Shown: in pieces, positions 1-64,000 of the stretch
How positions within the stretch are numbered: position 1 is the stretch's first letter
Layout: every line of letters starts with the position of its first letter
Virus record (IMG/VR): IMGVR_UViG_3300047160_004205
Span: 1,686 to 65,685 of that record
Length of the DNA: 64,000 nucleotides
Strand: one strand, 5' to 3'
Source of the DNA: a virus
Lineage: Duplodnaviria > Caudoviricetes
The notes under the pieces: generated by a model
Database searches by the model: none
Told to the model about the DNA's origin: nothing
What the model saw: only the letters and a program-made list of their open reading frames with translations
Made by a program: the position numbers and the translations under genes

Positions 1-380
1 TGAATCGTCAAACTCTGCATGTTGTTATTGGTGTCGATCAAAGCGTTGTTGATAGTCACAGCGGTGTTCGCCGCCACCACAGTTACGCCGCTCGCACCGG
101 GGGCCGTGAACACCCCGCACGTTGCCGTCGTTAAAATCCCAGTCGCGCCGCTGATTGTAATTTGAAGAATACGGTATCGGCTGTAGCCAAAGGGTAAGCC
201 AATGGGGATGAGGCTATCGGCAATGACGTTAAAATTGACGTTCTGGATGACTGAAACCAGCGCCCCGTAAAGATTGGTGAGCGCCACCCCGGAATCCTGA
301 AGCACCCCATCGGTTACGAAGCTCGCAAGGTGCCCCGGAGTCACATTGCCGGATTGCAGAATTGGTGAGCCAGTCGGCAT
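1..380 (-). CDS. Virion/tail-associated protein, runs off left edge (not in ORF track)
   Basis: Manual translation from ATG at 380: MPTGSPILQSGNVTPGHLASFVTDGVLQDSG..., open to position 1, directly downstream of the 1331-aa gene. Confidence 0.7.
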   Translation of the reverse strand, partial: MPTGSPILQSGNVTPGHLASFVTDGVLQDSGVALTNLYGALVSVIQNVNFNVIADSLIPIGLPFGYSRYRILQITISGATGILTTATCGVFTAPGASGVTVVAANTAVTINNALIDTNNNMQSLTI

Positions 381-392
381 GGGGAACCTTAC

Positions 393-3300
393 CTAATTCA
401 CCGGGAATGTGAAAGTGTTGGAGAAGAAGCCGCCCGCAATGGCCGAGACTTGCCAGACGCCATGCTGATCGAGTTCGCCAATCCCGAAGGTGTAAACGAG
501 GTACTGGGCCTGTGGGAAATTCGGGATGTACCACTGGAATACGTTGGCGTCCCCGATGAATGCGAAATTAGGATCGCCGTTGACGATCGTGCCGTCCGGC
601 TTGATGAAGGTGAACAGCACGCGGCTTCCCAGAATCGGCAATCCCGGCCCAACGACGAACACCAGCGAGCAGGACTCATTGAGGTTTGGATTGGGCCCAA
701 AGTAATACCCCGGCAGGCTGTCGATGATGAACACCTTCCCAGTCGGGACTCGCCGGAACGGAACAACCGGCTGCGGCGGCGGGATGACGGGGATGAACGG
801 AAACTCGATTCCATTGTCGCCGTACAGGAACGCACCCCGCCTCCCCATGCGGTTGAACAGGGGTTGCGGCGGTGAGATTTCCCATCCGGGCTTAGGAGGC
901 GGAGGTATCGGCCGATCGATCCCCGGCAAGCCGAACTCAGGCGATTTAAGGAATCTGTGCCGAACATCGGTGTACGGGATCGGCCACCCAAACGGTGTAG
1001 GTGGAGCGGGCTTGGCTTGTTCGATCCCGGCGTCCCCCGTATCCGGGGATTTCCGGAACCGATGTGTGATGTCTCCGTATTGAGTCTGCCAATTGAAAGG
1101 CAGGAACGGGCCCAGCAGATAGGAGAACTCGCTTCTCTGCTTCAACGATGAAATCCGCCGCCACTGATAATTCGGCTGCACGTCGTAGGTTTTGAAATTG
1201 AACAGAACCGGGATGATAAAGGGCGATTCTGTCCCCAAGTCCCCGAGCATGATTGCGCCCGCCCGCTCACGGCGGGGATGCCCGGGCTGCACATCCTGAA
1301 CCCACCATCCGTTCTGGAACACCATTGGTGGGACGATCGGAAACTCAATACCAACATCGCCCGCATCCAGATTCTTGAAGAAATGATGCGGCGGCTGCGG
1401 CGGCTGAGTTTCCCAATTGAACGGCGGCGGCGGGATCAACTGATAAGCAAACTCACTCACCGTCCTTAACGCGCCTAACGGCCGCTGCCGGTGCAGATAA
1501 TATAACTGTTCCCAGATTTGATTATTAAAAGGAGCCAGCATCGTGATCGGAAAAGCAAATCCCGTCGTGTGCTTGGTGGCCTGCAATCTCTGAGTTGGTA
1601 GACGACGCAGGATTTGTTCCTGCAAATCGAAGCCTACGGGCAGCATATTGAAGGCGCGGAATTGGCTGACACCTTCCGTTGCCGACAAGCGGTTGTATCG
1701 AAGAACGGGTTGGAACAGTTGGTCTAGAGCAATAACGGGCAGGGGTACGAAGGATGGAGTTGCGAACCCTGTTTGATGCTTCAGCGCCGATAGAATTTTT
1801 GGTTTCGTTCTGAAGAACGCTTCGTTCAAGAACGGCCACGATATAAGTGGCGGCAGCGGCACAAAAATGAACTTGGCTTCTATCCCGTCATCGCCCTTGA
1901 AATCCTGCCTGAACCTCCGCTTCAGAGTCGTGTCTTGGAACGGATAACCCACAAATACTAACGGCGGTGGGGCAGGGAGTGGCCCCTCGATCCCGCCACT
2001 GCCTATCTCTGGGTACTTAATAAAGCGATGGCGGATATCAGAGTAGGGAATTGGCCAACCAAAAGAGGGGATATTCAAAGGCGAAGCGAACTCATTGCGG
2101 AAGCCAACCGCATTCGCCCTGACTGGCCGTTTCGCGACAATCTCCGGAAGTGGATAACCCAGCGGCGTTAACGGCGCTGGTGGGACAAAGACAAACTTAG
2201 CCTCGATGCCGCTATCGCCGATGTCAGGGCTCTTAAAGATACGATGGAATACGTGGCCATATTGAACCTCCCAGCTAAAGGGCGGTTGCCCTGCGGGCCA
2301 CTGAAAACCAGTGCTGTGCTTTAACGCGCCCCTGACGCTAACAAGAGGTTTGGCGAAAGGAGGATTTGGCTCAAACCACGTCGGAACAAATGCGGGCGGC
2401 GCGACAAACTGTGCTTCAATTCCATCGTCGCCCCTGTCCGGGTTCTTAAAAAATCGATGGCGAACATCGCCATATTGAATTTCCCACCCCGCGTTGCGCC
2501 AATTAACAAACGACGCCTCGATCCCACCGTCACCGGGCTCTGGGTTCTTTCGGAACCGATGCGGGATGTCGGAATACTGAATTTCCCATCCGGCATTCTT
2601 CCAGTTCACAAACGGAGCTTCGTTACCGTCGTCTCCCCTATCTAGATTTTTCCAGAAGCGATGCGGAGCATGGAAATACTGCACCTCCCATCCAGCATTT
2701 TTCCAATTGACGAATGGGGCTTCGTTGCCATCGTCACCTCTGAAGATTGCTGCGCTACGCTCGCGTCTAAATCTCTGATCCTGAGATGATGTTAAATCGA
2801 AGCCGAAATTGAGCCACGGGAACGGCCGGAAGGTCTGTAGCTGATCAACAAACCGATAGTATTTCCGTGAAACGGATTGCTGGAAATCAAAGCCCCAGTT
2901 TACTGCTGTCACTACGATCGGAGGAACAAATGGTGCCTCTGTTCCATCGTCTCCTCGCGCGACTGCACCGCTTCGCTCCGGGCGCGGGTGCCCTGGTTGC
3001 GGCGGTTGAATCTCCCAACCCGGAGGGAAGAAATTGATTAACGGATATTGATTGCCATCGTCGCCTCGCATGGTCCCGCCAGCGCGCTTCTCGGGAGTTG
3101 GGTGAGGCGGCTGCGGAGATTGGATTTCCCAACCTGGGGGCGGGAAGAATGTAGAGCCGAGAAATCCGCTGCTATGCTTCAGCGCCCCTTTCGGCCACGC
3201 AAACCAGCGGGCCGCAGGCTGAACATCGAACGTAAATGTCGTCGGTGCGACAACCACAGGGGGGACAAACTTAGCTTCCGTTCCATCGTCGCCTATCAAT

Positions 3301-4388
3301 GAGGGCCTAAGAGTCCGCTTGAGGGGCTGCGCTTGAGTCTGTTCAAAGCCAAACGGAAGCGATTGAAACGATGCAAACTCGTTCCGGAACTCCAAACCAG
3401 ACGATCGTAGCTTAGGCGGCCTCGCGGGCGGTTGCGGGTCCTGCACCGGCCATCCAAACGGTGGCTGCCCCAAAGGCCACTGGAAGCCTGTGTTATGCTT
3501 GGCCGCCCCTCCGCGCTGAGCAACCATTTGATGTGGCGGCTGGAACGGCTGAAGATGCTGAAAGCCTTGCGGAGTAAATCCGGGCTCAATAGCGGCCGTA
3601 CCCGTATCGCCAGCTAAAAACGCTGCTGCGCGTTTTTTAATTGGCGTGGGGTGAGTTAACGGCGGCTGGGTATCCTGTTCAAGAGTCTGCCCCCATAACA
3701 GGGCGGGCTTAAAGGCAAGGATCGCCAGAAACCATTGCTGCGCCGTCGAGGAGAGGGTTGGGTTGTAAACCAACGTGCCACTGGCGGCTCCAACGCGGTT
3801 GCCGCCGTCCACCCGCGCGTTACCAGATGCGGAGGTCGAGGTATTGGCCTCGACAGGAGGAGTAGTCCACCCACCCGGATTCGCAAAAGTCGCGGCCGCG
3901 CCCGCCGTGCTACTACCGCTATCGCACAAAGCCCCGACAAAGAACTCCGCCCCGCCAGAGGGGGTGCCGCTGGTTACGGTTATGGTGCCAGTGGTACCCG
4001 TTGCGGTGGCAGTGGCGGAACTATCGAGGGGATTAGCGACTGCCTGAATGCCAGTGACGTAGAACGCCGACATAGCGGCAACGGCAGTGCTTAGGTTCTT
4101 GGTGTAGGTGATCGTATTGGTGTTGACTAAGGCGGCGCAGTTGCCAATGTAAAAAACGATTCCCCGTCCATCGGCGGCGGTATTGGCCAAGCTCCCAGAG
4201 GTTGCTGTGCTGTAGCTGTTGCTGGCGCTATCCGCGAGCGTGCCGTTGGTTCCTGAGGTGGACTTCTCGGTAACGATGACGACGATCAGCGAGCCCTTGG
4301 GGACGCCGCCCGCACCCACGGTGATGACGGGGTTTACCCCCGATGCGGCAGTCACAGTGCCGATACTGGTTACGCCATAGGACGGCAT
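393..4388 (-). CDS. 1331-aa modular virion-associated protein: N-terminal Ser/Thr-rich beta domain, long Pro-rich repeat region, C-terminal adaptor-like domain
   Basis: Long ORF in tail module; about 15 GDDGxExxF-type motifs; C-terminal ~120 aa paralogous to 53181..53663. Confidence 0.75.
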   Translation of the reverse strand: MPSYGVTSIGTVTAASGVNPVITVGAGGVPKGSLIVVIVTEKSTSGTNGTLADSASNSYSTATSGSLANTAADGRGIVFYIGNCAALVNTNTITYTKNLSTAVAAMSAFYVTGIQAVANPLDSSATATATGTTGTITVTSGTPSGGAEFFVGALCDSGSSTAGAAATFANPGGWTTPPVEANTSTSASGNARVDGGNRVGAASGTLVYNPTLSSTAQQWFLAILAFKPALLWGQTLEQDTQPPLTHPTPIKKRAAAFLAGDTGTAAIEPGFTPQGFQHLQPFQPPHQMVAQRGGAAKHNTGFQWPLGQPPFGWPVQDPQPPARPPKLRSSGLEFRNEFASFQSLPFGFEQTQAQPLKRTLRPSLIGDDGTEAKFVPPVVVAPTTFTFDVQPAARWFAWPKGALKHSSGFLGSTFFPPPGWEIQSPQPPHPTPEKRAGGTMRGDDGNQYPLINFFPPGWEIQPPQPGHPRPERSGAVARGDDGTEAPFVPPIVVTAVNWGFDFQQSVSRKYYRFVDQLQTFRPFPWLNFGFDLTSSQDQRFRRERSAAIFRGDDGNEAPFVNWKNAGWEVQYFHAPHRFWKNLDRGDDGNEAPFVNWKNAGWEIQYSDIPHRFRKNPEPGDGGIEASFVNWRNAGWEIQYGDVRHRFFKNPDRGDDGIEAQFVAPPAFVPTWFEPNPPFAKPLVSVRGALKHSTGFQWPAGQPPFSWEVQYGHVFHRIFKSPDIGDSGIEAKFVFVPPAPLTPLGYPLPEIVAKRPVRANAVGFRNEFASPLNIPSFGWPIPYSDIRHRFIKYPEIGSGGIEGPLPAPPPLVFVGYPFQDTTLKRRFRQDFKGDDGIEAKFIFVPLPPLISWPFLNEAFFRTKPKILSALKHQTGFATPSFVPLPVIALDQLFQPVLRYNRLSATEGVSQFRAFNMLPVGFDLQEQILRRLPTQRLQATKHTTGFAFPITMLAPFNNQIWEQLYYLHRQRPLGALRTVSEFAYQLIPPPPFNWETQPPQPPHHFFKNLDAGDVGIEFPIVPPMVFQNGWWVQDVQPGHPRRERAGAIMLGDLGTESPFIIPVLFNFKTYDVQPNYQWRRISSLKQRSEFSYLLGPFLPFNWQTQYGDITHRFRKSPDTGDAGIEQAKPAPPTPFGWPIPYTDVRHRFLKSPEFGLPGIDRPIPPPPKPGWEISPPQPLFNRMGRRGAFLYGDNGIEFPFIPVIPPPQPVVPFRRVPTGKVFIIDSLPGYYFGPNPNLNESCSLVFVVGPGLPILGSRVLFTFIKPDGTIVNGDPNFAFIGDANVFQWYIPNFPQAQYLVYTFGIGELDQHGVWQVSAIAGGFFSNTFTFPVN
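760..3690 (-). repeat. Degenerate coding repeat array (GWEIQ...PH...GDDGxExxF, ALKHxTGF and FRNEF-type modules)
   Basis: Motifs recur in the translation; three consecutive 34-aa units at ~2409..2714. Confidence 0.9.
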
Positions 4389-4400
4389 AACCTGAGATTA

Positions 4401-5078
4401 TCAGTAATATTCGGAAGCGGCGAAACCGTAGGTAGACGGTATGGAGGCCTGGATGAACCCGGCGATGATGGTGGCCCAGACGTTTTGCCCGGTCCATGTC
4501 GGCGCGTATGGCGTGGCCGCATTGGTGACGCTCACCTGATTGCCGCCCTGTCCGATAAACCCTCCGGGGAGAGCATCGAGAGGACTGGCCCAGCCGTTCG
4601 CAGTATCCTGCGTCCATCCGATCGCAGCATTGGCCACGTTCCAGGCAACGAACAGTTCCGCATTGGTTGTCGGGATTCCAGAAACAATACTTGGCGGGAA
4701 CGATGAGCCCGCGCCGAACGCCGTCACGGCACCATCGAGCGGGCTCGACGTAAGAAGCTGTCCAGTTGCAAACAGCCCCGAGAGTCCAGCCGTCGTCCCA
4801 GTCGTGTTTTTCGTGTACGTAATCGACGTAGACGTTGCCGAGTTATTGCTGAAGAAAAACAAACCAGAGCATCCGTTCGTCGCGCTGTTGTTTGGCGAGA
4901 TAGCATGGATCAGGGAAAACGAATCGGAGTTGCTGTTCGCCATCGTTCCGACTGCGCTAACGGTCGCCTCCCACACACCAACCACCGCCAATGAGTGCGC
5001 GGGAATAGTCCCGGGCAGCACCAAAGTTGCACCGCTGGAATTTGTTACCGCTCCGAGATCAGTCAGGGACCACGGCAT
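4401..5078 (-). CDS. Ser/Thr/Gly-rich beta-sandwich virion protein (paralogue family)
   Basis: Shares SLxVV, DSxSNxY/F-like, TITYT, PLD and ELFV motifs with the N-terminus of 393..4388 and with 5949..6644. Confidence 0.65.
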   Translation of the reverse strand: MPWSLTDLGAVTNSSGATLVLPGTIPAHSLAVVGVWEATVSAVGTMANSNSDSFSLIHAISPNNSATNGCSGLFFFSNNSATSTSITYTKNTTGTTAGLSGLFATGQLLTSSPLDGAVTAFGAGSSFPPSIVSGIPTTNAELFVAWNVANAAIGWTQDTANGWASPLDALPGGFIGQGGNQVSVTNAATPYAPTWTGQNVWATIIAGFIQASIPSTYGFAASEYY

Positions 5079-5087
5079 TTACGTATC

Positions 5088-5945
5088 CTACCATGCGTTT
5101 ATCCCGAGCGATTGCATATAAGCGTTAATACGAGTAGCCAGCACGCTCATCTGCGCCGGAGTCAAAGCCGCGCCTACAAACGCCGCGCTCAATTGATTGC
5201 TGCAAAAATCTACTGCCGGTCCATCAATCCCAAAATTCTGCGCCAGCACGAATATATTCCCGTAGTCAATCTGAAGGGAATTTGAACTGGAATTGGTTCC
5301 GTCGATGCCCTGAAATCCGCTTATGAATGTGTAGACGCTCGCCGTTGTTGAACTCGTCCGCGTCCCGGCGAAGAATCCGGTTTTTCCCACTGTGGTCTGT
5401 CCGCTAGCAACGGCCCCCCCGCCACTCAGGGTGACACTGGTGGTGGTGGTGCTCCAGAGCACTGATGACAACACGTCATCATTTGTGCCAATCGGACAGG
5501 TGTTTGTCACCGATGGAATAGCAGTGGTGGCATAGACTCCTTCTCCGGTTGAATTTACCGCCATGTTTGGAGAGGGTAATGCTGTAACCGGATTGAATTG
5601 AGTGTCTAAAAAGACAGTCGAGCCGTCCCCCGTATAGCCGTGATCTGCCTGAAACCGTGTGCTCTCGGCCGGGGTTCCGTTGTAAGTGCAATTGTATTGA
5701 TTCTGCACCAGATTGAGTTTTGCGGTAGTGCTATCGGCTGTAGCAAAGATGTAGAGTAAGTCCAGCAAAGTTGAATTGCCGTAACTATCAAAGAACCCGT
5801 CAAACGTTAGGCTGTTAAGCAACGTTGCATAACGATTCTGATGCGCCGCATTCAAGCCTGACGTGCGGGCGATGAAATTGTTAAAAGCCGCGCTGTTCCC
5901 GGTTGCGGCTGGCGCATTAAACGGCCCGGTATAACCCTCAGGCAT
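5088..5945 (-). CDS. Putative tail-associated lectin/concanavalin-like protein
   Basis: Beta-rich; GYTGDGSTVFLDT and terminal ...GAALTPAQMSVLATRINAYM pattern typical of phage ConA-like domains. Confidence 0.5.
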   Translation of the reverse strand: MPEGYTGPFNAPAATGNSAAFNNFIARTSGLNAAHQNRYATLLNSLTFDGFFDSYGNSTLLDLLYIFATADSTTAKLNLVQNQYNCTYNGTPAESTRFQADHGYTGDGSTVFLDTQFNPVTALPSPNMAVNSTGEGVYATTAIPSVTNTCPIGTNDDVLSSVLWSTTTTSVTLSGGGAVASGQTTVGKTGFFAGTRTSSTTASVYTFISGFQGIDGTNSSSNSLQIDYGNIFVLAQNFGIDGPAVDFCSNQLSAAFVGAALTPAQMSVLATRINAYMQSLGINAW

Positions 5946-5948
5946 TGT

Positions 5949-6644
5949 TCACCACTGAACTTCCGCCCATCCCGAACTCGGAGGAAGGCCAGTAGGAAGA
6001 CTCATCAATGCAAGTCCTACGGCAAAAGCCGAAACATTTATGTTAGAAGTGAAAGTAACTGCCGTAGATGCCGACGCAGAGGATTGGATAAGATACTCGC
6101 TCCTGAAATCCACAGCAACATTTTGAGCAATCGTGAACCCGGTTCCCGCTGAAAACGTCGCGCCGCCAGTAAGATCGCCACAATACCCCCAAATCAAATC
6201 GCCGTTAGCCGATGTCGTCCATGTCCCTGTGGTCAACCCATCCGTGGAAGTTCCTGAATTTGCAATTTGTCCATTGGACCCGTCTAACGGTAATGAAGTA
6301 ACTATGCCGGAAAATTCATCAACAATGATCGACGCGAAAGTAAACGAGTTACCGTTAAAATCTCCCGTAATTGTCTGAGGCGCATTGGTTATGTTAGTAC
6401 AAAAAAATATCGAAACCTGAAAACCAGACCCGATTGTATATATGTCTAGGACATGAGTATAAATGTTACTTTTATCGTCATTGCAGTGATAGGGTTGAAC
6501 AATACCGGAATTATTAGCAGACTGCACGCCGACACACAGAGTGTGACCGCTGCCAACGGTTCCCGGCAACGTCACCGCCACGGTTGTGGAGGAAGCACCA
6601 CCATTCTGGTGGTTGCTGCTGTTCGCCGAGATATAAGTTGTCAT
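5949..6644 (-). CDS. Ser/Thr/Gly-rich beta-sandwich virion protein (paralogue family)
   Basis: GHTLCVGV, DDKSNIYT, PLD, GDLIWG motifs parallel 4401..5078. Confidence 0.65.
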   Translation of the reverse strand: MTTYISANSSNHQNGGASSTTVAVTLPGTVGSGHTLCVGVQSANNSGIVQPYHCNDDKSNIYTHVLDIYTIGSGFQVSIFFCTNITNAPQTITGDFNGNSFTFASIIVDEFSGIVTSLPLDGSNGQIANSGTSTDGLTTGTWTTSANGDLIWGYCGDLTGGATFSAGTGFTIAQNVAVDFRSEYLIQSSASASTAVTFTSNINVSAFAVGLALMSLPTGLPPSSGWAEVQW

Positions 6645-6650
6645 CTGATT

Positions 6651-9191
6651 TTAGCCGAAATACTGCGCGCCCATTGATGAGTTGCCGCTAGCCGTTGTAG
6701 TCAGCCACCGATTATAGTTGCTTGGATCGCCTTCAACGCTGCTAACCATGCTCACCCACGGCCAATTCATCTGCGTCCATGCAATTCCGGTAAAGCTTGA
6801 CGGGTTGAAGTTATCACAACGCCAGAAATCCCACACCCAACCGCCAGGGCCGTTTATCCAACCATAAATGCCCAACGATGGGTAACTCGCCGAAGGTGCC
6901 GCAGCACTGAACCCAATATCAATGATTGGGCCAAGAGCGTAAGTTGCATTCGTTACCAGTGAAAAGGTCTGGCCGCCGTCTTTGGAAAAATACAATGAAA
7001 CAGTCTGGGCCGTAAGGGGATTGGGTGCATAATTAGGCGGTGAACCCGTCAGACCAAATGGCGCGGGCACGATCACAAACAGATGGCCGGGCTGCCCCGG
7101 TACTGATTTCAAGTGGACATTGGATGTGAGGATGCTCGGGGAGGTTGGCAATCCTGTCGTTGCCTGCGATGCCCAAGACGAACCGGAAGTGGTTGTCTTG
7201 TAAATATTTCCAGTATTGCTGAGGATATACCCAACTCCTTGGAACCCAGGGGATTGTTCGTAGCAAACACAGCGGACATTTCCATTCGGATGAAAGCCAG
7301 TGAACCTAAAGGCACCGGCACTCGGAGACAAGGGACTGGGACAGGTGCTCCAAGTGCTGCCACCGTTAGTCGTGTAGTAGGCTTGGCCAGGAGTAAATTG
7401 AGCCGATACAGTCTGATTGATTGACCCGCCAAATTGCAAGACATCGCCAACCGCGATCAAGGGGCACAGAACGCTCAACGTTACAGTATTGCCATCTATA
7501 AAATTTACAGTAGTGCCGCCCGGTATATTGCCGGGAGTGGTCAAATCGGTAACGGTCATACCTCCCGATACGCCGGATGAGCTAGCAACCGCAACTGTTG
7601 TGCCGGTGTAGTTGTGCGTATCTACAACGATCCAATGATTTGCATCAAACACCGCTATCGAACTGGTGCCAAAAAATGAGGTTGGCGGAGGGCTAGCTTG
7701 TGTCCAATCTCCAACTCCAGTGCTAGACGAGAAAAATTGGTTGTTATCAAAGCCCGCCATAAAACCAGAACCATCTTGAGCAAAATCCACAGAGTCGGAA
7801 AACCCGGTCGGCGGATAGCCGTAAATGGCCGTGTTATTTGGCGCGTACCGGGAAGGCGGAGTGTTCTTTGCGTTTCCCGCCCCGATTACAAACAGCGGGC
7901 GATCCCAGCATGAAAGAAGTATTCTGCCATCCGTCATCCAGCGACCACCGTTAACCACCATGCCTTCAAAGCCTTGAGACATGGGAACCCAACTAATCGC
8001 GGAAACCCCGTCAGTCGGAACCGTCGTAGCGTAGATCGCGCCGATGCCAATCGCGTGCCAAAGTCTACCAGAGTAGTCAATTTTCATACATATAGAATCT
8101 AAAGTCGTTCCGACATTGTAGGGAAGAAACGACCATTGAAACCACGGCACGTCGCCTACCGCCATCGTGGCGTTTGTATTGCGTCCCGCCCAACTAACGG
8201 TGCCGCTGCTTGCGTTCGATGTCGTAATATCAAACGCGCCATCAAAGAAATTAGAACTGGCTGTGGCTCCTACGACAAGTCGTCCGGTAGTAGTAGGATC
8301 AACAGCGAGGGTGTTACACCACAAACCATTATATATTTGAGTCCACGTCGTATAACTACCGGCAGGGCCGAGCCGATAGATATTTGCTGATACGAGATCA
8401 CCGTTAGCGCAACAATAGTAAGTGCCGCCACTATCAAATCCACCACAACGCACCGCTGTTGGCATGCTGGTCGCTGGCGCAGAAGCAAATGATGATCCTC
8501 CATTGGTGCTGATATAGACGCCAACTCCAAAGATCGGGATCACTATAACGTTGCCATGCCACGCCATCCCAAAATAGCCCCCCGTGCTACTGGGGATGGT
8601 GCCAGGGTCCAAACGAGTGCAAACTGGAGTAGTAGTAAGACCGATAACATGCCAAATCCCATTGGCAACGCCAGACGCCCCCGGGATTCCTATGTAACAT
8701 TCACTGTCTGACGACGGGTTAAACGCAATCATCGGCGTTAACCCGCCGACATTTGGCGAAATCCCATTTTGCGTAAAAGTAATTCCAGAGAGCTTGTTCC
8801 AGGTGGCTCCGTGATTCAGACTATAAAGAACACCATTACCGCCCGGCCCCGCACCGTTGCCGTCCCAAATGGCTACTATCGTGTTGGAATTAGAGGGAGC
8901 ACTAACTAACGCACTAACCCCCGTCCAGAAGGTTCTGGTTGCAATAGGGTCTGGCATAGACGCAAAATTAAATGGCGTCAGCCAGTTGCCGTTGCCGCCA
9001 GCATTATTAACGCTGCTGATCCAACCGCCCCAAACGTCGCCGGTTCCCAACAGTGTGCCATCGGAGTTGATATCTAGTGTCGTGCTAAGACCGCCCGCGC
9101 CAAGCTGAAGGATTTTCCACGACGGGATCGTTACGGGCGGCTGTACCGACGACGCCGATGGACTGCTTAAAGGCTCACATCTGAAAACCAT
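6651..9191 (-). CDS. BNR/Asp-box beta-propeller, GH74 (xyloglucanase)-like putative depolymerase
   Basis: Asp-boxes SLNHGATW, STNGGSSF, TTNGGSTW, SKDGGQTF; GH74-like start W-x5-GAGG...TGDVWGG; no signal peptide. Confidence 0.7.
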   Translation of the reverse strand: MVFRCEPLSSPSASSVQPPVTIPSWKILQLGAGGLSTTLDINSDGTLLGTGDVWGGWISSVNNAGGNGNWLTPFNFASMPDPIATRTFWTGVSALVSAPSNSNTIVAIWDGNGAGPGGNGVLYSLNHGATWNKLSGITFTQNGISPNVGGLTPMIAFNPSSDSECYIGIPGASGVANGIWHVIGLTTTPVCTRLDPGTIPSSTGGYFGMAWHGNVIVIPIFGVGVYISTNGGSSFASAPATSMPTAVRCGGFDSGGTYYCCANGDLVSANIYRLGPAGSYTTWTQIYNGLWCNTLAVDPTTTGRLVVGATASSNFFDGAFDITTSNASSGTVSWAGRNTNATMAVGDVPWFQWSFLPYNVGTTLDSICMKIDYSGRLWHAIGIGAIYATTVPTDGVSAISWVPMSQGFEGMVVNGGRWMTDGRILLSCWDRPLFVIGAGNAKNTPPSRYAPNNTAIYGYPPTGFSDSVDFAQDGSGFMAGFDNNQFFSSSTGVGDWTQASPPPTSFFGTSSIAVFDANHWIVVDTHNYTGTTVAVASSSGVSGGMTVTDLTTPGNIPGGTTVNFIDGNTVTLSVLCPLIAVGDVLQFGGSINQTVSAQFTPGQAYYTTNGGSTWSTCPSPLSPSAGAFRFTGFHPNGNVRCVCYEQSPGFQGVGYILSNTGNIYKTTTSGSSWASQATTGLPTSPSILTSNVHLKSVPGQPGHLFVIVPAPFGLTGSPPNYAPNPLTAQTVSLYFSKDGGQTFSLVTNATYALGPIIDIGFSAAAPSASYPSLGIYGWINGPGGWVWDFWRCDNFNPSSFTGIAWTQMNWPWVSMVSSVEGDPSNYNRWLTTTASGNSSMGAQYFG

Positions 9192-11449
9192 CAGGCCACC
9201 TTGCGCTGTTCAAGAGCCTCCAACTCTTTCACGACACGCTGGATGACCGGCTCCCACTCACCGCCCTTCTTGCATCGGAAGATTCGCGCAGAAGGATACC
9301 ATGGACTCTTAGTATTCCACGACGCACCCGGGCGCTCCGCCATCCAGTGCCAAGAGCCTTCCGTGTGCATCATCACCCAGACTGGTTTTCCCATTGCCCC
9401 GGCAAGATGAGCAACGGAGGTGTCAACGGTTATGACCAAATCCAAACATTCCACCAGCGCAGCCGTATCTTCCCAGAGCGGTTCTCTCGGTAACAAGTCC
9501 ATGACCGTGCCATCGTTCTCCTCACGTTCTGGGCCGACTTGAAGCGAAACAAAATTGCTTCCCTCGTCCACGATTCGTGAAAGCTGATTGAACGTCATTG
9601 ATTTGCGCTCGCCGTAAGTCTCCAGCCAAATCCCCAACCCGCGCCTTACGCCAGCGGACCAGACCAATCCGATGCGTGGCCCGCCCGGGAACTTCGCCTC
9701 GTACTTCCCTACCTTCTCAGGATTGGCCTTCAGATACGGCCCGTACCACGGCACCGTATCCACCTCCGTTTTGAACACGAACGGCAGGCTTCCGATCGGC
9801 AAATGGTAATCGAACGGCTTGAGCCCGAGAAAACCGGGATAGTCCGGGGCCCGCTTGTGAACGCGGATGTCTGGGAAGGAGAGCTTCAGCAACTCTTCCA
9901 TCGTGTCCGGGCACTCGTAAGTCACCTCATGGCCCTGTTGGGCGATCAGAGGAAGATACCGCGCCATCGCCAGATTATCGCCCGCCCCCGCCTCGCAATG
10001 GATGTGAATCTTCGACGGCGGCTCTTTCCCCGTCCATAGCGGCTTGATGAACCGCTTCAACGGGAGCGACAGGGCGATATTGGTTTTTTCGTCAATCCGG
10101 TGCTCGTGCTCCGCCCAGCCCTCCCGGTATCGGCCGATCGAGTGCAGAGCCAAACTCTTGTTCCAGTGTGCCGTATGGATGTGATGACACTTTAGCTCAA
10201 TCGCTTCATCGTACATCTCGATTGCATCTTCGTGCCGTCCCTCACGGTAGGCCACCATTGCCAGACAGTGGATCGCATCCGCCCGGCGCTCCGTATTGAG
10301 AACCTTCTTCGCCAGTTTCTTCACCAGCGCATAGTCCTCGACATCAAGAGCAATAGTAACCCGGTCCAATAGGGCATCGGGATCGTCTGGCTTGAGCGAT
10401 AACTGCTTATCGTAAGCTTCAATGCAGCCCTTAGGATTATTGACTTCATGCTCGACTCCTCCGAGCGTGCGCCATGTCTCTGGATTTTCCGGATCAATCC
10501 TTGTCGCCTTGATCGCCTCCTGCTTAGAAATCTTGTCGTTGCCCATCGCTCGTAAAGACTTAACGATGAACTCGATACGATACTCAGTCGCCAGCGGATC
10601 AACGTGCAGGGCGTCCCGATAGTAATCCGCTGCCGCGCCCGGTCGATCTTTCGCCAGAGCCAGACGGGCGAAGAACACGCACGCCTCACCCCGGGCCACT
10701 CGCTCAGTCGCGCTCTTGGAGTCGCGCGTCAAATACATGATGAGCCAGTAAATCGGCTCCGCGTTGATATGCTTACCCTCTTCGACGTACTTTCTGGCGC
10801 GGTGGATCAGTTCAATAAAACCGGCGTCGTCCATCCGCTTCCGCAGCATGTTCGTCCAGCCGACTTGATAGTTGCAAAACTGGATGTCCGCTCCGTTGTA
10901 GCGGGCGTGCTGGGCAACCAACTCACCCTTGCCACCGATAACAACTCGCGGATCGTCAATAATCACCGGAGAGTCGTCAACCGCTACCATCGACTCTGCC
11001 GTCAACATCGGCAGTGCGGCGTAAAGCTCATTGAGGTGATGATTTGCGGCCAGTAGCGGTTCGCCCCAGTGCAAATCCGAACCGTCAAGGTAAAGGAGAT
11101 CAATCTTGAGTCTTAGCTCCTCCATTACGATGAGGGCTTCAACGCTATCGCGCCACCAGACTTCGCCTCTTTTGATTAACTTCCTGCAAGTAGCAACGGC
11201 TTCCTTGTCTCTATCAATTGAGTAGAACTTCCCCTTGTGGGTTTGGATGTAATGATCGAACAAAATCGAGGAGCATCCAGCACCTTTCCACGCATCATCG
11301 GTATCCAGTGTGGTGCAGCCGGTTTCGACAATGTAGACCTCACGATCGTACTTATCCAAATGCTCAAACATCTTCTGAAACGTGTCGGCCCGGGAGTGCA
11401 GTAAAGCTCGTCTCGTCTCAAACCAATCCCAGAACTCTTCACTTCTCAT
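9191..11449 (-). CDS. Class I SAM methyltransferase + TPR + GT9-like glycosyltransferase fusion
   Basis: VETG...IDLLYLDGSD...VAVDD methyltransferase; TPR helices; EAGAGDNL, DYHLPIGSLP, GLVWSAG, LDLVITVDTSVAHLAGAMGKPVW. Confidence 0.85.
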   Translation of the reverse strand: MRSEEFWDWFETRRALLHSRADTFQKMFEHLDKYDREVYIVETGCTTLDTDDAWKGAGCSSILFDHYIQTHKGKFYSIDRDKEAVATCRKLIKRGEVWWRDSVEALIVMEELRLKIDLLYLDGSDLHWGEPLLAANHHLNELYAALPMLTAESMVAVDDSPVIIDDPRVVIGGKGELVAQHARYNGADIQFCNYQVGWTNMLRKRMDDAGFIELIHRARKYVEEGKHINAEPIYWLIMYLTRDSKSATERVARGEACVFFARLALAKDRPGAAADYYRDALHVDPLATEYRIEFIVKSLRAMGNDKISKQEAIKATRIDPENPETWRTLGGVEHEVNNPKGCIEAYDKQLSLKPDDPDALLDRVTIALDVEDYALVKKLAKKVLNTERRADAIHCLAMVAYREGRHEDAIEMYDEAIELKCHHIHTAHWNKSLALHSIGRYREGWAEHEHRIDEKTNIALSLPLKRFIKPLWTGKEPPSKIHIHCEAGAGDNLAMARYLPLIAQQGHEVTYECPDTMEELLKLSFPDIRVHKRAPDYPGFLGLKPFDYHLPIGSLPFVFKTEVDTVPWYGPYLKANPEKVGKYEAKFPGGPRIGLVWSAGVRRGLGIWLETYGERKSMTFNQLSRIVDEGSNFVSLQVGPEREENDGTVMDLLPREPLWEDTAALVECLDLVITVDTSVAHLAGAMGKPVWVMMHTEGSWHWMAERPGASWNTKSPWYPSARIFRCKKGGEWEPVIQRVVKELEALEQRKVA

Positions 11450-11919
11450 AACACTCCGTCTCCTCCACCCATAAATTCATGTGGCCGGTCAGCCCGTATT
11501 TCTGGGGTCAAAGTCGTGCCCGGCAGAACGGGGATTTCCTTGCCGAGACTCTTTAGTTCTTTTTCTTTCGGGTGCATTCGGGTGCGCTCCTCGCCCACGT
11601 ACCCATCACCGTATTTCCGTACCCGCCCGGTTCCCATGCAACGCTGACATTTATAAGCCTGTCCATTGCAGTCCGGGCACGGCACATCCCAATAATACTG
11701 CCATGCCTCTCCGAGCCTAGAGCATATTTCTTCGTGGCTGCTGAAAAGCTGCAAGAAGGAAAGACAACCAAATTCCGGAAGGGTATCTAGATTAAGTACA
11801 TCGCAGTGCCCCTTACCTTGCGGGGCCTGCCAATCCACGACCTCGCTGCCGTCACCGTAAACGGTCTTGCGAAGAGTCCGCCAATGCTCGCAATCGGCGC
11901 ACTTCAATAACACCCCCAC
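11446..11919 (-). CDS. Cys-rich Zn-binding protein (DnaJ-like CxxCxG motifs)
   Basis: CADCEH, CPDCNG, CQRCMGTG. Confidence 0.6.
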   Translation of the reverse strand: MGVLLKCADCEHWRTLRKTVYGDGSEVVDWQAPQGKGHCDVLNLDTLPEFGCLSFLQLFSSHEEICSRLGEAWQYYWDVPCPDCNGQAYKCQRCMGTGRVRKYGDGYVGEERTRMHPKEKELKSLGKEIPVLPGTTLTPEIRADRPHEFMGGGDGVL

Positions 11920-12233
11920 CGATCTTCGATCCGGCGCTTCAGATACTCGCGCTCTTGATATTCACACTGTTTTTCCCATGGGAGGCAAGGTTTATCTGCG
12001 CACTTCTCACAAATCATCCGCATACAGCCGCGACAAACGTTCGTCTTTTCCCTCATTTCCTGCTTCGTGGGGGCTTCCGTGATGTGCTGACAATGATTGC
12101 AGGTCGAGGCGTATCTAACCTCGACGCCAAAAGACGTACAGATTTCGACAATGCCCCCGGGCTTGATACGGGGTCCTTTGGGGATGGCCCAGATATCGGG
12201 CAAGGACGCCCGTAAAACGTCCTTGCGTCCCAT
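11904..12233 (-). CDS. Small Cys-rich Zn-finger protein
   Basis: CNHC, CRGC, CEKC...C. Confidence 0.6.
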   Translation of the reverse strand: MGRKDVLRASLPDIWAIPKGPRIKPGGIVEICTSFGVEVRYASTCNHCQHITEAPTKQEMREKTNVCRGCMRMICEKCADKPCLPWEKQCEYQEREYLKRRIEDRWGCY

Positions 12234-12731
12234 TTACCGCTCGATGAAGGAGATGTTTCCAACAGCGGTGGCCGCGAAGCCGCCCGAGATTGACTGGCAC
12301 CGTATCACAACGCCCGTGCCTGCCGTCGCCGCGATCAGGATGTTGTCGCCGTCGTCCAGCGCCCTCCAGCGATAGGAGCCGCGTTGGTTGATGCCCCAGT
12401 TCTTCAGATTGAGCCCAAACCCGGCAGTGGTGACTGTCAACTCGGTTGTGGCGTTGTTCTGGAAGAGGCTGAGAGGCGATACATCGGCGGGATCGAGCGA
12501 GTTGGGGACAACAGAGCTTGCGGTGAGGATGTTCGTAGCCGAGAACCGGGAAATGTCCCACTGCACCGGAGCGTCCGTCGTGGAGTACGTTCCCATCTGT
12601 CCCATTTCAACTTCGTAAAGCTGAATCCGGCGCTGGGTATTCGCCGCAGTGTTGCACCACAGCGCACCGGCAGTCTTATACGCAGAGGTGGAAACGGTAT
12701 TCTGAAGCAAGGGGGCTTCGTAGTTCGCCAT
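12234..12731 (-). CDS. Putative virion structural protein
   Basis: 165-aa beta-rich ORF, GGAG RBS, in late operon. Confidence 0.55.
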   Translation of the reverse strand: MANYEAPLLQNTVSTSAYKTAGALWCNTAANTQRRIQLYEVEMGQMGTYSTTDAPVQWDISRFSATNILTASSVVPNSLDPADVSPLSLFQNNATTELTVTTAGFGLNLKNWGINQRGSYRWRALDDGDNILIAATAGTGVVIRCQSISGGFAATAVGNISFIER

Positions 12732-12740
12732 GTGGCTCTC

Positions 12741-12929
12741 CTATCGTCGGTAAGAACGCCGTCGCTTACGACGCCCTCCCTGTCTGGCTGTTCCACCAAC
12801 TACGGCATTGGCTTGCCTAATAGCGGAACCGACACTGCCACCCCTGGCTTCTACTGAATCGCGGACGTGCTGCCATTGCCGCCGCTTCTTTGGCGTATTT
12901 GCTTTTCGCGTATGCTTCCCAGCGGGCAT
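12741..12929 (-). CDS. Small basic protein
   Basis: 62 aa Arg/Lys-rich, tightly packed in operon. Confidence 0.55.
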   Translation of the reverse strand: MPAGKHTRKANTPKKRRQWQHVRDSVEARGGSVGSAIRQANAVVGGTARQGGRRKRRRSYRR

Positions 12930-13205
12930 TTACAGCCTTCTGGCGATAAACGACGCTGCCAACACGAAAATAGCGTAAATCGAAAGCCCTATCAACTGAA
13001 GGACTGAGGGCTCAGGGAGTACCCGCCACCACAGGGCGAAGGCCGACGCGGTAGCGAAAAGCACGAACAGCCGGGACAGGGCAACGACGGTTCGTTGACT
13101 AAGCGCCTGGAGCCCGAGCGTAAGGGCCTGAATCCCTACCCGTTCCGCCTGAGATGACTGCTCAGGCGTCGTGTCGTCCTCTACGATGCTGAACTTCCCT
13201 GCCAT
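12930..13205 (-). CDS. Small membrane protein (likely start MAGKFS)
   Basis: Two hydrophobic segments; start chosen by coupling to upstream ORF. Confidence 0.55.
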   Translation of the reverse strand: MAGKFSIVEDDTTPEQSSQAERVGIQALTLGLQALSQRTVVALSRLFVLFATASAFALWWRVLPEPSVLQLIGLSIYAIFVLAASFIARRL

Positions 13206-13413
13206 TTTCCGCTGCCTCCAGTTCTGCCTGCAACCCCGCCATAGTCGTTTCACCCTCTTCCTTGGCCTTGGCGGTACCCTTCTGCAACAGGGTGTAGATC
13301 GGGATCACGACTTTTAGCGCCTCGATCTTGTCGGAAAGCTTCTCCGACAAGAAGGCTTCATCGGCAACCTTCGTCGCCAGTTGCTCAATCTTGGAGAGGA
13401 TTCTCTTGGTCAC
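13162..13413 (-). CDS. Hypothetical helical protein (likely GTG start at 13413)
   Basis: GGAG RBS before GTG; overlaps end of 13385..15523. Confidence 0.5.
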   Translation of the reverse strand: MTKRILSKIEQLATKVADEAFLSEKLSDKIEALKVVIPIYTLLQKGTAKAKEEGETTMAGLQAELEAAENGREVQHRRGRHDA

Positions 13414-15523
13414 GCTGCACTGCTCCTGCGCCTGCTGCCGCCATCGGCGCGACAACATCCTGAATCGCCCTGCCTGCCTGCGCCTGCCGAGTCGGAGGCA
13501 TCGGAGGTGGTGCTTTAAGCAACAATTTCGCCGTTCCGGCCTCCGCTGAGTTTGGCGAGAACAGAATCTTCGCCATCGCTTCATTCATCTCGGGGGTTGG
13601 CTTTATCCCCACCGCTTTGAACATCTTGTAGGCGTCCATCGCGGCTGACGCCGCATGATAGACGGCAAACGGGGAGTGAAGGATTGCCTTGCCGGTATGA
13701 TAGAGAGCGGGCCAACTTGTCGCAAATCCACTTTGGTTCGCTGTATCCTCTCCTAATCGTTCTGCCGTTTGTGACCCTGCCGTTAGCTCGTTCTTGGTTG
13801 CCTGCATCGTGCGTTCATCGGTTACGGCCTGCACGAACTCATCATAATCCTTGCTGGACTTGAAATATGGCTGCAATTGCCGCTTCGTCCAATCGTTTTT
13901 GAACAGCGCCCGGGACACATCAGCATTTTGCATCGCCAACGGGTCATCTGAGCCAAACCCGGCTCGCGCAAGCTTCTCTCTCAGATTGTCCGCAAGACCT
14001 ACACGAGCAAACTCTTGGTCACTTGGAGATAGCTCCGCAAACTCCGCTGCGTTCTCTTCCGGGCTTCGCTCAAACGCCGTCTTACCAATCTTAACCGCGT
14101 CCTCACTGGCCTTGAACCCAGACCAAGTTGCGCGAGCTTTGGCATACACCCCTGTCGAGTCGAGACTATCAAGAAGCGCAACGTATCTTTTCTTCGCTCC
14201 GTTAAGCTCTACGCCCAACCGACTCAACCGTCCTGAAATCGGGTCACGTTCCGCAGCAATCATCGCATCGAGACCCTGCTTGCCCATATCGAGAACACGC
14301 ATATTTGGCTTGCGGAGAAATACGATATTCCCTTCCGCATCCAGATCGACGCCGAGTTGCGTTGGATTAAACGGACGCACCCCGAGAGACGATAGCCGCT
14401 CTAGTCTATACCCCGCCGCCAATCCCTTTTTGATGTCGGGATTCTTTAGGAACTCCTCCAACGCTGGAGACCAAACGCCCTGCAATTTATCAGTTTCCTC
14501 GTACAACGGCCGCGAAGCCTCCGATCGGGCTTGCTGCAATCCCTCAATCGTTCGATAGGAGGACTGGCCGGAAGAGATATGCCGAGTAACGGCATCCTCT
14601 AACCGCTGCATGGCCCCAGCGCCGCGCTGTTGCAGCGTCGATCGTATGAAGTCTTTCGTTTCTGGTTGTCGTGCGAGATAACCACCGAGCGATTTGACGC
14701 CTGACCCCTTCCCGTAAACATCGATCGGAGCCATCGGGCGTCCCGCCGCGTTCGCCTCATTGGTGATTTGCAGCATGTCCGTCGCGCTAGGGGCCCCATA
14801 CCTATTCGCGTTCTGGATACGATTGAGAATCACCCCAATCGCCTTGTTGTTGGCGACTTCAGGCATGTTCCGTTGCAGATACTCCCCCAACGCGCTTAAG
14901 CCTGACGATGCCACCTTGCCGCCGACGCTCAGGCCGTAGCCCATCGCCATGCCGAACCCGACATCCTTTCCAACGGTTTTCCAGTAATCCGTTCCCTCTG
15001 GCGTGGGCTGCATCAGTCCGCCCATGGCCCCGCCACCAACCGCGCGAGCCATAGGGCTTTCCAGCAAGGGTGCGGCTTTAGGGAGAGCCTTGGCCGCAAG
15101 CCCGGCACCCTTAACAGCGGCCCCGCCCGCACCCGCTCCTGCCAGCAGATTTCCCGCCAAGTACCCGGGAGTCGTTTCGTCCGTTGGCTGAGCCGGAACC
15201 TTCCCTCCAGTCACCCCCTCCCCGGTTGGCTGCTGAGTCGACGCCCCTATCCCGAGAAGCTTTGCGCCCTTCTTCAGCGGCTCTCCTAAAACCGCACCAG
15301 CGCCCCGGAGAACGTCCATACCGCCGCTTTCGACGCCCTGTACGTCGGTTCCAACATTCTTACCTAAAGCGCCCAGCGTTGATTTCTCGCCCGCTGTAGG
15401 GACGCTGGATAAGTCCTGTTGCTCCAACTCTTTCTTAAGACTTTCCGGAGTAGAGTTCTCATCAGCGGTGACATTGAAGGCCCTGCCGTCGTCAAGCGTC
15501 ACCTTGAAAACAGCATCACCCAT
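13385..15523 (-). CDS. Internal virion (DNA ejection) protein
   Basis: 712 aa, helical, Ala/Gly-rich hydrophobic segments, third of three large ORFs after tail genes. Confidence 0.6.
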   Translation of the reverse strand: MGDAVFKVTLDDGRAFNVTADENSTPESLKKELEQQDLSSVPTAGEKSTLGALGKNVGTDVQGVESGGMDVLRGAGAVLGEPLKKGAKLLGIGASTQQPTGEGVTGGKVPAQPTDETTPGYLAGNLLAGAGAGGAAVKGAGLAAKALPKAAPLLESPMARAVGGGAMGGLMQPTPEGTDYWKTVGKDVGFGMAMGYGLSVGGKVASSGLSALGEYLQRNMPEVANNKAIGVILNRIQNANRYGAPSATDMLQITNEANAAGRPMAPIDVYGKGSGVKSLGGYLARQPETKDFIRSTLQQRGAGAMQRLEDAVTRHISSGQSSYRTIEGLQQARSEASRPLYEETDKLQGVWSPALEEFLKNPDIKKGLAAGYRLERLSSLGVRPFNPTQLGVDLDAEGNIVFLRKPNMRVLDMGKQGLDAMIAAERDPISGRLSRLGVELNGAKKRYVALLDSLDSTGVYAKARATWSGFKASEDAVKIGKTAFERSPEENAAEFAELSPSDQEFARVGLADNLREKLARAGFGSDDPLAMQNADVSRALFKNDWTKRQLQPYFKSSKDYDEFVQAVTDERTMQATKNELTAGSQTAERLGEDTANQSGFATSWPALYHTGKAILHSPFAVYHAASAAMDAYKMFKAVGIKPTPEMNEAMAKILFSPNSAEAGTAKLLLKAPPPMPPTRQAQAGRAIQDVVAPMAAAGAGAVQRDQENPLQD

Positions 15524-17481
15524 TACTGCACCCGCTCGATGCTCTTGATCTTCGGGCCACCAAGATCAGCCTCCGGTACTGCCGGGGCGGTTGCGCCGGG
15601 CGTCGTTTCCAGCGATCCGGCGATCTGGTTTTGCAGCTTGCCGATCTCCTCTTCGATCGACTGCTTGCGGCGTTGGCCATCCGCCCTGAACAGATTCACC
15701 GTGCCCTTGATCTGATCCATCGTCCAATCAGTCCCGGCATAGGCTTTGGCTTCCTCTTGGGCGTGAACCGTAATCTGCCCGCCCAGATTTGGGCTAGTTG
15801 TGAGCTTGGCAATCTCATTGCGCCAGATATTTACCTGAGCGTCAAAGTTCGTCACATCGGGATCGCCCGTAACCGCGCGCCCGCCTGCACGACGCCATCG
15901 CTCAAAGACGCGCACGCCGGTTTTGTCCACTTTTTTTGCTAATCCTAGCAACGCGGAACTGTTCAACTCAGCATTGCGAGCAAAGGCTTCAACCGCAGCA
16001 TTGTTCACTTCGGCTTGCGAGAGCGCCTTCTCCAAACCCTTATTTGTGGCCCAGCGCGCTTGCATTGTCCCTACACTTCCGCCCTTCTCCTGCTCTCGGA
16101 ACAGCGCATGAGCGTAGAGCCCCTGTTTAATGCTCGTGCCACCAATTCCTAAAGTTGGGAGGTGCCCAGTCGCGCGATAAATATCCGAGTTCATGTCCCA
16201 TGTTTGCTGAGAAAACTCAGGCGGCGGCTTGGTATCGCCTTCGGGTGTTACCTCCAGCGCCCCGGCAGCGCCACGCTTGTGTTCCGACTGCGCTTGCTCG
16301 ATAGCCTTGTAGGGCGGCAACTCCTTACCTTCCGCCTTCGCCTTATCCTGAAGCTCCTGGGCGCGCCCCATGATCGCTATTTGATCGAGTTGTGCCTTGC
16401 CGCCGCCCTTTCCCGCACCTCTCGCTTCAGACACTTCCGCCATCGCCTTTATTCTGGCCTGCCCTTCCGTAATAGGCGCACCCTTCGCATCCGCTTCCGC
16501 CTTTAGTTCAGACGCGCGTTGATCCACAGTCGCGGCTTCCGACTGAGTTAGCCCGGGGAGCTTCACCGCCGACTTGGCCTCTTGAATCTTCTTCAGGGTA
16601 TTGGTGTAAGCCTCAAGCGGCTTCTTGCCCGCTTTAAGTTCATCTGTAATCCCCATGTGAAGGGCGTGCTGTTCCTCCATCTCGGGGATGAGTTTAGAAA
16701 GGGACTCCGCCGCCTTCGCTTGCCCGGCTACGGCATCCATCAAATCGGGATCATAACCGGCACGCAGCATCGCTAGTTTCCCGTAATCGCCATACTTGTT
16801 TAGATGCTCCTCCAATCTCTGCCGAGCGAGCGCATGGTCCTTCTCCCAAACACTCATTATGTCCTCAAACTCTTGATGTTCTTGCTGGTGCCGTTTCAGG
16901 GCAAGTTGGATATTGTCCTTCCACACCGTGTACGACTTTTCGTAGGCGTCCATATCGCCAACATTGATCGCGTTCATCGCCGCCGCACCGCCCATCAATG
17001 CCGAGTTCATCGGCAAAGCAGAAAACGAACCGGCGAGCATGGCGAAGATGAAGCCGGGGGAGCCGATCTTTTCCCAAAGGCTAGTTGGTTGCGGAGCCAT
17101 GGTCTTTGGGTCCCACGGCTTCTCGTCCCCAGTCCAACTTTCCGCAGCCAACATCTGATCCATTTTGCTGCGGTACTGGTCGTCGTAACCCTTTTCCTCC
17201 CTCTCAAAATTCTCCCGATCCCTGATTTGAGCAAGAAGCTGCGTCTCGTGCGCCGTCCGCATTTTCTCTTGCTGTTCCGGGGTAGGCATCAACCCGGTAA
17301 TTTGGGAAACCAGATTTGAGACATCTGAAGCAGAAGATTTTGGCTCCGCTCCCCACTCGGAAGGGCGGGGCGCATCGAAGCTCCCAGTCAGGGTGCTTGC
17401 ACCAAAATCGCTTGCGATATTTGCACCCGCATCCGGTGGCGGATCAGGCTTGTCGGGCGCATCAATGATCGGTTCCGGCAT
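15523..17481 (-). CDS. Internal virion (DNA ejection) protein
   Basis: 652 aa coiled-coil-rich with hydrophobic segment GFIFAMLAGSFSAL; position in podovirus ejection cluster. Confidence 0.6.
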   Translation of the reverse strand: MPEPIIDAPDKPDPPPDAGANIASDFGASTLTGSFDAPRPSEWGAEPKSSASDVSNLVSQITGLMPTPEQQEKMRTAHETQLLAQIRDRENFEREEKGYDDQYRSKMDQMLAAESWTGDEKPWDPKTMAPQPTSLWEKIGSPGFIFAMLAGSFSALPMNSALMGGAAAMNAINVGDMDAYEKSYTVWKDNIQLALKRHQQEHQEFEDIMSVWEKDHALARQRLEEHLNKYGDYGKLAMLRAGYDPDLMDAVAGQAKAAESLSKLIPEMEEQHALHMGITDELKAGKKPLEAYTNTLKKIQEAKSAVKLPGLTQSEAATVDQRASELKAEADAKGAPITEGQARIKAMAEVSEARGAGKGGGKAQLDQIAIMGRAQELQDKAKAEGKELPPYKAIEQAQSEHKRGAAGALEVTPEGDTKPPPEFSQQTWDMNSDIYRATGHLPTLGIGGTSIKQGLYAHALFREQEKGGSVGTMQARWATNKGLEKALSQAEVNNAAVEAFARNAELNSSALLGLAKKVDKTGVRVFERWRRAGGRAVTGDPDVTNFDAQVNIWRNEIAKLTTSPNLGGQITVHAQEEAKAYAGTDWTMDQIKGTVNLFRADGQRRKQSIEEEIGKLQNQIAGSLETTPGATAPAVPEADLGGPKIKSIERVQ

Positions 17482-18791
17482 CAGCCACCAATCGCACCAG
17501 TCGTGGTGTTAATCGTAATCGTGCCCGGCTGTCTCGATCCGCCATTGAGGGCGGCCGCGAACGCCGCAATGGATGTCGAAGTCAACTGAGCGAGTTTGAG
17601 ATTGAGATTCTGCACCGCTAGCGGCAATTGCGCGGCAATCTCACTGGCTTGCGCGCCCGTGCTGATAAGCTGATTGGCAGTCTGCACCATTTGGGTGCCG
17701 GATTGCTGCAATTGCTGTTCGAGGGTAGTCGTTAGCGTCACTCCCTCCCGGTCAATCGCGGCAAGGTCCTGTGCCAGCGCGGTATTGAACTGTGGATTGG
17801 TGGACTGCCCCATGCTTGCCGCCGCCTGAATCCGCGCGGCCTTTGCTGAAGCAATCTGCTGGGATACGAGGTCCGTTAAGCCCTGAGGAAGCGTCCCGGT
17901 CGAAAGGTATTGAGTCAGTGCCTCACCGCTCGTTAGAAGCGGCTGTGCAGCCTTAGTCGCAACGTTCGCGGCATTGGTAATGGATTGCTGATACGCAGCT
18001 TCCGTCTGGGCGATAGCGTCTTGCTGCTTCTTCTGTTCATAGGCGTTGTACCCGGTAAGCCCAAGCCCGGCCAACCCGATGAACGGTGCCGCCTGTTTAA
18101 CGGTGCTACCGATAGTCGAGAGGATACCGGGGCCCGCGCCCCCCGGGCCACCCGGAGCCCCCGGGGCGGCGGCAGGAGCCCCGGTGACGGGGTTGATGTT
18201 CATGGGTCCGGGCGCGGCAGGAGCACCGGGGCCTATCGTGGCTAAGTCCGTAGGGGCGGCGGGAGCGGCACCTGTGGCCGCATCAACCCCAGTCGTAGCG
18301 CCGTAGTTGTAAATCGAGGGGTCGCCCAAAGTAGAGGGCATCCCGGCCGCACTTGGATCGATGAGCCCGCCAGATGTCAGGGGAAGCCCAGACTGCGAGA
18401 ACCCGGCTGTATTGGCTCCGCCCGCAAAGGTGCTGGCAAAGTCACCCGCCGCTGCTGGAGGAACGGCATCCGGAGCCGCCGCCTCGCCCAAGAGGGTTGG
18501 ATCGAGAAAAGTCACGTCCGACGCTGTGAGCCCGCTCAGATCACTGCCCGCCGCCAAACCCGGCCCTATGGTGCCAAGATCGAAAGCTCCAGCGCCCGCC
18601 TCCGCCGCTGCCGCACCACCCGCACCCAGCAATTCCGGTCCAAGCGTTGCACCAGCAGTCAGAATTGCCGGTAAGGCAAGCTCCAAACCCTGAGCCCACC
18701 CGGGCTGATTCTGGAAACTAGAAGCGGTGTCCGAGAAGATATTCGAGGGCGCAATATCGTGCCCGAGATTGCCGAAGTTGCCTGAGAACAA
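17481..18791 (-). CDS. Internal virion / DNA transfer protein
   Basis: Ala/Gly/Pro-rich N-half, hydrophobic helix, Gln-rich C-half; first of ejection cluster. Confidence 0.6.
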   Translation of the reverse strand: MFSGNFGNLGHDIAPSNIFSDTASSFQNQPGWAQGLELALPAILTAGATLGPELLGAGGAAAAEAGAGAFDLGTIGPGLAAGSDLSGLTASDVTFLDPTLLGEAAAPDAVPPAAAGDFASTFAGGANTAGFSQSGLPLTSGGLIDPSAAGMPSTLGDPSIYNYGATTGVDAATGAAPAAPTDLATIGPGAPAAPGPMNINPVTGAPAAAPGAPGGPGGAGPGILSTIGSTVKQAAPFIGLAGLGLTGYNAYEQKKQQDAIAQTEAAYQQSITNAANVATKAAQPLLTSGEALTQYLSTGTLPQGLTDLVSQQIASAKAARIQAAASMGQSTNPQFNTALAQDLAAIDREGVTLTTTLEQQLQQSGTQMVQTANQLISTGAQASEIAAQLPLAVQNLNLKLAQLTSTSIAAFAAALNGGSRQPGTITINTTTGAIGG

Positions 18792-18825
18792 GTCCGAGAA
18801 GAATGACGTAGCTACCTCCTATTTT

Positions 18826-19167
18826 TCATCCTATCCCCAACAAGGCACTTATTCTTTGGTGTTCCGTTGCGTTCAAGCGGAGCCACATCGCAAACTGACT
18901 CTCATCCTTCCAGTCCAAATCTATCAGATTATAGCCACTTGTCCCTAGCGCCGCATTGGCTTGGTCATGGGAGATTTGATGCTGGTACAGCCATGCTCCC
19001 ATGTTCTCCGGGTCTATCGGACTAAGGACAAACTGCTGGAGCCCGAAGATGTTTTTCTGGGCCCCAATAGCCGGTATCCAATCGTAGTGGTTCGCCGCAT
19101 GATTAAACGCCCAAGCCAGCCAATCGTCTTGGTCCTCAGGCTGCGCGTATAGGTAAGGTAAACTCAT
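18826..19167 (-). CDS. Hypothetical structural-module protein
   Basis: 113 aa, ATGA-coupled to upstream tail gene. Confidence 0.6.
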   Translation of the reverse strand: MSLPYLYAQPEDQDDWLAWAFNHAANHYDWIPAIGAQKNIFGLQQFVLSPIDPENMGAWLYQHQISHDQANAALGTSGYNLIDLDWKDESQFAMWLRLNATEHQRISALLGIG

Positions 19168-21431
19168 CCTCGATACTGCACGATTTCGTCCTGCAAGAGC
19201 AGAGATACTACCGCCCCATCGTTTGCCGTTGTCGTCACCGTCATCCCGGTAAGCACCCCCACCTGTCCCACCATCTGAGGCGGCATGATCGATGTCACCT
19301 CCGGGTCAGGGTTGGTAGTCCCGCTAAACGGGTACGGCCCGGCACGGCCAGTAATCCCGTTTTCGTTGTCCACATAGATATTGAACGTCAGATTGGCCGT
19401 GCCAAGGAACTGCGCCATGGCAAAGACTTCAACCGACGACTTGGTATGATCGTAGCCGTTCGGCGCGTCCCACAGCTTCGATTGCATGGTTTTGGTAAAC
19501 GCCGTCGAGGGAGTGGTGAACAGCGGATAAATGTGCGTCCCGTCCGTGCCCCACGGCTGGAACACTGAGTTGATCTCTTGCGCTTGGATAAATTGCAGCG
19601 TCACATCTTGTTCGGAGGACCACCAGAACTTTTCGTTGAACATGAAAATCTTGTTCCGAGTGGTTTTTAGAACCGGGTCCACAATCGGCACCAGAACCAT
19701 CCAACACAGCTTCCCGAAAATCAAAGCCTTGGCAGCGGAAAGCTGCATCCCATTGAACACCCCTGAAGCGGTATTGTAGACGCCATCCAAAGGCTCCGAC
19801 TTCTTCTGGAACGTACCTCCCGACGATACGTAAATCCCGTTTTGGTTTGCCAAGAAAATATCGGTGCCGAGCGTCGTGACGGAAGCCGGATACGGAGTGC
19901 CAATTTCCGGGTCAGAGTTGTTGTTGGTGTACGTTGTCGTTGTTACGCTTGCTGCGGTCGAGACTTGAACCCCGGAGATGTAGTTCATCGAGCTATCACC
20001 AACGAGGAACAAGAACCCGTTGGTCTGTATCAGCCGAGTATAGCCAACTCTCAGGAAACTGTCCGACGATTTGGTGGTTCCACCTCCATCTGAGGTAGCG
20101 AAATCCGTCACTGAACCGGGCGCAGTGAAATTGATAACAGCACCCTGCGCTATCCAAACTCTCCCGGCGTAAGTCTCGACGCAGTTACCTTGTATCCCAA
20201 AGGGCGCAAGGCTAACCGTGCCCGCAGCCGTAACCGCACTATCGTTCACGACAAGAGTAGGCGCGACATTGGTCCCGTAAATACCGCCGTTGACAATGTT
20301 AACCGAGTTCACAACGCCGGAAACGACGTTCGGCGTAATTGTTGCTTGCGTCTTTGGAGTGCCTCCGCCACTAACCGCAATACTACAGTTTGGTCCGTAT
20401 CCGGAGCCGCTAGGGGTGCCGGTAACGGAGGAGACAAAGAAATAACCATTGTCTGTAATCGTGCAGGACCTCGTACCGCCACTGCTGAACGCGCCGCTAT
20501 TAACAATCTTAACAGCAGTGATGACCCCACCAGTTACAGTCGGTTGCAAAACTGCCGACTGCGTACCTCCGGGCACAACAACTTGAACTTGACTGCTGTA
20601 ACCAGAACCGCCGTTATTTATGGTAATGCTGGTGACGTTGAAAACACCCGCCGCGCCATTAAAAGTTAAGTTTGCTGTTATGACGGCTCCGGTGCCGGTG
20701 CCGCTAAAGCTCATGTGAGCAGTCAAAGACGCACCCGAACCGGCTTGATTGCCTCCTGTAAACACCAGCGTCACGACATCGCCAGCGTGATACCCAGTTC
20801 CCGGATTCGTTATGAGGACATTGGAAACATTTCCCGAGCTATTGATTTGCGCCTGAAACATAGCCCCAGAGCCAAAGCCTCCCGTGGCAGTAACAATCGG
20901 CGGTGCCGTATAGCCGGACCCGACGTTCGTAAGTGTTACCAACGGCGCGAGACTGCCCCCGGTGTAAGTCAGAGAACCGTCCCAAATCCAATACCCGTTC
21001 GCCTGATTGGCGACGATAAGAAGATACTGACTGCCATACTGAGCGATCCCCATGTTGGTAATCGACGGCGCAAGGATGCTACCGGCAGGCAAAATTGTTG
21101 TTGTCGGTCCACTCGGTGTCTGCACCTGAACAACGGAACCGTCAGAAAGAAACACCACCGCGTAAGGCGTGGAACCGATGTTGTAAAAATAAAAACAAAC
21201 AACCGTTAACCCCCCGCCTGCCGTAAACAGCGCAGAACCTATGCCGGGAAGGATACGGAGGTTTCTGGGCGATAACGGGATAAACCCGTCGCACCAGTAC
21301 ATTTGCTGATCGGGGACGCCCGATCGAGTAGTGGTTGTATTGATGCCTAAGAAATTTTCACAGGCGAGCGGCGGCGGCGGACGCCGCGCATTACCAGTAT
21401 CTTGCTCGTCCCGCTGGTTTTGTGAGGGCAT
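19164..21431 (-). CDS. Tail/DNA-stabilisation protein (P22 gp10 / tubular protein B-like) with inserted NxGxGY repeats
   Basis: 755 aa beta-propeller-like; position after adaptors; TNVGSGY, TNPGTGY, NNGGSGY repeats. Confidence 0.65.
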   Translation of the reverse strand: MPSQNQRDEQDTGNARRPPPPLACENFLGINTTTTRSGVPDQQMYWCDGFIPLSPRNLRILPGIGSALFTAGGGLTVVCFYFYNIGSTPYAVVFLSDGSVVQVQTPSGPTTTILPAGSILAPSITNMGIAQYGSQYLLIVANQANGYWIWDGSLTYTGGSLAPLVTLTNVGSGYTAPPIVTATGGFGSGAMFQAQINSSGNVSNVLITNPGTGYHAGDVVTLVFTGGNQAGSGASLTAHMSFSGTGTGAVITANLTFNGAAGVFNVTSITINNGGSGYSSQVQVVVPGGTQSAVLQPTVTGGVITAVKIVNSGAFSSGGTRSCTITDNGYFFVSSVTGTPSGSGYGPNCSIAVSGGGTPKTQATITPNVVSGVVNSVNIVNGGIYGTNVAPTLVVNDSAVTAAGTVSLAPFGIQGNCVETYAGRVWIAQGAVINFTAPGSVTDFATSDGGGTTKSSDSFLRVGYTRLIQTNGFLFLVGDSSMNYISGVQVSTAASVTTTTYTNNNSDPEIGTPYPASVTTLGTDIFLANQNGIYVSSGGTFQKKSEPLDGVYNTASGVFNGMQLSAAKALIFGKLCWMVLVPIVDPVLKTTRNKIFMFNEKFWWSSEQDVTLQFIQAQEINSVFQPWGTDGTHIYPLFTTPSTAFTKTMQSKLWDAPNGYDHTKSSVEVFAMAQFLGTANLTFNIYVDNENGITGRAGPYPFSGTTNPDPEVTSIMPPQMVGQVGVLTGMTVTTTANDGAVVSLLLQDEIVQYRG

Positions 21432-21516
21432 CTGTCCTAAGCTACCGCTTGCGGTGCCTCACTATGCAAGGGGCTTAAATGGGAAAGGTTGCAAACTCCA
21501 GACCCAGCCGCGCCCA

Positions 21517-21966
21517 CTAGACATTCACGTACTTAACCGCTTCTGTCCACAGCCTGCCAAGCTTGCGCTGTATCATTTCGTTTGGAACATCAGAGTTCTG
21601 CGCTACCACAATCCGCTCGATGCCCATGCCAATAGCCCAGTGGTGGAAGCGATCATAGAAATCCGATGCTTCCTCGATGTGAGCATGGTTCTGCCGGTCC
21701 TCACACCAGACAAATCTTTCGTAAACCGACTTTGCCCCATTGAGATTGTCCACTTGCACGACCTCCGCCAAGGCTACTGAGTGATCCTGCGCCAGAAACA
21801 GACAATCGTTCCGGTCACACAATCCCCTAAGGAAGTTCGCCCAACCCCACTCGTTTCGATTCGGCCATTTAGTTACCAAACGAGGAAGAACCCAATGCGA
21901 GTGAGTGGAAAGTTCCGACGACAGAAACCGTCTGATTTCTTTTCGCTGCGCTACCATCAGAACCAT
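21517..21966 (-). CDS. GNAT-like head/tail assembly protein (likely start MVLMVAQ)
   Basis: Position between adaptor and tail protein; ...FHHWAIGMGIERIVV pattern; track ORF 5' part overlaps upstream gene. Confidence 0.45.
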   Translation of the reverse strand: MVLMVAQRKEIRRFLSSELSTHSHWVLPRLVTKWPNRNEWGWANFLRGLCDRNDCLFLAQDHSVALAEVVQVDNLNGAKSVYERFVWCEDRQNHAHIEEASDFYDRFHHWAIGMGIERIVVAQNSDVPNEMIQRKLGRLWTEAVKYVNV

Positions 21967-21983
21967 CCTATTGATTATATTGA

Positions 21984-22913
21984 CTAAAAGCGCCCATATG
22001 GATTGATCATCCGCCCTACGCGCGCATACTGCGACTTCCGCAGGCACATCTTGTCGAACAGATCGAGATAGAAATTGCCAGCGTTCATGTTCTGGATGCC
22101 GAGATAAGCCAAATGCGCTGCAAAATACGGAACAACGTCGTCCCATGGCGGCTGGATGATCTCCACACTCTGGTTATCGAGCAAGTCCTGAGGCAGGCAC
22201 TGGCAGTCCCACTCCAATTGATAAGTCTGGGACGGCAGCGGGTACATAAAGAACGAACCCAACGCGCCCTGGCCGAACTGTGAGCCAAAGGTAGGAACGT
22301 ATTGGTACTGGAACGGGTATTGGCGGACGAACGCCTGATAAATCGTGAAGGGATAAATCGGCACCGAGTACCGATAGTTCTGGTAAATAATCGTAACGCC
22401 CCTCACGGCATAAACCGAGTCTACGCCAGCAAACTCAGACAGATCGACATCGGCGAAATTATAAACCTCCTGCCCGCGATTGAGGGTGTTCACGAACTTC
22501 ACCGTGGGAACCGCGATCGCTCCAACCCCAGCCGGATCGGTGATCGTCATTACCGGCTGAAAATATCCCGCACCGCCGTAAATATTGTTGATGCTTTGAA
22601 TCTTCCCCCCGGCGACATTGGCCGTTGCCTGAGCCTGCGCGCCATTTGGCAAGGGAGGAGCGCCAGACGGAAAGTCCGGGGGCGTAATCACGCAAACCGG
22701 GGAGGTGTAGCCGTTGCCCGGATTGGTGACAGTCCATTGATAAATCTGCCCGCTTATCGTCGTAAGCACCCGGACGCACTGGGTTCTGGCCGCAACCTCC
22801 CTCCGGGCGCGATTGATGTACTCGATCAAGTCCTGAGGATTGAAAAGCTCCTGCTTCTCATCGCGGAGGAACCGTTGAGTCTGCTGGAGGTGATCGAACA
22901 GCGTCGAACTCAT
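21984..22913 (-). CDS. Head-tail adaptor paralogue 2 with NxGxGY insertion
   Basis: LIEYINRARREVAARTQCV...; C-terminus aligns with 22910..23671. Confidence 0.7.
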   Translation of the reverse strand: MSSTLFDHLQQTQRFLRDEKQELFNPQDLIEYINRARREVAARTQCVRVLTTISGQIYQWTVTNPGNGYTSPVCVITPPDFPSGAPPLPNGAQAQATANVAGGKIQSINNIYGGAGYFQPVMTITDPAGVGAIAVPTVKFVNTLNRGQEVYNFADVDLSEFAGVDSVYAVRGVTIIYQNYRYSVPIYPFTIYQAFVRQYPFQYQYVPTFGSQFGQGALGSFFMYPLPSQTYQLEWDCQCLPQDLLDNQSVEIIQPPWDDVVPYFAAHLAYLGIQNMNAGNFYLDLFDKMCLRKSQYARVGRMINPYGRF

Positions 22914-23671
22914 CCACCACCTCGCGGCTGTATCCCGATTTGGTTAGGCAAGGTGATATTCTGCTGTTGCTCAAACTGATACTTCAGCACATCGGGATTG
23001 GACGCCCTCCGCCCTCGTTCAACATACATTTGATAATAGGACAGATATCTCTCGGCATCCTGCATTCTCGCAGAGGTCTGCGCGGAGAGAAGCGCATACC
23101 AAGCCGCGCCAAAGGGCACGGCATCCGTCCAGATGTACGGGATCGCCTCCGCATCGCTGTCCAACGTCAACGCCTTTGGATAGCACAGGCACTCCAGCGA
23201 TAGTGTGTAGGTAAAGTCTGGGATCGGATCGAGGTAGAAACTCCCGCTTACAATCGTCCCCGCGCCCTCATTGGTAATCGTTCCAACACCAGCAGAGCCC
23301 TGCCGGTGCTGCGCCCAGATCACGGGGGCTCCGGGCACCGGAACCGGGTTGTTCAGGGCGTAAAGCTCAAACCACTCCCATGGCCGGGGGTAGATTTGCT
23401 TCTGGCCCTGTCCAACTAGGTATTGGATACGGCGAACCTGAAGCGCACCCTGCACGCTAGTGTCGGTAAAGGCGATCGTCGAGAAATCGTAGTTCCGTTG
23501 TCCAATGACAGTCGTGAGAGTGGCTGTGCGATGGATGCACTGGCCGTCAGAGGCAAGCTGCCCCCGCATTGTATTGATATACGAATTGAGATCGGCCGTC
23601 GCATAAAGTGACGTGGGAGCGCCTGGATTTTGCAGAAGCCGGGAAGTCTGCGTTTGATAATATTGTAACAA
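22910..23671 (-). CDS. Head-tail adaptor paralogue 1
   Basis: LNSYINTMRGQLASDGQCI...YLDPIPDFTYTL...IPYIWTDAVPFGAAWYA. Confidence 0.7.
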   Translation of the reverse strand: MLQYYQTQTSRLLQNPGAPTSLYATADLNSYINTMRGQLASDGQCIHRTATLTTVIGQRNYDFSTIAFTDTSVQGALQVRRIQYLVGQGQKQIYPRPWEWFELYALNNPVPVPGAPVIWAQHRQGSAGVGTITNEGAGTIVSGSFYLDPIPDFTYTLSLECLCYPKALTLDSDAEAIPYIWTDAVPFGAAWYALLSAQTSARMQDAERYLSYYQMYVERGRRASNPDVLKYQFEQQQNITLPNQIGIQPRGGG

Positions 23672-23696
23672 GGCACAGTCTCCTGCACCCTGTCTA

Positions 23697-23963
23697 TCAC
23701 ACTCGCAACAGGATTATGTTGCCCGGTGTGGACCGCTCCGCGTCAACCTTGTGATACCGCAGCGCCCCATCCGGGCCCTGACACAGTATCAAGTCTCCGT
23801 CTTGCATAATCCCTGACAAAGCGTTGAAGCTAGCCCCAATCCCGCCTGTGGTGGCGCTGGGAACCGCAATTCCCTCTAGACTTGAATCTGGGATTTTTAG
23901 GGACTTGGGCTGGAACGGATTATGCGAACCCGTTCCAGTGAGACTCTGAGAGTAAGTTGCCAT
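23697..23963 (-). CDS. Hypothetical protein
   Basis: 88 aa with GAGG RBS in late operon. Confidence 0.55.
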   Translation of the reverse strand: MATYSQSLTGTGSHNPFQPKSLKIPDSSLEGIAVPSATTGGIGASFNALSGIMQDGDLILCQGPDGALRYHKVDAERSTPGNIILLRV

Positions 23964-23971
23964 GCCTCACC

Positions 23972-25144
23972 TTACGGCGCAGCTTGGATTTGGACCCAAT
24001 CCGGCGTCGAGCCCATGGTCAACGTAATTGTGTTGCCCACCGGAGTGCCCGCCTGAGAACCCGCCGACTGGATCGCCGTGGGCGTGCCAAGGAACAGGCC
24101 GCCGTCGATGATGGTGGCAGTCTGCGCCGCGATCGTTCCCAAGCCCACGGTGTTCGCGCCAAGAGCCTGTAACGGACGCGGTATCCAATAGGTGTGGTTG
24201 AACTCCGGCGAGGTCGTGATCGTGCCGGTCGAGGGATTGCCGCCCACGGTGGTAATCAGAGCGCCCAACGTGCCCCAGCCGGTTCCCGTACCGGCCAAGG
24301 ATACCGTCGTAGTCGTCTGCATCATGAACGGCGCAATCGTGGCCTGAGAGCCAACCCCGCTCAATCCCAAGGTGATATTGGCCGGGTTGGCGATCGGCGC
24401 ACCGGAGTTGGTGCAGAGGATGGCGCAGATAGACCCGGAGCCGACGATGCTGAAGGTAATCGTGCCCGCCGTAATGCCCGTAGAAAGGTTCGGATCGAAC
24501 GGGGAGGGAACGACAACCGCTTTCGGGATGGTTGGATAACCAGCGCCCGGATTGGTGAAGCTGAAGCTCGAAATCGTGCCATTGGTGATGGACGCAAAAC
24601 CGTGCGCCTGGACGCCGCCAACACCGTTGGCGTTGTTCGACGCCGGGGGAGGCGGAGGGATGAACACGAGAGGTGCAACGCCATAGCCCGCACCAGCGTT
24701 CGCCGTAACGATCGTGGACGGGCTGGTGGTCAACTGCCCACCGACGATCGGGAGCCACGTAGAGCCGCCGCCGCCCGTTACCGTAATCGTCGTGGACGAC
24801 TGAACCCAACCGCTGCCGTACTGAACGACGGTGCCGCCGACCGGACAGCCGGTGAGATTGGCAACGCGGGCATTGAAGCCGTCAGATTTGACGAACGCCA
24901 TGCCGCGCTCGTAACTACCGCCCTGACCCAGAACCCAGGTGTTCGTCACCGGATCGAGGTGCTGGATGACGCAGTAGAAGCCCATCGTAACGTACCAGTC
25001 GCCCGCTGGCAGGACGATGCTTTCACCCGGAGCCAAACACTGCCGGTTAGAGGAGGCGTCATACGGCGCGTTACTGAGTTCCGATGGATAAAGGTTCTGC
25101 GGAAACGCAAGACCAATACCGGGGCCGGAAAGAGGTGCAGGCAT
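23972..25144 (-). CDS. Capsid decoration/structural protein with NxGxGY-like repeats
   Basis: 390 aa Thr/Gly-rich, immediately after capsid; ANAGAGY, TNPGAGY. Confidence 0.6.
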   Translation of the reverse strand: MPAPLSGPGIGLAFPQNLYPSELSNAPYDASSNRQCLAPGESIVLPAGDWYVTMGFYCVIQHLDPVTNTWVLGQGGSYERGMAFVKSDGFNARVANLTGCPVGGTVVQYGSGWVQSSTTITVTGGGGSTWLPIVGGQLTTSPSTIVTANAGAGYGVAPLVFIPPPPPASNNANGVGGVQAHGFASITNGTISSFSFTNPGAGYPTIPKAVVVPSPFDPNLSTGITAGTITFSIVGSGSICAILCTNSGAPIANPANITLGLSGVGSQATIAPFMMQTTTTVSLAGTGTGWGTLGALITTVGGNPSTGTITTSPEFNHTYWIPRPLQALGANTVGLGTIAAQTATIIDGGLFLGTPTAIQSAGSQAGTPVGNTITLTMGSTPDWVQIQAAP

Positions 25145-25156
25145 TTGTGTCTCCCG

Positions 25157-26209
25157 TTAGAACTGTGCGCCGCCGATAGTGCCCGTCGTCGTCGCGTTGG
25201 CGGAGGGCTTTCCGGTACAGACCTCGTATCCGACGACCGTAACGCCCTGTTGCCCAATTTGCCCGAGCGGAACGAGCGAGTAGAAGCCCGAGAAATCGAA
25301 CGCGGCGTCCTCCGACATATACATGGCCGTGTACTTGCAGTTGACTGCAAATATCTGACCCTTCGGACAGAAATGGTCGTTAAAGACCGGCACCCCAGAA
25401 ACCACAAGGTTCGGGAAGCTGGAACGAACCTGAGTGTCCATGTTGTAGGGATTGCCCACCACCGGGTTGATCTGCTCGATTCCGATGAAGGCGTTGTTCA
25501 GAGTGGCGTAATCGCCGGGAGCCATAACGACGAAGGTTGGCGCTTCGCCACCGGCCGCGTCCGTGACCTGAGCGATGAAGGTCGCCATGGTCGAACGGTT
25601 GAACCCGAGCGTGGATACGGTCGCCGTCGAGTAGGAGCCGGTCGCCATATTGATAAGCTGACCTTGGAACGCCGAGTTCCCTTGGGCGAGCCGATTGATG
25701 CCGCCGTAAGTCGGGAAATTGGTTCCGTTGTCGAAGGCGTTCAGGAAGCTATCCGGCTGAAGCGGATTCGCAGTGTTGTTGGTGTAGAGCAGGGTTGCCA
25801 TGTTCTGCCGAGTAATGGCGAACACGTCGTTCATCCGCGCCTTCAATAGAGAAATTTCCCGATCGGTGGCTTGGATGATGGTCTCACCAAATGGGAGGGG
25901 GACGGGGACCACCCAGTAGGCGAGGTTGAACTGAAGATTCTGTATCCCGGGTGTTATGACTGGCGAGTTGAACCCGCCGCCATAGCCTGTCCATTGCCCC
26001 TGCACCATGCTCTGCCCTTGGGCGGGGATGGTGATTTGGTTCAAGCCACCGGCTGCACGCTGGGCATTGCCAATCATGTAGTACAGCGACGGTGAGCCGA
26101 AATAGATTTGGACGAACAGCCGGGGGACAAACGCGCGCCGGTTGACCGCTGCCAACTCGTTGTAAAGGCCACCGGCCGGGGGTGCTACGCCAATACCGGG
26201 AAGAGGCAT
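25157..26209 (-). CDS. Major capsid protein (HK97 fold)
   Basis: 350 aa after scaffold; LFVQIYFGSP, YGGINR, GVPVFNDHFCPKG motifs; GGAG RBS. Confidence 0.85.
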   Translation of the reverse strand: MPLPGIGVAPPAGGLYNELAAVNRRAFVPRLFVQIYFGSPSLYYMIGNAQRAAGGLNQITIPAQGQSMVQGQWTGYGGGFNSPVITPGIQNLQFNLAYWVVPVPLPFGETIIQATDREISLLKARMNDVFAITRQNMATLLYTNNTANPLQPDSFLNAFDNGTNFPTYGGINRLAQGNSAFQGQLINMATGSYSTATVSTLGFNRSTMATFIAQVTDAAGGEAPTFVVMAPGDYATLNNAFIGIEQINPVVGNPYNMDTQVRSSFPNLVVSGVPVFNDHFCPKGQIFAVNCKYTAMYMSEDAAFDFSGFYSLVPLGQIGQQGVTVVGYEVCTGKPSANATTTGTIGGAQF

Positions 26210-26222
26210 AATTCAGTCTCCT

Positions 26223-26831
26223 TTAGCGCCGCCCGCTTGCTTGGGCTACTTGCTGACGAAATTCCGACAGCGCCTCGCGCGCCATGCGATCCGCCACCAT
26301 TTCGTTCGCACCCCGGGACTCGATGAGAGTCTTGATGCTCTCATCCGGCTTGTCTTTTGGTTGTTCAAGGAAGTTCCACGGCCCGGTTCCGGGCGTGGCT
26401 AGCGGTGCGGGCGGGTGGTCGAGTTCCCACAGCCTCATCGCATCCTTGTGGTCAGTGAGACCCTTCGGAATCATGATTTCGTCCTCGATTTTCTTGATTC
26501 CTTCCGGGGTATAGCCGTTGTCGAGCATCATCTTCTGCCCGGCTTCCCACTTGGTTTTCAGTAACCCCTTCGACCTTTCCTCTTGGTCTTTCGCCCTTTC
26601 ATCTTCGACTCCCTTTTTGTAGTCCTCAAACTCCTTGCGGAGAGCCATGAGGGGCTCATTTGCCGCTTTGTCGGCGTCTGCAAGGGGTGTGGAAACGGTG
26701 GGCTGCGCCGTCTTATGCGCTTGCTCCATCAATCGTGCTGCGGCCGGAACACTAGCGATATGCCGCAAAACCTTGTCGCGGTTTTGAAGCAAGTTCCACT
26801 GCTCCTCATCGACCTCAATGAGCTTCGGCAT
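26223..26831 (-). CDS. Capsid scaffolding protein
   Basis: 202 aa charged coiled-coil directly upstream of capsid gene. Confidence 0.7.
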   Translation of the reverse strand: MPKLIEVDEEQWNLLQNRDKVLRHIASVPAAARLMEQAHKTAQPTVSTPLADADKAANEPLMALRKEFEDYKKGVEDERAKDQEERSKGLLKTKWEAGQKMMLDNGYTPEGIKKIEDEIMIPKGLTDHKDAMRLWELDHPPAPLATPGTGPWNFLEQPKDKPDESIKTLIESRGANEMVADRMAREALSEFRQQVAQASGRR

Positions 26832-27023
26832 TTACTTGGCTCCCCCAATATTGCTACCCGCGTTCGGAACGTGCGACAGCGGGAGCTTCTCGGAAATGTG
26901 GGTTGCGGGGAGATGGCTCTTGCGCCCGCCGATGTCCGCCTGATCCAAGGCTACCCGAACGATCTGCTCATCGCTCTCCGGGATGGATTTGGCATTGTTC
27001 TGGAAGATGTTCAGATTGCTCAT
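26832..27023 (-). CDS. Small head-module protein
   Basis: 63 aa, coupled; resembles neighbour (N-x-NIF ... PNA). Confidence 0.5.
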   Translation of the reverse strand: MSNLNIFQNNAKSIPESDEQIVRVALDQADIGGRKSHLPATHISEKLPLSHVPNAGSNIGGAK

Positions 27024-27223
27024 TTTTTATCTCCTGTGAGCCCCAACCGCACATCCGCGTTCGGCGCGTTTCTTACGCCGTGCGGATACGGGTAGCCGAT
27101 CTCGTCATTGTTCCCAGTCTGGACGCGCTTGTTGACATCCTCCGGAACGGAAATAACTGGGACTTGCCCGACGTAGGCGGGATCGTTGTGATCCTTGACT
27201 TCAAAGATGTTGACGTTTTTCAC
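27020..27223 (-). CDS. Small head-module protein
   Basis: 67 aa, GTGA overlap with upstream gene. Confidence 0.55.
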   Translation of the reverse strand: MKNVNIFEVKDHNDPAYVGQVPVISVPEDVNKRVQTGNNDEIGYPYPHGVRNAPNADVRLGLTGDKK

Positions 27224-27624
27224 GCTGCCATCCCCGGTTGTTTGGCCCCGCCGCCTTGTTGGGCTTGCGCCCGCATCGCCTGCATGGCCTTGTTGTTCTG
27301 GGCGTTGTTCAGCATCGCGTTCTGAAGCGCATTGCGCTCGCCAGCGGGTGAGGTGGAACCGGCCGGGGAGAGCTTCGACAGCGACTTGAGAACGTCAGCA
27401 ATCTTCATGCCCATTTCGGATGCCGCGCCGACCATGGCGCTCGCCTCCTGAAGCTGCTGCACTGCGAGACCTATCTTCTGCAACGCCCCAGCTTGCGAGC
27501 CGCGATTAGATGTCGGCTGAGTCGCACTCGATTGCCCCATGGGCGCTTGCCCTTGAGGAGAAGGAGTCTGCCCCGGCCTTGCGGCGGGGGCAGCAGTTTG
27601 GGGTGTCACAGGTGAAACTGGCAT
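27220..27624 (-). CDS. Gln/Ala-rich head-module protein
   Basis: 134 aa low-complexity helical protein at start of capsid cluster. Confidence 0.6.
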   Translation of the reverse strand: MPVSPVTPQTAAPAARPGQTPSPQGQAPMGQSSATQPTSNRGSQAGALQKIGLAVQQLQEASAMVGAASEMGMKIADVLKSLSKLSPAGSTSPAGERNALQNAMLNNAQNNKAMQAMRAQAQQGGGAKQPGMAA

Positions 27625-27640
27625 TTCCCTAACTCAAGAG

Positions 27641-27677
27641 AACGGCGGGCCCAGCCATCGCGCATGGACCCGCCGTT
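27641..27677. terminator. GC-rich hairpin (terminator/processing site)
   Basis: aacggcggg ... cccgccgtt inverted repeat in intergenic region. Confidence 0.4.
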
Positions 27678-27873
27678 TATTCTCTAGCGCCGACGATGTT
27701 TGCGGCCGCGCCTGAAACGAAGCGTCTGCATCTTTCACTCCTTCACGCGGGCGAGTGAGCCGACCCGCTGGTTGAGTCACAACTCGCGGAGTATCCGCCA
27801 TGCCGTTGACAAAAACCATGAAAGGAACGTAAGTAACGTGCAGCACTTTACGGTAAAAAGCAGTTAGGCAACG

Positions 27874-28074
27874 ATGGCGGACAACGGGAACGCGGGAAGC
27901 GGTTTCTTGACGCTCAAAGAGGCCGCAAGCATTCTGCGGATTCATCCAGAAACTCTCCGCGATTATCTTCGCCGCAACAAAAAGAATCGCCCGCCGATAG
28001 TTCGTCCCGCAGCGAAGCGCAGGCTCTTCCCCAAAGACGAGTTCCTAGAGTGGGCCAAACAGCAACGAGGCTGA
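27874..28074 (+). CDS. Excisionase-like helix-turn-helix protein (HTH_17 type)
   Basis: FLTLKEAASILRIHPETLRDYL...RLFPKDEFLEW. Confidence 0.8.
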   Translation: MADNGNAGSGFLTLKEAASILRIHPETLRDYLRRNKKNRPPIVRPAAKRRLFPKDEFLEWAKQQRG

Positions 28075-28075
28075 A

Positions 28076-28450
28076 ATGTTCTCAATGACAATCGTGTTCG
28101 GGAGTTCGCCAGTAGCTTGGACCTTGCTGTTCAAGACCCAGGAGGCTTTCGATAGCGCGCGAACAAACTACAACTGCGCCACCCTGACCTCGTTCGACGG
28201 AAAGACTTTCGAGTGCCTTGACGACTATGGGCAGCACGCAATTATCGCCCGCTCCAGCATCCATGGCGTCATGTTTGAGGACTTGGAACAGTCGAAACTT
28301 GCTGGCGTCGAGCGTGGGCTGCACCAAACCCGCACCCAGATCATGGCAGAACAAGCGGGACGATCCGATCCGGCTATTGCCTCTTACATGCGGACTAGAC
28401 AGCAAGGCCCGGCAGTCATGACGCCATTTAACGGTGCTTTCCGCCAGTAA
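28076..28450 (+). CDS. Hypothetical protein
   Basis: 124 aa, 1 nt after HTH gene. Confidence 0.65.
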   Translation: MFSMTIVFGSSPVAWTLLFKTQEAFDSARTNYNCATLTSFDGKTFECLDDYGQHAIIARSSIHGVMFEDLEQSKLAGVERGLHQTRTQIMAEQAGRSDPAIASYMRTRQQGPAVMTPFNGAFRQ

Positions 28451-28871
28451 TAGAAAAATACCTCTGGGTATCTTTTTCCATAAAATCGTGCATCTTCTGA
28501 TAGCGCGCTTCCGCCTCCTCCCCTGTCGGATAGGACGGGAAAGTATCCAAACCCTCTTCCTTAGCGCGAGCAATCGCTTCATCGGCTGTTAATATTTTCC
28601 CCTCCCAAACAGTGGGGATTACATAATTCTTGCCCTCTATTTCCGTTGTAATCTGATAAAGAGTAGACCGGCTACCATCAGGATTAGTCACGCCACCGCT
28701 ACCATAAAGATTGTCCAAATGCCGATTGTATAAGGACATCTCCTGGGGTGAGAACTGCATCTCTCCGTGCGCCGCGTCACGATTACCGTAAAACCCCGCG
28801 CCAGCAAGCCCGCGCAGCATCCTGAAATTGTGGATTTGCTGCTGCTGTGCCTGATCCATGGCGGATGGCAT
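28428..28871 (-). CDS. Hypothetical protein ending TGGKHR like the portal
   Basis: 147 aa directly after portal stop. Confidence 0.65.
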   Translation of the reverse strand: MPSAMDQAQQQQIHNFRMLRGLAGAGFYGNRDAAHGEMQFSPQEMSLYNRHLDNLYGSGGVTNPDGSRSTLYQITTEIEGKNYVIPTVWEGKILTADEAIARAKEEGLDTFPSYPTGEEAEARYQKMHDFMEKDTQRYFSITGGKHR

Positions 28872-28874
28872 AAA

Positions 28875-30644
28875 TCACCTGTGTTTGCCGCCAGTAAGCG
28901 ATTTCTCCAGAACCTTCCGCGCGCCTTCCGGGTCCGTCTGCATAAGTTGTTTGATAGTCTCCGCCTTTTGCTTCTTCGCCTCGCGCGCGGAAATCTTGGC
29001 GATTTCCTTGTTCGGCAGCGGCGTATTATCGATCACATACTCTTCATCAACGACGCCGCGTTGCTGTGCCGCGAACACCAGTTGCGTGTTCTCGTCGGAG
29101 AAGATCGGCGAGGAGGAGTGGCTATCTACCGTAATCCTCCAGTCAGGCGGCAAATCGGTGAGCAAAAAGCTGGATTCCTCGATCTTCTTGATGTCGTCAC
29201 CTTCCGTCCAATAAAACCTTTCTTCCTTCAACTCGCGCAAGGACGCTGTAAGGTCCGCGCACTCCGCGCAGTTTCGTTCCACGATCAGGGCGCGATCACG
29301 CAGTGTCGGAGAGGCGGTTTTCATCAGCATGTTCGCGTGCGAGCCAGCTCGCACACCCTGTTCACCCATGCCCTGCATGATCGGAGGGAAGCCCCTGATG
29401 ATGTTGATTTGCTCCTGTATCCATTTGAGCAGTGGCAGGGCTTCAGCAGGAAGCTGCGGTGTCAGATCGTTGACTTGGGCACCGGGACCGAGATTCCCAA
29501 ACCCGGCCGCGCGCCACTGGCCGTAGAGTTCATCGGTGATAGTGTTGTCACCAGCGAAGAAAATCAGCTTATCGACTTGCATCCCGTACATGCGCTTCAG
29601 GTCATCGCACCACATCGACAGAAGCGCCTGCGGCTCGATCAGATCAACCAACTCCGATCGCCCCCAGAACCATCCCTCAGTTTCGTTGGGCTGTATCTTT
29701 CTAAACGGCTGAAGCGCCGCCCCGGATTTCCCCGACAATAGGTTCTCTTGCTTGAAAATAATCCTCCCATCACTGTACGGCGTCACCAAAATATCCGGCT
29801 CGATCAACTGGATTGTAACGTAATCGCCTTTGTCGCCCTTCACCCAGAGTTCATGGAACCGCACTTGATCGACGGCGATTACCGGCCCCATCAGCGAGTA
29901 ATTTGGATCATTGTTCATCTGCACGATGCCACCGGGAACCGGCGATATCATGCTCTGTATCCCAGTGTTAATTTGCGAGGTTGATAAGACTTGATGGAAA
30001 AAGCTCGACGGCTCCCCGCTCGCCTGACCCTTTCGGGCGTTGGTCATAATCTTGGTGTAAAGCTGCTCCGCCTTCGGCAGTTTCCAAATCCTCTTCCAAA
30101 TCTCCGGTCCTGTAAGATTTGATGTCTCGCAGAGGATTTCCTGCTCATCGATCTTTACCTTGTCCTCCCGGTACACTCCGAAATTCCACGGCATTACCAA
30201 AGCATCCCTGTAGACGGGATGCTCATCCTCGCCATGCCCTTCCATTTCGGGCCACTGCTTTTGAAGAACGCAACCGTATTTGAGCGACTCGAAAACCCCC
30301 CGGGCAAATGCAATATCGGTGGAGTTCCGCTCCCAAATCCGCGTCACCCCCTTCGCAGCTTCCGCGCCCCTTTGGTAAATCTGCTTCGGATACGGCTTCT
30401 CGAAATCCATGCTGAACTTGAGTTCCACCGGAGAGAAGAGGTGGGCGGCGGTCTCATCCAGCGACTTGTGCAGCATGTTCAAGAGAGACTTGGTGCCGTC
30501 GTACCTTCCCGTCTCGGCAAGCGCGTTCATCGTCCGGTAATAGGCCGCGCGCATCCCCTGAGAGGCGCGGCAGGCTTCCACCCATTCGTTGGCTTTATCG
30601 AGGAGCTTAATCGGATCGGTGGGGATGCCCCCGGGGATGCTCAT
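28875..30644 (-). CDS. Portal protein
   Basis: 589 aa between terminase and scaffold; WFWGRSELVDLIEPQ and P22-like portal pattern. Confidence 0.85.
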   Translation of the reverse strand: MSIPGGIPTDPIKLLDKANEWVEACRASQGMRAAYYRTMNALAETGRYDGTKSLLNMLHKSLDETAAHLFSPVELKFSMDFEKPYPKQIYQRGAEAAKGVTRIWERNSTDIAFARGVFESLKYGCVLQKQWPEMEGHGEDEHPVYRDALVMPWNFGVYREDKVKIDEQEILCETSNLTGPEIWKRIWKLPKAEQLYTKIMTNARKGQASGEPSSFFHQVLSTSQINTGIQSMISPVPGGIVQMNNDPNYSLMGPVIAVDQVRFHELWVKGDKGDYVTIQLIEPDILVTPYSDGRIIFKQENLLSGKSGAALQPFRKIQPNETEGWFWGRSELVDLIEPQALLSMWCDDLKRMYGMQVDKLIFFAGDNTITDELYGQWRAAGFGNLGPGAQVNDLTPQLPAEALPLLKWIQEQINIIRGFPPIMQGMGEQGVRAGSHANMLMKTASPTLRDRALIVERNCAECADLTASLRELKEERFYWTEGDDIKKIEESSFLLTDLPPDWRITVDSHSSSPIFSDENTQLVFAAQQRGVVDEEYVIDNTPLPNKEIAKISAREAKKQKAETIKQLMQTDPEGARKVLEKSLTGGKHR

Positions 30645-31111
30645 CCGCGACCGTTAACTTTCTGGATTTGGCCCAAGGCTTTCGCCCCCGCATGGGGAGC
30701 GTACCCCGTATGGGCGGCTGCGGCATAGTCTGCGCCGTTCGCCTGGAAGCCGCCAAGGCCACGCATCTCCCGGGCGACCGTGGGAGGTTTGTAGTAAGTC
30801 TCCCCGGGCTGCACATTGTCGCGGAGATCGGTGATCTTTAGATGCGACATCTCAGAAACGGGTACACCCGCCATCGAGGCCGCCGTTTCGGCGCGCTCGA
30901 TGCTTTTCGCTTCCATTTCTCGGAAAACCTTATCGGGCGTGGCTGCGGTAGCCCCGTGTAACGCGGGGAGGCGGATGACATCCCCGGGATCAGCCTCAAA
31001 CTCGACGCCGCATAGCGGACAGGCTTCCGGGTAGGCATTGGGGTGATAGAACTTATTGCCGCACTCATGGCAGCGGATTTTAACCCGGGTCTTAGTACCT
31101 CCGCCCGCCAT
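30641..31111 (-). CDS. Zn-ribbon (FmdB-like) protein
   Basis: CHECG...CPLCG; between terminase and portal. Confidence 0.65.
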   Translation of the reverse strand: MAGGGTKTRVKIRCHECGNKFYHPNAYPEACPLCGVEFEADPGDVIRLPALHGATAATPDKVFREMEAKSIERAETAASMAGVPVSEMSHLKITDLRDNVQPGETYYKPPTVAREMRGLGGFQANGADYAAAAHTGYAPHAGAKALGQIQKVNGRG

Positions 31112-33008
31112 ATCGCCAGTTATTCCTCATCATCTGGGCTTGAAGGTTCAGTCTACCCACTTTCTTGGTTTTGAAAAAGTCCTCTAGGTGGTTCTGATTG
31201 AACAATTGAACCTGATCCACGATGCTCAATTGCCGCCTTGCCGCCTCCGCCTCCCGGGTTTTCTTCTGGGCGATCAAGCCCTGCATGATCTTGGCTTCCC
31301 AGTAGTGGACGGCAAGAGCTAGGGCGAACACCCGATCGTCCTTCATCTTCCCAGGCGCTTTGATCGAATCGCCTTCTCGGGCGATGGTTTTCATTTCGTC
31401 AATCGCCGCAAGAGAGCGTACATGCAATTTATTGTTAGCCACAAAATCCCTAAGCCGCTCCATAACTGTAACTTTGCGGCCGATGTTAGTGACCCAGTGC
31501 CAATTATACCCAGCCCCCATAGAGTCAGGCCGAGTATAGATATAAGTGCGAACATTCCTGAAGATGTCAGCAAGTCCTTTGTCTTGGACGATCGGTTGGT
31601 GTCGCGCGGCATCGATCTTCATCCTCAGGTTTTTGAGTTCGTTAAAAACCGCCGTACCCGGGCCATTGAGTTCAAGTATGTATCGCACCTCCGCGCGGGC
31701 CTGCCCGTACCATCCGAGCAGAGAAGCAACAACCCATGCCAACTGATACGTTGTAACCAGCGGCCAAGCGTACTCCGCAACCTGATCCACGCCATCCGCG
31801 TAGCAACGTAGTATTTGGATTGACGATCGATCATTTTCCTCGTTCTCCCCAAAGGCCGGATCAACCGCCATGACATAGCTGCCGTCCGGATCGGGCTCCT
31901 CCCAGACTTTCAACTCCGTCATCCGCATGTTCTCAGCCGGGTACACACGCATGTCGGTGAACTCGGCACCCGCCCAAAACATATAGCCCTTGTACTTATT
32001 GGAGACGTGCTCGCGCGTTAGTTCGGTAAGCTTCTCTTGCGGGAAAAATACCGATCCCGTTTGCTGGAACGCCTCCGATTCAGTCCAGGGTTGCTCTTGG
32101 ATGCGTATTGGAGAACCTTCATAGTCCGGTCCTGAATCTTCACCGGCGTCCGCAGTTGGGTCCATCTTGCGACGAATCCAAGCAAGCTGTTCAACATCGA
32201 CATCATAGCCGTAGAACTTCTTTACCGATTGAATCTTATCGATTTCGCGACTCGTCGGCGGCGCTTTGCCATACATATCAAAATCGATGGCATCACACGT
32301 TATCCTTTGGCTCTCCTTACTCCACCAGCCGAGGAAGATGCACTTGCGGTGGAGCGGATCGCGGCGGGCTTCCTCCCACATTTCCCACCAATGGTTATAC
32401 CCGCGCGCAGTGCTTTCTCTAATGTAGAGTCTGTCTGGGTTAGCATCCGATAAGCTCTGTTCAAAGGCCTCCAATCCTTCATCGTTATCGTAAGAACAGA
32501 GTTCGGATAGAGTGGCAAGCGCAAGACCGACAGAACGCCCCAGTGTTCCAGAACTCTTAGATTTTCTAACACCCGCTGACATAAAAAGGACTTTGCTCTC
32601 ATTGTAGAGCGTGAGCCCAACACGGTTGTTCGTTTTGATCTTCGGGAACCTGAGGCTTTTCGGTAAGTCATTTATCATTACCTCCAGTTCGGCGCGGGAC
32701 TCCTGCTTGTTCTGATCTGTGTCAAAAACAATAGCTCCCTTGAGCCCGGGGAACATCCCCTCAAAGAAAATCATCAAGGCGCGGACAAGGGTGCTGATGC
32801 CCAACTGCCGCGACTTGAGGATGTAGATGTCGTGGATATCGTTCTCTAGGGCGTTGAAAATCTCGGTAATGGCATAGCGTTGGCCCCAATAGAGGCTCTC
32901 GCCAAGACATACCCGCCCGTAGTCCTTGGAGTTGATATAACAACGGCTGAGGAAGGCGTAGAACGCCTTCTCAGCCGTTTGCCGCTTCTGCTTAGACCAA
33001 CCAGACAC
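31092..33008 (-). CDS. terL: Terminase large subunit
   Basis: LKSRQLGIST Walker A, ESTARG motif III, VDPAFG and KDDRVFALALA RNase H-like nuclease motifs. Confidence 0.92.
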   Translation of the reverse strand: MSGWSKQKRQTAEKAFYAFLSRCYINSKDYGRVCLGESLYWGQRYAITEIFNALENDIHDIYILKSRQLGISTLVRALMIFFEGMFPGLKGAIVFDTDQNKQESRAELEVMINDLPKSLRFPKIKTNNRVGLTLYNESKVLFMSAGVRKSKSSGTLGRSVGLALATLSELCSYDNDEGLEAFEQSLSDANPDRLYIRESTARGYNHWWEMWEEARRDPLHRKCIFLGWWSKESQRITCDAIDFDMYGKAPPTSREIDKIQSVKKFYGYDVDVEQLAWIRRKMDPTADAGEDSGPDYEGSPIRIQEQPWTESEAFQQTGSVFFPQEKLTELTREHVSNKYKGYMFWAGAEFTDMRVYPAENMRMTELKVWEEPDPDGSYVMAVDPAFGENEENDRSSIQILRCYADGVDQVAEYAWPLVTTYQLAWVVASLLGWYGQARAEVRYILELNGPGTAVFNELKNLRMKIDAARHQPIVQDKGLADIFRNVRTYIYTRPDSMGAGYNWHWVTNIGRKVTVMERLRDFVANNKLHVRSLAAIDEMKTIAREGDSIKAPGKMKDDRVFALALAVHYWEAKIMQGLIAQKKTREAEAARRQLSIVDQVQLFNQNHLEDFFKTKKVGRLNLQAQMMRNNWRYGGRRY

Positions 33009-33454
33009 TAGGTGACGTTATCAGCGATCGATACCGAAGTCAGCACTTGCGGGGCCGCGACGATGGTAATCATATCGACTGCGGCAAATGTTTTGCCGTT
33101 CACCGTCACTGAGAGGTTTACCGTGTCGGACCCTTCGGCGACAGCCGTCAAGATGGCGGAGTTGCCATCAGACGCCACCACGAAGGTATCGCAATCGGGA
33201 GGATTCGGTGAGTTGCTCCACGACGGCGGGGCATCCGGCGTCACCGGGGACTGCATCGGATTGCCGTTCTGATCGAGATAGACAATAGTCATCTTGTCTT
33301 GGTGGCCAACATTCAAAGTCGTCATGATCCTCACCGTTTTGTTGTGCTTCAGTTCGTAGACTTCCTCACAGAGTCCAACTCTAATTACCAAAAAAACCCT
33401 GACGGGTTTGCCTCTCTTCTTCTTTTCCTTCGGCTTTTGAGCCATGGAACCCAC
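33008..33454 (-). CDS. Ig-like domain protein (start uncertain)
   Basis: LDQNGNP...WS...AILTAVAEGSDTVNLSVT Ig-like pattern. Confidence 0.5.
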   Translation of the reverse strand: MGSMAQKPKEKKKRGKPVRVFLVIRVGLCEEVYELKHNKTVRIMTTLNVGHQDKMTIVYLDQNGNPMQSPVTPDAPPSWSNSPNPPDCDTFVVASDGNSAILTAVAEGSDTVNLSVTVNGKTFAAVDMITIVAAPQVLTSVSIADNVT

Positions 33455-33686
33455 GGTATTACTTTATCGTTATGACAGTATGAACACCATCATTCAAATA
33501 GTCATTGCGCTGATTGTAGCTGGCTTCATCCTGTGGGCAATCCGGCAGATTATCGGCCTGATCCCGATGGATGCCTGGATCAAGCAAGTAGTCGAGGTGC
33601 TGTTACTGATCGCGGTTGTCGCGATCGTCCTATTTTACGTCATCGTCCCGCTGCTGCACATGCTCGCTGGAAGTCTGCACCTTTAG
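33444..33686 (+). CDS. Small two-TM membrane protein
   Basis: IIQIVIALIVAGFILWAIRQII...LLLIAVVAIVLF. Confidence 0.6.
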   Translation: MEPTVLLYRYDSMNTIIQIVIALIVAGFILWAIRQIIGLIPMDAWIKQVVEVLLLIAVVAIVLFYVIVPLLHMLAGSLHL

Positions 33687-33772
33687 GCCGCGCAACTGCA
33701 TCCTTTCGGCGCGGATCAGGCCAGTCAGCGCATCAAGGTCCCTAGCTAGCTTCAAATAAAATTGCCTCTCTG

Positions 33773-34036
33773 TCATAACGGCAACTCCCTAGCGCGCTTC
33801 AGCGCCGCCCCGTAAGTCCAGGGTTTGGTTGAGGCGACGGCAATGCGTTCTGAGTAGCCCGGGTACGACAACTCAACTGGCATACCGCCGCCGCAAGACT
33901 TTTCGGCGTGGGTTTCGCGACAGAACTCGCCGTACATGCAATTAGTCCATGATGTTTCCCAATCGTACTTGCCTTCAGGCTCTTTGGTTTCGAGCCAAGC
34001 CACCAACCGATCGCGAAACGAAGTTCTAGCTAGCAT
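33773..34036 (-). CDS. Hypothetical protein
   Basis: 87 aa, GGAGG RBS, coupled. Confidence 0.65.
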   Translation of the reverse strand: MLARTSFRDRLVAWLETKEPEGKYDWETSWTNCMYGEFCRETHAEKSCGGGMPVELSYPGYSERIAVASTKPWTYGAALKRARELPL

Positions 34037-34289
34037 TATCTCCTCCCTCCAAACGCCTGTGCCTGCCGTTCCTTCTCCTGTAGCTTATCCATCGCTACCT
34101 TCAACTCAGTTTGCACCGCATTCCAGAAAAACACTGCTGCGCTAGCGTCGTCAGACTTGGACACAACCAGACGGCCAACCGGATCGCCCCCTTGAGTGGG
34201 CGGAAAAAACACAAACGCACCGCCAAACTTACCGGGATTACGCTCGATGTCCGCCGCCATCTCAGTAAAGGCATCAGACGCTTTGCTCA
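34036..34289 (-). CDS. Hypothetical protein (likely start MSKASD)
   Basis: Coupled to downstream gene. Confidence 0.55.
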
Positions 34290-34443
34290 TTGCACCCACA
34301 CAGAGTTGAAAAGATTGAATGCGTTGACACAATTAAAGCATCCGCTTCATGCCTTTGATAACCTTTTGCAACAATGCGTCCACACTTTTCGCACCGCCAC
34401 GTAACCGGAGAATAATACGGCAACGGCTTACCTAGACCGTCAT

Positions 34444-34662
34444 TCATCCCACATACCTGTGTTGATACTTGCCCTTGATCTGCATGTTGATTGCTTCTCC
34501 TACCGACGCGGCATTGGCAACGCTCCGAGCCACATCCTCAGACACACCGGAGTAGACACTCACCCGCCCCGAGTTCCACGTCACAGTCATTTCCTCGCTA
34601 TCGGAATCGTAACCGATGTCCTGCGCCATCGAGGAGTAGACATTTTGAGACCAGCTAGCCAC
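34444..34662 (-). CDS. KTSC domain protein
   Basis: SSMAQDIGYD...MTVTWNSGRVSVYSGV...ASVGEAINMQIKGKY. Confidence 0.85.
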   Translation of the reverse strand: MASWSQNVYSSMAQDIGYDSDSEEMTVTWNSGRVSVYSGVSEDVARSVANAASVGEAINMQIKGKYQHRYVG

Positions 34663-34987
34663 GGACGTTCTCCGGGTTGTTCATTATCTCAGCCATTATC
34701 GGTCGCAGCACTTCGTCATTATCCTCCACCGTCTCATCGCCAAACAACAGAAACGGTATAGGCATCAAAAGCGGCTTGCGCGGATCGTACCAAGGGTTTC
34801 CCGGTGGAACGCGCCAGACAATTATACGTCTGCGATCCCGCTTGTGCGGCCCGAGCGACAGGAACTCCGCCTCAAGCTCCTCCGAGTAAACCATCGCGCG
34901 CTGCTTGGTCTTGGTTAAAATCTTCACAGGCTCTCGGATGCGGTAATTGCGATCCTTGTGCGTGGCGAAGAACTCCTCATCAGTCAT
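34655..34987 (-). CDS. Hypothetical protein
   Basis: 110 aa coupled in operon. Confidence 0.65.
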   Translation of the reverse strand: MTDEEFFATHKDRNYRIREPVKILTKTKQRAMVYSEELEAEFLSLGPHKRDRRRIIVWRVPPGNPWYDPRKPLLMPIPFLLFGDETVEDNDEVLRPIMAEIMNNPENVRG

Positions 34988-35279
34988 CGATCGTCGGTGC
35001 CTCCAGCTTCTTTTGAGCCTGATTCATGTCCTGCTGGATCAACTCCCTCGCTCTCGTTTTGATTACCTTCAGCCACTTATCCAGCGCATCGAGAGGATAG
35101 TCGCCGACAGATTTATGCGAGGCGATAGCTGCTGCCGCCAACACTTGCGCCATGGCTTCGGCATACTTGGTGATCCCGTGCTGTGTCTTAACCACAGTCA
35201 AATAGTGCCGCACCATCTCATCGGTAAACGGACCTCCATCATCGCTGGTAAATATTGGTATCTCTCGAAGATCGATCAT
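34980..35279 (-). CDS. Hypothetical protein (likely start MIDLRE)
   Basis: GAGG RBS upstream of 35279. Confidence 0.55.
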   Translation of the reverse strand: MIDLREIPIFTSDDGGPFTDEMVRHYLTVVKTQHGITKYAEAMAQVLAAAAIASHKSVGDYPLDALDKWLKVIKTRARELIQQDMNQAQKKLEAPTIDD

Positions 35280-35295
35280 GGATATTCCTCGTCCG

Positions 35296-35454
35296 TCATT
35301 TCTGTACGGCCTTGTTAACCAAGGCAACGATACGACTGGTGGCTTGATAAAGTTTTTCGTACATCCGCTTCCATTTTCGATTCTCATGGGCAAACCAACC
35401 AGCGCCCACCCAAACGCCAAGCACAAAAGCGATAACCACCATTGCAAACGTCAT
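35296..35454 (-). CDS. 52-aa single-TM protein (below track cutoff)
   Basis: Manual translation MTFAMVVIAFVLGVWVGAGWFAHENRKW...; ATGA overlap with 35451 stop. Confidence 0.5.
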   Translation of the reverse strand: MTFAMVVIAFVLGVWVGAGWFAHENRKWKRMYEKLYQATSRIVALVNKAVQK

Positions 35455-36884
35455 GCGCGCTTCCTCTTCCTGGCCTCCAGCCGCATTTCCAGGTCGCCAA
35501 TCATGTTCTCAAACACCGGCTCCCACCGGCAATCCTCCCCCTGCTTGTAAATCCGGTGCTTTGGGGCCCAGATGACATCCTTGCCGTCGTGGCCCACCCG
35601 GTAGTCCGGAGCCATGTAGGCGTAGGGCATCCAAAATTCCTTGCCCACCATGGAACAGATGTGGCCCAAGGCGCTTTCACACCCGATTACCAAGTCTAGG
35701 TTCTGCAACAGGGCTACCGTGTCACAGACATCTCGGATGTATGGGCTCAGGGGCTTAATCATCGCCCCTGCGCCAATGAGATTGGCGTCGTTCTCCCCCT
35801 CCCCGACTTGCAGGGAGTAAAGCTGGATGCCCGGAACCCGGTATAGCTCCAAAAAGTGCTGCACCGGGATAGTGCGGTGGCTGTCGATGTCGTTCAGCTT
35901 TGAGCCCTTCCACGCCACCCCGATATGAAGCTTCTGATCGGGATACATCCACGTATTCGGCAGATGAAAAATAGGCGGCGTAATCTGTTTCGTCCTGCGG
36001 ATTTGCTCATCCGAGAGCCCCAGCGCAAACGGCAGGCTTACAAACGTAGTCCACACATCCGCCTGCGGGAACGTACTGCCTTGGGGCAGGAAATTGAGGT
36101 TCTTGATGCCAATAAAGGCGTGCATGAATAGCCGCATCAACTCGGGTTGGATGTAGACGTGAAGGTATTTTGCCTTCTTCGCCGCCATTTCTACAAAGCG
36201 GGCGAACGAGAGCGTGTCCCCGAGCCCCTGATCGGCGACGAGAAACACCACCTTGTCGTCCTCCCCCTCCCATTTAGGGTAGGGGTAGGCGAGGTACTGG
36301 TGGAGTCGCCACTCGAAGCGACATTCAAAGTGCCGGAAGCCCTCTTTGAAGTTCCTGTTGAAGAGAAGGGCAAAAGATAAAGCGGCCCGATTAACCAACT
36401 CATCCGGTTTGATGTCGTAAGCCCTCCTCGCGCACCTTACCGCTTCCTCATTTTGCGAGCGGAGACCGTGGACCTGAGCGAGATTGACCCATGCGTGGTG
36501 ACATGCCGGATCGAGTTCTATTGCTTTCCTCAGGACTTCATCGGCTTCATCAAAGTACCCGAGCGTAAACAGCCGCCAGCCCATGTCGCTGTAGCACTTT
36601 ACCAACTCTTCCTTGTCGGGCTGCTCCTGCTGAAGCGCACGACGGTAAGCGGAAACGGCAGCGCGGAGCCAGTTGCGGCGATGCTCTACGGGAAAGTCTG
36701 GATTCTCCGACAGACCGCCGATATTAGCTGCGTACTGGAACCAACCATGCGCCCATAGCGGGTCCATCTCACAAGCACTGGCAAAGAGTTGGAAAGCCGT
36801 GGTGGGATTCGACGGCTTCGACTTGTCGTTTATCGTCTCTACGCCTTGGTTAAAAAACCTTATCGCTGTTGTGCGATCGCCCAT
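35451..36884 (-). CDS. TPR + GT9-like glycosyltransferase
   Basis: TPR helices; DQGLGDTL, TFVSLP, GVAWKGS, YSLQVG, LDLVIGCESALGHI; paralogous to C-terminal part of 9191..11449. Confidence 0.85.
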   Translation of the reverse strand: MGDRTTAIRFFNQGVETINDKSKPSNPTTAFQLFASACEMDPLWAHGWFQYAANIGGLSENPDFPVEHRRNWLRAAVSAYRRALQQEQPDKEELVKCYSDMGWRLFTLGYFDEADEVLRKAIELDPACHHAWVNLAQVHGLRSQNEEAVRCARRAYDIKPDELVNRAALSFALLFNRNFKEGFRHFECRFEWRLHQYLAYPYPKWEGEDDKVVFLVADQGLGDTLSFARFVEMAAKKAKYLHVYIQPELMRLFMHAFIGIKNLNFLPQGSTFPQADVWTTFVSLPFALGLSDEQIRRTKQITPPIFHLPNTWMYPDQKLHIGVAWKGSKLNDIDSHRTIPVQHFLELYRVPGIQLYSLQVGEGENDANLIGAGAMIKPLSPYIRDVCDTVALLQNLDLVIGCESALGHICSMVGKEFWMPYAYMAPDYRVGHDGKDVIWAPKHRIYKQGEDCRWEPVFENMIGDLEMRLEARKRKRA

Positions 36885-37828
36885 GATACTATCTTTAGTC
36901 CCTCTTCCAGCGTGACTACCGGCGTGAAGTATCCTGACATCAGGGTTGTATCTGCCACTCGCGAGAAAACGCCCTCAGGCTTCGTTGGATCGTTCCCAAT
37001 TACCGCATCGTGTCCGACTATGTTGCACGCGATCTGCGCTAACTGCCGAAACGACGTGGCGCGGCCAGTCCCGAGATTGAGAGGCTTGCCGGATAGCTCC
37101 TCGACATCCATTGTTTTCATGACGGCGCTCACCACGTCGTCTATCCAGATGAAATCCCGCTGCTGATCTCCCGAGCCCCACACTGTGATCGGATTTTCCT
37201 TATCGACTACCCGTTTGACGATGGCGGGAACTGGATAAGACGGGTGCTGATCCTCCCCATAACCCCCAAACGGACGGTAAATCCGCACGTCGAGGCCGTA
37301 TTGTTCGTGCGCGAACTTCGCCAGATACTCCCCGGTTAGTTTCGCCCAACCGTAAGTCATGTCGGGAAGCTCAATCATCCGGGCCTCATCACCAAAATCC
37401 AAATCAATTTCCCTCAATCGAAGCTCCGGAGTCGTGCGAGTCTGATAGGAGTTTGGATAGGCGGCGGGGGAGGAGAAATAAATCACCTTGGGCGGCAATT
37501 TCCCACGCGCTGCCCAGTTGAACATCTCGGCATCGATTGAGAGATCGGTGGCAACCGCCAGCGGATCGTTCTCGATATTGAGCCTGCCGCCGACAACAGC
37601 GGCGAGGTGAACCACTAAATCGAAACTTGCCGACGTAAAGGCGTGAAAGAAGTCCCGCACATCCATGTAGTGCAGATCGAACTTCTTCGTCGGCTTGTGC
37701 ATCCAGTCGTCTAGCGGCTTCCCGGTGGTAAGATTATCCACCACCACCACATCGTAGCCGTCATTAAGCAGCCGATTGACGAACCTTCTGCCTACGAATC
37801 CACAACCACCTGTAACCAGTGCTCTCAT
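36860..37828 (-). CDS. NAD-dependent NDP-sugar epimerase/dehydratase (extended SDR)
   Basis: LVTGGCGFVG, HLAAVVGG, FSS, YGWAK (YxxxK), RPFGGYG. Confidence 0.92.
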   Translation of the reverse strand: MRALVTGGCGFVGRRFVNRLLNDGYDVVVVDNLTTGKPLDDWMHKPTKKFDLHYMDVRDFFHAFTSASFDLVVHLAAVVGGRLNIENDPLAVATDLSIDAEMFNWAARGKLPPKVIYFSSPAAYPNSYQTRTTPELRLREIDLDFGDEARMIELPDMTYGWAKLTGEYLAKFAHEQYGLDVRIYRPFGGYGEDQHPSYPVPAIVKRVVDKENPITVWGSGDQQRDFIWIDDVVSAVMKTMDVEELSGKPLNLGTGRATSFRQLAQIACNIVGHDAVIGNDPTKPEGVFSRVADTTLMSGYFTPVVTLEEGLKIVSWAIAQQR

Positions 37829-38010
37829 AACACCCCCTCCGCGCACATTAGTTTGCATTTCGACGGATCAATTGCGGGAAAAAACTGTACTCCGCCGTTT
37901 CTAGTCACACAGTAGAACTTAGGCACACCTTTCTGATTCGGCTTGTCCTGATGAAGCTGCCACATCTCCTCTTCGGTTATCAGAACAACCGCGCGCCAGT
38001 CACCGTTCAT
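37825..38010 (-). CDS. Hypothetical protein (start uncertain)
   Basis: Fills gap, ATGA-type coupling to epimerase. Confidence 0.4.
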   Translation of the reverse strand: MNGDWRAVVLITEEEMWQLHQDKPNQKGVPKFYCVTRNGGVQFFPAIDPSKCKLMCAEGVL

Positions 38011-38446
38011 CAAAAACAGCCCAGTTTCCAAACTCAGTTGGAAGATCGGCGGCAAGGCAATCAACCTTTTGATCGACTCGCTCACCAAATATCTTGGAGA
38101 TTTCATTTTTGGCACGAGTACGAACGCCGTTGATGCTATGGGTAAACCGTAATTTATCGGCTACCACCTCCGGTGCCCACCCCAGCGGATCATCGTATCC
38201 CTTTCGAATTACCCCCTCGTTCAACCAGATTTCTCGGTTAGAAAGCATCAACACCAAAATGGGATAAATCATCGATGATCTAGGGTACATGCTGGCGGGA
38301 TCGTCAATAAGACTGGCAATATCCTCCACAATCAGCTTCATCTCGGCCCGGTACGCCTCGCGATCAATAAAGATCGATTTCATCAGGCAGATGGAAAGCC
38401 GATCAATCAACTCAGCAATAGTGGGGAGATACCGTCGCTCTGTCAT
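38000..38446 (-). CDS. DUF6165-like helical protein
   Basis: TIAELIDRLSICLMK, NREIWLNEGVIRK, INGVRTRAKNEI match the ELxDKxTILxIK / NxxLWxxEDxIR / NDxRxxxKxxI pattern. Confidence 0.55.
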   Translation of the reverse strand: MTERRYLPTIAELIDRLSICLMKSIFIDREAYRAEMKLIVEDIASLIDDPASMYPRSSMIYPILVLMLSNREIWLNEGVIRKGYDDPLGWAPEVVADKLRFTHSINGVRTRAKNEISKIFGERVDQKVDCLAADLPTEFGNWAVFDER

Positions 38447-38670
38447 GTCACCGCTTTGACCGCCCACATCGCGGCTTCCTCGAACGCGGTCATGGCCAGC
38501 GCCAGCAAGCGCGCGCGTTCCTGTGCTCCGTCCAAACCGTTTGCCAGCGTTGTTTCACGGGCATTGTTGCACCAATCGATGCAATCCGCCGCCCGCTGTT
38601 TGATGTCGTTGACGTCGGTGTTGGCCGACGGGTTGAACGATAGCTGCACGCGATCGGTGCCGAGTGTCAT
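38443..38670 (-). CDS. Acb2/Tad1-like hairpin protein (putative cyclic-nucleotide sponge)
   Basis: FNPS...VNDIKQRAADCID...LALAMTAFEEAAMWAVKAVT; C-terminus parallels Acb2 LxxAxTxLxEAxMWAxxA. Confidence 0.75.
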   Translation of the reverse strand: MTLGTDRVQLSFNPSANTDVNDIKQRAADCIDWCNNARETTLANGLDGAQERARLLALAMTAFEEAAMWAVKAVT

Positions 38671-38691
38671 GACAAAATACCCTCCTTGCTG

Positions 38692-39096
38692 CTAATCGGT
38701 TTCGCGATCAAATATCGGGCGAAGATTTTGCTCGATCCACAGTTTCATATAGGCAAAGCGGGTAACATCAGGCTGCTCATCGTTCTGGAACATAATCTCT
38801 GCGGCAAGCGCCTCAGAAATTCCAAACGCCTTAGCCACCGCCTCTCTATCTTCGGGGTCGATTTTACTCATATCAATCCCGCGAGCTTTCCCGACCGAAC
38901 CGATAGCACAAACGGCACCGTCGTCTTGCTCCAAATCATGGGCTATGAGCTTGCGTTCCGGTAGCTCATTCATGGTGTGCCACATTTCCAGAAGGAACGC
39001 TTGACCGCGTTTGCTGTTGATGCCAGCGGCGACAGCGCCGCGCCAGCGGATCAAATCCCATCCCCAACAGTCATCAGTGTAGCCAGATCGGCTCAA
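38692..39096 (-). CDS. Conserved phage hypothetical protein
   Basis: MSRSGYTDD...WRGAVAAGINSKRGQAFL; AGGAG RBS with TTG start. Confidence 0.65.
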   Translation of the reverse strand: MSRSGYTDDCWGWDLIRWRGAVAAGINSKRGQAFLLEMWHTMNELPERKLIAHDLEQDDGAVCAIGSVGKARGIDMSKIDPEDREAVAKAFGISEALAAEIMFQNDEQPDVTRFAYMKLWIEQNLRPIFDRETD

Positions 39097-39106
39097 GATT
39101 TGCCTC

Positions 39107-39286
39107 CTATTTCTCTAATGCCTTCTCGCGGCAACGGATGCGGGCGAAAGCGCCCTTTGATGACTCGATTACGGCGCGCGGATCAATCCCGTTCCATGCC
39201 AGAAGGTCTTGCAGGCGACAGATTTCGTCATTTTGTTCAAAGCACAGCTTGACGATTTCCTCGCGAGTGCCGTGAATGTCAGACAT
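39107..39286 (-). CDS. Hypothetical protein (likely start MSDIHG)
   Basis: GAGGAG RBS. Confidence 0.5.
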   Translation of the reverse strand: MSDIHGTREEIVKLCFEQNDEICRLQDLLAWNGIDPRAVIESSKGAFARIRCREKALEK

Positions 39287-39426
39287 GGCGGCTCCTCTAT
39301 CTATTTCCAGATTACGAACAGATGGGCGATGGGCTGCATTGTTTCTTCCCAGAACCATAGCGGTGTCACTCGCTCCCCTGTCAGCAGCCAATAATAAGCC
39401 AAGATGGCGCTCCTTGCTGTCAGTTG

Positions 39427-39708
39427 TTATTGCGAACAATCATCGGCCAGACCCATTACGACATATCCCGGCTCAACTCCGAGCTGCCCGCCCGTCAGTA
39501 TCCAAGTCACACGGCGACGCAATGCCTTCGGCGCGCCGCAACCCTTGGCATAGTCCAACTCGTAAAGTCCGTTTTGCGGATTGAATTTGTGCAAGATTAG
39601 AATGTCGCCCTTTTGAAAGCCCCGGTCATCGCGCCGAACTTCAAAGTTTTTCGCGCCAGACTCAACGGCGTCCCAATAGACCGGCCAAGTTTTCAGGCGA
39701 TGTTCCAA
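39427..39708 (-). CDS. DUF3850 / ASCH (PUA-like) domain protein
   Basis: HRLKTWPVYWDAVESGAKNFEVRRDDRGFQKGDILIL...GYVVMGL. Confidence 0.85.
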   Translation of the reverse strand: MEHRLKTWPVYWDAVESGAKNFEVRRDDRGFQKGDILILHKFNPQNGLYELDYAKGCGAPKALRRRVTWILTGGQLGVEPGYVVMGLADDCSQ

Positions 39709-39716
39709 GACGGCTC

Positions 39717-39899
39717 CTATTCTGCTAGTGCTTTCTTGGCCAAATCTGTTAGCTCCGACCAACTACTGTGGCGGTCATCTGCGATACGCAGCAAGTAGGC
39801 ACGAAGCCTGTTGATCTCGGCGGTTAATTCTTCCGCATAAGCGCGGTAATCATCCACCGTCGATAGATAGTCTCCGACCTTGAACAACTTGGTTTTCAC
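39717..39899 (-). CDS. Hypothetical protein
   Basis: 60 aa, AGGAG RBS, GTG start. Confidence 0.55.
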   Translation of the reverse strand: MKTKLFKVGDYLSTVDDYRAYAEELTAEINRLRAYLLRIADDRHSSWSELTDLAKKALAE

Positions 39900-39908
39900 C
39901 GACGCTCC

Positions 39909-40127
39909 TTATTCTCGTTCACGCTTGCGAACGAGTTTAGCGATTATCTCGAAGATCGCGTTGAATGCTTTCCAAAACATCCATGGCCTCCATGATGCCA
40001 AAAATCGCTCCCTATCAGTAAGCAGCCCTATATATTCTTCGTAGGCCGACACAAGTTGCAGAATGACTACTTGTCGGTCCACGGCGGCTCCTGCTAAACG
40101 AACTGGATATGGTGAACAAGCCACCAA
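39909..40127 (-). CDS. Hypothetical protein (start uncertain)
   Basis: In operon, amphipathic helices. Confidence 0.4.
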   Translation of the reverse strand: MVACSPYPVRLAGAAVDRQVVILQLVSAYEEYIGLLTDRERFLASWRPWMFWKAFNAIFEIIAKLVRKRERE

Positions 40128-40230
40128 ATGCAGAGCGGCAATCCGATGGCGGCGGCTATCACGGACACGACGATAGCGACCATTCCGATGAACGCCAGAT
40201 AATAGACACCGCTAAAGTCAACTGGCCCCA

Positions 40231-40407
40231 TCAGACAAACCCTTTATCCTTCGCCAGCCATAGCGGCATCGTGAAAGTGCCATCGCTATTTTGCTCGACC
40301 TGAGACTTAGGCACCCATTCAGTCTTGGTGCCGTCGTGTAGCCGCCACGCCTTCTCAGTTTCGCCCCTGACTTCGGCGGCAATGTCGATTAATTCACGCT
40401 TCCCCAT
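40231..40407 (-). CDS. 58-aa conserved-type phage protein (below track cutoff)
   Basis: Manual translation MGKRELIDIAAEVRGETEKAWRLHDGTKTEWVPKSQVEQNSDGTFTMPLWLAKDKGFV; AGGAG upstream. Confidence 0.7.
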   Translation of the reverse strand: MGKRELIDIAAEVRGETEKAWRLHDGTKTEWVPKSQVEQNSDGTFTMPLWLAKDKGFV

Positions 40408-40418
40408 CCAATCGTCTC

Positions 40419-41699
40419 CTACAGCGGTGGAAGAAACGTCGAATCAAACTTGATGTGCGGTAGATAGGGCTGCGGCTCCCGGGTACGGATGCCGTAGAAG
40501 ATCACTCCGGGGGTTAACGCTGTAACCCTGACATTACGGTAGGCGACTGAACCGGGGACTGAGATGTTCAGTATCCCAGCCTCGCCTTCAGGCTTCGCTA
40601 CAGGCTCGCAAGAAAAATTGGAGTCCTCATCCTCGACGCGAACTTGCCCGCCCGCCTCGCCGCCAGAGACCAAGACATCGACCGGGCCGGAAATCGGCAT
40701 GTCCACGATCGGAGGGGCTGTCCACATCTCGAAACCTTCCGGCCCGTGATCGACGCAATTCGCCCCGGACTTCCAGGCAAAGCACCCATAACCGAGCGCC
40801 CATTTGAATCGCCAATGGCCAGAGTACGTCCCGCCGAGCCCTCTGATCTGGTGCGGGAAGATTGTCCACGTCCCGCTGTGAAACAGCCGCATCCCCGGGG
40901 TAGTGGGCGTTTCCACCCTGCCCTTACGTATCGCAGCGAGACTCTCGGTGTACCGAGCCAGCGCCGCCTTATCGCGGCGTTCCTTCACTTCCTTCTTTGC
41001 CATCTCCAAACCCATACTCTTGATGTTCTCAAGTTGGGAGGCTTTGGCGGGCGTAAGGGCGAGGCTGCATAAACCGTGCTGGGCGAGCATCCGATCGTAC
41101 TGCCAGTCGGCAACAAGCATGTGATCCGAGCCCCTGAAGGCCCAATACGGCCCGATATCCACCCCTGAGAGCATGGCAAAAGTCTTACGGTTCTCCGATG
41201 TCATTCCGGTGCGGTAATAGCGGAGGACGATTTCCGCTGCGGCGCGGGAAAAAATAACCATGCCAGCACCAAGATTGTGCATAACAGCAAAGCCATCACA
41301 CTGAACAAGAACGCGATCCACATAACAGCGGGCAGACACCGCTCCCACCTCCAAGCCTGCTTGTTTGCCGTAATCAAAGAGCGCCATCGTCTTATCGAAC
41401 CAACCGTCATGGAGCATCACATCGTTTTCAACGAGTCCGATATAATCATACGCGCCACCGTCCTCCCTTCCGTAGTCAAGTAAGGATGTAAGCGCGCAAA
41501 CAATATAGCGGCACGATCCACCCGTAAGACGAACTGCGGTGTGTACTTTGTCGCTAAACTTTTCTTGATACGCCTTGCCTTCTTCGTTTTGCGAGCCATC
41601 GAACCACCATACATCTGCTGGGGATTGGATTAGGGGCTTGAGCGTCCGCTTCGTCTTATCGACGCGATCCTTTGAGGAGTAGGCGATACCGACTCTCAC
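40419..41699 (-). CDS. GT-A fold (GT2-like) glycosyltransferase with C-terminal beta domain
   Basis: GIAYSSKDR, WFDGS, YDYIGLVENDV, GAVS, LGAGMVIFSR. Confidence 0.7.
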   Translation of the reverse strand: MRVGIAYSSKDRVDKTKRTLKPLIQSPADVWWFDGSQNEEGKAYQEKFSDKVHTAVRLTGGSCRYIVCALTSLLDYGREDGGAYDYIGLVENDVMLHDGWFDKTMALFDYGKQAGLEVGAVSARCYVDRVLVQCDGFAVMHNLGAGMVIFSRAAAEIVLRYYRTGMTSENRKTFAMLSGVDIGPYWAFRGSDHMLVADWQYDRMLAQHGLCSLALTPAKASQLENIKSMGLEMAKKEVKERRDKAALARYTESLAAIRKGRVETPTTPGMRLFHSGTWTIFPHQIRGLGGTYSGHWRFKWALGYGCFAWKSGANCVDHGPEGFEMWTAPPIVDMPISGPVDVLVSGGEAGGQVRVEDEDSNFSCEPVAKPEGEAGILNISVPGSVAYRNVRVTALTPGVIFYGIRTREPQPYLPHIKFDSTFLPPL

Positions 41700-41944
41700 G
41701 GCGATACCGGCTCAAATCCCCAGAGCACGGCGCTAGTCAGGGGCGGCTTGGGCTTATTCGGCTGGGAGGAGAACTGACTGAGCCCCTCGACGCCATGGAT
41801 TCTTTTCTCTCGCCGCCGAGGCATTGCCAGCGGTAGCTCCGCGTAACCCACATACTTATGCGGCGGCTTGGGATCGGGCATGAAAGCAAAGCCCGACGCG
41901 CCCTTGATGGCTGATCGTCTGTTCTGCATCGGCCGTTTCAGCAC
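41696..41944 (-). CDS. Hypothetical basic protein
   Basis: 82 aa coupled between two glycosyltransferases. Confidence 0.45.
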   Translation of the reverse strand: MLKRPMQNRRSAIKGASGFAFMPDPKPPHKYVGYAELPLAMPRRREKRIHGVEGLSQFSSQPNKPKPPLTSAVLWGFEPVSP

Positions 41945-42967
41945 CTAAGCTGCCTTCTCTTGGAGGGCGGTTTCAACGTCGTCCATGAACGCATCGGCCA
42001 ACTCGGTTGCGCCCTGCGGCCACCATTTCAGTCGGGACAGCAGATGGTAGACGGCGCGCATCCGTTCGTTCTTCGGCAAGATTATAGCGTCGAGCGCCTC
42101 CGCCAGTTCAACGATGTGCTCCATGCCGAACATCTCCGCCTTCAAGTCCTGCACCAGATCGTGCTGGTTCCGTTGCTGCCAGACAAAAGGCTTACCGAAA
42201 TGAACATGGTAGCCCTCTTCTCTCATGATCCTCTGGCAGATCAGTGAAGCGAAGATGTCGTCGTAGCGTCCGAACTGGGGGCAGCAGAGCAAGGCTGGGG
42301 CGAACTTTGAAAGCACCGCAGTGTTCTGTGTGTTGCAAACAGTCCAAGTATCGTTGCCAACAACAAATCCGGCGTGAAACAACTCGGAGACGGTGTGAAC
42401 GAGAGGATGCTGAGACATCCTATCCACAGCAGAGGTGTCCGGATCGCCAAGGATGACTCCCTGCGCTAGCCCGATCTTAACCCCCGTCGCATATCCAATC
42501 TTTGCCCTAGATGATACATCTTGCGGAAACCCGCGTTGCACAACCGGCTTACCGTCGTGCGGAAACTGCCACTGCCCGGGATCGAACCAAGTTCCATTTC
42601 CTCCTACTTTCAATCCCGAGAAATCTTCAGCAAATAGGGAGTCGAAGTCGGCGAAGTACAGCCGATCCAACGGGATATTATCGTCGTCGCAAGTGACGAT
42701 CACATCGGCACCTGAGCGGATGGCTTCAAGGAGGGCGATGTTCCTTCTTGTGATGGTGTTCCAACCCAACAGTTCCGAGCATTTCCATTGTCTCTGGCTG
42801 TCTGGCGACAGGTAGCGGACGACGCCGGGCAGACTTGAGCAATACTCCGCTGCCTGGACTCGGGTTTTCTTGTCGCCAGCAACGAACATCGGCACCCCGA
42901 ACCCGTGCCTCCGGTACAGGCTGAGAACCGTGGGGATGTTGATGGTGGTGGTTATCAGGGCGATCAT
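41945..42967 (-). CDS. STELLO/DUF288- or GT75 (RGP)-like glycosyltransferase
   Basis: ITTTIN, VAGDKKT, RRNIALLEA, CDDDN, GDPDTSA, NTQNT, GRYDDIFAS, QQRNQHDLVQDLKAEM. Confidence 0.75.
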   Translation of the reverse strand: MIALITTTINIPTVLSLYRRHGFGVPMFVAGDKKTRVQAAEYCSSLPGVVRYLSPDSQRQWKCSELLGWNTITRRNIALLEAIRSGADVIVTCDDDNIPLDRLYFADFDSLFAEDFSGLKVGGNGTWFDPGQWQFPHDGKPVVQRGFPQDVSSRAKIGYATGVKIGLAQGVILGDPDTSAVDRMSQHPLVHTVSELFHAGFVVGNDTWTVCNTQNTAVLSKFAPALLCCPQFGRYDDIFASLICQRIMREEGYHVHFGKPFVWQQRNQHDLVQDLKAEMFGMEHIVELAEALDAIILPKNERMRAVYHLLSRLKWWPQGATELADAFMDDVETALQEKAA

Positions 42968-43128
42968 GCGGCGCGTAAATCCTTCAGGAACTCATCGATC
43001 AGTTTACGGACTAGCTGGGGGGCCGTCTGGTAGCGATCCATTGCGGCCTTCTGCATCGCCTTCCATTTGATGGGCTCGATCCGGATGTTGATCGGTAGAG
43101 TCTTGTGCACTTTCTTCTTCTTGCTCAT
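42964..43128 (-). CDS. 54-aa ribbon-helix-helix-like DNA-binding protein (below track cutoff)
   Basis: MSKKKKVHKTLPINIRIEPIKWKAMQKAAMDRYQTAPQLVRKLIDEFLKDLRAA; ATGA overlaps on both sides. Confidence 0.65.
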   Translation of the reverse strand: MSKKKKVHKTLPINIRIEPIKWKAMQKAAMDRYQTAPQLVRKLIDEFLKDLRAA

Positions 43129-43358
43129 GAGTCCACCCGTATTGAGAGCGGTTGCAGCTGAGCGGACAGGGAGGATAGGAAACTCCCCCGGCCGTTGACG
43201 TACTGGGCCTGCTCTGAGGTGGAGAGCGAGGAGGGTTTATCGGGCGACCACACCACCACCACGGAGCTTAGAACCCCATTGGGGGCGTTGCCGGATACCG
43301 TGGCGTATATCTGGCAAAGCCGGTTCCCGACCCTAAAGCTGGAAGCGTACTCGCTCAT
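43125..43358 (-). CDS. Hypothetical protein
   Basis: 77 aa, ATGA-coupled. Confidence 0.5.
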   Translation of the reverse strand: MSEYASSFRVGNRLCQIYATVSGNAPNGVLSSVVVVWSPDKPSSLSTSEQAQYVNGRGSFLSSLSAQLQPLSIRVDS

Positions 43359-43549
43359 TTGAACTCTCTCGGCTCGAAACGAAAACCAACCAAAAACTCC
43401 GTGCCTTTATTGACCATCACAACCGGAACCTCTGCCACCACCATGTCAGTTTCTACGTCGCGGACAACGGCAACGATGGCTCCGTAGCAGTGTGCAGTCA
43501 CGAGTTGCTTGACCAATACATTCTCATCACCGCCGTGCTTGCGGCTCAT
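43355..43549 (-). CDS. Hypothetical protein (likely start MSRKHG)
   Basis: ATGA overlap with methyltransferase stop. Confidence 0.5.
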   Translation of the reverse strand: MSRKHGGDENVLVKQLVTAHCYGAIVAVVRDVETDMVVAEVPVVMVNKGTEFLVGFRFEPREFK

Positions 43550-44136
43550 TTCAGCCTCACTACCCAAGCCTCGCCGTGCCGCCTGCCCAATAACTCAAAA
43601 TCCCGATCGGTGGAGTCGAGCCACTCCCTGAACGCCTTCTGCTCATGATTGATGTTTCTTACCGCGCCATCGATCTCGTCAAAAACGAGGATCGAGCCGG
43701 GCTGGAGCCAGCGGGTTAAGATTTCCAACGCGTGCTTGGTGGACGAGTAGATGTCCATGTCGAAATGGACGAAGGCTGGTGCCGTATCGTACTCCAGTAA
43801 AAATTCAGGAAGGGTGTCCTCAATCCTCCCGATGACGAACTCGCCATTGTCGGGGCGGGAAGGAGGAACTCCCTGCATGTCCAACTCCCGATCGATAGGG
43901 GGTTCATCGGTGGGATAGTTTCTCCAGGCTTCCGGTAAACCTCGAAACCAGTCGAACCCATAAACCTTGCGGGGATGGGCGAGACTACAGATTTCGTTAA
44001 AACTCTGCCCCTGGTACACCCCCAGCTCAATTATCAACCCCTCCCCGACATGGGTGAAAATCTCCTTCCAGTCCATGAACTTCAGCTTGTTGGACGAGAG
44101 GATGATGTCGAGCTTGAGATTCTTGTTGAATTGCAT
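43546..44136 (-). CDS. TylF/MycF-like class I SAM O-methyltransferase (start 44136 or 44076)
   Basis: ELGVYQG, YGFDWFRGLPE, GRIEDTLP, FVHFDMDIYSST, GSILVFDE. Confidence 0.85.
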   Translation of the reverse strand: MQFNKNLKLDIILSSNKLKFMDWKEIFTHVGEGLIIELGVYQGQSFNEICSLAHPRKVYGFDWFRGLPEAWRNYPTDEPPIDRELDMQGVPPSRPDNGEFVIGRIEDTLPEFLLEYDTAPAFVHFDMDIYSSTKHALEILTRWLQPGSILVFDEIDGAVRNINHEQKAFREWLDSTDRDFELLGRRHGEAWVVRLK

Positions 44137-44232
44137 CAGCCACCGACTAGCGGAGTGCAATCCGGAAACTGCACTCCGCCGTGTAATCCCGAGTCAGGGG
44201 TTGTCGGGGGATGGGGAACGACCCGGGAATCG

Positions 44233-44253
44233 GTGTAGCTTACACTGCTACGC
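44233..44253 (-). promoter_or_regulatory. Palindromic operator copy 1 in leftward promoter (TTGACA at 44264..44259)
   Basis: Minus strand GCGTAG CAGTGTAAG CTACAC. Confidence 0.7.
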
Positions 44254-44279
44254 TTGGCTGTCAACTGGGCAAAACAATC

Positions 44280-44474
44280 TTACCGCTTTTTCTTCGCCGG
44301 GTGATGCTTATCCTTTGGTTCAGCTTCCTCATGGACTGGAGCAGGGGTGTTCTCCGCCGCGATCAGCCCGCCGATCTGTTGCAGCGCATCATCAATAGTG
44401 GGGATATCCACGGTGCCGTCGTGTGTTGCCCGGTAAATCCGGTTGAGTTGCTCCTGAAGCGCATGGGTGTCCAT
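44280..44474 (-). CDS. Hypothetical protein
   Basis: 64 aa, AGGAG RBS. Confidence 0.55.
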   Translation of the reverse strand: MDTHALQEQLNRIYRATHDGTVDIPTIDDALQQIGGLIAAENTPAPVHEEAEPKDKHHPAKKKR

Positions 44475-44579
44475 GATCCAAACTCCTGCCCCACAACACC
44501 TTGTCTACACTTAACACCTTCAGGGCGTAATCCGTCATCGGATCGCCGACGTGAAACGGGGAAAACACAGTCTGGCAAG

Positions 44580-45107
44580 TTAGGAACGAGAGCGCGAGGC
44601 TAACCACAACAGCCCCCCTAAGCCTGTCAGCAATAAAGGCAGCGTCGAGGGGATAGGCGTTGTTGGATGATACATCAGCCAATCGGCTCCATCTGGGACA
44701 ACGACATTGCCATAAGCCTGAACCCCGCAGCCGGTATAGGGGGCAAACGTCTGGCATCCGTACAAGAAGAAATCATTGCCGCCATTGTCGTTGGTAGGTG
44801 CGTATGAAGTCACCAACGAGAAGCTCCCGCTGCCCCCTGGACTGATGCTCCCAGGCCCATAACCCGAGTAGAACTCGTAGAACCCCCCGCACTCGTTATA
44901 GGGAGGACTACAGATCGTCCCCGAGAAGGCCCCGTACATCGTCCAACCGTCAGGCTTGGTGGAAAACACCGGGATCGGCTGGATGCCGGGCCCCTGTCCA
45001 ACGAAGATATCCAAATGAGTGATTAAGACAGGGGGATTATCGATGGTGTAATTGTACGTCCACATCCCCGTACTAGGATCGAAGCTGTCGGCTGAGATCA
45101 CACTCAT
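44580..45107 (-). CDS. Protein with VPLPA-CTERM-like sorting tail
   Basis: C-terminus PIPSTLPLLLTGLGGLLWLASRSRS. Confidence 0.65.
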   Translation of the reverse strand: MSVISADSFDPSTGMWTYNYTIDNPPVLITHLDIFVGQGPGIQPIPVFSTKPDGWTMYGAFSGTICSPPYNECGGFYEFYSGYGPGSISPGGSGSFSLVTSYAPTNDNGGNDFFLYGCQTFAPYTGCGVQAYGNVVVPDGADWLMYHPTTPIPSTLPLLLTGLGGLLWLASRSRS

Positions 45108-45376
45108 TTGGTTCTAGGCCAGGGTTCAGATCGCTTCTCGAACTTCCAACAGGCGAGATGCTTCAAGCGGATGTCCGTCGCAGAACCAAACGTCCAATCG
45201 GTTAAACCACACTTGTAATAAGTCCGCTGCCTCCGGCGCGCGACACAAAATCTACAAGTCCCACACCGCTCCCCCTTAGGGCCCGAGCCAGGAGGACCAG
45301 CATGAGCCCGGGCTCTCCTCACACTCGGAGCCCACCACTCCCCAGTGAACAAATCCCTCGTCTCAAGATTTCTCAC
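45104..45376 (-). CDS. Cys-rich Zn-binding phage protein
   Basis: GPKGERCGTCRFC...YYKCGL...ATDIRLKHLACWKF. Confidence 0.65.
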   Translation of the reverse strand: MRNLETRDLFTGEWWAPSVRRARAHAGPPGSGPKGERCGTCRFCVARRRQRTYYKCGLTDWTFGSATDIRLKHLACWKFEKRSEPWPRTK

Positions 45377-45593
45377 GTTGTTCCTTCTGCCGACGAAACC
45401 ATAGCGCCCGCGAAATCCCCTCCTCCTCCCACGGCCGCCCCATCACACTGTCCGCCTCAACCCTGGGCCGCCCAACCTTGATCTTTCCCCTTAAAACCCC
45501 CTCATGCGTCAATCCACGATTGGGACACGCTCTCTGCCCCGCAGGCCACGGATGTCGAAAACCACATAAACAATCATACCAGTCCATCATCAT
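45363..45593 (-). CDS. Small basic putative DNA-binding protein
   Basis: CLCG..H, KVGRPR, RPWEEEGISRALWFRR. Confidence 0.55.
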   Translation of the reverse strand: MMMDWYDCLCGFRHPWPAGQRACPNRGLTHEGVLRGKIKVGRPRVEADSVMGRPWEEEGISRALWFRRQKEQREKS

Positions 45594-45898
45594 CTCCGTA
45601 GATAATTTAGTACAGTGCCGTAGACAATTCAGTCAAGAGTTTCATTTTTTCTGTGCGGGGGGAAGAGGGTGGGGTGGCCCCGATCTTTCCTTCACCGCGT
45701 CCATGCCATGCGCGAGAAACCCCTGATACACGGGCATTTCCCCTGCCATGCCAGCCCTGCAAAGTGACACAAGACATGACACAAGAACCAGCTCTGCAAC
45801 GCTAACCCATTGAAATACAACACTAGCTAGCGGATGATATATCGTCTAGTGGAAGCTGGATGGCTTGCCAGAGGGGCTAAAAAGGGCTATTTGGGGCT

Positions 45899-46294
45899 AT
45901 GGCTAACCCATTGAACGAGCAGGGAAACCAACGAGATGATGCGGGTTTATCGCATATCCCACTTTCGAACCAAGAACTTGTATCGCCACGTCAAGCGGCG
46001 AGTTCTGCGATCCGCGAGGCGATGTCTGTTATTGGGATAAGACGGGTTAATGGGGTTCCTGCGGTTACATTGAGATCGTGGCGGAACGGCAATAGGATTG
46101 CGCCACGATGGTTTTTAGAGTGGTTAGGACAGGAACTAGCGCGCAAAAAAAGTGCCATCCAGAACGCTGAGAATGGCTTGGCGGGCTATCAGCGCGGGCG
46201 CGGACAGGGTGCAAGCCTTCGCGACTGGTGGAAAGCAAAGAAAGCCGCGCAAAGACAGACTTTAATCGAGGCGTCAAAAAACTCCCGCTTATAA
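45899..46294 (+). CDS. Putative HTH DNA-binding protein
   Basis: VPAVTLRSWRNGNR helix-turn-helix-like segment; TTGCCA-17-TATTTG immediately upstream. Confidence 0.45.
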   Translation: MANPLNEQGNQRDDAGLSHIPLSNQELVSPRQAASSAIREAMSVIGIRRVNGVPAVTLRSWRNGNRIAPRWFLEWLGQELARKKSAIQNAENGLAGYQRGRGQGASLRDWWKAKKAAQRQTLIEASKNSRL

Positions 46295-46403
46295 CGTAAG
46301 ACATTGAGCTTATTACCAAATAATTGCGCGCTTTGCCGAGTCAGCCAAGCATAGCGCGCTAAAAACCTTATTGCAAATCAAAGCCTTATATAATCCCTTG
46401 CCA

Positions 46404-46424
46404 GTGTAGCATTGCGCGCTACGC
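46404..46424 (+). promoter_or_regulatory. Palindromic operator copy 2 in early promoter (TTGCCA-16-TACGCT)
   Basis: GTGTAG CATTGCGCG CTACGC. Confidence 0.7.
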
Positions 46425-46429
46425 TGTGA

Positions 46430-46626
46430 ATCCGCTCAGATTTGAGCGGAACGGGGAAAACCCTATCGAAGCCAAACGGCGACAACGCGGCAATTCAGGC
46501 ATAAGCGCCAGTTAGTGGATTCCAAGCCACTATGTGAGAGCCAGCCAAAATCGCGGAAAGCCGAGCCGCGTCGGGCGCTGATTAACGGGTACAGCCCTTA
46601 GCGCCAAATCCGAATCATCATTTTTT
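46430..46626 (+). ncRNA. Candidate structured leader / small RNA
   Basis: No ORF; several hairpins (ccgctca/tgagcgg, agtgg/ccact, cgcgg/ccgcg, ggcgct/agcgcc) between promoter and a T-tract. Confidence 0.35.
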
Positions 46627-46681
46627 AATTACAGCCGCGCTAATGCGGCATTAGGCAATTTTGCCAAGAGGAGCATCGAAA

Positions 46682-46876
46682 ATGAACCGACTAATGAACG
46701 AACAACTAGGCTTGGACGAGCCGGAAAATACGCGATGCGGAGTCTATCTGGCGCGCGTGCTAGGGCTCAAAAAAATACCCGGAACCAATCGCTATGAGAC
46801 GCAATGGGGCAACAAAACTGCCCTTGGACTCTATCTCACATTGAAAACGATTATTGACGAAAAAATACAAGCTTGA
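46682..46876 (+). CDS. Early hypothetical protein (start MNRLMN)
   Basis: AAGAGGAGCA RBS. Confidence 0.6.
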   Translation: MNRLMNEQLGLDEPENTRCGVYLARVLGLKKIPGTNRYETQWGNKTALGLYLTLKTIIDEKIQA

Positions 46877-46946
46877 CTCATAGCCCCGTTCACGCGGGGC
46901 GTTTGGCAATTTAACGCGCCTTGCCAGCGCAAGAGGAGCAATCACA

Positions 46947-47969
46947 ATGTCTGCTAATTTAGATATGACGAACGGGCGTCCAAACATGGCTTTCACTGGT
47001 GACAGAAAAGACATCTGGCACCGTGAGGGCACCGCAATGGGCGACGATATGTCTATTGAGGAGTGGATCAAGGCGGCCGGGTTAGACTGGGAAGCCTTCA
47101 GGACTCCCGCCTTTACGCAACTGCCTTCCGGCGAGTTCAAGGCTATCGCCGGATGGTCCTACCTGACTCGGAACGACGTGCTGACTCAAATCGGCTACGT
47201 TTCCGACAACTCCTACAAGATCGCGCAACCGCGCGATTGTATCGAGGCAGTGACTCAGTTTGTTTCGGTAGACGATCGATTCAAAATGAACACTGCCGGT
47301 TCATTGGACGGCGGCCGCCGAATCTGGATTAACGCCCAGTTCAACGGCGAGATCGAGGTTGGCGGATCGGCTCACAAAGCCTATTTGCTCGCCTCGACTA
47401 GCTTTGACGGCACCCAAGCCACAGTCGCTAAGGGCACCATGACGCGCGTTGTGTGTGACAACACACTAGGCGCGGCCGTTGGTGGGCGTTCACGCGGTAA
47501 GGGCGACGGCGGCCCGGAGATTCGCATTTCACACAATGCGAAATTTGATCCCGCTCAGGCTACCAAGGAACTCAGCACCGTTGTTCAAAGCTTTGAGAAG
47601 TTCAAGGCAATGGGCGATGCAATGGCAATGGTAGCCATGGTGAACGGAGAAGTGTCGGGGTTTTTCAAAAAGCTCCTCGACATCAATCCGAACGACAAAT
47701 GGGAGGAGCTTTCGACGCGGAAGCAGAATCAGTTCCAAGCCATGAAAGACGCCTATACGGCGACCGTTCGTGAGGGGACTGAGACGGGCAAAGTGTGGAC
47801 GGCGCTTAACGCCGTTACCCGGTATGTGGATCACGAGCGTTCCTCACGAAACGGCGACTCGCCGGAGTCAGCGCGGTTCGATTCAGCGTTGTTTGGATCG
47901 GGCGCGCGGATGAAGGAACAGGCGATTGGCCTGTTAATGCCACTCATTAAAGAAAAAGTAGCGGCTTAG
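46947..47969 (+). CDS. DUF932/DUF945 (TIGR03299-like) phage protein
   Basis: WHREG, AGLDW, YKIAQPRDC, AGSLDGGRRIW, LASTSFDG, RVVCDNTL, ISHN, ALNAVTRYVDH. Confidence 0.88.
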   Translation: MSANLDMTNGRPNMAFTGDRKDIWHREGTAMGDDMSIEEWIKAAGLDWEAFRTPAFTQLPSGEFKAIAGWSYLTRNDVLTQIGYVSDNSYKIAQPRDCIEAVTQFVSVDDRFKMNTAGSLDGGRRIWINAQFNGEIEVGGSAHKAYLLASTSFDGTQATVAKGTMTRVVCDNTLGAAVGGRSRGKGDGGPEIRISHNAKFDPAQATKELSTVVQSFEKFKAMGDAMAMVAMVNGEVSGFFKKLLDINPNDKWEELSTRKQNQFQAMKDAYTATVREGTETGKVWTALNAVTRYVDHERSSRNGDSPESARFDSALFGSGARMKEQAIGLLMPLIKEKVAA

Positions 47970-48057
47970 TTTTCAACTTATTGCGGCGCGGATTAGTCGG
48001 GTAACATTCCCGGCAATCCCGCCGCGTTTGTCACTTTACCAAGAGGAGCAATGTGAC

Positions 48058-48330
48058 ATGACACTGCACCGAAACGACGACGGGAAGCTGCCAGCATATG
48101 CTTGGCCGGGCGGTTATCCAATTTATTACGTTTGCACTGATGGCGGCGTTCTTTGCCCCGAATGCGCCAATGGCGAAAACGGAAGTGAGGCAAGCGAGAG
48201 GAAAGACGCCCCGCATGATTGGCGCTTAGAGGGCGCGGACATTCATTACGAAGGCCCGCCGCTCGTTTGCGACCATTGCGGAACCGAGATTGAATCCGCC
48301 TATGGCGATCCCGACAATCCGACAGATTAA
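48058..48330 (+). CDS. Early Zn-binding hypothetical protein
   Basis: YAWPGGYPIYY...LCPECA...CDHCG..IESAY; AAGAGGAGCAA RBS. Confidence 0.7.
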   Translation: MTLHRNDDGKLPAYAWPGGYPIYYVCTDGGVLCPECANGENGSEASERKDAPHDWRLEGADIHYEGPPLVCDHCGTEIESAYGDPDNPTD

Positions 48331-48385
48331 ATTTAATTGCCCCGCGCCAATGCGGGGCGTTTGTTCATTTAGAGGAGCAATCAAA

Positions 48386-48754
48386 ATGGACATACCTTTC
48401 GACACTATCAATCCTAACTTGCGAAACGAGGTAACGCGCGTTGCCCGTGAAATCACAAAGGCGCGCGTTGCTCAACTGAAACTCGGCGATCCCCATAAGG
48501 AGCCGCCGCAGACTCCGCCGCTTAATCCTAACCCGCGCAAGCACGATGTGGTTGCGTGGCGTCATGACGGGGCTCGCCTCGATACAACGCGGCACGATAC
48601 AAAAGAAGGCGCGCAAGAGTACGGCCGCGCCTTGTGTTGGGCGATCTATTACAAGTACGCCATCCTATGCGGGCGCGATATAATCGAACGTCACAGCATC
48701 GCAATCCCCGACGGCATGGCGCTAAACGACTCCGGTATGCCGGTTAAAATCTGA
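48386..48754 (+). CDS. Early hypothetical protein (start MDIPFD)
   Basis: AGAGGAGCAATC RBS. Confidence 0.65.
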   Translation: MDIPFDTINPNLRNEVTRVAREITKARVAQLKLGDPHKEPPQTPPLNPNPRKHDVVAWRHDGARLDTTRHDTKEGAQEYGRALCWAIYYKYAILCGRDIIERHSIAIPDGMALNDSGMPVKI

Positions 48755-48820
48755 TTGCAGTCAACGGAGCGGCTTGCCCGCTCCGTTTGCGGCAATCATG
48801 CCGACTGAGGAGCAGTCACA

Positions 48821-48907
48821 ATGTTAGATATAATCGAAGTCACGTCCCTATTGCTGTTCATTGCAACGGGGCTGTTGTGGGCGTCCTATCTTGGGGGCCC
48901 GCTATGA
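48821..48907 (+). CDS. 28-aa single-TM peptide (below track cutoff)
   Basis: GAGGAGCAG RBS; MLDIIEVTSLLLFIATGLLWASYLGGPL. Confidence 0.5.
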   Translation: MLDIIEVTSLLLFIATGLLWASYLGGPL

Positions 48908-49059
48908 GTCAGAGCCGGGAACCAAAAGACTATTGGGGCGAAAACCCTTCGCACCCTGTCGCGGACTGGCAATATGCGGTTGCCAATGGCGATACACGTC
49001 ACGGCTATTGGGAATGGGTGGAAAGTGAAATCGAGGCAGCACTCGCCGATAGGGCGTAA
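48904..49059 (+). CDS. Small hypothetical protein (start MSQSRE)
   Basis: ATGA-coupled; DWQYAVANGDTRHGYWEWV. Confidence 0.6.
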   Translation: MSQSREPKDYWGENPSHPVADWQYAVANGDTRHGYWEWVESEIEAALADRA

Positions 49060-49093
49060 CGCCCCTCTGCTCCTCTTGGGGCAGAACGCCCGG

Positions 49094-49124
49094 AGCCCCA
49101 GCCCGCAAGGGCTGGGGCTTTCCC
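49094..49124 (+). terminator. Strong GCAA-tetraloop hairpin ending early operon
   Basis: agccccagccc-gcaa-gggctggggct followed by ttccc. Confidence 0.6.
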
Positions 49125-49250
49125 GCTCGCCTGATACGGGCCGGGACTCTTTTTTATTTCAAACGCCGGAAGCCTGCACTTTTTACAGCAATTTTGAAAT
49201 ATGATTTTCCTGCACTTTTCCCCATAAAAATAAAATATGATTCTGCGGTA

Positions 49251-49279
49251 TTGACAAGTGTAGCAGTGAGCACTACACC
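49251..49279 (+). promoter_or_regulatory. Sigma70-type promoter TTGACA-17-TACACC containing operator copy 3 (49258..49278)
   Basis: GTGTAG CAGTGAGCA CTACAC with perfect palindromic arms. Confidence 0.75.
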
Positions 49280-49285
49280 AGAGTC

Positions 49286-49546
49286 ATGTCCAAACCTACC
49301 ATAGATTATCTTAATGCCCGCAAGGCCGCACTCGCGGCCAGCGGCGGGAGCAAGCACAAGGGCCACCGTTATCTATCCGACGCCCCGGCTTACTGCCCCG
49401 ATTCGGATTTGGACATAAACGAGCTTACCGAGCAACGAGTTGAGTCGGCGTGGTGTGACTATCGCATCCGCGCAGAAACGATGTGGGATGCGATCTTTGC
49501 CCGCGCCGGTTTAACTCGGGGTTACGATGTCGAGGAGACGTTTTGA
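49286..49546 (+). CDS. Hypothetical protein, probably leaderless
   Basis: ATG 6 nt after -10 box; no SD. Confidence 0.6.
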   Translation: MSKPTIDYLNARKAALAASGGSKHKGHRYLSDAPAYCPDSDLDINELTEQRVESAWCDYRIRAETMWDAIFARAGLTRGYDVEETF

Positions 49547-49716
49547 TGCTTCCCCTTAGTCCGTTAGCACAAGATCAAAAAACACTAGCGGAGCGGCGCT
49601 GGCGATCGGTATCGCGTCCGTCAGCGCCGCAACTACCCTGCGATCATGGGCTGTTCAGCGATGAGGCCTTGCAACTCGATCTAATCGAGATGCTACAGGA
49701 GCCCGACTATGATTAG
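49546..49716 (+). CDS. Small hypothetical protein
   Basis: TGATG coupling; LPCDHGLFSDEALQLDL. Confidence 0.55.
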   Translation: MLPLSPLAQDQKTLAERRWRSVSRPSAPQLPCDHGLFSDEALQLDLIEMLQEPDYD

Positions 49717-49921
49717 GCGCAAACACGATAAGTCTTGGGAGGAGATCGCCCGCGAGCGGGCTGTGAAAGAGCTAATCTCTTCTATCCGCCGCATGTGGCA
49801 CAAGGGGCCGGACGCTCCGCCTAACCCACCGTTTAAGCCTAATGGGATACGGGAGCGCGCTTATATCTCTGCAAAGCGCGCCAGGACTGACAAATCCGTA
49901 ACCGGCTCAGCGTCTTTGTAA
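49709..49921 (+). CDS. Small basic hypothetical protein
   Basis: Coupled; AGGAG upstream. Confidence 0.45.
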   Translation: MIRRKHDKSWEEIARERAVKELISSIRRMWHKGPDAPPNPPFKPNGIRERAYISAKRARTDKSVTGSASL

Positions 49922-50484
49922 GCGCGGAAAATCTCTTCTCTGCGGACAAAGAAGGCATTTATTCCGTTAGAGTACACCAGCACATAGCCTTTCTGTTCGC
50001 CCAGCTTAGTCATCGCTAATAGACTCGCGCCGTAGAACTGATTCCCCGGCGTTACCACGAAATTATCGTCGCGCGGCATTACCAGAGCTTTATCCAGCGG
50101 CAAACAACCGTTGTACTCGATTATCACCAACGGCGGGCGCTGTTCGATTGCCTGCCAAACCCAATAATCCTGGCCGTCGATGTCGATCGATAGTACCCCG
50201 ATTTCAGGTACGGAGTATTTAGCAAATAAATTATTTATGTTTTCTGGCGTGACGTGTTCCTGCCTAATGAACGCGCCACCCTTTTTATCCATGAACAATC
50301 CCGGCCAGCCCTGATGGTGCAGGGCAATGCAATTGCCCTCATAGGGCGCGACTCCAAACTCGACAAAATAACGGGGAACCTCGATCCGGCCTAATAGCGC
50401 GGCGATAACCAAATCTTCATTGTTCTGCGAGGTGTCCTGTTCACGTCGCCTCAAAGGAACGGCCAATAAATCTGTCGCAAACAT
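49861..50484 (-). CDS. FkbM-like class I SAM methyltransferase
   Basis: SQNNED, FVEFG, GLFMD, VTPENIN, VLSIDIDGQDYWVW, IIEYN, GASLLAM, NAFFVR. Confidence 0.85.
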   Translation of the reverse strand: MFATDLLAVPLRRREQDTSQNNEDLVIAALLGRIEVPRYFVEFGVAPYEGNCIALHHQGWPGLFMDKKGGAFIRQEHVTPENINNLFAKYSVPEIGVLSIDIDGQDYWVWQAIEQRPPLVIIEYNGCLPLDKALVMPRDDNFVVTPGNQFYGASLLAMTKLGEQKGYVLVYSNGINAFFVRREEIFRAYKDAEPVTDLSVLARFAEI

Positions 50485-50647
50485 CGTGCGCCTCGATTGG
50501 GCCCTCGACTAAATCACAAACTCCGGGCTCACCCTTCTTGATCCGGGTGAACATCGCGCAACGCGCGCACTCTTTTTCTTTTTCACTACCTCTGTAATGA
50601 ACATTTGTTTTGCTCACCTTGTTGGGGAAAATTAGGCCCTCTGTCAT
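50441..50647 (-). CDS. HiPIP-like (high-potential 4Fe-4S) small protein
   Basis: KVSKTNVHY...CARCAMF...GVCDLVEGPI...VCDRF; four Cys in HiPIP spacing. Confidence 0.6.
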   Translation of the reverse strand: MTEGLIFPNKVSKTNVHYRGSEKEKECARCAMFTRIKKGEPGVCDLVEGPIEAHDVCDRFIGRSFEAT

Positions 50648-50661
50648 GGGCGCTTATTTCC

Positions 50662-50874
50662 TCAATACGCCTTAGGATTTTGGAACGGCCAAAACAACGC
50701 ATCGGCGCGTCCAGTAAATACGGCCCACGCTAGCCGCAGCCGTGATCGTAACGAAAACATTCCATAAGGGCGCGCGGGCTCATAATCCCCGCCCTTCACT
50801 TGAGCGTGCGGGCCTTCCTTGGCGTGCTTCAAAAGCTGTCGGATTGTCCAGCTATAGGGCGCTTGGTTAAGCAT
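50662..50874 (-). CDS. Hypothetical protein
   Basis: PARPYG..SLRSRLRLAWAVFTGRADALFWP. Confidence 0.65.
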   Translation of the reverse strand: MLNQAPYSWTIRQLLKHAKEGPHAQVKGGDYEPARPYGMFSLRSRLRLAWAVFTGRADALFWPFQNPKAY

Positions 50875-50992
50875 TCTGTTTCATCTCCCTGTTCGGAAAA
50901 ATCAGTCGTTCGGGCATCGATGATCCACGCTTGGAGCTTGCCGATGCATTCCCAGCAGGCACAGCCTAAACCATGCGGCAGATAAAACCTAT

Positions 50993-51367
50993 CTACCTCC
51001 ATTGGACTTCCCAGTCCTCTGGCTGCATGAGCGCGCTAATTGGTTTTGGAACCTCAATCGCCTCCAACAACGGCGCTGGCTTAGCGATCCTCTTCTTTTT
51101 CGGGCGTCCAGAAACCCACCGCTCGATCAACGAGTCCTCGATCTGCACCAATTCCCCGCGATCCTCCCGACGCGGCCAGACGCCAAAGATTTCCTTAAAG
51201 GCGTGCGCCGCCCACCCCGGTTTCCAGCCACGACTCTCAGCGTGCTTTACCAAAGCGCCACAAACGGCAGACGGGCCTAACGCTATCAACTGTAAAATAA
51301 TTTCATCTCTGTCGGCTCTACGCATGACCTTGCGCGCATTCCCCGAGCCCTGACCTCGGCGGCGCAC
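50993..51367 (-). CDS. Stand-alone protein resembling the C-terminus of phage SF2 helicases
   Basis: HAESRGWKPGWAAHAFKEIFGVWP. Confidence 0.55.
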   Translation of the reverse strand: MRRRGQGSGNARKVMRRADRDEIILQLIALGPSAVCGALVKHAESRGWKPGWAAHAFKEIFGVWPRREDRGELVQIEDSLIERWVSGRPKKKRIAKPAPLLEAIEVPKPISALMQPEDWEVQWR

Positions 51368-51937
51368 CTAGAAGCTCCGCTCAAACAGTCTGGCAAAGCG
51401 GGCCTTCGTCGGGACGTTCATTCGGTTGACGATCGACATCGCCATATCAATCAAGTTCTGCTGGATTTCCTCTTGAGGCTTGGGCTGTACAACCCTGACG
51501 TTTGGCTTCCCGACTTTTCTATCTTGCGGCTCCGGTGTCCAACGGTTGCTTCCCCTCTCCTTTACAACCTCTTTTCTTGACTGATTATATTGCTGCCGCT
51601 TCTCTTTCATCTTGTCGTAGGCCCATTCCGGGTCCTCCTGGGAGGCGATCTCCATCACTCTCTCGGCGTCCCTGCGGCTGCGCGCGAACTTCTGCCCGTA
51701 CCAATCCCACCAACTAACGCGCCCATCTTCGCCAGCTTCTACCCTAGACCTGAGTTCCAACAACAAGCGTCCAGCCTCAATTCGCGCGATCTTAAATTCC
51801 TCCTGTTTCCTCACCACCACATCGAACTTTTTATGAATCAGCAGAACCATTTCATCGAGCGGCCGTAACGGAACTACCTTCCCACCGATCGTGATTTGAG
51901 ACTTATCCAACATGGCAATCTCCCTGACTTGGCCCAT
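51368..51937 (-). CDS. DUF3102-like putative DNA-binding protein
   Basis: IEAGRLLLELR...WWDW...SRRDAERVMEIA; CAGGAG RBS. Confidence 0.6.
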   Translation of the reverse strand: MGQVREIAMLDKSQITIGGKVVPLRPLDEMVLLIHKKFDVVVRKQEEFKIARIEAGRLLLELRSRVEAGEDGRVSWWDWYGQKFARSRRDAERVMEIASQEDPEWAYDKMKEKRQQYNQSRKEVVKERGSNRWTPEPQDRKVGKPNVRVVQPKPQEEIQQNLIDMAMSIVNRMNVPTKARFARLFERSF

Positions 51938-52212
51938 ACTCCTGAGCTAGCTCTACCGTCCTCTCTTCCTCGCCCAACCTCTTGTCTTTACAGCCCTTCA
52001 GCGCAGTAAAGAGTCTGAGCAAGCCTAAGAGTCTGGCGTCCGCGCAAACGCCATCAGGCACCCGCGAGGGTGCTTGTTTCGATCGGAGCTAGGGCCATCA
52101 CTGCGCCAGAGCGGCCTTCGCCTTGTTTTTGCGGTGATTTGTGTTTACTTGCCGGGTAGTGTAAGGAAGTCGGCAAATAGGTTCCGTGCATCACCGCATG
52201 GATCACGGGACA

Positions 52213-52251
52213 GCCCCGGCAGAGTTAACGCTCTCGCCGGGGCAACTTTTT
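52213..52251 (+). terminator. Rho-independent terminator-like hairpin
   Basis: gccccggcagag...ctctcgccggggc followed by aacttttt. Confidence 0.5.
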
Positions 52252-52626
52252 AGAGATACGCCCTCTGTCGCGTAGCTGTCAAATAAATCGTACCGGAAGA
52301 ATTAGCGCAGAAATCACTAGGAAATTTCCGGTGCAACCCGAGTCCACAACTGCGGCAGGCTGTCGCACCTAAGGCCAGCAGTCGGGCGCGTATTGACTTA
52401 AAAATCAATCAAGTTGTGGTTGAGTTATCCTACGGCCATGTAATTTCTAAAATTGTCCACAGCCTCGAAAACCATTGGATATTGGGGACAATGTGGCAAT
52501 CTGAGACGATTCCAGCGCACAACCAGAACGCGATGTTATGATGTGGTAACATGGCTGTATCGGTTGGATCAGCCAGCCGGTCCCCGGTCACACGGGGGAT
52601 GTTTGAAAATTGAATAGGAGCAACCA

Positions 52627-53007
52627 ATGGAACGCTCAGTCGCGGTAAAGAAGCTCGCCAAGATGATAGGCAAAGGGTTTGGCTACCAGATCGACGGCAA
52701 AGCGCCCACGCCAGAGGAACGAGAAGCGGCTAAGGCGCAACGCCCCGCTGCTATCGAGGAAAGAGACTTGTTGGCCAAGAAACGCCGCGCCCGGTACGAG
52801 GCCGTACTAGCTGCCGATACGGAATACCAAAGTCTGGTTGCCCAGCATGAGACTGCACGGAAGTCTGTAGATAAATTGAACATCGAACACCGTCGCAAGA
52901 TCAGCGTAGGGACTACGATGAATCTCGGTGGTTTTTCAGTGTTCAATGTCAAGGCGAGCGGCGACTCGTGGGAAGAGATTTTCGAGAAGTTGAACAAGAA
53001 GGCGTAA
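52627..53007 (+). CDS. Hypothetical coiled-coil protein
   Basis: 126 aa, AGGAGCAACC RBS, flanked by GTCACA-loop hairpins. Confidence 0.7.
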   Translation: MERSVAVKKLAKMIGKGFGYQIDGKAPTPEEREAAKAQRPAAIEERDLLAKKRRARYEAVLAADTEYQSLVAQHETARKSVDKLNIEHRRKISVGTTMNLGGFSVFNVKASGDSWEEIFEKLNKKA

Positions 53008-53180
53008 CGAAAAGCCCCGGGGTGGTCACACACCCCGGGGCCCAAACTAAGGAGCAATCACGATTTGCTACCTCTACACCAATAACGGAGTTGCGTCTAC
53101 GGGTGCCTTGTGAGAGCATGAGTCGTTGCAGTCGCGTGCGCCCGCGCGCCGACTGCTTCCACCGATGCAAGGAGCCGCCC

Positions 53181-53663
53181 TCAGAAATGGGGGCGGCTTT
53201 TGACATCGAAGGTGTACGTGGACACAGCGGTTCCCGAAATAATCTGCGCCGTCCACGTTCCCAGTTGCAGGAACTCCATCAGGCCCGAGATGAACACCGT
53301 ATAGGAGTTGGCAGGGACATCCGGCAAGTTTCTCGTGTACGGATTCACAAGGGGCGATACGCCAGCCCAGAGAAAATCAGGATCGCCAAAGTGCTGCGTC
53401 CCGTCTGGGGCCGTGAACAGGATTTGCGAGAGTGGCGTGACTATCTGGCTCTCAAAAATGAAAGCGCACGACTCGCTCTGATAGAAAACCGGAAAGGGGA
53501 TAATCGGCCCAATCAGAGACGGCGGGTTGACGTAGAACACCTTACCGTCAGGGAAGCGTTGTCCGATAAAGGTTGGGGGCCCGGGAGGCGTGGGCGGGGG
53601 CGCATCGCTACCCTGCGGCTCTGCGGCAAGCGGGACTTCGGCGAGCGCAGCGAAGCCGAGCAT
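53181..53663 (-). CDS. Tail adaptor-like protein paralogous to C-terminus of 393..4388 (start MLGFAA)
   Basis: TGATG coupling to tailspike; GKVF, ESC, PDGT..GDP.F, Q.G.W shared motifs. Confidence 0.7.
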   Translation of the reverse strand: MLGFAALAEVPLAAEPQGSDAPPPTPPGPPTFIGQRFPDGKVFYVNPPSLIGPIIPFPVFYQSESCAFIFESQIVTPLSQILFTAPDGTQHFGDPDFLWAGVSPLVNPYTRNLPDVPANSYTVFISGLMEFLQLGTWTAQIISGTAVSTYTFDVKSRPHF

Positions 53664-55573
53664 CAGCCGCTCGCTATTTTGTACCACCAGGGCGGGGTGG
53701 CGTTGCCGGTTTGCTGTCCGTAAATATACTCGCGCCACCCTCTGGAGCCGCCAACAATGGTATCTGTGGAAACATTGCCTTCGAAAGCGTCCGCCCCGAC
53801 TGCTGCGTTGCTCCCGGCAACACATTGAATCGTTACCGCATTAGCACTGGTATCAACTTTTTTAATCACTAATCGTCGCGTGAACGACTGCGCAAGGCCG
53901 CCGCCGCCGTAAGTCAAACCAGGGATTGAGATTGTGATTGGCCCGCTAGTGGCATCAACTAAAACTAAATCATCGTATTGAGTAATAGTGTAGTTTGCGG
54001 TTTTAACATTTGATGGAAGCACCCCCTGTGATGAATCTGCCTTGTAATAAGGAAAGATAATTTGCCCAACAATTGTGCTGGTAGTGCCAAGGTCTACCGT
54101 GCCGTTTGTAGTAACCAACCACTGCACTGGCACCTCTGTCCAAACAACTGTGCCATCAGATGTCGTGCCCCCTTGCCAGTTCCAAGTTGGCTGAGTACCC
54201 CCTGACGTTCCCCCCGTGGTTGCTTTGAAAACACGTCCAACACCATCAGGAAACGTATAGGCATTATTAGCAACTGAAATTATGCTGTTGAGTGGGTAGC
54301 TTGTATTTGCGCCCCACCCGAAAATCTCACCATTAGCACCATGGCAAGCACGGACATCGACGGGGATACTAACTGCGGAAAGAAACTGCGGGCTCTCAGT
54401 TCGGCAATTATAAATTGAACATCCAGAACCATCGCTGCCATTGAAAAAAAGATCGTAGCCGCCATTAGCGATCTGGGTATAGCCAGCAGTACTTTCGAAA
54501 CTGTGCGAGAAATAGCCAGCCCAGCCATCGAAATGGTAGTGCCCGTTCGTCGTGTAGTTCTGAGTATCGCCACCGTAAAAATTATTGTGAATGTTGTTGA
54601 AGCCATCCTGCCGGTAGCAAGCAAACGACGCGCCTGAGAAGTGGCAATTGAAGTATTGGCAGTTGTCACCCTGCCCGAAACTCTGCCCTTGTCGCAGTGA
54701 GTAGAAGCAATAGAGAGAGCCCTGCGTGACAAAGATCATGTCATAGAACGAGCACCCCTGGACGCCGAGGCTTGAGCCGTCGTGCAGGATGTTCCCGTCT
54801 AAATCAAACGCTGTTATACCAGCGCCGGTATTTTGAAAGACGCCAAAATTTCTCCAAGTCGTGTACCAACAGCCATTAGTCTGGATGACAAAATTCCCAG
54901 TCCCGCTAACCGTGCTGACAAATTTCCCGTCACCATAAATCAGTCCGCTGCGTAGGTTTTTGGTTTGGATGAAATCTGCACCAATCTGGTAATTGCCTGC
55001 CTCGATATGAACCGCGAGATTAGCCTGGGTATCGACGTTGTGCTCCGAGCCGGGGAACCCAAAGGCGGTATAGAACGCCTGTTGCAGAGCGCAGTAATCG
55101 ATCGCTTGGCCTAACGAGGTAGCAAACGGATAAGCTGCCTGCGCCGCCCCGAGCGTTGCATAACGTGTGCTCAAGGCATGAACGGCACCATCTGCGATCG
55201 CGCCAAACTGATACGGCGAGACAGATTTGACGCCCCCAGCGGAGGAGATGTCCTGAGCTAGGGCGTCAAAGGAAACCACAGGCGCGATGAGGAAATTGAG
55301 GGGCCCGGTTCCAGTACCCCCGCCAGAAGTCACCCACTCTTCGTTAGGATCGCGGGTGACGGTTCCCCCGGTATAAATCCCCCGCCCCCAAGCCCGCTGT
55401 GTCGGGGCCTGGACGGCATCCTGAGCGTGGTAGGAGACAGTCTGGCCGTTCACCAGATCGCCCTGAGCCACCGCTTGGGCGGGCGTCCTAAAGGAACTAC
55501 GGGCTATTGCAAAGACGAAGGTGCCGGTTCCGGCTGACGCGGCAGTGAAGGAGACGGCATTAACCAGCACCAT
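53663..55573 (-). CDS. Tailspike/tail fibre with pectate-lyase-like beta-helix (alternative start 55618)
   Basis: SPYQFGAIADG, IDYCALQQAF, HIEAGNY; WGANTSYP...GGTQPTW...SDGTVVW motif; C-terminal VKTANYT...VLVDATSGPITI. Confidence 0.8.
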   Translation of the reverse strand: MVLVNAVSFTAASAGTGTFVFAIARSSFRTPAQAVAQGDLVNGQTVSYHAQDAVQAPTQRAWGRGIYTGGTVTRDPNEEWVTSGGGTGTGPLNFLIAPVVSFDALAQDISSAGGVKSVSPYQFGAIADGAVHALSTRYATLGAAQAAYPFATSLGQAIDYCALQQAFYTAFGFPGSEHNVDTQANLAVHIEAGNYQIGADFIQTKNLRSGLIYGDGKFVSTVSGTGNFVIQTNGCWYTTWRNFGVFQNTGAGITAFDLDGNILHDGSSLGVQGCSFYDMIFVTQGSLYCFYSLRQGQSFGQGDNCQYFNCHFSGASFACYRQDGFNNIHNNFYGGDTQNYTTNGHYHFDGWAGYFSHSFESTAGYTQIANGGYDLFFNGSDGSGCSIYNCRTESPQFLSAVSIPVDVRACHGANGEIFGWGANTSYPLNSIISVANNAYTFPDGVGRVFKATTGGTSGGTQPTWNWQGGTTSDGTVVWTEVPVQWLVTTNGTVDLGTTSTIVGQIIFPYYKADSSQGVLPSNVKTANYTITQYDDLVLVDATSGPITISIPGLTYGGGGLAQSFTRRLVIKKVDTSANAVTIQCVAGSNAAVGADAFEGNVSTDTIVGGSRGWREYIYGQQTGNATPPWWYKIASG

Positions 55574-56159
55574 TTTCGGATTGTAGACGCTCAAGGCGAT
55601 AGAGGGAACTAGGGCCACCAGTCGCGGTGATTCGCCAGCCGTCCCTGAGTTGCCGGTTGATCTCCTGCCGCATGATCGGGATCAGATGCCGATCCGCGTC
55701 CTTGGTGTCGTAGATCGCCTTGATGATCTCGGGCGCTGTCACCGGCCGGTGGCTGTCATAAAGGAACTTGACGAAAGCCTGCCTCCGATACCCCGTCACA
55801 AACGGGCAGGACTGTTGAAAAGCCTTGATAATCATCCGCACCCCCTCAGGCGCGTATCCGTACTCCACTGAGTATTTCCTTATATATTTCGGGGAGTCAT
55901 CGGTAATAAGCTGAAGCCTTACCCTTACATAATCCAGTAACGCCTTGATTATATTATCAGGATCAGATCGGCACTTCCCGTCATCAATGATAAACTTCAC
56001 CTCGTACTGTCCAAGTATCGGATTCTGCTTGTGTTGTCCGGATATGGTGACGATCGCATCGGCTTCCGCCTGCCATTTTCTATGCTTTGCGATATAGCCC
56101 CAGTTCACCCTACGTGTACTATTGACGCTGTAAGGCGCTGGTAAATCTATCGTAATCAT
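55560..56159 (-). CDS. rusA: RusA-like Holliday junction resolvase with C-terminal winged-helix (start MITIDL)
   Basis: PYSVN, RSDPDNIIKALLD, ITDDS; GAGG RBS. Confidence 0.75.
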   Translation of the reverse strand: MITIDLPAPYSVNSTRRVNWGYIAKHRKWQAEADAIVTISGQHKQNPILGQYEVKFIIDDGKCRSDPDNIIKALLDYVRVRLQLITDDSPKYIRKYSVEYGYAPEGVRMIIKAFQQSCPFVTGYRRQAFVKFLYDSHRPVTAPEIIKAIYDTKDADRHLIPIMRQEINRQLRDGWRITATGGPSSLYRLERLQSENGAG

Positions 56160-56241
56160 AGAACCTCGTTCCACCATAGCAGCGCAACGAACAGCACGGT
56201 TGCGAGAGCCCCAAGAAACAACGGCATGAACCAATACAACG

Positions 56242-56682
56242 TCACCGGCGAACCATTGGGTTATACGCAATCTGACAGTGGCCGAGACAGTATGGCTCGC
56301 CGTCGACTCGCGGCGCGGCGCACCAACAGAAATCGGCGTCCAAAGGATCATTAATTGGCCACCGGCAGTCATTGAAGCCCAGATCGATCAGGCTATAGGA
56401 TGGCCCTGAGGTGCCGTTAAACGAGCGCCTGGAGGCGTTCGACGGCGGGGCTAGTGGCTTAGGCTCAGCCGGGAAGGAGCCATCCGAGCGCCGCTTTGGC
56501 TTGAGGATAGGCTTTGGCCGGGGTGTCGGGAGGTTTCTCTTTCTCATCAGTCCCATCCGGTAAACCTTCCCAAGTATTTGCGATCGGGTATAGCCGCCTC
56601 CCAGTTCTTTAGAAATCTGTCTGGCTGTCTTTCGTTCAATCCATAATTTCCTGACGACTTCCTCTATCTCAGGCGTCCACAT
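56242..56682 (-). CDS. gcrA: GcrA cell-cycle regulator homologue (start MWTPEI)
   Basis: MWT...LW...TARQISKELGG.TRSQILGKVYRMGL; LIDL...CRWPI.DP...FCWC...YCLGHCQIAY. Confidence 0.9.
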   Translation of the reverse strand: MWTPEIEEVVRKLWIERKTARQISKELGGGYTRSQILGKVYRMGLMRKRNLPTPRPKPILKPKRRSDGSFPAEPKPLAPPSNASRRSFNGTSGPSYSLIDLGFNDCRWPINDPLDADFCWCAAPRVDGEPYCLGHCQIAYNPMVRR

Positions 56683-56693
56683 CGGTTGCTCCC

Positions 56694-56747
56694 TTGACTG
56701 GTAACGGGCATTACTGTAGCGTACACACAATGTACGGCCTTAGCAAT
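56694..56747. promoter_or_regulatory. Overlapping divergent promoters for gcrA and the LexA-like gene
   Basis: Plus: TTGACT(56694)-17-TAGCGT; minus: TTGCTA-17-TACGCT; the -10 boxes overlap. Confidence 0.6.
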
Positions 56748-56954
56748 CCCCAGAACAAGGTTCTCCAATACATCATCCGCTACCAGCTTCAATATGGCCA
56801 CTCGCCATCCGTAGGCGATATTGCCACGGGGCTAGGCCAGAAAAGCAAGGCCAACGTCCACCGGATTCTCAAGGAACTCGTGACACGCAAGCGGATCAGG
56901 ATGATGCCGCGCAAGGCCCGGACAATCGAGGTTATTTACGGGAGAGACTCATGA
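56730..56954 (+). CDS. LexA-type winged-helix DNA-binding domain only (putative repressor)
   Basis: LSNPQNKVLQYI...YGHSPSVGDIATGLGQKSKANVHRILKEL...ARTIEV; no protease domain. Confidence 0.8.
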   Translation: MYGLSNPQNKVLQYIIRYQLQYGHSPSVGDIATGLGQKSKANVHRILKELVTRKRIRMMPRKARTIEVIYGRDS

Positions 56955-57229
56955 GAGGCCGAATCAGCGTTGTTGTCTCACCGGATACCAATGAATTGGC
57001 CCTTAGCCGACTGCGCGAATCTGGGTTCGATCCGGTGATCGGAGCCAATCTCCGTCAAATACCGGAAGAGCCGAAAGAGCCGGGGAAGACTCTTGCCCGC
57101 GCCGTTCTCACGCTCGTTTCGCACTACGTTCACGCTAACCAAGACAGCAACTTTCCCTTTGTGGCGGTCGATTTTGCCGAGCGGACGATGGCGCAAGCCT
57201 TCAACGAGGCTTTTGATGCTCACCGCTGA
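56951..57229 (+). CDS. Hypothetical protein
   Basis: 92 aa, ATGA-coupled. Confidence 0.55.
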   Translation: MRGRISVVVSPDTNELALSRLRESGFDPVIGANLRQIPEEPKEPGKTLARAVLTLVSHYVHANQDSNFPFVAVDFAERTMAQAFNEAFDAHR

Positions 57230-57995
57230 ACAACTCTCCGCCCGGGAAGGCAAGATTACCGGGAGCCAGATGAACATCCTCATGTCCGGCAACGAGGCCC
57301 GGATTCTCAATCTCTGGCGCGAGCTTGTCGGTGATCCAAAGTACGTCCCCGACGATCTCTCCAAAGTGTGGCCTGTCAGGCTGGGCGAGGCCACGGAGGC
57401 GCTGAATCTTGAGTGGTATGCCATGAAGCACGGCCCGGTTACACGCATGGGCGAGGTTGTGGTGCGCGGCTGGATGGGCTGCACATTAGACGGGTGGAAC
57501 GAGAAAGAGGGCTTCCCGGTGGAGGCTAAATGCGTCGGGGGCCGCTTCTCAATGGCTGATATCGTCGCCCGGTACGCGCCCCAGACTCATTGGCAGATGA
57601 TCGTCACCGAAACCCGGAAATGCGCCCTTTCGGTAATCATCGGCGGAGCGGAACCCGTCGTCGAGGTGATCCCGTATAACCACGAGTACGCCGCGCTCTT
57701 GAGGGCTACGGGAAGGAACTTTCTCGATCTGGTGGAGAACCTGATCCCACCGTCCGAAATCCTCAAGATCGAACCCCCGCCCTTGCCAGTTAAAGAGTAC
57801 GACATGGTGGGCAGCAATGCTTGGGCGAATTTCGCGCCGTGTTGGCTACAGACACGGGTTGCTGCGCTTCAAAATGCGGATGCGGAGAAAGAAATAAAGG
57901 CGCTCGTTCCCAAAGACGCCGCTAAAGCGTTCGGTCACGGAATCATCGTCACGCGCAATCGAGCGGGCGCGATGCGTTTGACGGAGATGAAATGA
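57216..57995 (+). CDS. YqaJ/lambda-exonuclease-like recombination nuclease (start MLTAEQ)
   Basis: REGKITGS, LGEATE, GCTLDG, VEAKCV, YAPQTHWQM. Confidence 0.85.
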   Translation: MLTAEQLSAREGKITGSQMNILMSGNEARILNLWRELVGDPKYVPDDLSKVWPVRLGEATEALNLEWYAMKHGPVTRMGEVVVRGWMGCTLDGWNEKEGFPVEAKCVGGRFSMADIVARYAPQTHWQMIVTETRKCALSVIIGGAEPVVEVIPYNHEYAALLRATGRNFLDLVENLIPPSEILKIEPPPLPVKEYDMVGSNAWANFAPCWLQTRVAALQNADAEKEIKALVPKDAAKAFGHGIIVTRNRAGAMRLTEMK

Positions 57996-58213
57996 CTAAA
58001 TCGCAAGTAGAGGTTTGGGCGACGGACAATGAAGGCCGCAGCTTCGTTGGTGTTGGCGAGGTGACTTGGCACGCGACTGAACGTGAGAACTCTAACGTGG
58101 ATTTTCAACCGAGCGGAATCCACAGGTGGCAAATCAACAAAAGCAACGGCGGATTCATAGGATGGACGCCGTACACCTACGGAAAAGAGGATGAAGATGA
58201 AAGCGGTTGCTAA
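57992..58213 (+). CDS. Hypothetical protein
   Basis: 73 aa coupled between exonuclease and Bet. Confidence 0.5.
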
Positions 58214-59369
58214 AGTCGAAACCGGACAAGTCGCGTTCAGTGACGAACAGGTGAAGCTTATTAAGGACACGATCTGCAAGGGCGCGTCCGACAACGAGCT
58301 AAAGCTCTTCCTCTATCAGTGCCAGCGCAGCGGACTCGATCCGTTCGCCAGACAGATTTACTCGATCGAGCGAAGAGAGCGGGACGAAGGAGGTAATTGG
58401 AAAAAGGTTCGCCAGACTCAAACCTCGATCGACGGCTTCCGTCTGGTTGCCCAACGCACCGGACAGTATAGGGGGCAAGCGGGGCCTTACTGGTGCGATC
58501 AGGACGGCGAGTGGCACGATGTCTGGGTAAAGGATACCCCGCCCGCCGCTGCGCGCGTTGGCGTTCTCCGAGAGGGCTTCCAAGAACCCTGCTTTGGAGT
58601 GGCGAGATTCAAATCCTACGCCCAAGTCAAATCGGACGGCACCGTAACCCGGATGTGGAGAGTGATGCCGGATGTGATGATCGCCAAATGCGCGGAAGCG
58701 CTCGCGTTACGGAAAGCCTTCCCGCAAGAACTCTCCGGACTCTACACCTTTGACGAAATGGCACAGGCAGATGACGAACTACAAACACAAACCACCGATG
58801 CCCAGCCAGCTATATTACCGCCCACGAAAGCTGCGGCTGCGCTTACTGAAATTGCCGCCGCAGCCCCAACCCAACCCGCTGTTCCGGAAAGCGAGTATCC
58901 GGCCGGAGACGCAGGCCCGCCGCGCAAAATTACGCTTGATGATTCGCCTGACTGGATTTGGTTTGGGCAAACGATGATTGCGCTGTCCGGTGGCCCCGAT
59001 TGGGTACAATGGCGCGATCACAACAAGCTCAATTTCGCCCGCATGGAGAACGAGGCTCCGAAGGTTTTCACGCGGATGAACGCGGCAATCAAGAAAACCG
59101 CCGTGGCGGCTGACAAGGCTAAGAAGAAACCGGAGAAGGAGAGGGAACCAAATCGGTTAGAGCCGGTGCAGCCGTTACTGGCGAACGATCCGGAAGCCTA
59201 TTTGAAATGGCTTAAGGAGAGTCTTGATCGCTTCCTCGACATGCAGGCAACGCGCGATGAACTGATGGACTTCGCTCAGGGCCAGCAAGAGATCATTGCG
59301 GACGGGATGCCGCCCGACATATCCGCGTGCCAGGACTTAATCAAAGCGGCGATATCGGCGTTGTCGTGA
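58191..59369 (+). CDS. bet: Single-strand annealing recombinase (Bet/RecT family)
   Basis: [52 protein letters not shown]. Confidence 0.9.
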
Positions 59370-59383
59370 CGAGGGAGGGGCGT

Positions 59384-59725
59384 ATGAGCTTCCCAGAACG
59401 AAGAAGGCAAACGGCATCAGAGAGCCTGTCGCGCTATGGTTTGCCCTACGGGGTTTATATCAACGAGACTGAAGAGGTTCTTTTTAATCGCGGATACCAG
59501 CCAATATGGCGGCGGCGCGAGATTGCTCTGGGTTACTGGGATTCCGCTGAACAAGCCAATCCGGGCGAATGGATCAAGTACAAAGAACAACTTTGGTTTT
59601 ATGATGATTCTTGCCCACCAGATCGTAACGCGAAAAGCAGGATACGTTGTTTGCGAGTTCTAAATAATTTCTTTAGCGGCAAGTCAATTCGGCAAATCGC
59701 CAAGCGGTTTGTGGACGGCACATGA
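59384..59725 (+). CDS. Hypothetical protein (start MSFPER)
   Basis: GAGG RBS; LPYG...EVLFNRGYQPIW. Confidence 0.6.
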   Translation: MSFPERRRQTASESLSRYGLPYGVYINETEEVLFNRGYQPIWRRREIALGYWDSAEQANPGEWIKYKEQLWFYDDSCPPDRNAKSRIRCLRVLNNFFSGKSIRQIAKRFVDGT

Positions 59726-60153
59726 TCGAAATCGCTGTCGTGAAGAGACGCGCGCTTTATAAGGACGAAATAGGACTTTTTGCTGTCGATCAGATCGCGG
59801 ACGAGGAAATCAAACGACTGCCAAATGACGAAGCTCCACTATGGGCGGAAATTACGACGCCAGCGAGTCTCAAGCTTCTCCGCCTGTTGTGGGCGATTGC
59901 AACAAAGCTAGCGCAGGGCGGGCTGTACCCGGACAAGGATGTAGCCATGGAGGACTTGAAAATCCGCGCCCGTCACGCCCGCTTTGCCGTCGAGAAGGAT
60001 CGCGTCGTCATCGTCCCGAGAACACTGAGCCGCCTTAGCCGCGATAAGCTTTCACGATTGGCGGACAGAATGATTTTTGTTGTTTGCGATCAACTGTTGC
60101 CAGGGATGGATGAATCCGAATTTCGCGCAGAATTAGAGAAGATGCTGACGTGA
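59722..60153 (+). CDS. DUF1367/NinB-like protein
   Basis: nin-region position; VPRTLSRLSRDKLSRLADRM. Confidence 0.5.
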   Translation: MIEIAVVKRRALYKDEIGLFAVDQIADEEIKRLPNDEAPLWAEITTPASLKLLRLLWAIATKLAQGGLYPDKDVAMEDLKIRARHARFAVEKDRVVIVPRTLSRLSRDKLSRLADRMIFVVCDQLLPGMDESEFRAELEKMLT

Positions 60154-60623
60154 GGCGAACGCGGCCCGGAGAATCGCTTAAAACACGGCTTGCTTTCCAC
60201 TCAATGCCAGTGGCAGAAAGCGGGTGTTGGATTTGGCTAGCGGGAAATAAAGATCGCTATGGAGAAATCAAAATTAACGGGCGGACTGTTAAGGCTCATC
60301 GCGCGGCTTGGGAGGCATATCACGGGCCGATACCTGAGGGTTTGAACGTCCTTCATAAATGCGATGTTACTCACTGCATAAATCCAGATCATTTATTTTT
60401 AGGAACGCAACTTGACAACGTGCGTGATATGCACGCGAAAAGACGTGACAGGAAGCGCCCTCAATTTGGCGAATCAAATGGGTTTTCTAAACTTACAGCG
60501 TCACAAGTTATGGAAATAAAAAAATCCTCCGAATCTAACGCCGCAATCGCGCGAAAATTGAAAGTTACACGGTTCGCTATAAGCGCCGTTCGTCGCGGGC
60601 TATCGTGGGGGTGGCTACGATGA
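60150..60623 (+). CDS. HNH endonuclease
   Basis: GCWIW, AHRAAWE..HG.IP, VLHKCD...CINPDHLFLGTQLDNVRD. Confidence 0.9.
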   Translation: MRRTRPGESLKTRLAFHSMPVAESGCWIWLAGNKDRYGEIKINGRTVKAHRAAWEAYHGPIPEGLNVLHKCDVTHCINPDHLFLGTQLDNVRDMHAKRRDRKRPQFGESNGFSKLTASQVMEIKKSSESNAAIARKLKVTRFAISAVRRGLSWGWLR

Positions 60624-60946
60624 CTGCGGCGCACCAGAAATTTATTCGCAGCTTACCATGCTTAAAATGCGGTCGATCCCCCTCTGAATGTTGTCACATC
60701 CGCTACTCCGACGCGAGAGCGGCGAAGGTGAATCCCGGGTTAGGCGCGAAACCAGAAGATCGCTGGACGGTTCCATTGTGCAAGCCGCACCACACCGGGC
60801 TATGCGGGCAGCACACGCGCGGCGAGCAAGAGTGGTGGATTTCCATAGGCATCGATCCGGTTCCAATCGCCTCGTTCCTGTGGGGCGTTAGCGGCGACTA
60901 CAGCGCCGGGTGCCAGATTTGTAGACATGCGTATTTTCACAGTTGA
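60620..60946 (+). CDS. DUF968-like HNH-fold protein (start MTAAHQ)
   Basis: IRSLPCLKCG, CCHIR, KPEDRWTVPLCKPHH. Confidence 0.75.
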   Translation: MTAAHQKFIRSLPCLKCGRSPSECCHIRYSDARAAKVNPGLGAKPEDRWTVPLCKPHHTGLCGQHTRGEQEWWISIGIDPVPIASFLWGVSGDYSAGCQICRHAYFHS

Positions 60947-60953
60947 CTCGCAA

Positions 60954-60974
60954 GTGTAGCAGTGCATACTACAT
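60954..60974 (+). promoter_or_regulatory. Palindromic operator copy 4, downstream of TTGACT (60943)
   Basis: GTGTAG CAGTGCATA CTACAT. Confidence 0.7.
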
Positions 60975-61123
60975 TATCGGTTCCATCCTGCCTTATTTGA
61001 GGCGAAAGCGTGAGAGAGAATCCCATTGCCGCCCTACCCACAACGCGAATCACAGGGCGGCGGGGCTGGCGCGGATAAGGGTTAAGGGATGGGGCCGCGT
61101 CAGCCCAACCATCGGGGGATGGG

Positions 61124-61204
61124 ATGAGTGATTGGATTGCAGTCTTAGTTGTGTATGCGTTCGGGAGCGCAATTGTCTTTGTTGCAAGTCACATCATCTG
61201 GTGA
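61124..61204 (+). CDS. 26-aa single-TM peptide (below track cutoff)
   Basis: MSDWIAVLVVYAFGSAIVFVASHIIW. Confidence 0.4.
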   Translation: MSDWIAVLVVYAFGSAIVFVASHIIW

Positions 61205-61214
61205 AGGAGCAATC

Positions 61215-61508
61215 ATGTCTGAGCAAATGAACGGCCAGGAACGCACCTCCCTAATCCAAGGTGTCATCAATGCAATGGATGACTCCGCCGCCGCCAAACA
61301 GCGAGCGATTGATTTACTGAAACAACTCCAATCTTGGCTGGAGAACTCACTGGGACGCGATTATGGATTTAGAGATCGGCTAGTGCGAGCCGTCGCAGAG
61401 AATCCCGTAGAGGATGAGGCGGCAGCGATAACCGAAGAGGGCATTAAGAATATTGCTGAAAAATACTCAGCCGATCCTAAGCTACTTCCCCAACATACGG
61501 GTAAGTAA
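61215..61508 (+). CDS. Hypothetical protein (start MSEQMN)
   Basis: AAGGAGCAATC RBS. Confidence 0.65.
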   Translation: MSEQMNGQERTSLIQGVINAMDDSAAAKQRAIDLLKQLQSWLENSLGRDYGFRDRLVRAVAENPVEDEAAAITEEGIKNIAEKYSADPKLLPQHTGK

Positions 61509-62442
61509 CTTCCACTTCCCCGTCAGTTTCTATGCCAAGTGCCCGCATTAGCGCTGGTGAGATGTCTGCTTGCCTTTGCGTACTAACGTGTGGCCCCCAA
61601 TCTGCCGGTGCCGCAGTGAACTGCCGTCCGGTTTTAGGCGCACGCACCAGCGCCATCTCTGGCCCCGCAAGGCGAGTCTTGGGGAACTGATTGTAATCCC
61701 AGCGCAGAGCTAAATAGTGCTTGTTGGGATCGAGGCGGCGAGCTAGCCCAGTAGTGCCTGCTGGTTGATGCTTCAGGAAGATTGATGGCTTGGTTTCATA
61801 TTTGTAGATGAACGCCAGTCCCTCACTGGGTGTCACGCCAGTATCATCCGGCCCGCCAAACCAAGAAACCTTGCCGACTGTGTGCAGAACATCTTCAGCA
61901 ACCGGAGCTTCCGCAACCGTCGGCGCAACAGCTTCAGCGATTGCTTGGCAAATAGCATCGAAATGCGAGGTGTAAGCCTCCACATCGGCAGCGGCATCAA
62001 CAAAACAGATTTCCAGCAAGATCGCCGGTTTGTTGGTGCCGTTCAGAAAGTAAAGATCGCTGCGCTTCTTAGCTCCCCGATTTATCAATCCACTGACGGA
62101 ACAGATCGCATTAGTGACTTTGGCAGCAAGGGATTGCTGAGTGACGTAAAGGACTTCAGCACCACGTCCTAACTCAGTTGGCACATAGGCGTTGAAATGA
62201 ACGCTAATATCGAGTTCGCGGTCTTGCTTGTTGTGCCAACTGACGATCGTGTTTAGGTTCTGCTGCTGCGTCGTAGAGGTATCGTCGTTGAAAGTAACGA
62301 CGGTATTGCCGTTGAGCGTCAGATAGTCGGCAACATGAGGAACTACCCTGCGGGCCTCGTTGACTTCATCGAGGCCCCAACCTTGAGGTCCCACCGCGCC
62401 CCTGACGTAGCGGCCGTGGCCGGAACTGATTGCGAGCTTCAT
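61477..62442 (-). CDS. Endolysin: N-acetylmuramoyl-L-alanine amidase (Amidase_3) + RlpA-like double-psi beta-barrel
   Basis: ISSGHG, LDEVNE, SVHFNA, LLEICFVD; C-terminal SWFGG, DWGP...ADISP. Confidence 0.88.
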   Translation of the reverse strand: MKLAISSGHGRYVRGAVGPQGWGLDEVNEARRVVPHVADYLTLNGNTVVTFNDDTSTTQQQNLNTIVSWHNKQDRELDISVHFNAYVPTELGRGAEVLYVTQQSLAAKVTNAICSVSGLINRGAKKRSDLYFLNGTNKPAILLEICFVDAAADVEAYTSHFDAICQAIAEAVAPTVAEAPVAEDVLHTVGKVSWFGGPDDTGVTPSEGLAFIYKYETKPSIFLKHQPAGTTGLARRLDPNKHYLALRWDYNQFPKTRLAGPEMALVRAPKTGRQFTAAPADWGPHVSTQRQADISPALMRALGIETDGEVEVTYPYVGEVA

Positions 62443-62663
62443 GGTGTAGCCTTACTGCATTGATCGATGAGTTTGTGGATCAGCGCCGTCTGAGATTCGT
62501 ACTGGGCAGTGGTTCGCACGTTAAGTTCATGCGCCGCATAACCGACTGCACCGACGAAGATCACGTTCATGACGATCAAGGCTAGGGCGATAGGTTGGCT
62601 TTTCAGCCCCTCTATAACTCCGGTGGCAACCTTCGCGCCTTCCTCAATCGCGCCAGGATTCAT
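62439..62663 (-). CDS. Single-TM lysis-cassette protein
   Basis: PIALALIVMNVIFVGAVGY followed by coiled coil, ATGA-coupled to endolysin. Confidence 0.6.
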   Translation of the reverse strand: MNPGAIEEGAKVATGVIEGLKSQPIALALIVMNVIFVGAVGYAAHELNVRTTAQYESQTALIHKLIDQCSKATP

Positions 62664-62866
62664 CTTTTTGCCTTATCGGTTATCTCGCTGGGCTTCTCCA
62701 TAACGCATAACGTACTGCCTTGATCGAACCTGATGATGGCGGAACTGCGCGGCGGACAACCGCCATCGTGATCGGGCCTGATAGTGCGGATATGCTCAGT
62801 TTCAACCCAGATCGGCTTGCCATCGGGCGTTGTCAACAAGATGACAGCGAGCACGATCGCAAGCAC
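62660..62866 (-). CDS. Small hypothetical protein
   Basis: 68 aa; TTPDGKPIWV...V.E...EI. Confidence 0.55.
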   Translation of the reverse strand: MLAIVLAVILLTTPDGKPIWVETEHIRTIRPDHDGGCPPRSSAIIRFDQGSTLCVMEKPSEITDKAKR

Positions 62867-62869
62867 AGT

Positions 62870-63175
62870 TTACCCCGTTGGTGTCTGCGGTGACGGCGGA
62901 GGTGGCGGCGGCGGGTGCAACAGGGATGCAATGGTGCTGTCCTTGTCCCGCGCGTTCCGTGAGGAGCCAAAATAGAAGCTGATAACCATCGTCGTCATGC
63001 CGCCCAAGGTTCCCACCAGCGTATTGAGCACGGCCGTAGAAGCGGCATCCGTCTTTGGCGGGAAGAACATCCACATGATGATGATGCTGATGAAGGCAAC
63101 CACCAGCAGGATCGCGAGGATTTTCTGGGTATCACTCCAGGGCGTCGTCGTGGGGTTCATCGCTCCCGTAACCAC
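62870..63175 (-). CDS. Putative holin (two TM segments)
   Basis: ILAILLVVAFISIIIMWMF and LVGTLGGMTTMVISFYFGSSR. Confidence 0.7.
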   Translation of the reverse strand: MVTGAMNPTTTPWSDTQKILAILLVVAFISIIIMWMFFPPKTDAASTAVLNTLVGTLGGMTTMVISFYFGSSRNARDKDSTIASLLHPPPPPPPSPQTPTG

Positions 63176-63795
63176 ACTTTCTGGCCGTTGGTTCGGACGA
63201 AATTAGTCTCGCGCGCAAGCCGGTTAATGGCGATGTGGGCCCGGGAGGGATTGGCGATTGCATAAATCGCTCCCAGCACGTCGTTCTGGGCGTTGGGATC
63301 ATCATCGGCCTGGAGGTGGAGATCAGGCCGCATGATGAGCACGATCTTTTGCGCTGCACCATAATATTTGGCGCACCCTAGTCCGAAGGTTTGTAGACAG
63401 GAGCCATAGGTATCCTGGCCGTAGGGGACATTGCCAGGAAGCTGGTAGGTGCCGCACCACAGAGATGGCTGAATCCCCAGTACGTAGACGGAGCGTTCGG
63501 AGACGCCCTGAGCAATGACTGCCGCTGCATTGCCTCCACAGGAGTAGCCGACGACAACCGTCTTATCCGAGTGCGACGACGCCCGAATTTGGTTGGCAAC
63601 CGTTTGCGTGTCGTAATAGGCGTGCGTCGAGACATGCCCTACCCCCGAGATCGCCCGGGCTTTCCGGGCAATGACATCCATGCCAGCCGAGAAGATAGGG
63701 GGCCCCGCCCCATAGAAAATCCAGACATTGGTCGCGGCCCACGCCGGATAGGCCACAATCGAAAGGAGAAGGGCAAGGGTGAGAGATTTTTTCAT
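63157..63795 (-). CDS. Secreted alpha/beta-hydrolase-like protein
   Basis: Signal peptide MKKSLTLALLLSIVAYPAWA; VVGYSCGG nucleophile elbow. Confidence 0.65.
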   Translation of the reverse strand: MKKSLTLALLLSIVAYPAWAATNVWIFYGAGPPIFSAGMDVIARKARAISGVGHVSTHAYYDTQTVANQIRASSHSDKTVVVGYSCGGNAAAVIAQGVSERSVYVLGIQPSLWCGTYQLPGNVPYGQDTYGSCLQTFGLGCAKYYGAAQKIVLIMRPDLHLQADDDPNAQNDVLGAIYAIANPSRAHIAINRLARETNFVRTNGQKVWLRER

Positions 63796-63802
63796 GGCTA
63801 CC

Positions 63803-64000
63803 TCACTGCGGATAAGACATTACCACAATCCCATCGCTGCCGTTACCGGCCTGAACGGCTCCAGCCGTACCGCCGCCCCCGCAACCATTCCCCGTCGCAT
63901 TGTTTCCAGCCCCCGAGAGTTTCCCGGCCCCACCACATCCGCCTCCCCCACCACCGGCCGTTCCGGTGGCGGTTCCACCACCACCTCCAGCATAGGTCAC
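63803..64000 (-). CDS. 3' end of Gly-rich virion/tail protein (truncated by window)
   Basis: GGGGG runs and terminal GNGSDGIVVMSYP typical of phage glycine-rich tail proteins. Confidence 0.65.
   Translation of the reverse strand: MTYAGGGGGTATGTAGGGGGGCGGAGKLSGAGNNATGNGCGGGGTAGAVQAGNGSDGIVVMSYPQ

Follow-up and report, generated by a model that had tools for sequence, protein, structure and literature searches.

Two glycosylation cassettes in the genome of an uncultured 66-kb phage and their putative virion-protein acceptors

The genome of an uncultured phage encodes two glycosylation units predicted to be cytoplasmic, and the chances are about even that they modify the phage's own virion proteins, the acceptors being putative. 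The window (the whole stretch of DNA analysed, 64,000 nucleotides of IMG/VR record IMGVR_UViG_3300047160_004205) represents a CheckV-complete genome of about 65.7 kb. Its host is plausibly an alphaproteobacterium, to which only a GcrA homologue points. Eight glycan-related ORFs had been listed in the initial annotation; each is open and all lie on the minus strand (Table 1). Six of the eight family calls held, those of DUF6165 and FkbM being weak, and the set does contain real glycan-handling enzymes, two of them built, as protein glycosyltransferases are, from TPR and GT-B parts. The reading of all eight as one dispersed pathway was dropped because the fusion, the TylF-like gene, the small ORF and the FkbM-like gene are rare or absent in relatives (in 1, 1, 5 and 0, respectively, of 31 near-complete relatives); two independently inherited units with accessories, cassettes A and B, were found instead. 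Patchy inheritance, regarded in the initial annotation as damaging to the proposal, was seen outside four genes that form a fixed syntenic cassette in a large phage clade. Membrane-like segments are absent from all eight proteins, which are thus predicted to be soluble. The glycan genes share the strand of the morphogenesis genes and lie upstream of them, with overlapping start and stop codons; gene order, and that only, suggests late co-expression.

Table 1. Features of the two cassettes and of associated genes in the window
Feature	Coordinates	Strand	Basis or content
1331-aa Pro/aromatic repeat protein, candidate acceptor/partner of the fusion	393..4388	-	co-travel with the fusion
BNR/Sortilin-type beta-propeller tail protein	6651..9191	-	BNR 27 bits, Sortilin-Vps10 25.8 bits
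Cassette B	12731-9191	-	three small conserved genes, then methyltransferase-TPR-GT9 fusion
Methyltransferase-TPR-GT9 three-domain fusion	9191..11449	-	Pfam, paralogy, family membership
157-aa protein, cassette B	11446..11919	-	conservation; stop overlaps fusion start (ATGA)
109-aa protein, cassette B	11904..12233	-	conservation
165-aa protein, first gene of cassette B	12234..12731	-	conservation
Cassette A	35451-44160	-	upstream of terminase; GT75, GT-A, SDR epimerase, TPR-GT9
TPR-GT9-like glycosyltransferase, OGT/SPY/FlmG-like architecture, cassette A core	35451..36884	-	Pfam TPR, AF2
Extended-SDR NDP-sugar epimerase/reductase	36860..37858	-	Epimerase family, 133 bits
Small DUF4254-like protein, cassette A accessory	38000..38467	-	family-level DUF4254 matches
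GT-A fold glycosyltransferase with C-terminal beta-sandwich (CBM-like) domain	40419..41699	-	AF2 model
GT75 NDP-pyranose to NDP-furanose mutase homologue (MtdL/Hyg20 type)	41945..42967	-	MtdL homology
TylF/CalS11-like sugar O-methyltransferase, cassette A accessory	43546..44160	-	Methyltransf_24, TylF
FkbM-like (?) class I methyltransferase lead, unlinked to either cassette	49861..50484	-	Atlas leads only

Regarding cassette A, the order mutase, GT-A, SDR, TPR-GT9, TerL, portal, MCP was kept in 35 of the 42 loci with enough flank. The TPR-GT9 gene was present in all 31 near-complete relatives, and the mutase and GT-A genes in 27, the identical 27 genomes for both. An SDR gene adjoins the GT-A gene in 26 of these 27 and is of one of two non-orthologous types, the orthologue occurring in 15 relatives and a second type (25-34% identity) at the same position in 11. 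One relative has an extra GDP-mannose 4,6-dehydratase carrying an intein and another an extra sugar C-methyltransferase; because relatives add such genes, the sugar supply is seen as variable and the TPR-GT9 as constant. The gene annotated as an NDP-sugar epimerase proved to be an extended SDR (phrog_540 at 1e-59) matching, among PDB sequences, GalE-type enzymes (97 bits) and GDP-mannose 3,5-epimerase (75 bits). Its top NCBIfam matches, which include ADP-heptose 6-epimerase and GDP-fucose synthase, scored about 90 bits, far under their cut-offs, and no NCBIfam equivalog cut-off was reached. This enzyme would remodel a host nucleotide sugar. The GT2-like ORF has no Pfam match and was confirmed as GT-A by its AF2 model (pLDDT 91.9), in which residues 1-261 form a GT-A fold resembling Chlorella virus hyaluronan synthase (Z 14.8), GnT-I (Z 14.3; Foldseek 6e-8), GlfT2 (Z 12.5) and, in Foldseek, also SpsA, LH3 and XylT1; residues 274-416 form a beta-sandwich (CE2 beta-sandwich, Z 12.1). 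Its family keeps the motifs D34/S36 (DGS) and E91-x-D93 (ExD) invariant. Since it always co-occurs with the mutase, the GT-A enzyme probably transfers the furanose, a rare kind of sugar, which the mutase would make.

The accessories of cassette A are the TylF/CalS11-like methyltransferase and the small DUF4254-like ORF. The TylF-like call stands, with Methyltransf_24 (41 bits) and TylF (32.5 bits) both over cut-off, a match to phrog_6608 (methyltransferase) and an E value of 2.3e-9 against CalS11, a TDP-rhamnose 3'-O-methyltransferase; the enzyme probably O-methylates a sugar in this phage. The DUF6165-like label of the small ORF survives only loosely: faint DUF6165 matches occur in 4 of its 32 homologues (best E 0.067) and none in the ORF itself, whereas DUF4254 matches are commoner (17/32, best E 8e-6). 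In the four relatives with located flanking genes, the small ORF has the GT-A gene on one side and the SDR gene on the other. The FkbM-like gene belongs with neither cassette, and its label was not confirmed. It had no match in Pfam, NCBIfam, PHROG or PDB sequences, and the lead to Methyltransf_21, a domain of some members of the matching Atlas clusters, comes from a language model and structure (feature score 0.96, TM 0.88).

The ORF called STELLO/GT75-like does belong to GT75; the transferase role implied by that call gave way to the likelier one of a sugar-nucleotide ring-contracting mutase, as the protein is an MtdL homologue and probably not a transferase, which alters the logic of the pathway. 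MtdL and Hyg20 are bacterial GT75 GDP-L-galacto/fucopyranose mutases from the A201A and hygromycin A pathways (PMC9937993). The match to MtdL had an E value of 1.2e-18 with the single sequence and of 1.9e-43, over the full length, with the family profile, and both the bacterial and the phage enzymes are paired with an SDR sugar-nucleotide enzyme; the phage gene lies in a transfer cassette, not in an antibiotic pathway. Family alignments read against the MtdL data (PMC9937993) showed 13 active-site equivalents kept, namely the DxD motif (counted as one), R159, D195, S228, Q229, R257, D260, R289, H292, T13, I15, D40 and R90, among them the reactive Arg and most sugar/phosphate-binding residues. 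Retention of the guanine-contacting, guanine-selecting Thr13 makes a GDP-sugar the likely substrate. Three positions differ: H287 is replaced by Gln, D87 by Ile and N42 by Lys. In MtdL, His287 binds Mn and mutation of D87 abolished activity, and AtRGP5, which is without the His, is inactive (PMC9937993). Conversion of a pyranose to a furanose ring would be the expected activity; because Gln replaces the metal ligand and Asp87 is missing, the reaction may differ or be lost. That the mutase and some of its partners are non-catalytic remnants, now binding or structural proteins, would agree with substitution of the His287 and Asp87 equivalents throughout the mutase family; it is nevertheless very improbable in view of the 13 other positions kept, an identity of 39-70% over the 27 genomes, in which mutase and GT-A are strictly paired, the invariant GT-A motifs and, in the TPR-GT9 family, an invariant GLGD and an invariant or nearly invariant ES-x-x-GH.

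A furanose supply also recalls RB69, DLP3 and RL38J1, phages which encode furanose nucleotide-sugar supply and transferases and glycosylate the bases of their DNA; phage DNA bearing arabinofuranose or galactofuranose is on record, as are NDP-sugar mutases encoded by phages (PMC13326640). Cassette A immediately precedes the packaging genes, and it is at that stage that such phages modify DNA. DNA furanosylation in those phages needs a ThyA-like 5-hydroxycytosine synthase, and in RL38J1 also a UDP-galactopyranose mutase, and the RB69/DLP3 paper mentions neither a TPR domain nor a GT-B fold (PMC13326640). Here the mutase is of the GT75 type, and the required thymidylate-synthase homologue, which makes the hydroxyl, is absent from the CheckV-complete genome at E <= 1. 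The same genome has no Tet_JBP, TGT or family A DNA polymerase homologue, and neither a DNA-hydroxylating enzyme, a base-exchange enzyme, an integrase nor a resolvase, so the absence of base-modifying enzymes noted in the initial annotation was borne out. Because ThyA, TET/JBP and TGT homologues are absent, DNA as the target is very unlikely.

The TPR-GT9 call in cassette A was sustained by TPR Pfam matches, by paralogy of the C-terminal 350 aa to the fusion (BLASTP E 1e-14) and by structure; the protein's own sequence gave no GT9 Pfam match. In the AF2 model (pLDDT 91.9) the whole chain matches OGT/SPY (Foldseek 6e-11, VIA Z 20.2), and residues 197-474 match TibC (Z 16.1), WaaF (15.8), the GT9 structure 3tov (15.8) and WaaC (14.3), the first three being tied in Z. 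OGT/SPINDLY (GT41) and, by architecture only, FlmG share the N-terminal TPR superhelix and C-terminal GT-B domain of a soluble, cytoplasmic protein, whereas the phage catalytic domain is nearer to GT9 than to GT41 and no GT41 Pfam match was found for the phage TPR-GT9 proteins. The TPR arm probably selects a protein acceptor, to which a sugar would be attached, perhaps as a priming step with a host donor. The classical acceptor of GT9 enzymes is lipid A-core and not protein, which counts against virion proteins as acceptors. The TPR-GT9 protein has about 800 close homologues. Close homologues lie on phage-sized or short contigs, not on chromosomes; chromosomal homologues, from Proteobacteria and Planctomycetes, have identities of 22-32%.

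The GT9 likeness, with the LPS heptosyltransferases WaaF and WaaC among the top structural matches, leads to a different target, the host envelope: LPS core, O-antigen, capsule or EPS precursors would be modified at the cytoplasmic face during infection, blocking superinfection or keeping progeny from sticking to debris. This alternative, which is unlikely, draws further on the ADP-heptose 6-epimerase match of the SDR, on the glycan-binding or glycan-cleaving appearance of the propeller tail proteins adjoining the fusion and on soil-phage GT75 and GT2 genes interpreted as cell-envelope auxiliary genes (PMC12016548). It is opposed by the want of a membrane-like segment in all eight proteins, by the TPR arm, which suggests a protein partner, and by the absence of flippase and polyprenyl-phosphate transferase families from the window proteins in general family scans. 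Cassette A is moreover a fixed core beside the packaging genes, not a variable moron, and cassette B lies within structural modules. Lysogenic conversion is unlikely because no integrase or resolvase was found and the close homologues are not chromosomal.

Cassette B is mobile: many unrelated phages have it among their virion genes, and it was found in this structural setting on at least 35 phage contigs, whose backbones are of several different kinds. The 165-aa protein, without Pfam or PHROG match, recurs at 44-73% identity in 30 IMG/VR loci as well as in L124, L126, L127 and L128, each time upstream of the fusion; a homologue of the 109-aa protein was present in 29 of the 30 loci and in the same four. 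A TPR-GT9 gene followed the small genes in 25 of the 26 IMG/VR loci with enough flank, a methyltransferase domain being detected in 20 of these 25. Gene order is identical in the window, in the relative G006 and in L126, L127 and L128, where the cassette follows baseplate genes (L126), follows capsid and adaptor genes and precedes a homologous propeller tail protein (L127), or adjoins head genes (L128). In the window the start of the propeller gene and the stop of the fusion share one base (TGATG). The annotation as a methyltransferase-TPR-GT9 fusion proved sound: TPR repeats and Glyco_transf_9 (23.5 bits, cut-off 22 bits, residues 649-690 only) were detected, and the N-terminal domain, under threshold for Methyltransf_24, falls in a family of free-standing proteins about 220 aa long, with PF13578 in about 30 of the 120 listed and some named class I SAM methyltransferase by NCBI. 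Among the matches listed in a representative search, full-length three-domain relatives have 742-789 aa and 44-52% identity. Most likely, the fusion adds a sugar to some product of its own module and caps it with a methyl group.

The leading candidate for that product, judged from sequence and by analogy, is the 1331-aa repeat protein, whose unit approximates GWEVQPPQPPHPRPER-x-x-A-x-x-x-GDDG-x-E and contains no invariant Ser or Thr. Of the 31 relatives, G006 alone carries the fusion, and it alone carries the repeat array. L126, L127, L128 and 15 of the 20 IMG/VR loci with enough flank have a homologue after the fusion, usually 2-9 kb downstream; in five cassette B loci whose downstream flank extends 10 kb, none was found at E 1e-5. 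Co-travel within one mobile cassette amounts to few independent events and does not by itself prove an enzyme-substrate relation. Tail or decoration proteins had been proposed as acceptors, and the constant place of the fusion in virion-gene modules favours this; the choice between virion protein and host surface is one of interpretation.

A conserved host protein, for instance flagellin, pilin or a cytoplasmic factor, could also be the target, modified by the TPR-GT9 enzymes as flagellins are by FlmG and serving takeover or exclusion. The PF01973 domain occurs in Maf-type flagellin glycosyltransferases, and in L131 two MptE-like (PF01973) genes follow the fusion. The TPR plus GT-B build is that of FlmG, whose TPR domain binds flagellins (PMC7591256), and of OGT/SPY, and the chromosomal homologues also speak for this reading. 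Both units, however, lie in or beside morphogenesis genes, where a phage acceptor fits better, and cassette B co-travels with a phage repeat protein; a host-protein target is thus considered quite unlikely.

Modification of virion proteins, the preferred reading, has several counterparts. TibC-TibA and Aah-AIDA-I are GT9-fold protein O-heptosyltransferases encoded beside their own repeat-rich substrates, which are adhesins. The phage GT domain has TibC among its top structural matches, and in both cases the enzyme gene travels with one for a long protein of short imperfect repeats; the phage enzymes differ in their TPR arms, one also bearing a methyltransferase domain, in a repeat unit without invariant Ser/Thr and in having 2-4 genes between enzyme and repeat protein. 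Capsid and tail glycosylation has precedent in mycobacteriophages (Che8-type), and chloroviruses glycosylate their capsid with self-encoded enzymes, including PBCV-1 A064R, which, like the fusion, joins glycosyl and methyl transfer in a single polypeptide. Soluble virus-encoded transferases and methyltransferases, with genes near structural genes, are common to these systems and the present one, in which the enzyme families differ and the modified virion proteins are predicted; to our knowledge neither the mycobacteriophage nor the chlorovirus systems include a TPR-GT9 enzyme or a GT75 mutase. Taken as a proposal from gene content, the two sugar-enzyme sets point to a phage that may decorate the proteins of its own particle.

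The eight ORFs which the initial annotation had placed in one dispersed system of glycan synthesis, transfer and methylation, possibly acting on the virion, are all open, and a membrane-like segment was not found in any of the eight proteins. That observation is partly confirmed and its interpretation partly supported: rather than one eight-gene system, two units and several accessory genes were found. Cassette A comprises genes for a predicted GT75 mutase, a GT-A enzyme, an SDR and a 477-aa TPR-GT9 protein; cassette B comprises three small genes and a 752-aa methyltransferase-TPR-GT9 fusion. Locations are listed in the table, where G and L numbers denote near-complete genomes (G000 being the source record) and homologous loci or contigs, respectively.

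Location of the features discussed in the text (window positions unless a genome or locus is named)
Feature	Location	Remarks
Pro/aromatic repeat protein	393-4388	1331 aa
BNR/Sortilin propeller tail protein	6651-9191	
Methyltransferase-TPR-GT9 fusion	9191-11449	Cassette B, minus strand
165-, 109- and 157-aa genes	12731-11446	Cassette B, minus strand
Major capsid protein (MCP)	25157-26209	Homologues in L002-L080
72-aa ORF	34444-34662	Just downstream of TPR-GT9; kept in 80/80 loci
477-aa TPR-GT9 protein	35451-36884	Cassette A
Extended SDR	36860-37858	Cassette A
Small ORF	38000-38467	Accessory to cassette A
DUF3850/ASCH-like ORF	39427-39762	79 bits
GT-A protein	40419-41699	Cassette A
GT75 protein	41945-42967	Cassette A
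TylF-like methyltransferase	43546-44160	Accessory to cassette A
ORF annotated as FkbM-like	49861-50484	
Gly/Pro-rich contig ends	G000:1-200, 65486-65685	
Small serine recombinase (Resolvase)	L013:8998-9780, L008:8930-9640, L034:9313-10056, L012:9038-9865, L060:8930-9745, L056:5635-6339	E ~1e-28 to 1e-31
Intein-interrupted GDP-mannose 4,6-dehydratase	L027:5217-7241	LAGLIDADG endonuclease in intein
Cassette B in L126		After Baseplate_J, Tail_P2_I and Gp53-like genes
Cassette B in L127 (96-kb phage)		After capsid, SU10-adaptor and Gp80 genes; followed by a Sortilin/BNR propeller like ORF 6651-9191
Cassette B in L128		Between Mu F-like gene and Pa193_gp24/Phage_cement genes
Two MptE-like (PF01973) genes	L131:2895-4744	5-kb contig
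Weak alpha-L-fucosidase match	L127:15346-16506	

The source record of 65,685 bases, 64,000 of which form the window, is rated complete by CheckV. No DNA match to cultured phages was obtained in near and distant search modes (about 50,000 records), and the capsid (MCP) and TerL proteins yielded only 33-37% matches, to two spring phages, so that no cultured relative anchors host or morphology. The window encodes recognisable terminase, endolysin, RecT and YqaJ proteins and a homologue of GcrA (93 bits), the last of which makes an alphaproteobacterial host plausible. In a contig scan for prophages, all close homologues were on contigs that are short or of phage size and had been binned into unrelated phyla; no host was assignable from that scan. 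A terminal repeat was not seen at the ends of the contig, which are both coding, whereas many relatives have direct terminal repeats (15 of the 31 near-complete genomes are so classed by IMG/VR); a break of the assembly within a repetitive gene is the probable cause. All compared packaging, capsid, tail-side and sugar genes lie on the minus strand, from about 44.2 to 0.4 kb, and are mostly contiguous or overlapping. Between 32.5 and 46.5 kb, promoter-like sequences were counted at chance level and terminator-like sequences only slightly above it.

The two TPR-GT9 proteins, annotated as such from the outset, proved to be paralogues whose common C-terminal domain spans about 350 residues (BLASTP E 1e-14). 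Pfam GT9 (PF01075) matched the fusion with 23.5 bits against a cut-off of 22, over 42 residues only, and did not match the 477-aa protein. The whole AlphaFold model of the latter (pLDDT 91.9) matched OGT and SPINDLY (Foldseek 6e-11; VIA Z 20.2 to Drosophila OGT), and its residues 197-474 matched TibC (4rap; Z 16.1, rmsd 3.5, 244 residues aligned), WaaF (1psw; Z 15.8), the GT9 structure 3tov (Z 15.8) and WaaC (2h1f; Z 14.3), which in the model corresponds to a predicted GT-B fold with GT9 enzymes as the nearest solved neighbours. Among 25 homologues G220, G222, D223, E403, A405 and H408 are invariant and S404 and L406 nearly so, yielding a GLGD and an ES-x-x-GH motif; in the fusion, DTSVAH, a putative counterpart of the (D/E)-(S/T)-x-x-x-H nucleotide-sugar motif, lies within the Pfam match. 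The Gly-Asp of the N-terminal base motif may be equivalent to Asp13 of WaaC. The combination of a TPR superhelix with a GT-B catalytic domain in the 477-aa protein is also that of OGT/SPY (GT41), but the GT41 catalytic family is absent among the Pfam and NCBIfam matches of the TPR-GT9 proteins, and PDB sequence matches to OGT cover the TPR part only. FlmG has the same TPR plus GT-B build, a likeness of architecture alone (PMC7591256). Close homologues of the 477-aa protein number about 800, many of them on contigs of 62-68 kb, and over 11,000 representative clusters were matched at E <= 1e-30 in the search that listed relatives of the fusion. To our knowledge, this large family holds no characterised member. 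In giant proteins of 1,200-3,140 aa (P0361, P0366 and others), 3-10 TPR-GT9 units akin to that of the fusion stand in tandem. Free-standing proteins about 220 aa long make up the family of the fusion's N-terminal domain; Methyltransf_24 is present in about 30 of the 120 listed.

The main re-reading among the eight concerns the ORF annotated as STELLO/GT75. Its GT75 homology stood, with Pfam RGP and STELLO matches at sub-threshold level only, but sequence comparison makes it a homologue of MtdL, a structurally characterised GDP-L-fuco/galactopyranose-to-furanose mutase (PMC9937993). Homology to the MtdL chains is full-length (phmmer E 1.2e-18), and the GT75 family profile A3 matched MtdL at E 1.9e-43 over profile positions 2-310. 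Invariant in 40 GT75 sequences are D94-D-D96, R145, D177, Q214, R234 and D237, which align to the DxD motif, the reactive Arg159, Asp195, Gln229, Arg257 and Asp260 of MtdL (roles from PMC9937993). Counting DxD as one, 13 active-site positions of MtdL are kept, including the equivalents of Arg159 and of Thr13, which selects guanine (PMC9937993). The Mn2+ ligand His287 and the catalytic Asp87 are not kept, being replaced by Gln and Ile in both the window protein and the family consensus; in active plant RGPs, position 87 is Ser (PMC9937993). Several of the mutase matches in G012, G013, G014, G016 and G030 contain one in-frame TGA, sometimes a TAA too, and a gap of about 70-100 bases divides the match into two parts in four genomes. 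In the one published mention that came up, phage GT75 and GT2 genes are classed among the auxiliary carbon-cycle genes of soil (PMC12016548).

The GT2-like ORF had no Pfam match and its sequence profile found nothing in the PDB; the fold search alone succeeded, the model (pLDDT 91.9) having a GT-A domain, as the earlier assignment implied, and a C-terminal beta-sandwich. DGS and ExD motifs are invariant in this protein. The annotated NDP-sugar epimerase is clearly an extended SDR, either epimerase or reductase, and the TylF-like assignment was borne out by TylF (32.5 bits, cut-off 23), Methyltransf_24 (41 bits, cut-off 26.3) and the TDP-rhamnose 3'-O-methyltransferase CalS11 (E 2.3e-9). Two assignments are weak. 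The small ORF annotated as DUF6165-like showed no match to that family in the window protein; among its 32 homologues DUF4254 was matched in 17 (best E 8e-6) and DUF6165 faintly in 4 (best E 0.067), and the protein appears better described as DUF4254-like. FkbM (Methyltransf_21) was not detected in the remaining ORF by Pfam even at E <= 5, nor did NCBIfam, PHROG or PDB give a match; the FkbM reading comes from Atlas leads only, and the only other match was a hypothetical protein in one cyanophage.

A total of 80 IMG/VR loci with homologues of the 477-aa TPR-GT9 protein were compared. Among the 42 loci that extend 7 kb or more upstream, 35 have the order mutase, GT-A, SDR, TPR-GT9, TerL, portal, MCP. 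Co-occurrence in the 31 near-complete relatives held for the core of cassette A: TPR-GT9 is present in all of them, mutase and GT-A occur in exactly the same 27, and an SDR gene, of one of two non-orthologous types, adjoins the GT-A gene in 26 of these 27. Distribution was patchy for the fusion (1/31), the TylF-like gene (1/31), the small ORF (5/31) and the FkbM-like gene (0/31); the TylF-like gene and the small ORF are accessories of cassette A. Sugar supply varies around a constant TPR-GT9: the GDP-mannose 4,6-dehydratase within the cassette of one relative fits a GDP-L-fucose route, and an NDP-hexose C-methyltransferase is present instead in one relative without the mutase. The strict pairing of mutase and GT-A suggests that the GT-A enzyme may be a furanosyltransferase, and the acceptor would be chosen by the TPR-GT9 protein, the one component found in every relative, which may draw on a host donor.

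Several other genes were seen in or beside cassette A. L013 and L034 have HNH-AP2 homing endonucleases between mutase and GT-A; in L073 one lies immediately upstream of TPR-GT9. The serine recombinases of six relatives, which could be invertases or integrases, are located between SDR and TPR-GT9 or just upstream of the latter; other relatives have a similar-sized ORF at this spot, and the window genome has no such recombinase. In the window, the DUF3850/ASCH-like ORF and several small ORFs of unassigned family split the cassette between the GT-A and DUF4254-like genes, and these are absent from that spot in relatives. The 72-aa ORF, which matched only PHROGs of unknown function, resembles a small domain of the KTSC type.

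Cassette B follows a different pattern. The single relative with a fusion orthologue, G006, is also the only one with the Pro/aromatic repeat array, and has the same gene order as the window (165-, 109- and 157-aa genes, fusion, repeat protein). The fusion gene of the window shares bases with the gene on either side (ATGA upstream, TGATG downstream). Full-length three-domain relatives (742-789 aa, 44-52% identity) were among the matches listed from a search of 1.84 billion representatives, and the contigs L126, L127 and L128, on which such relatives lie, are from phages of other kinds; in each, the same three small genes precede the fusion and a repeat protein of the same type comes after it. 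In IMG/VR a single-sequence scan with the fusion was empty and a two-sequence alignment recovered only G006, cassette B being recovered only via the conserved first small gene, which gave 30 more loci. Where the flank was long enough, 25 of 26 loci had the TPR-GT9 part downstream of that gene, and in 20 of the 25 the methyltransferase domain was also detected; the repeat protein was detected in 15 of the 20 loci whose downstream sequence sufficed. On L131 the two MptE-like genes come after the fusion; PF01973 is a domain of Maf-type flagellin glycosyltransferases. The weak alpha-L-fucosidase match in L127, with the propeller tail protein on one side and the repeat protein on the other, deserves mention because a fucose-type sugar is possible.

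With regard to the target, modification of DNA is unlikely. Phage DNA furanosylation is known, and depends on a ThyA-like 5-hydroxycytosine synthase (PMC13326640); PF00303 (ThyA) was not matched at E <= 1 anywhere in the complete genome (control matches in 10 of 14 genomes). DNA glycosylation of the T4, RB69 and DLP3 type likewise has a thymidylate-synthase-like base-hydroxylating or hydroxymethylating enzyme, which this phage does not have, and Tet_JBP, TGT and family A polymerase homologues are absent from the genome, in agreement with the earlier statement that no base-modifying enzyme was recognised. A host envelope component or host protein may also be the target; integrase and resolvase homologues are absent from the genome, and lysogenic conversion is unlikely. 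Glycosylation of a phage protein is the best reading of the data, because the TPR plus GT-B build resembles OGT, SPY and FlmG and because both units lie in or beside virion-gene modules.

As regards the acceptor, the repeat unit of the Pro/aromatic protein is roughly GWEVQPPQPPHPRPER-x-x-A-x-x-x-GDDG-x-E and has no invariant Ser or Thr, and so offers no candidate acceptor residue; the first 230 residues of this protein, like the neighbouring tail proteins, are rich in Ser and Thr. The Ser of PERSGA looked promising in a few copies and was rejected, being only 33% conserved over 52 repeat units. The C-terminal tail of the MCP is conserved, roughly AK-S-S/V-SG-F/A-x-x-Y-N-L...F, and Thr-rich instead in the window and its closest relative, but it could not be tied to the cassettes. 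A 390-aa MCP neighbour is present in 31/31 relatives with or without the mutase and is hence uninformative. A more specific proposal is put forward tentatively, as the less probable side of an even chance: that the TPR-guided GT9 glycosyl-/methyltransferase of a mobile module would decorate the Pro-rich repeat fibre encoded by the same module on the virion, as a viral counterpart of TibC-TibA and Aah-AIDA-I, and that, throughout a clade of 62-68 kb soil phages, a conserved virion protein would bear a coat of furanose-containing glycan made by the first viral pathway with a GT75 ring-contracting mutase.

New in this analysis are the finding that the eight genes fall into two units, the recognition of four as accessory, and the mobile cassette B with its association with the repeat protein. 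Virion glycan coats affect receptor binding, stability and immune recognition, and the enzyme/acceptor pairs could serve glyco-engineering. Self-encoded protein glycosylation is, as far as we know, known for few viruses only, such as some mycobacteriophages and the chloroviruses. If the proposal is true, it would extend to a large uncultured phage clade with genomes mostly ending in direct terminal repeats, and to a mobile module common to unrelated phage backbones. The TPR-GT9 proteins, a very large uncharacterised family, would likewise gain a first biological role, as would viral GT75 mutases, now counted only as soil 'carbon-cycle' auxiliary genes.
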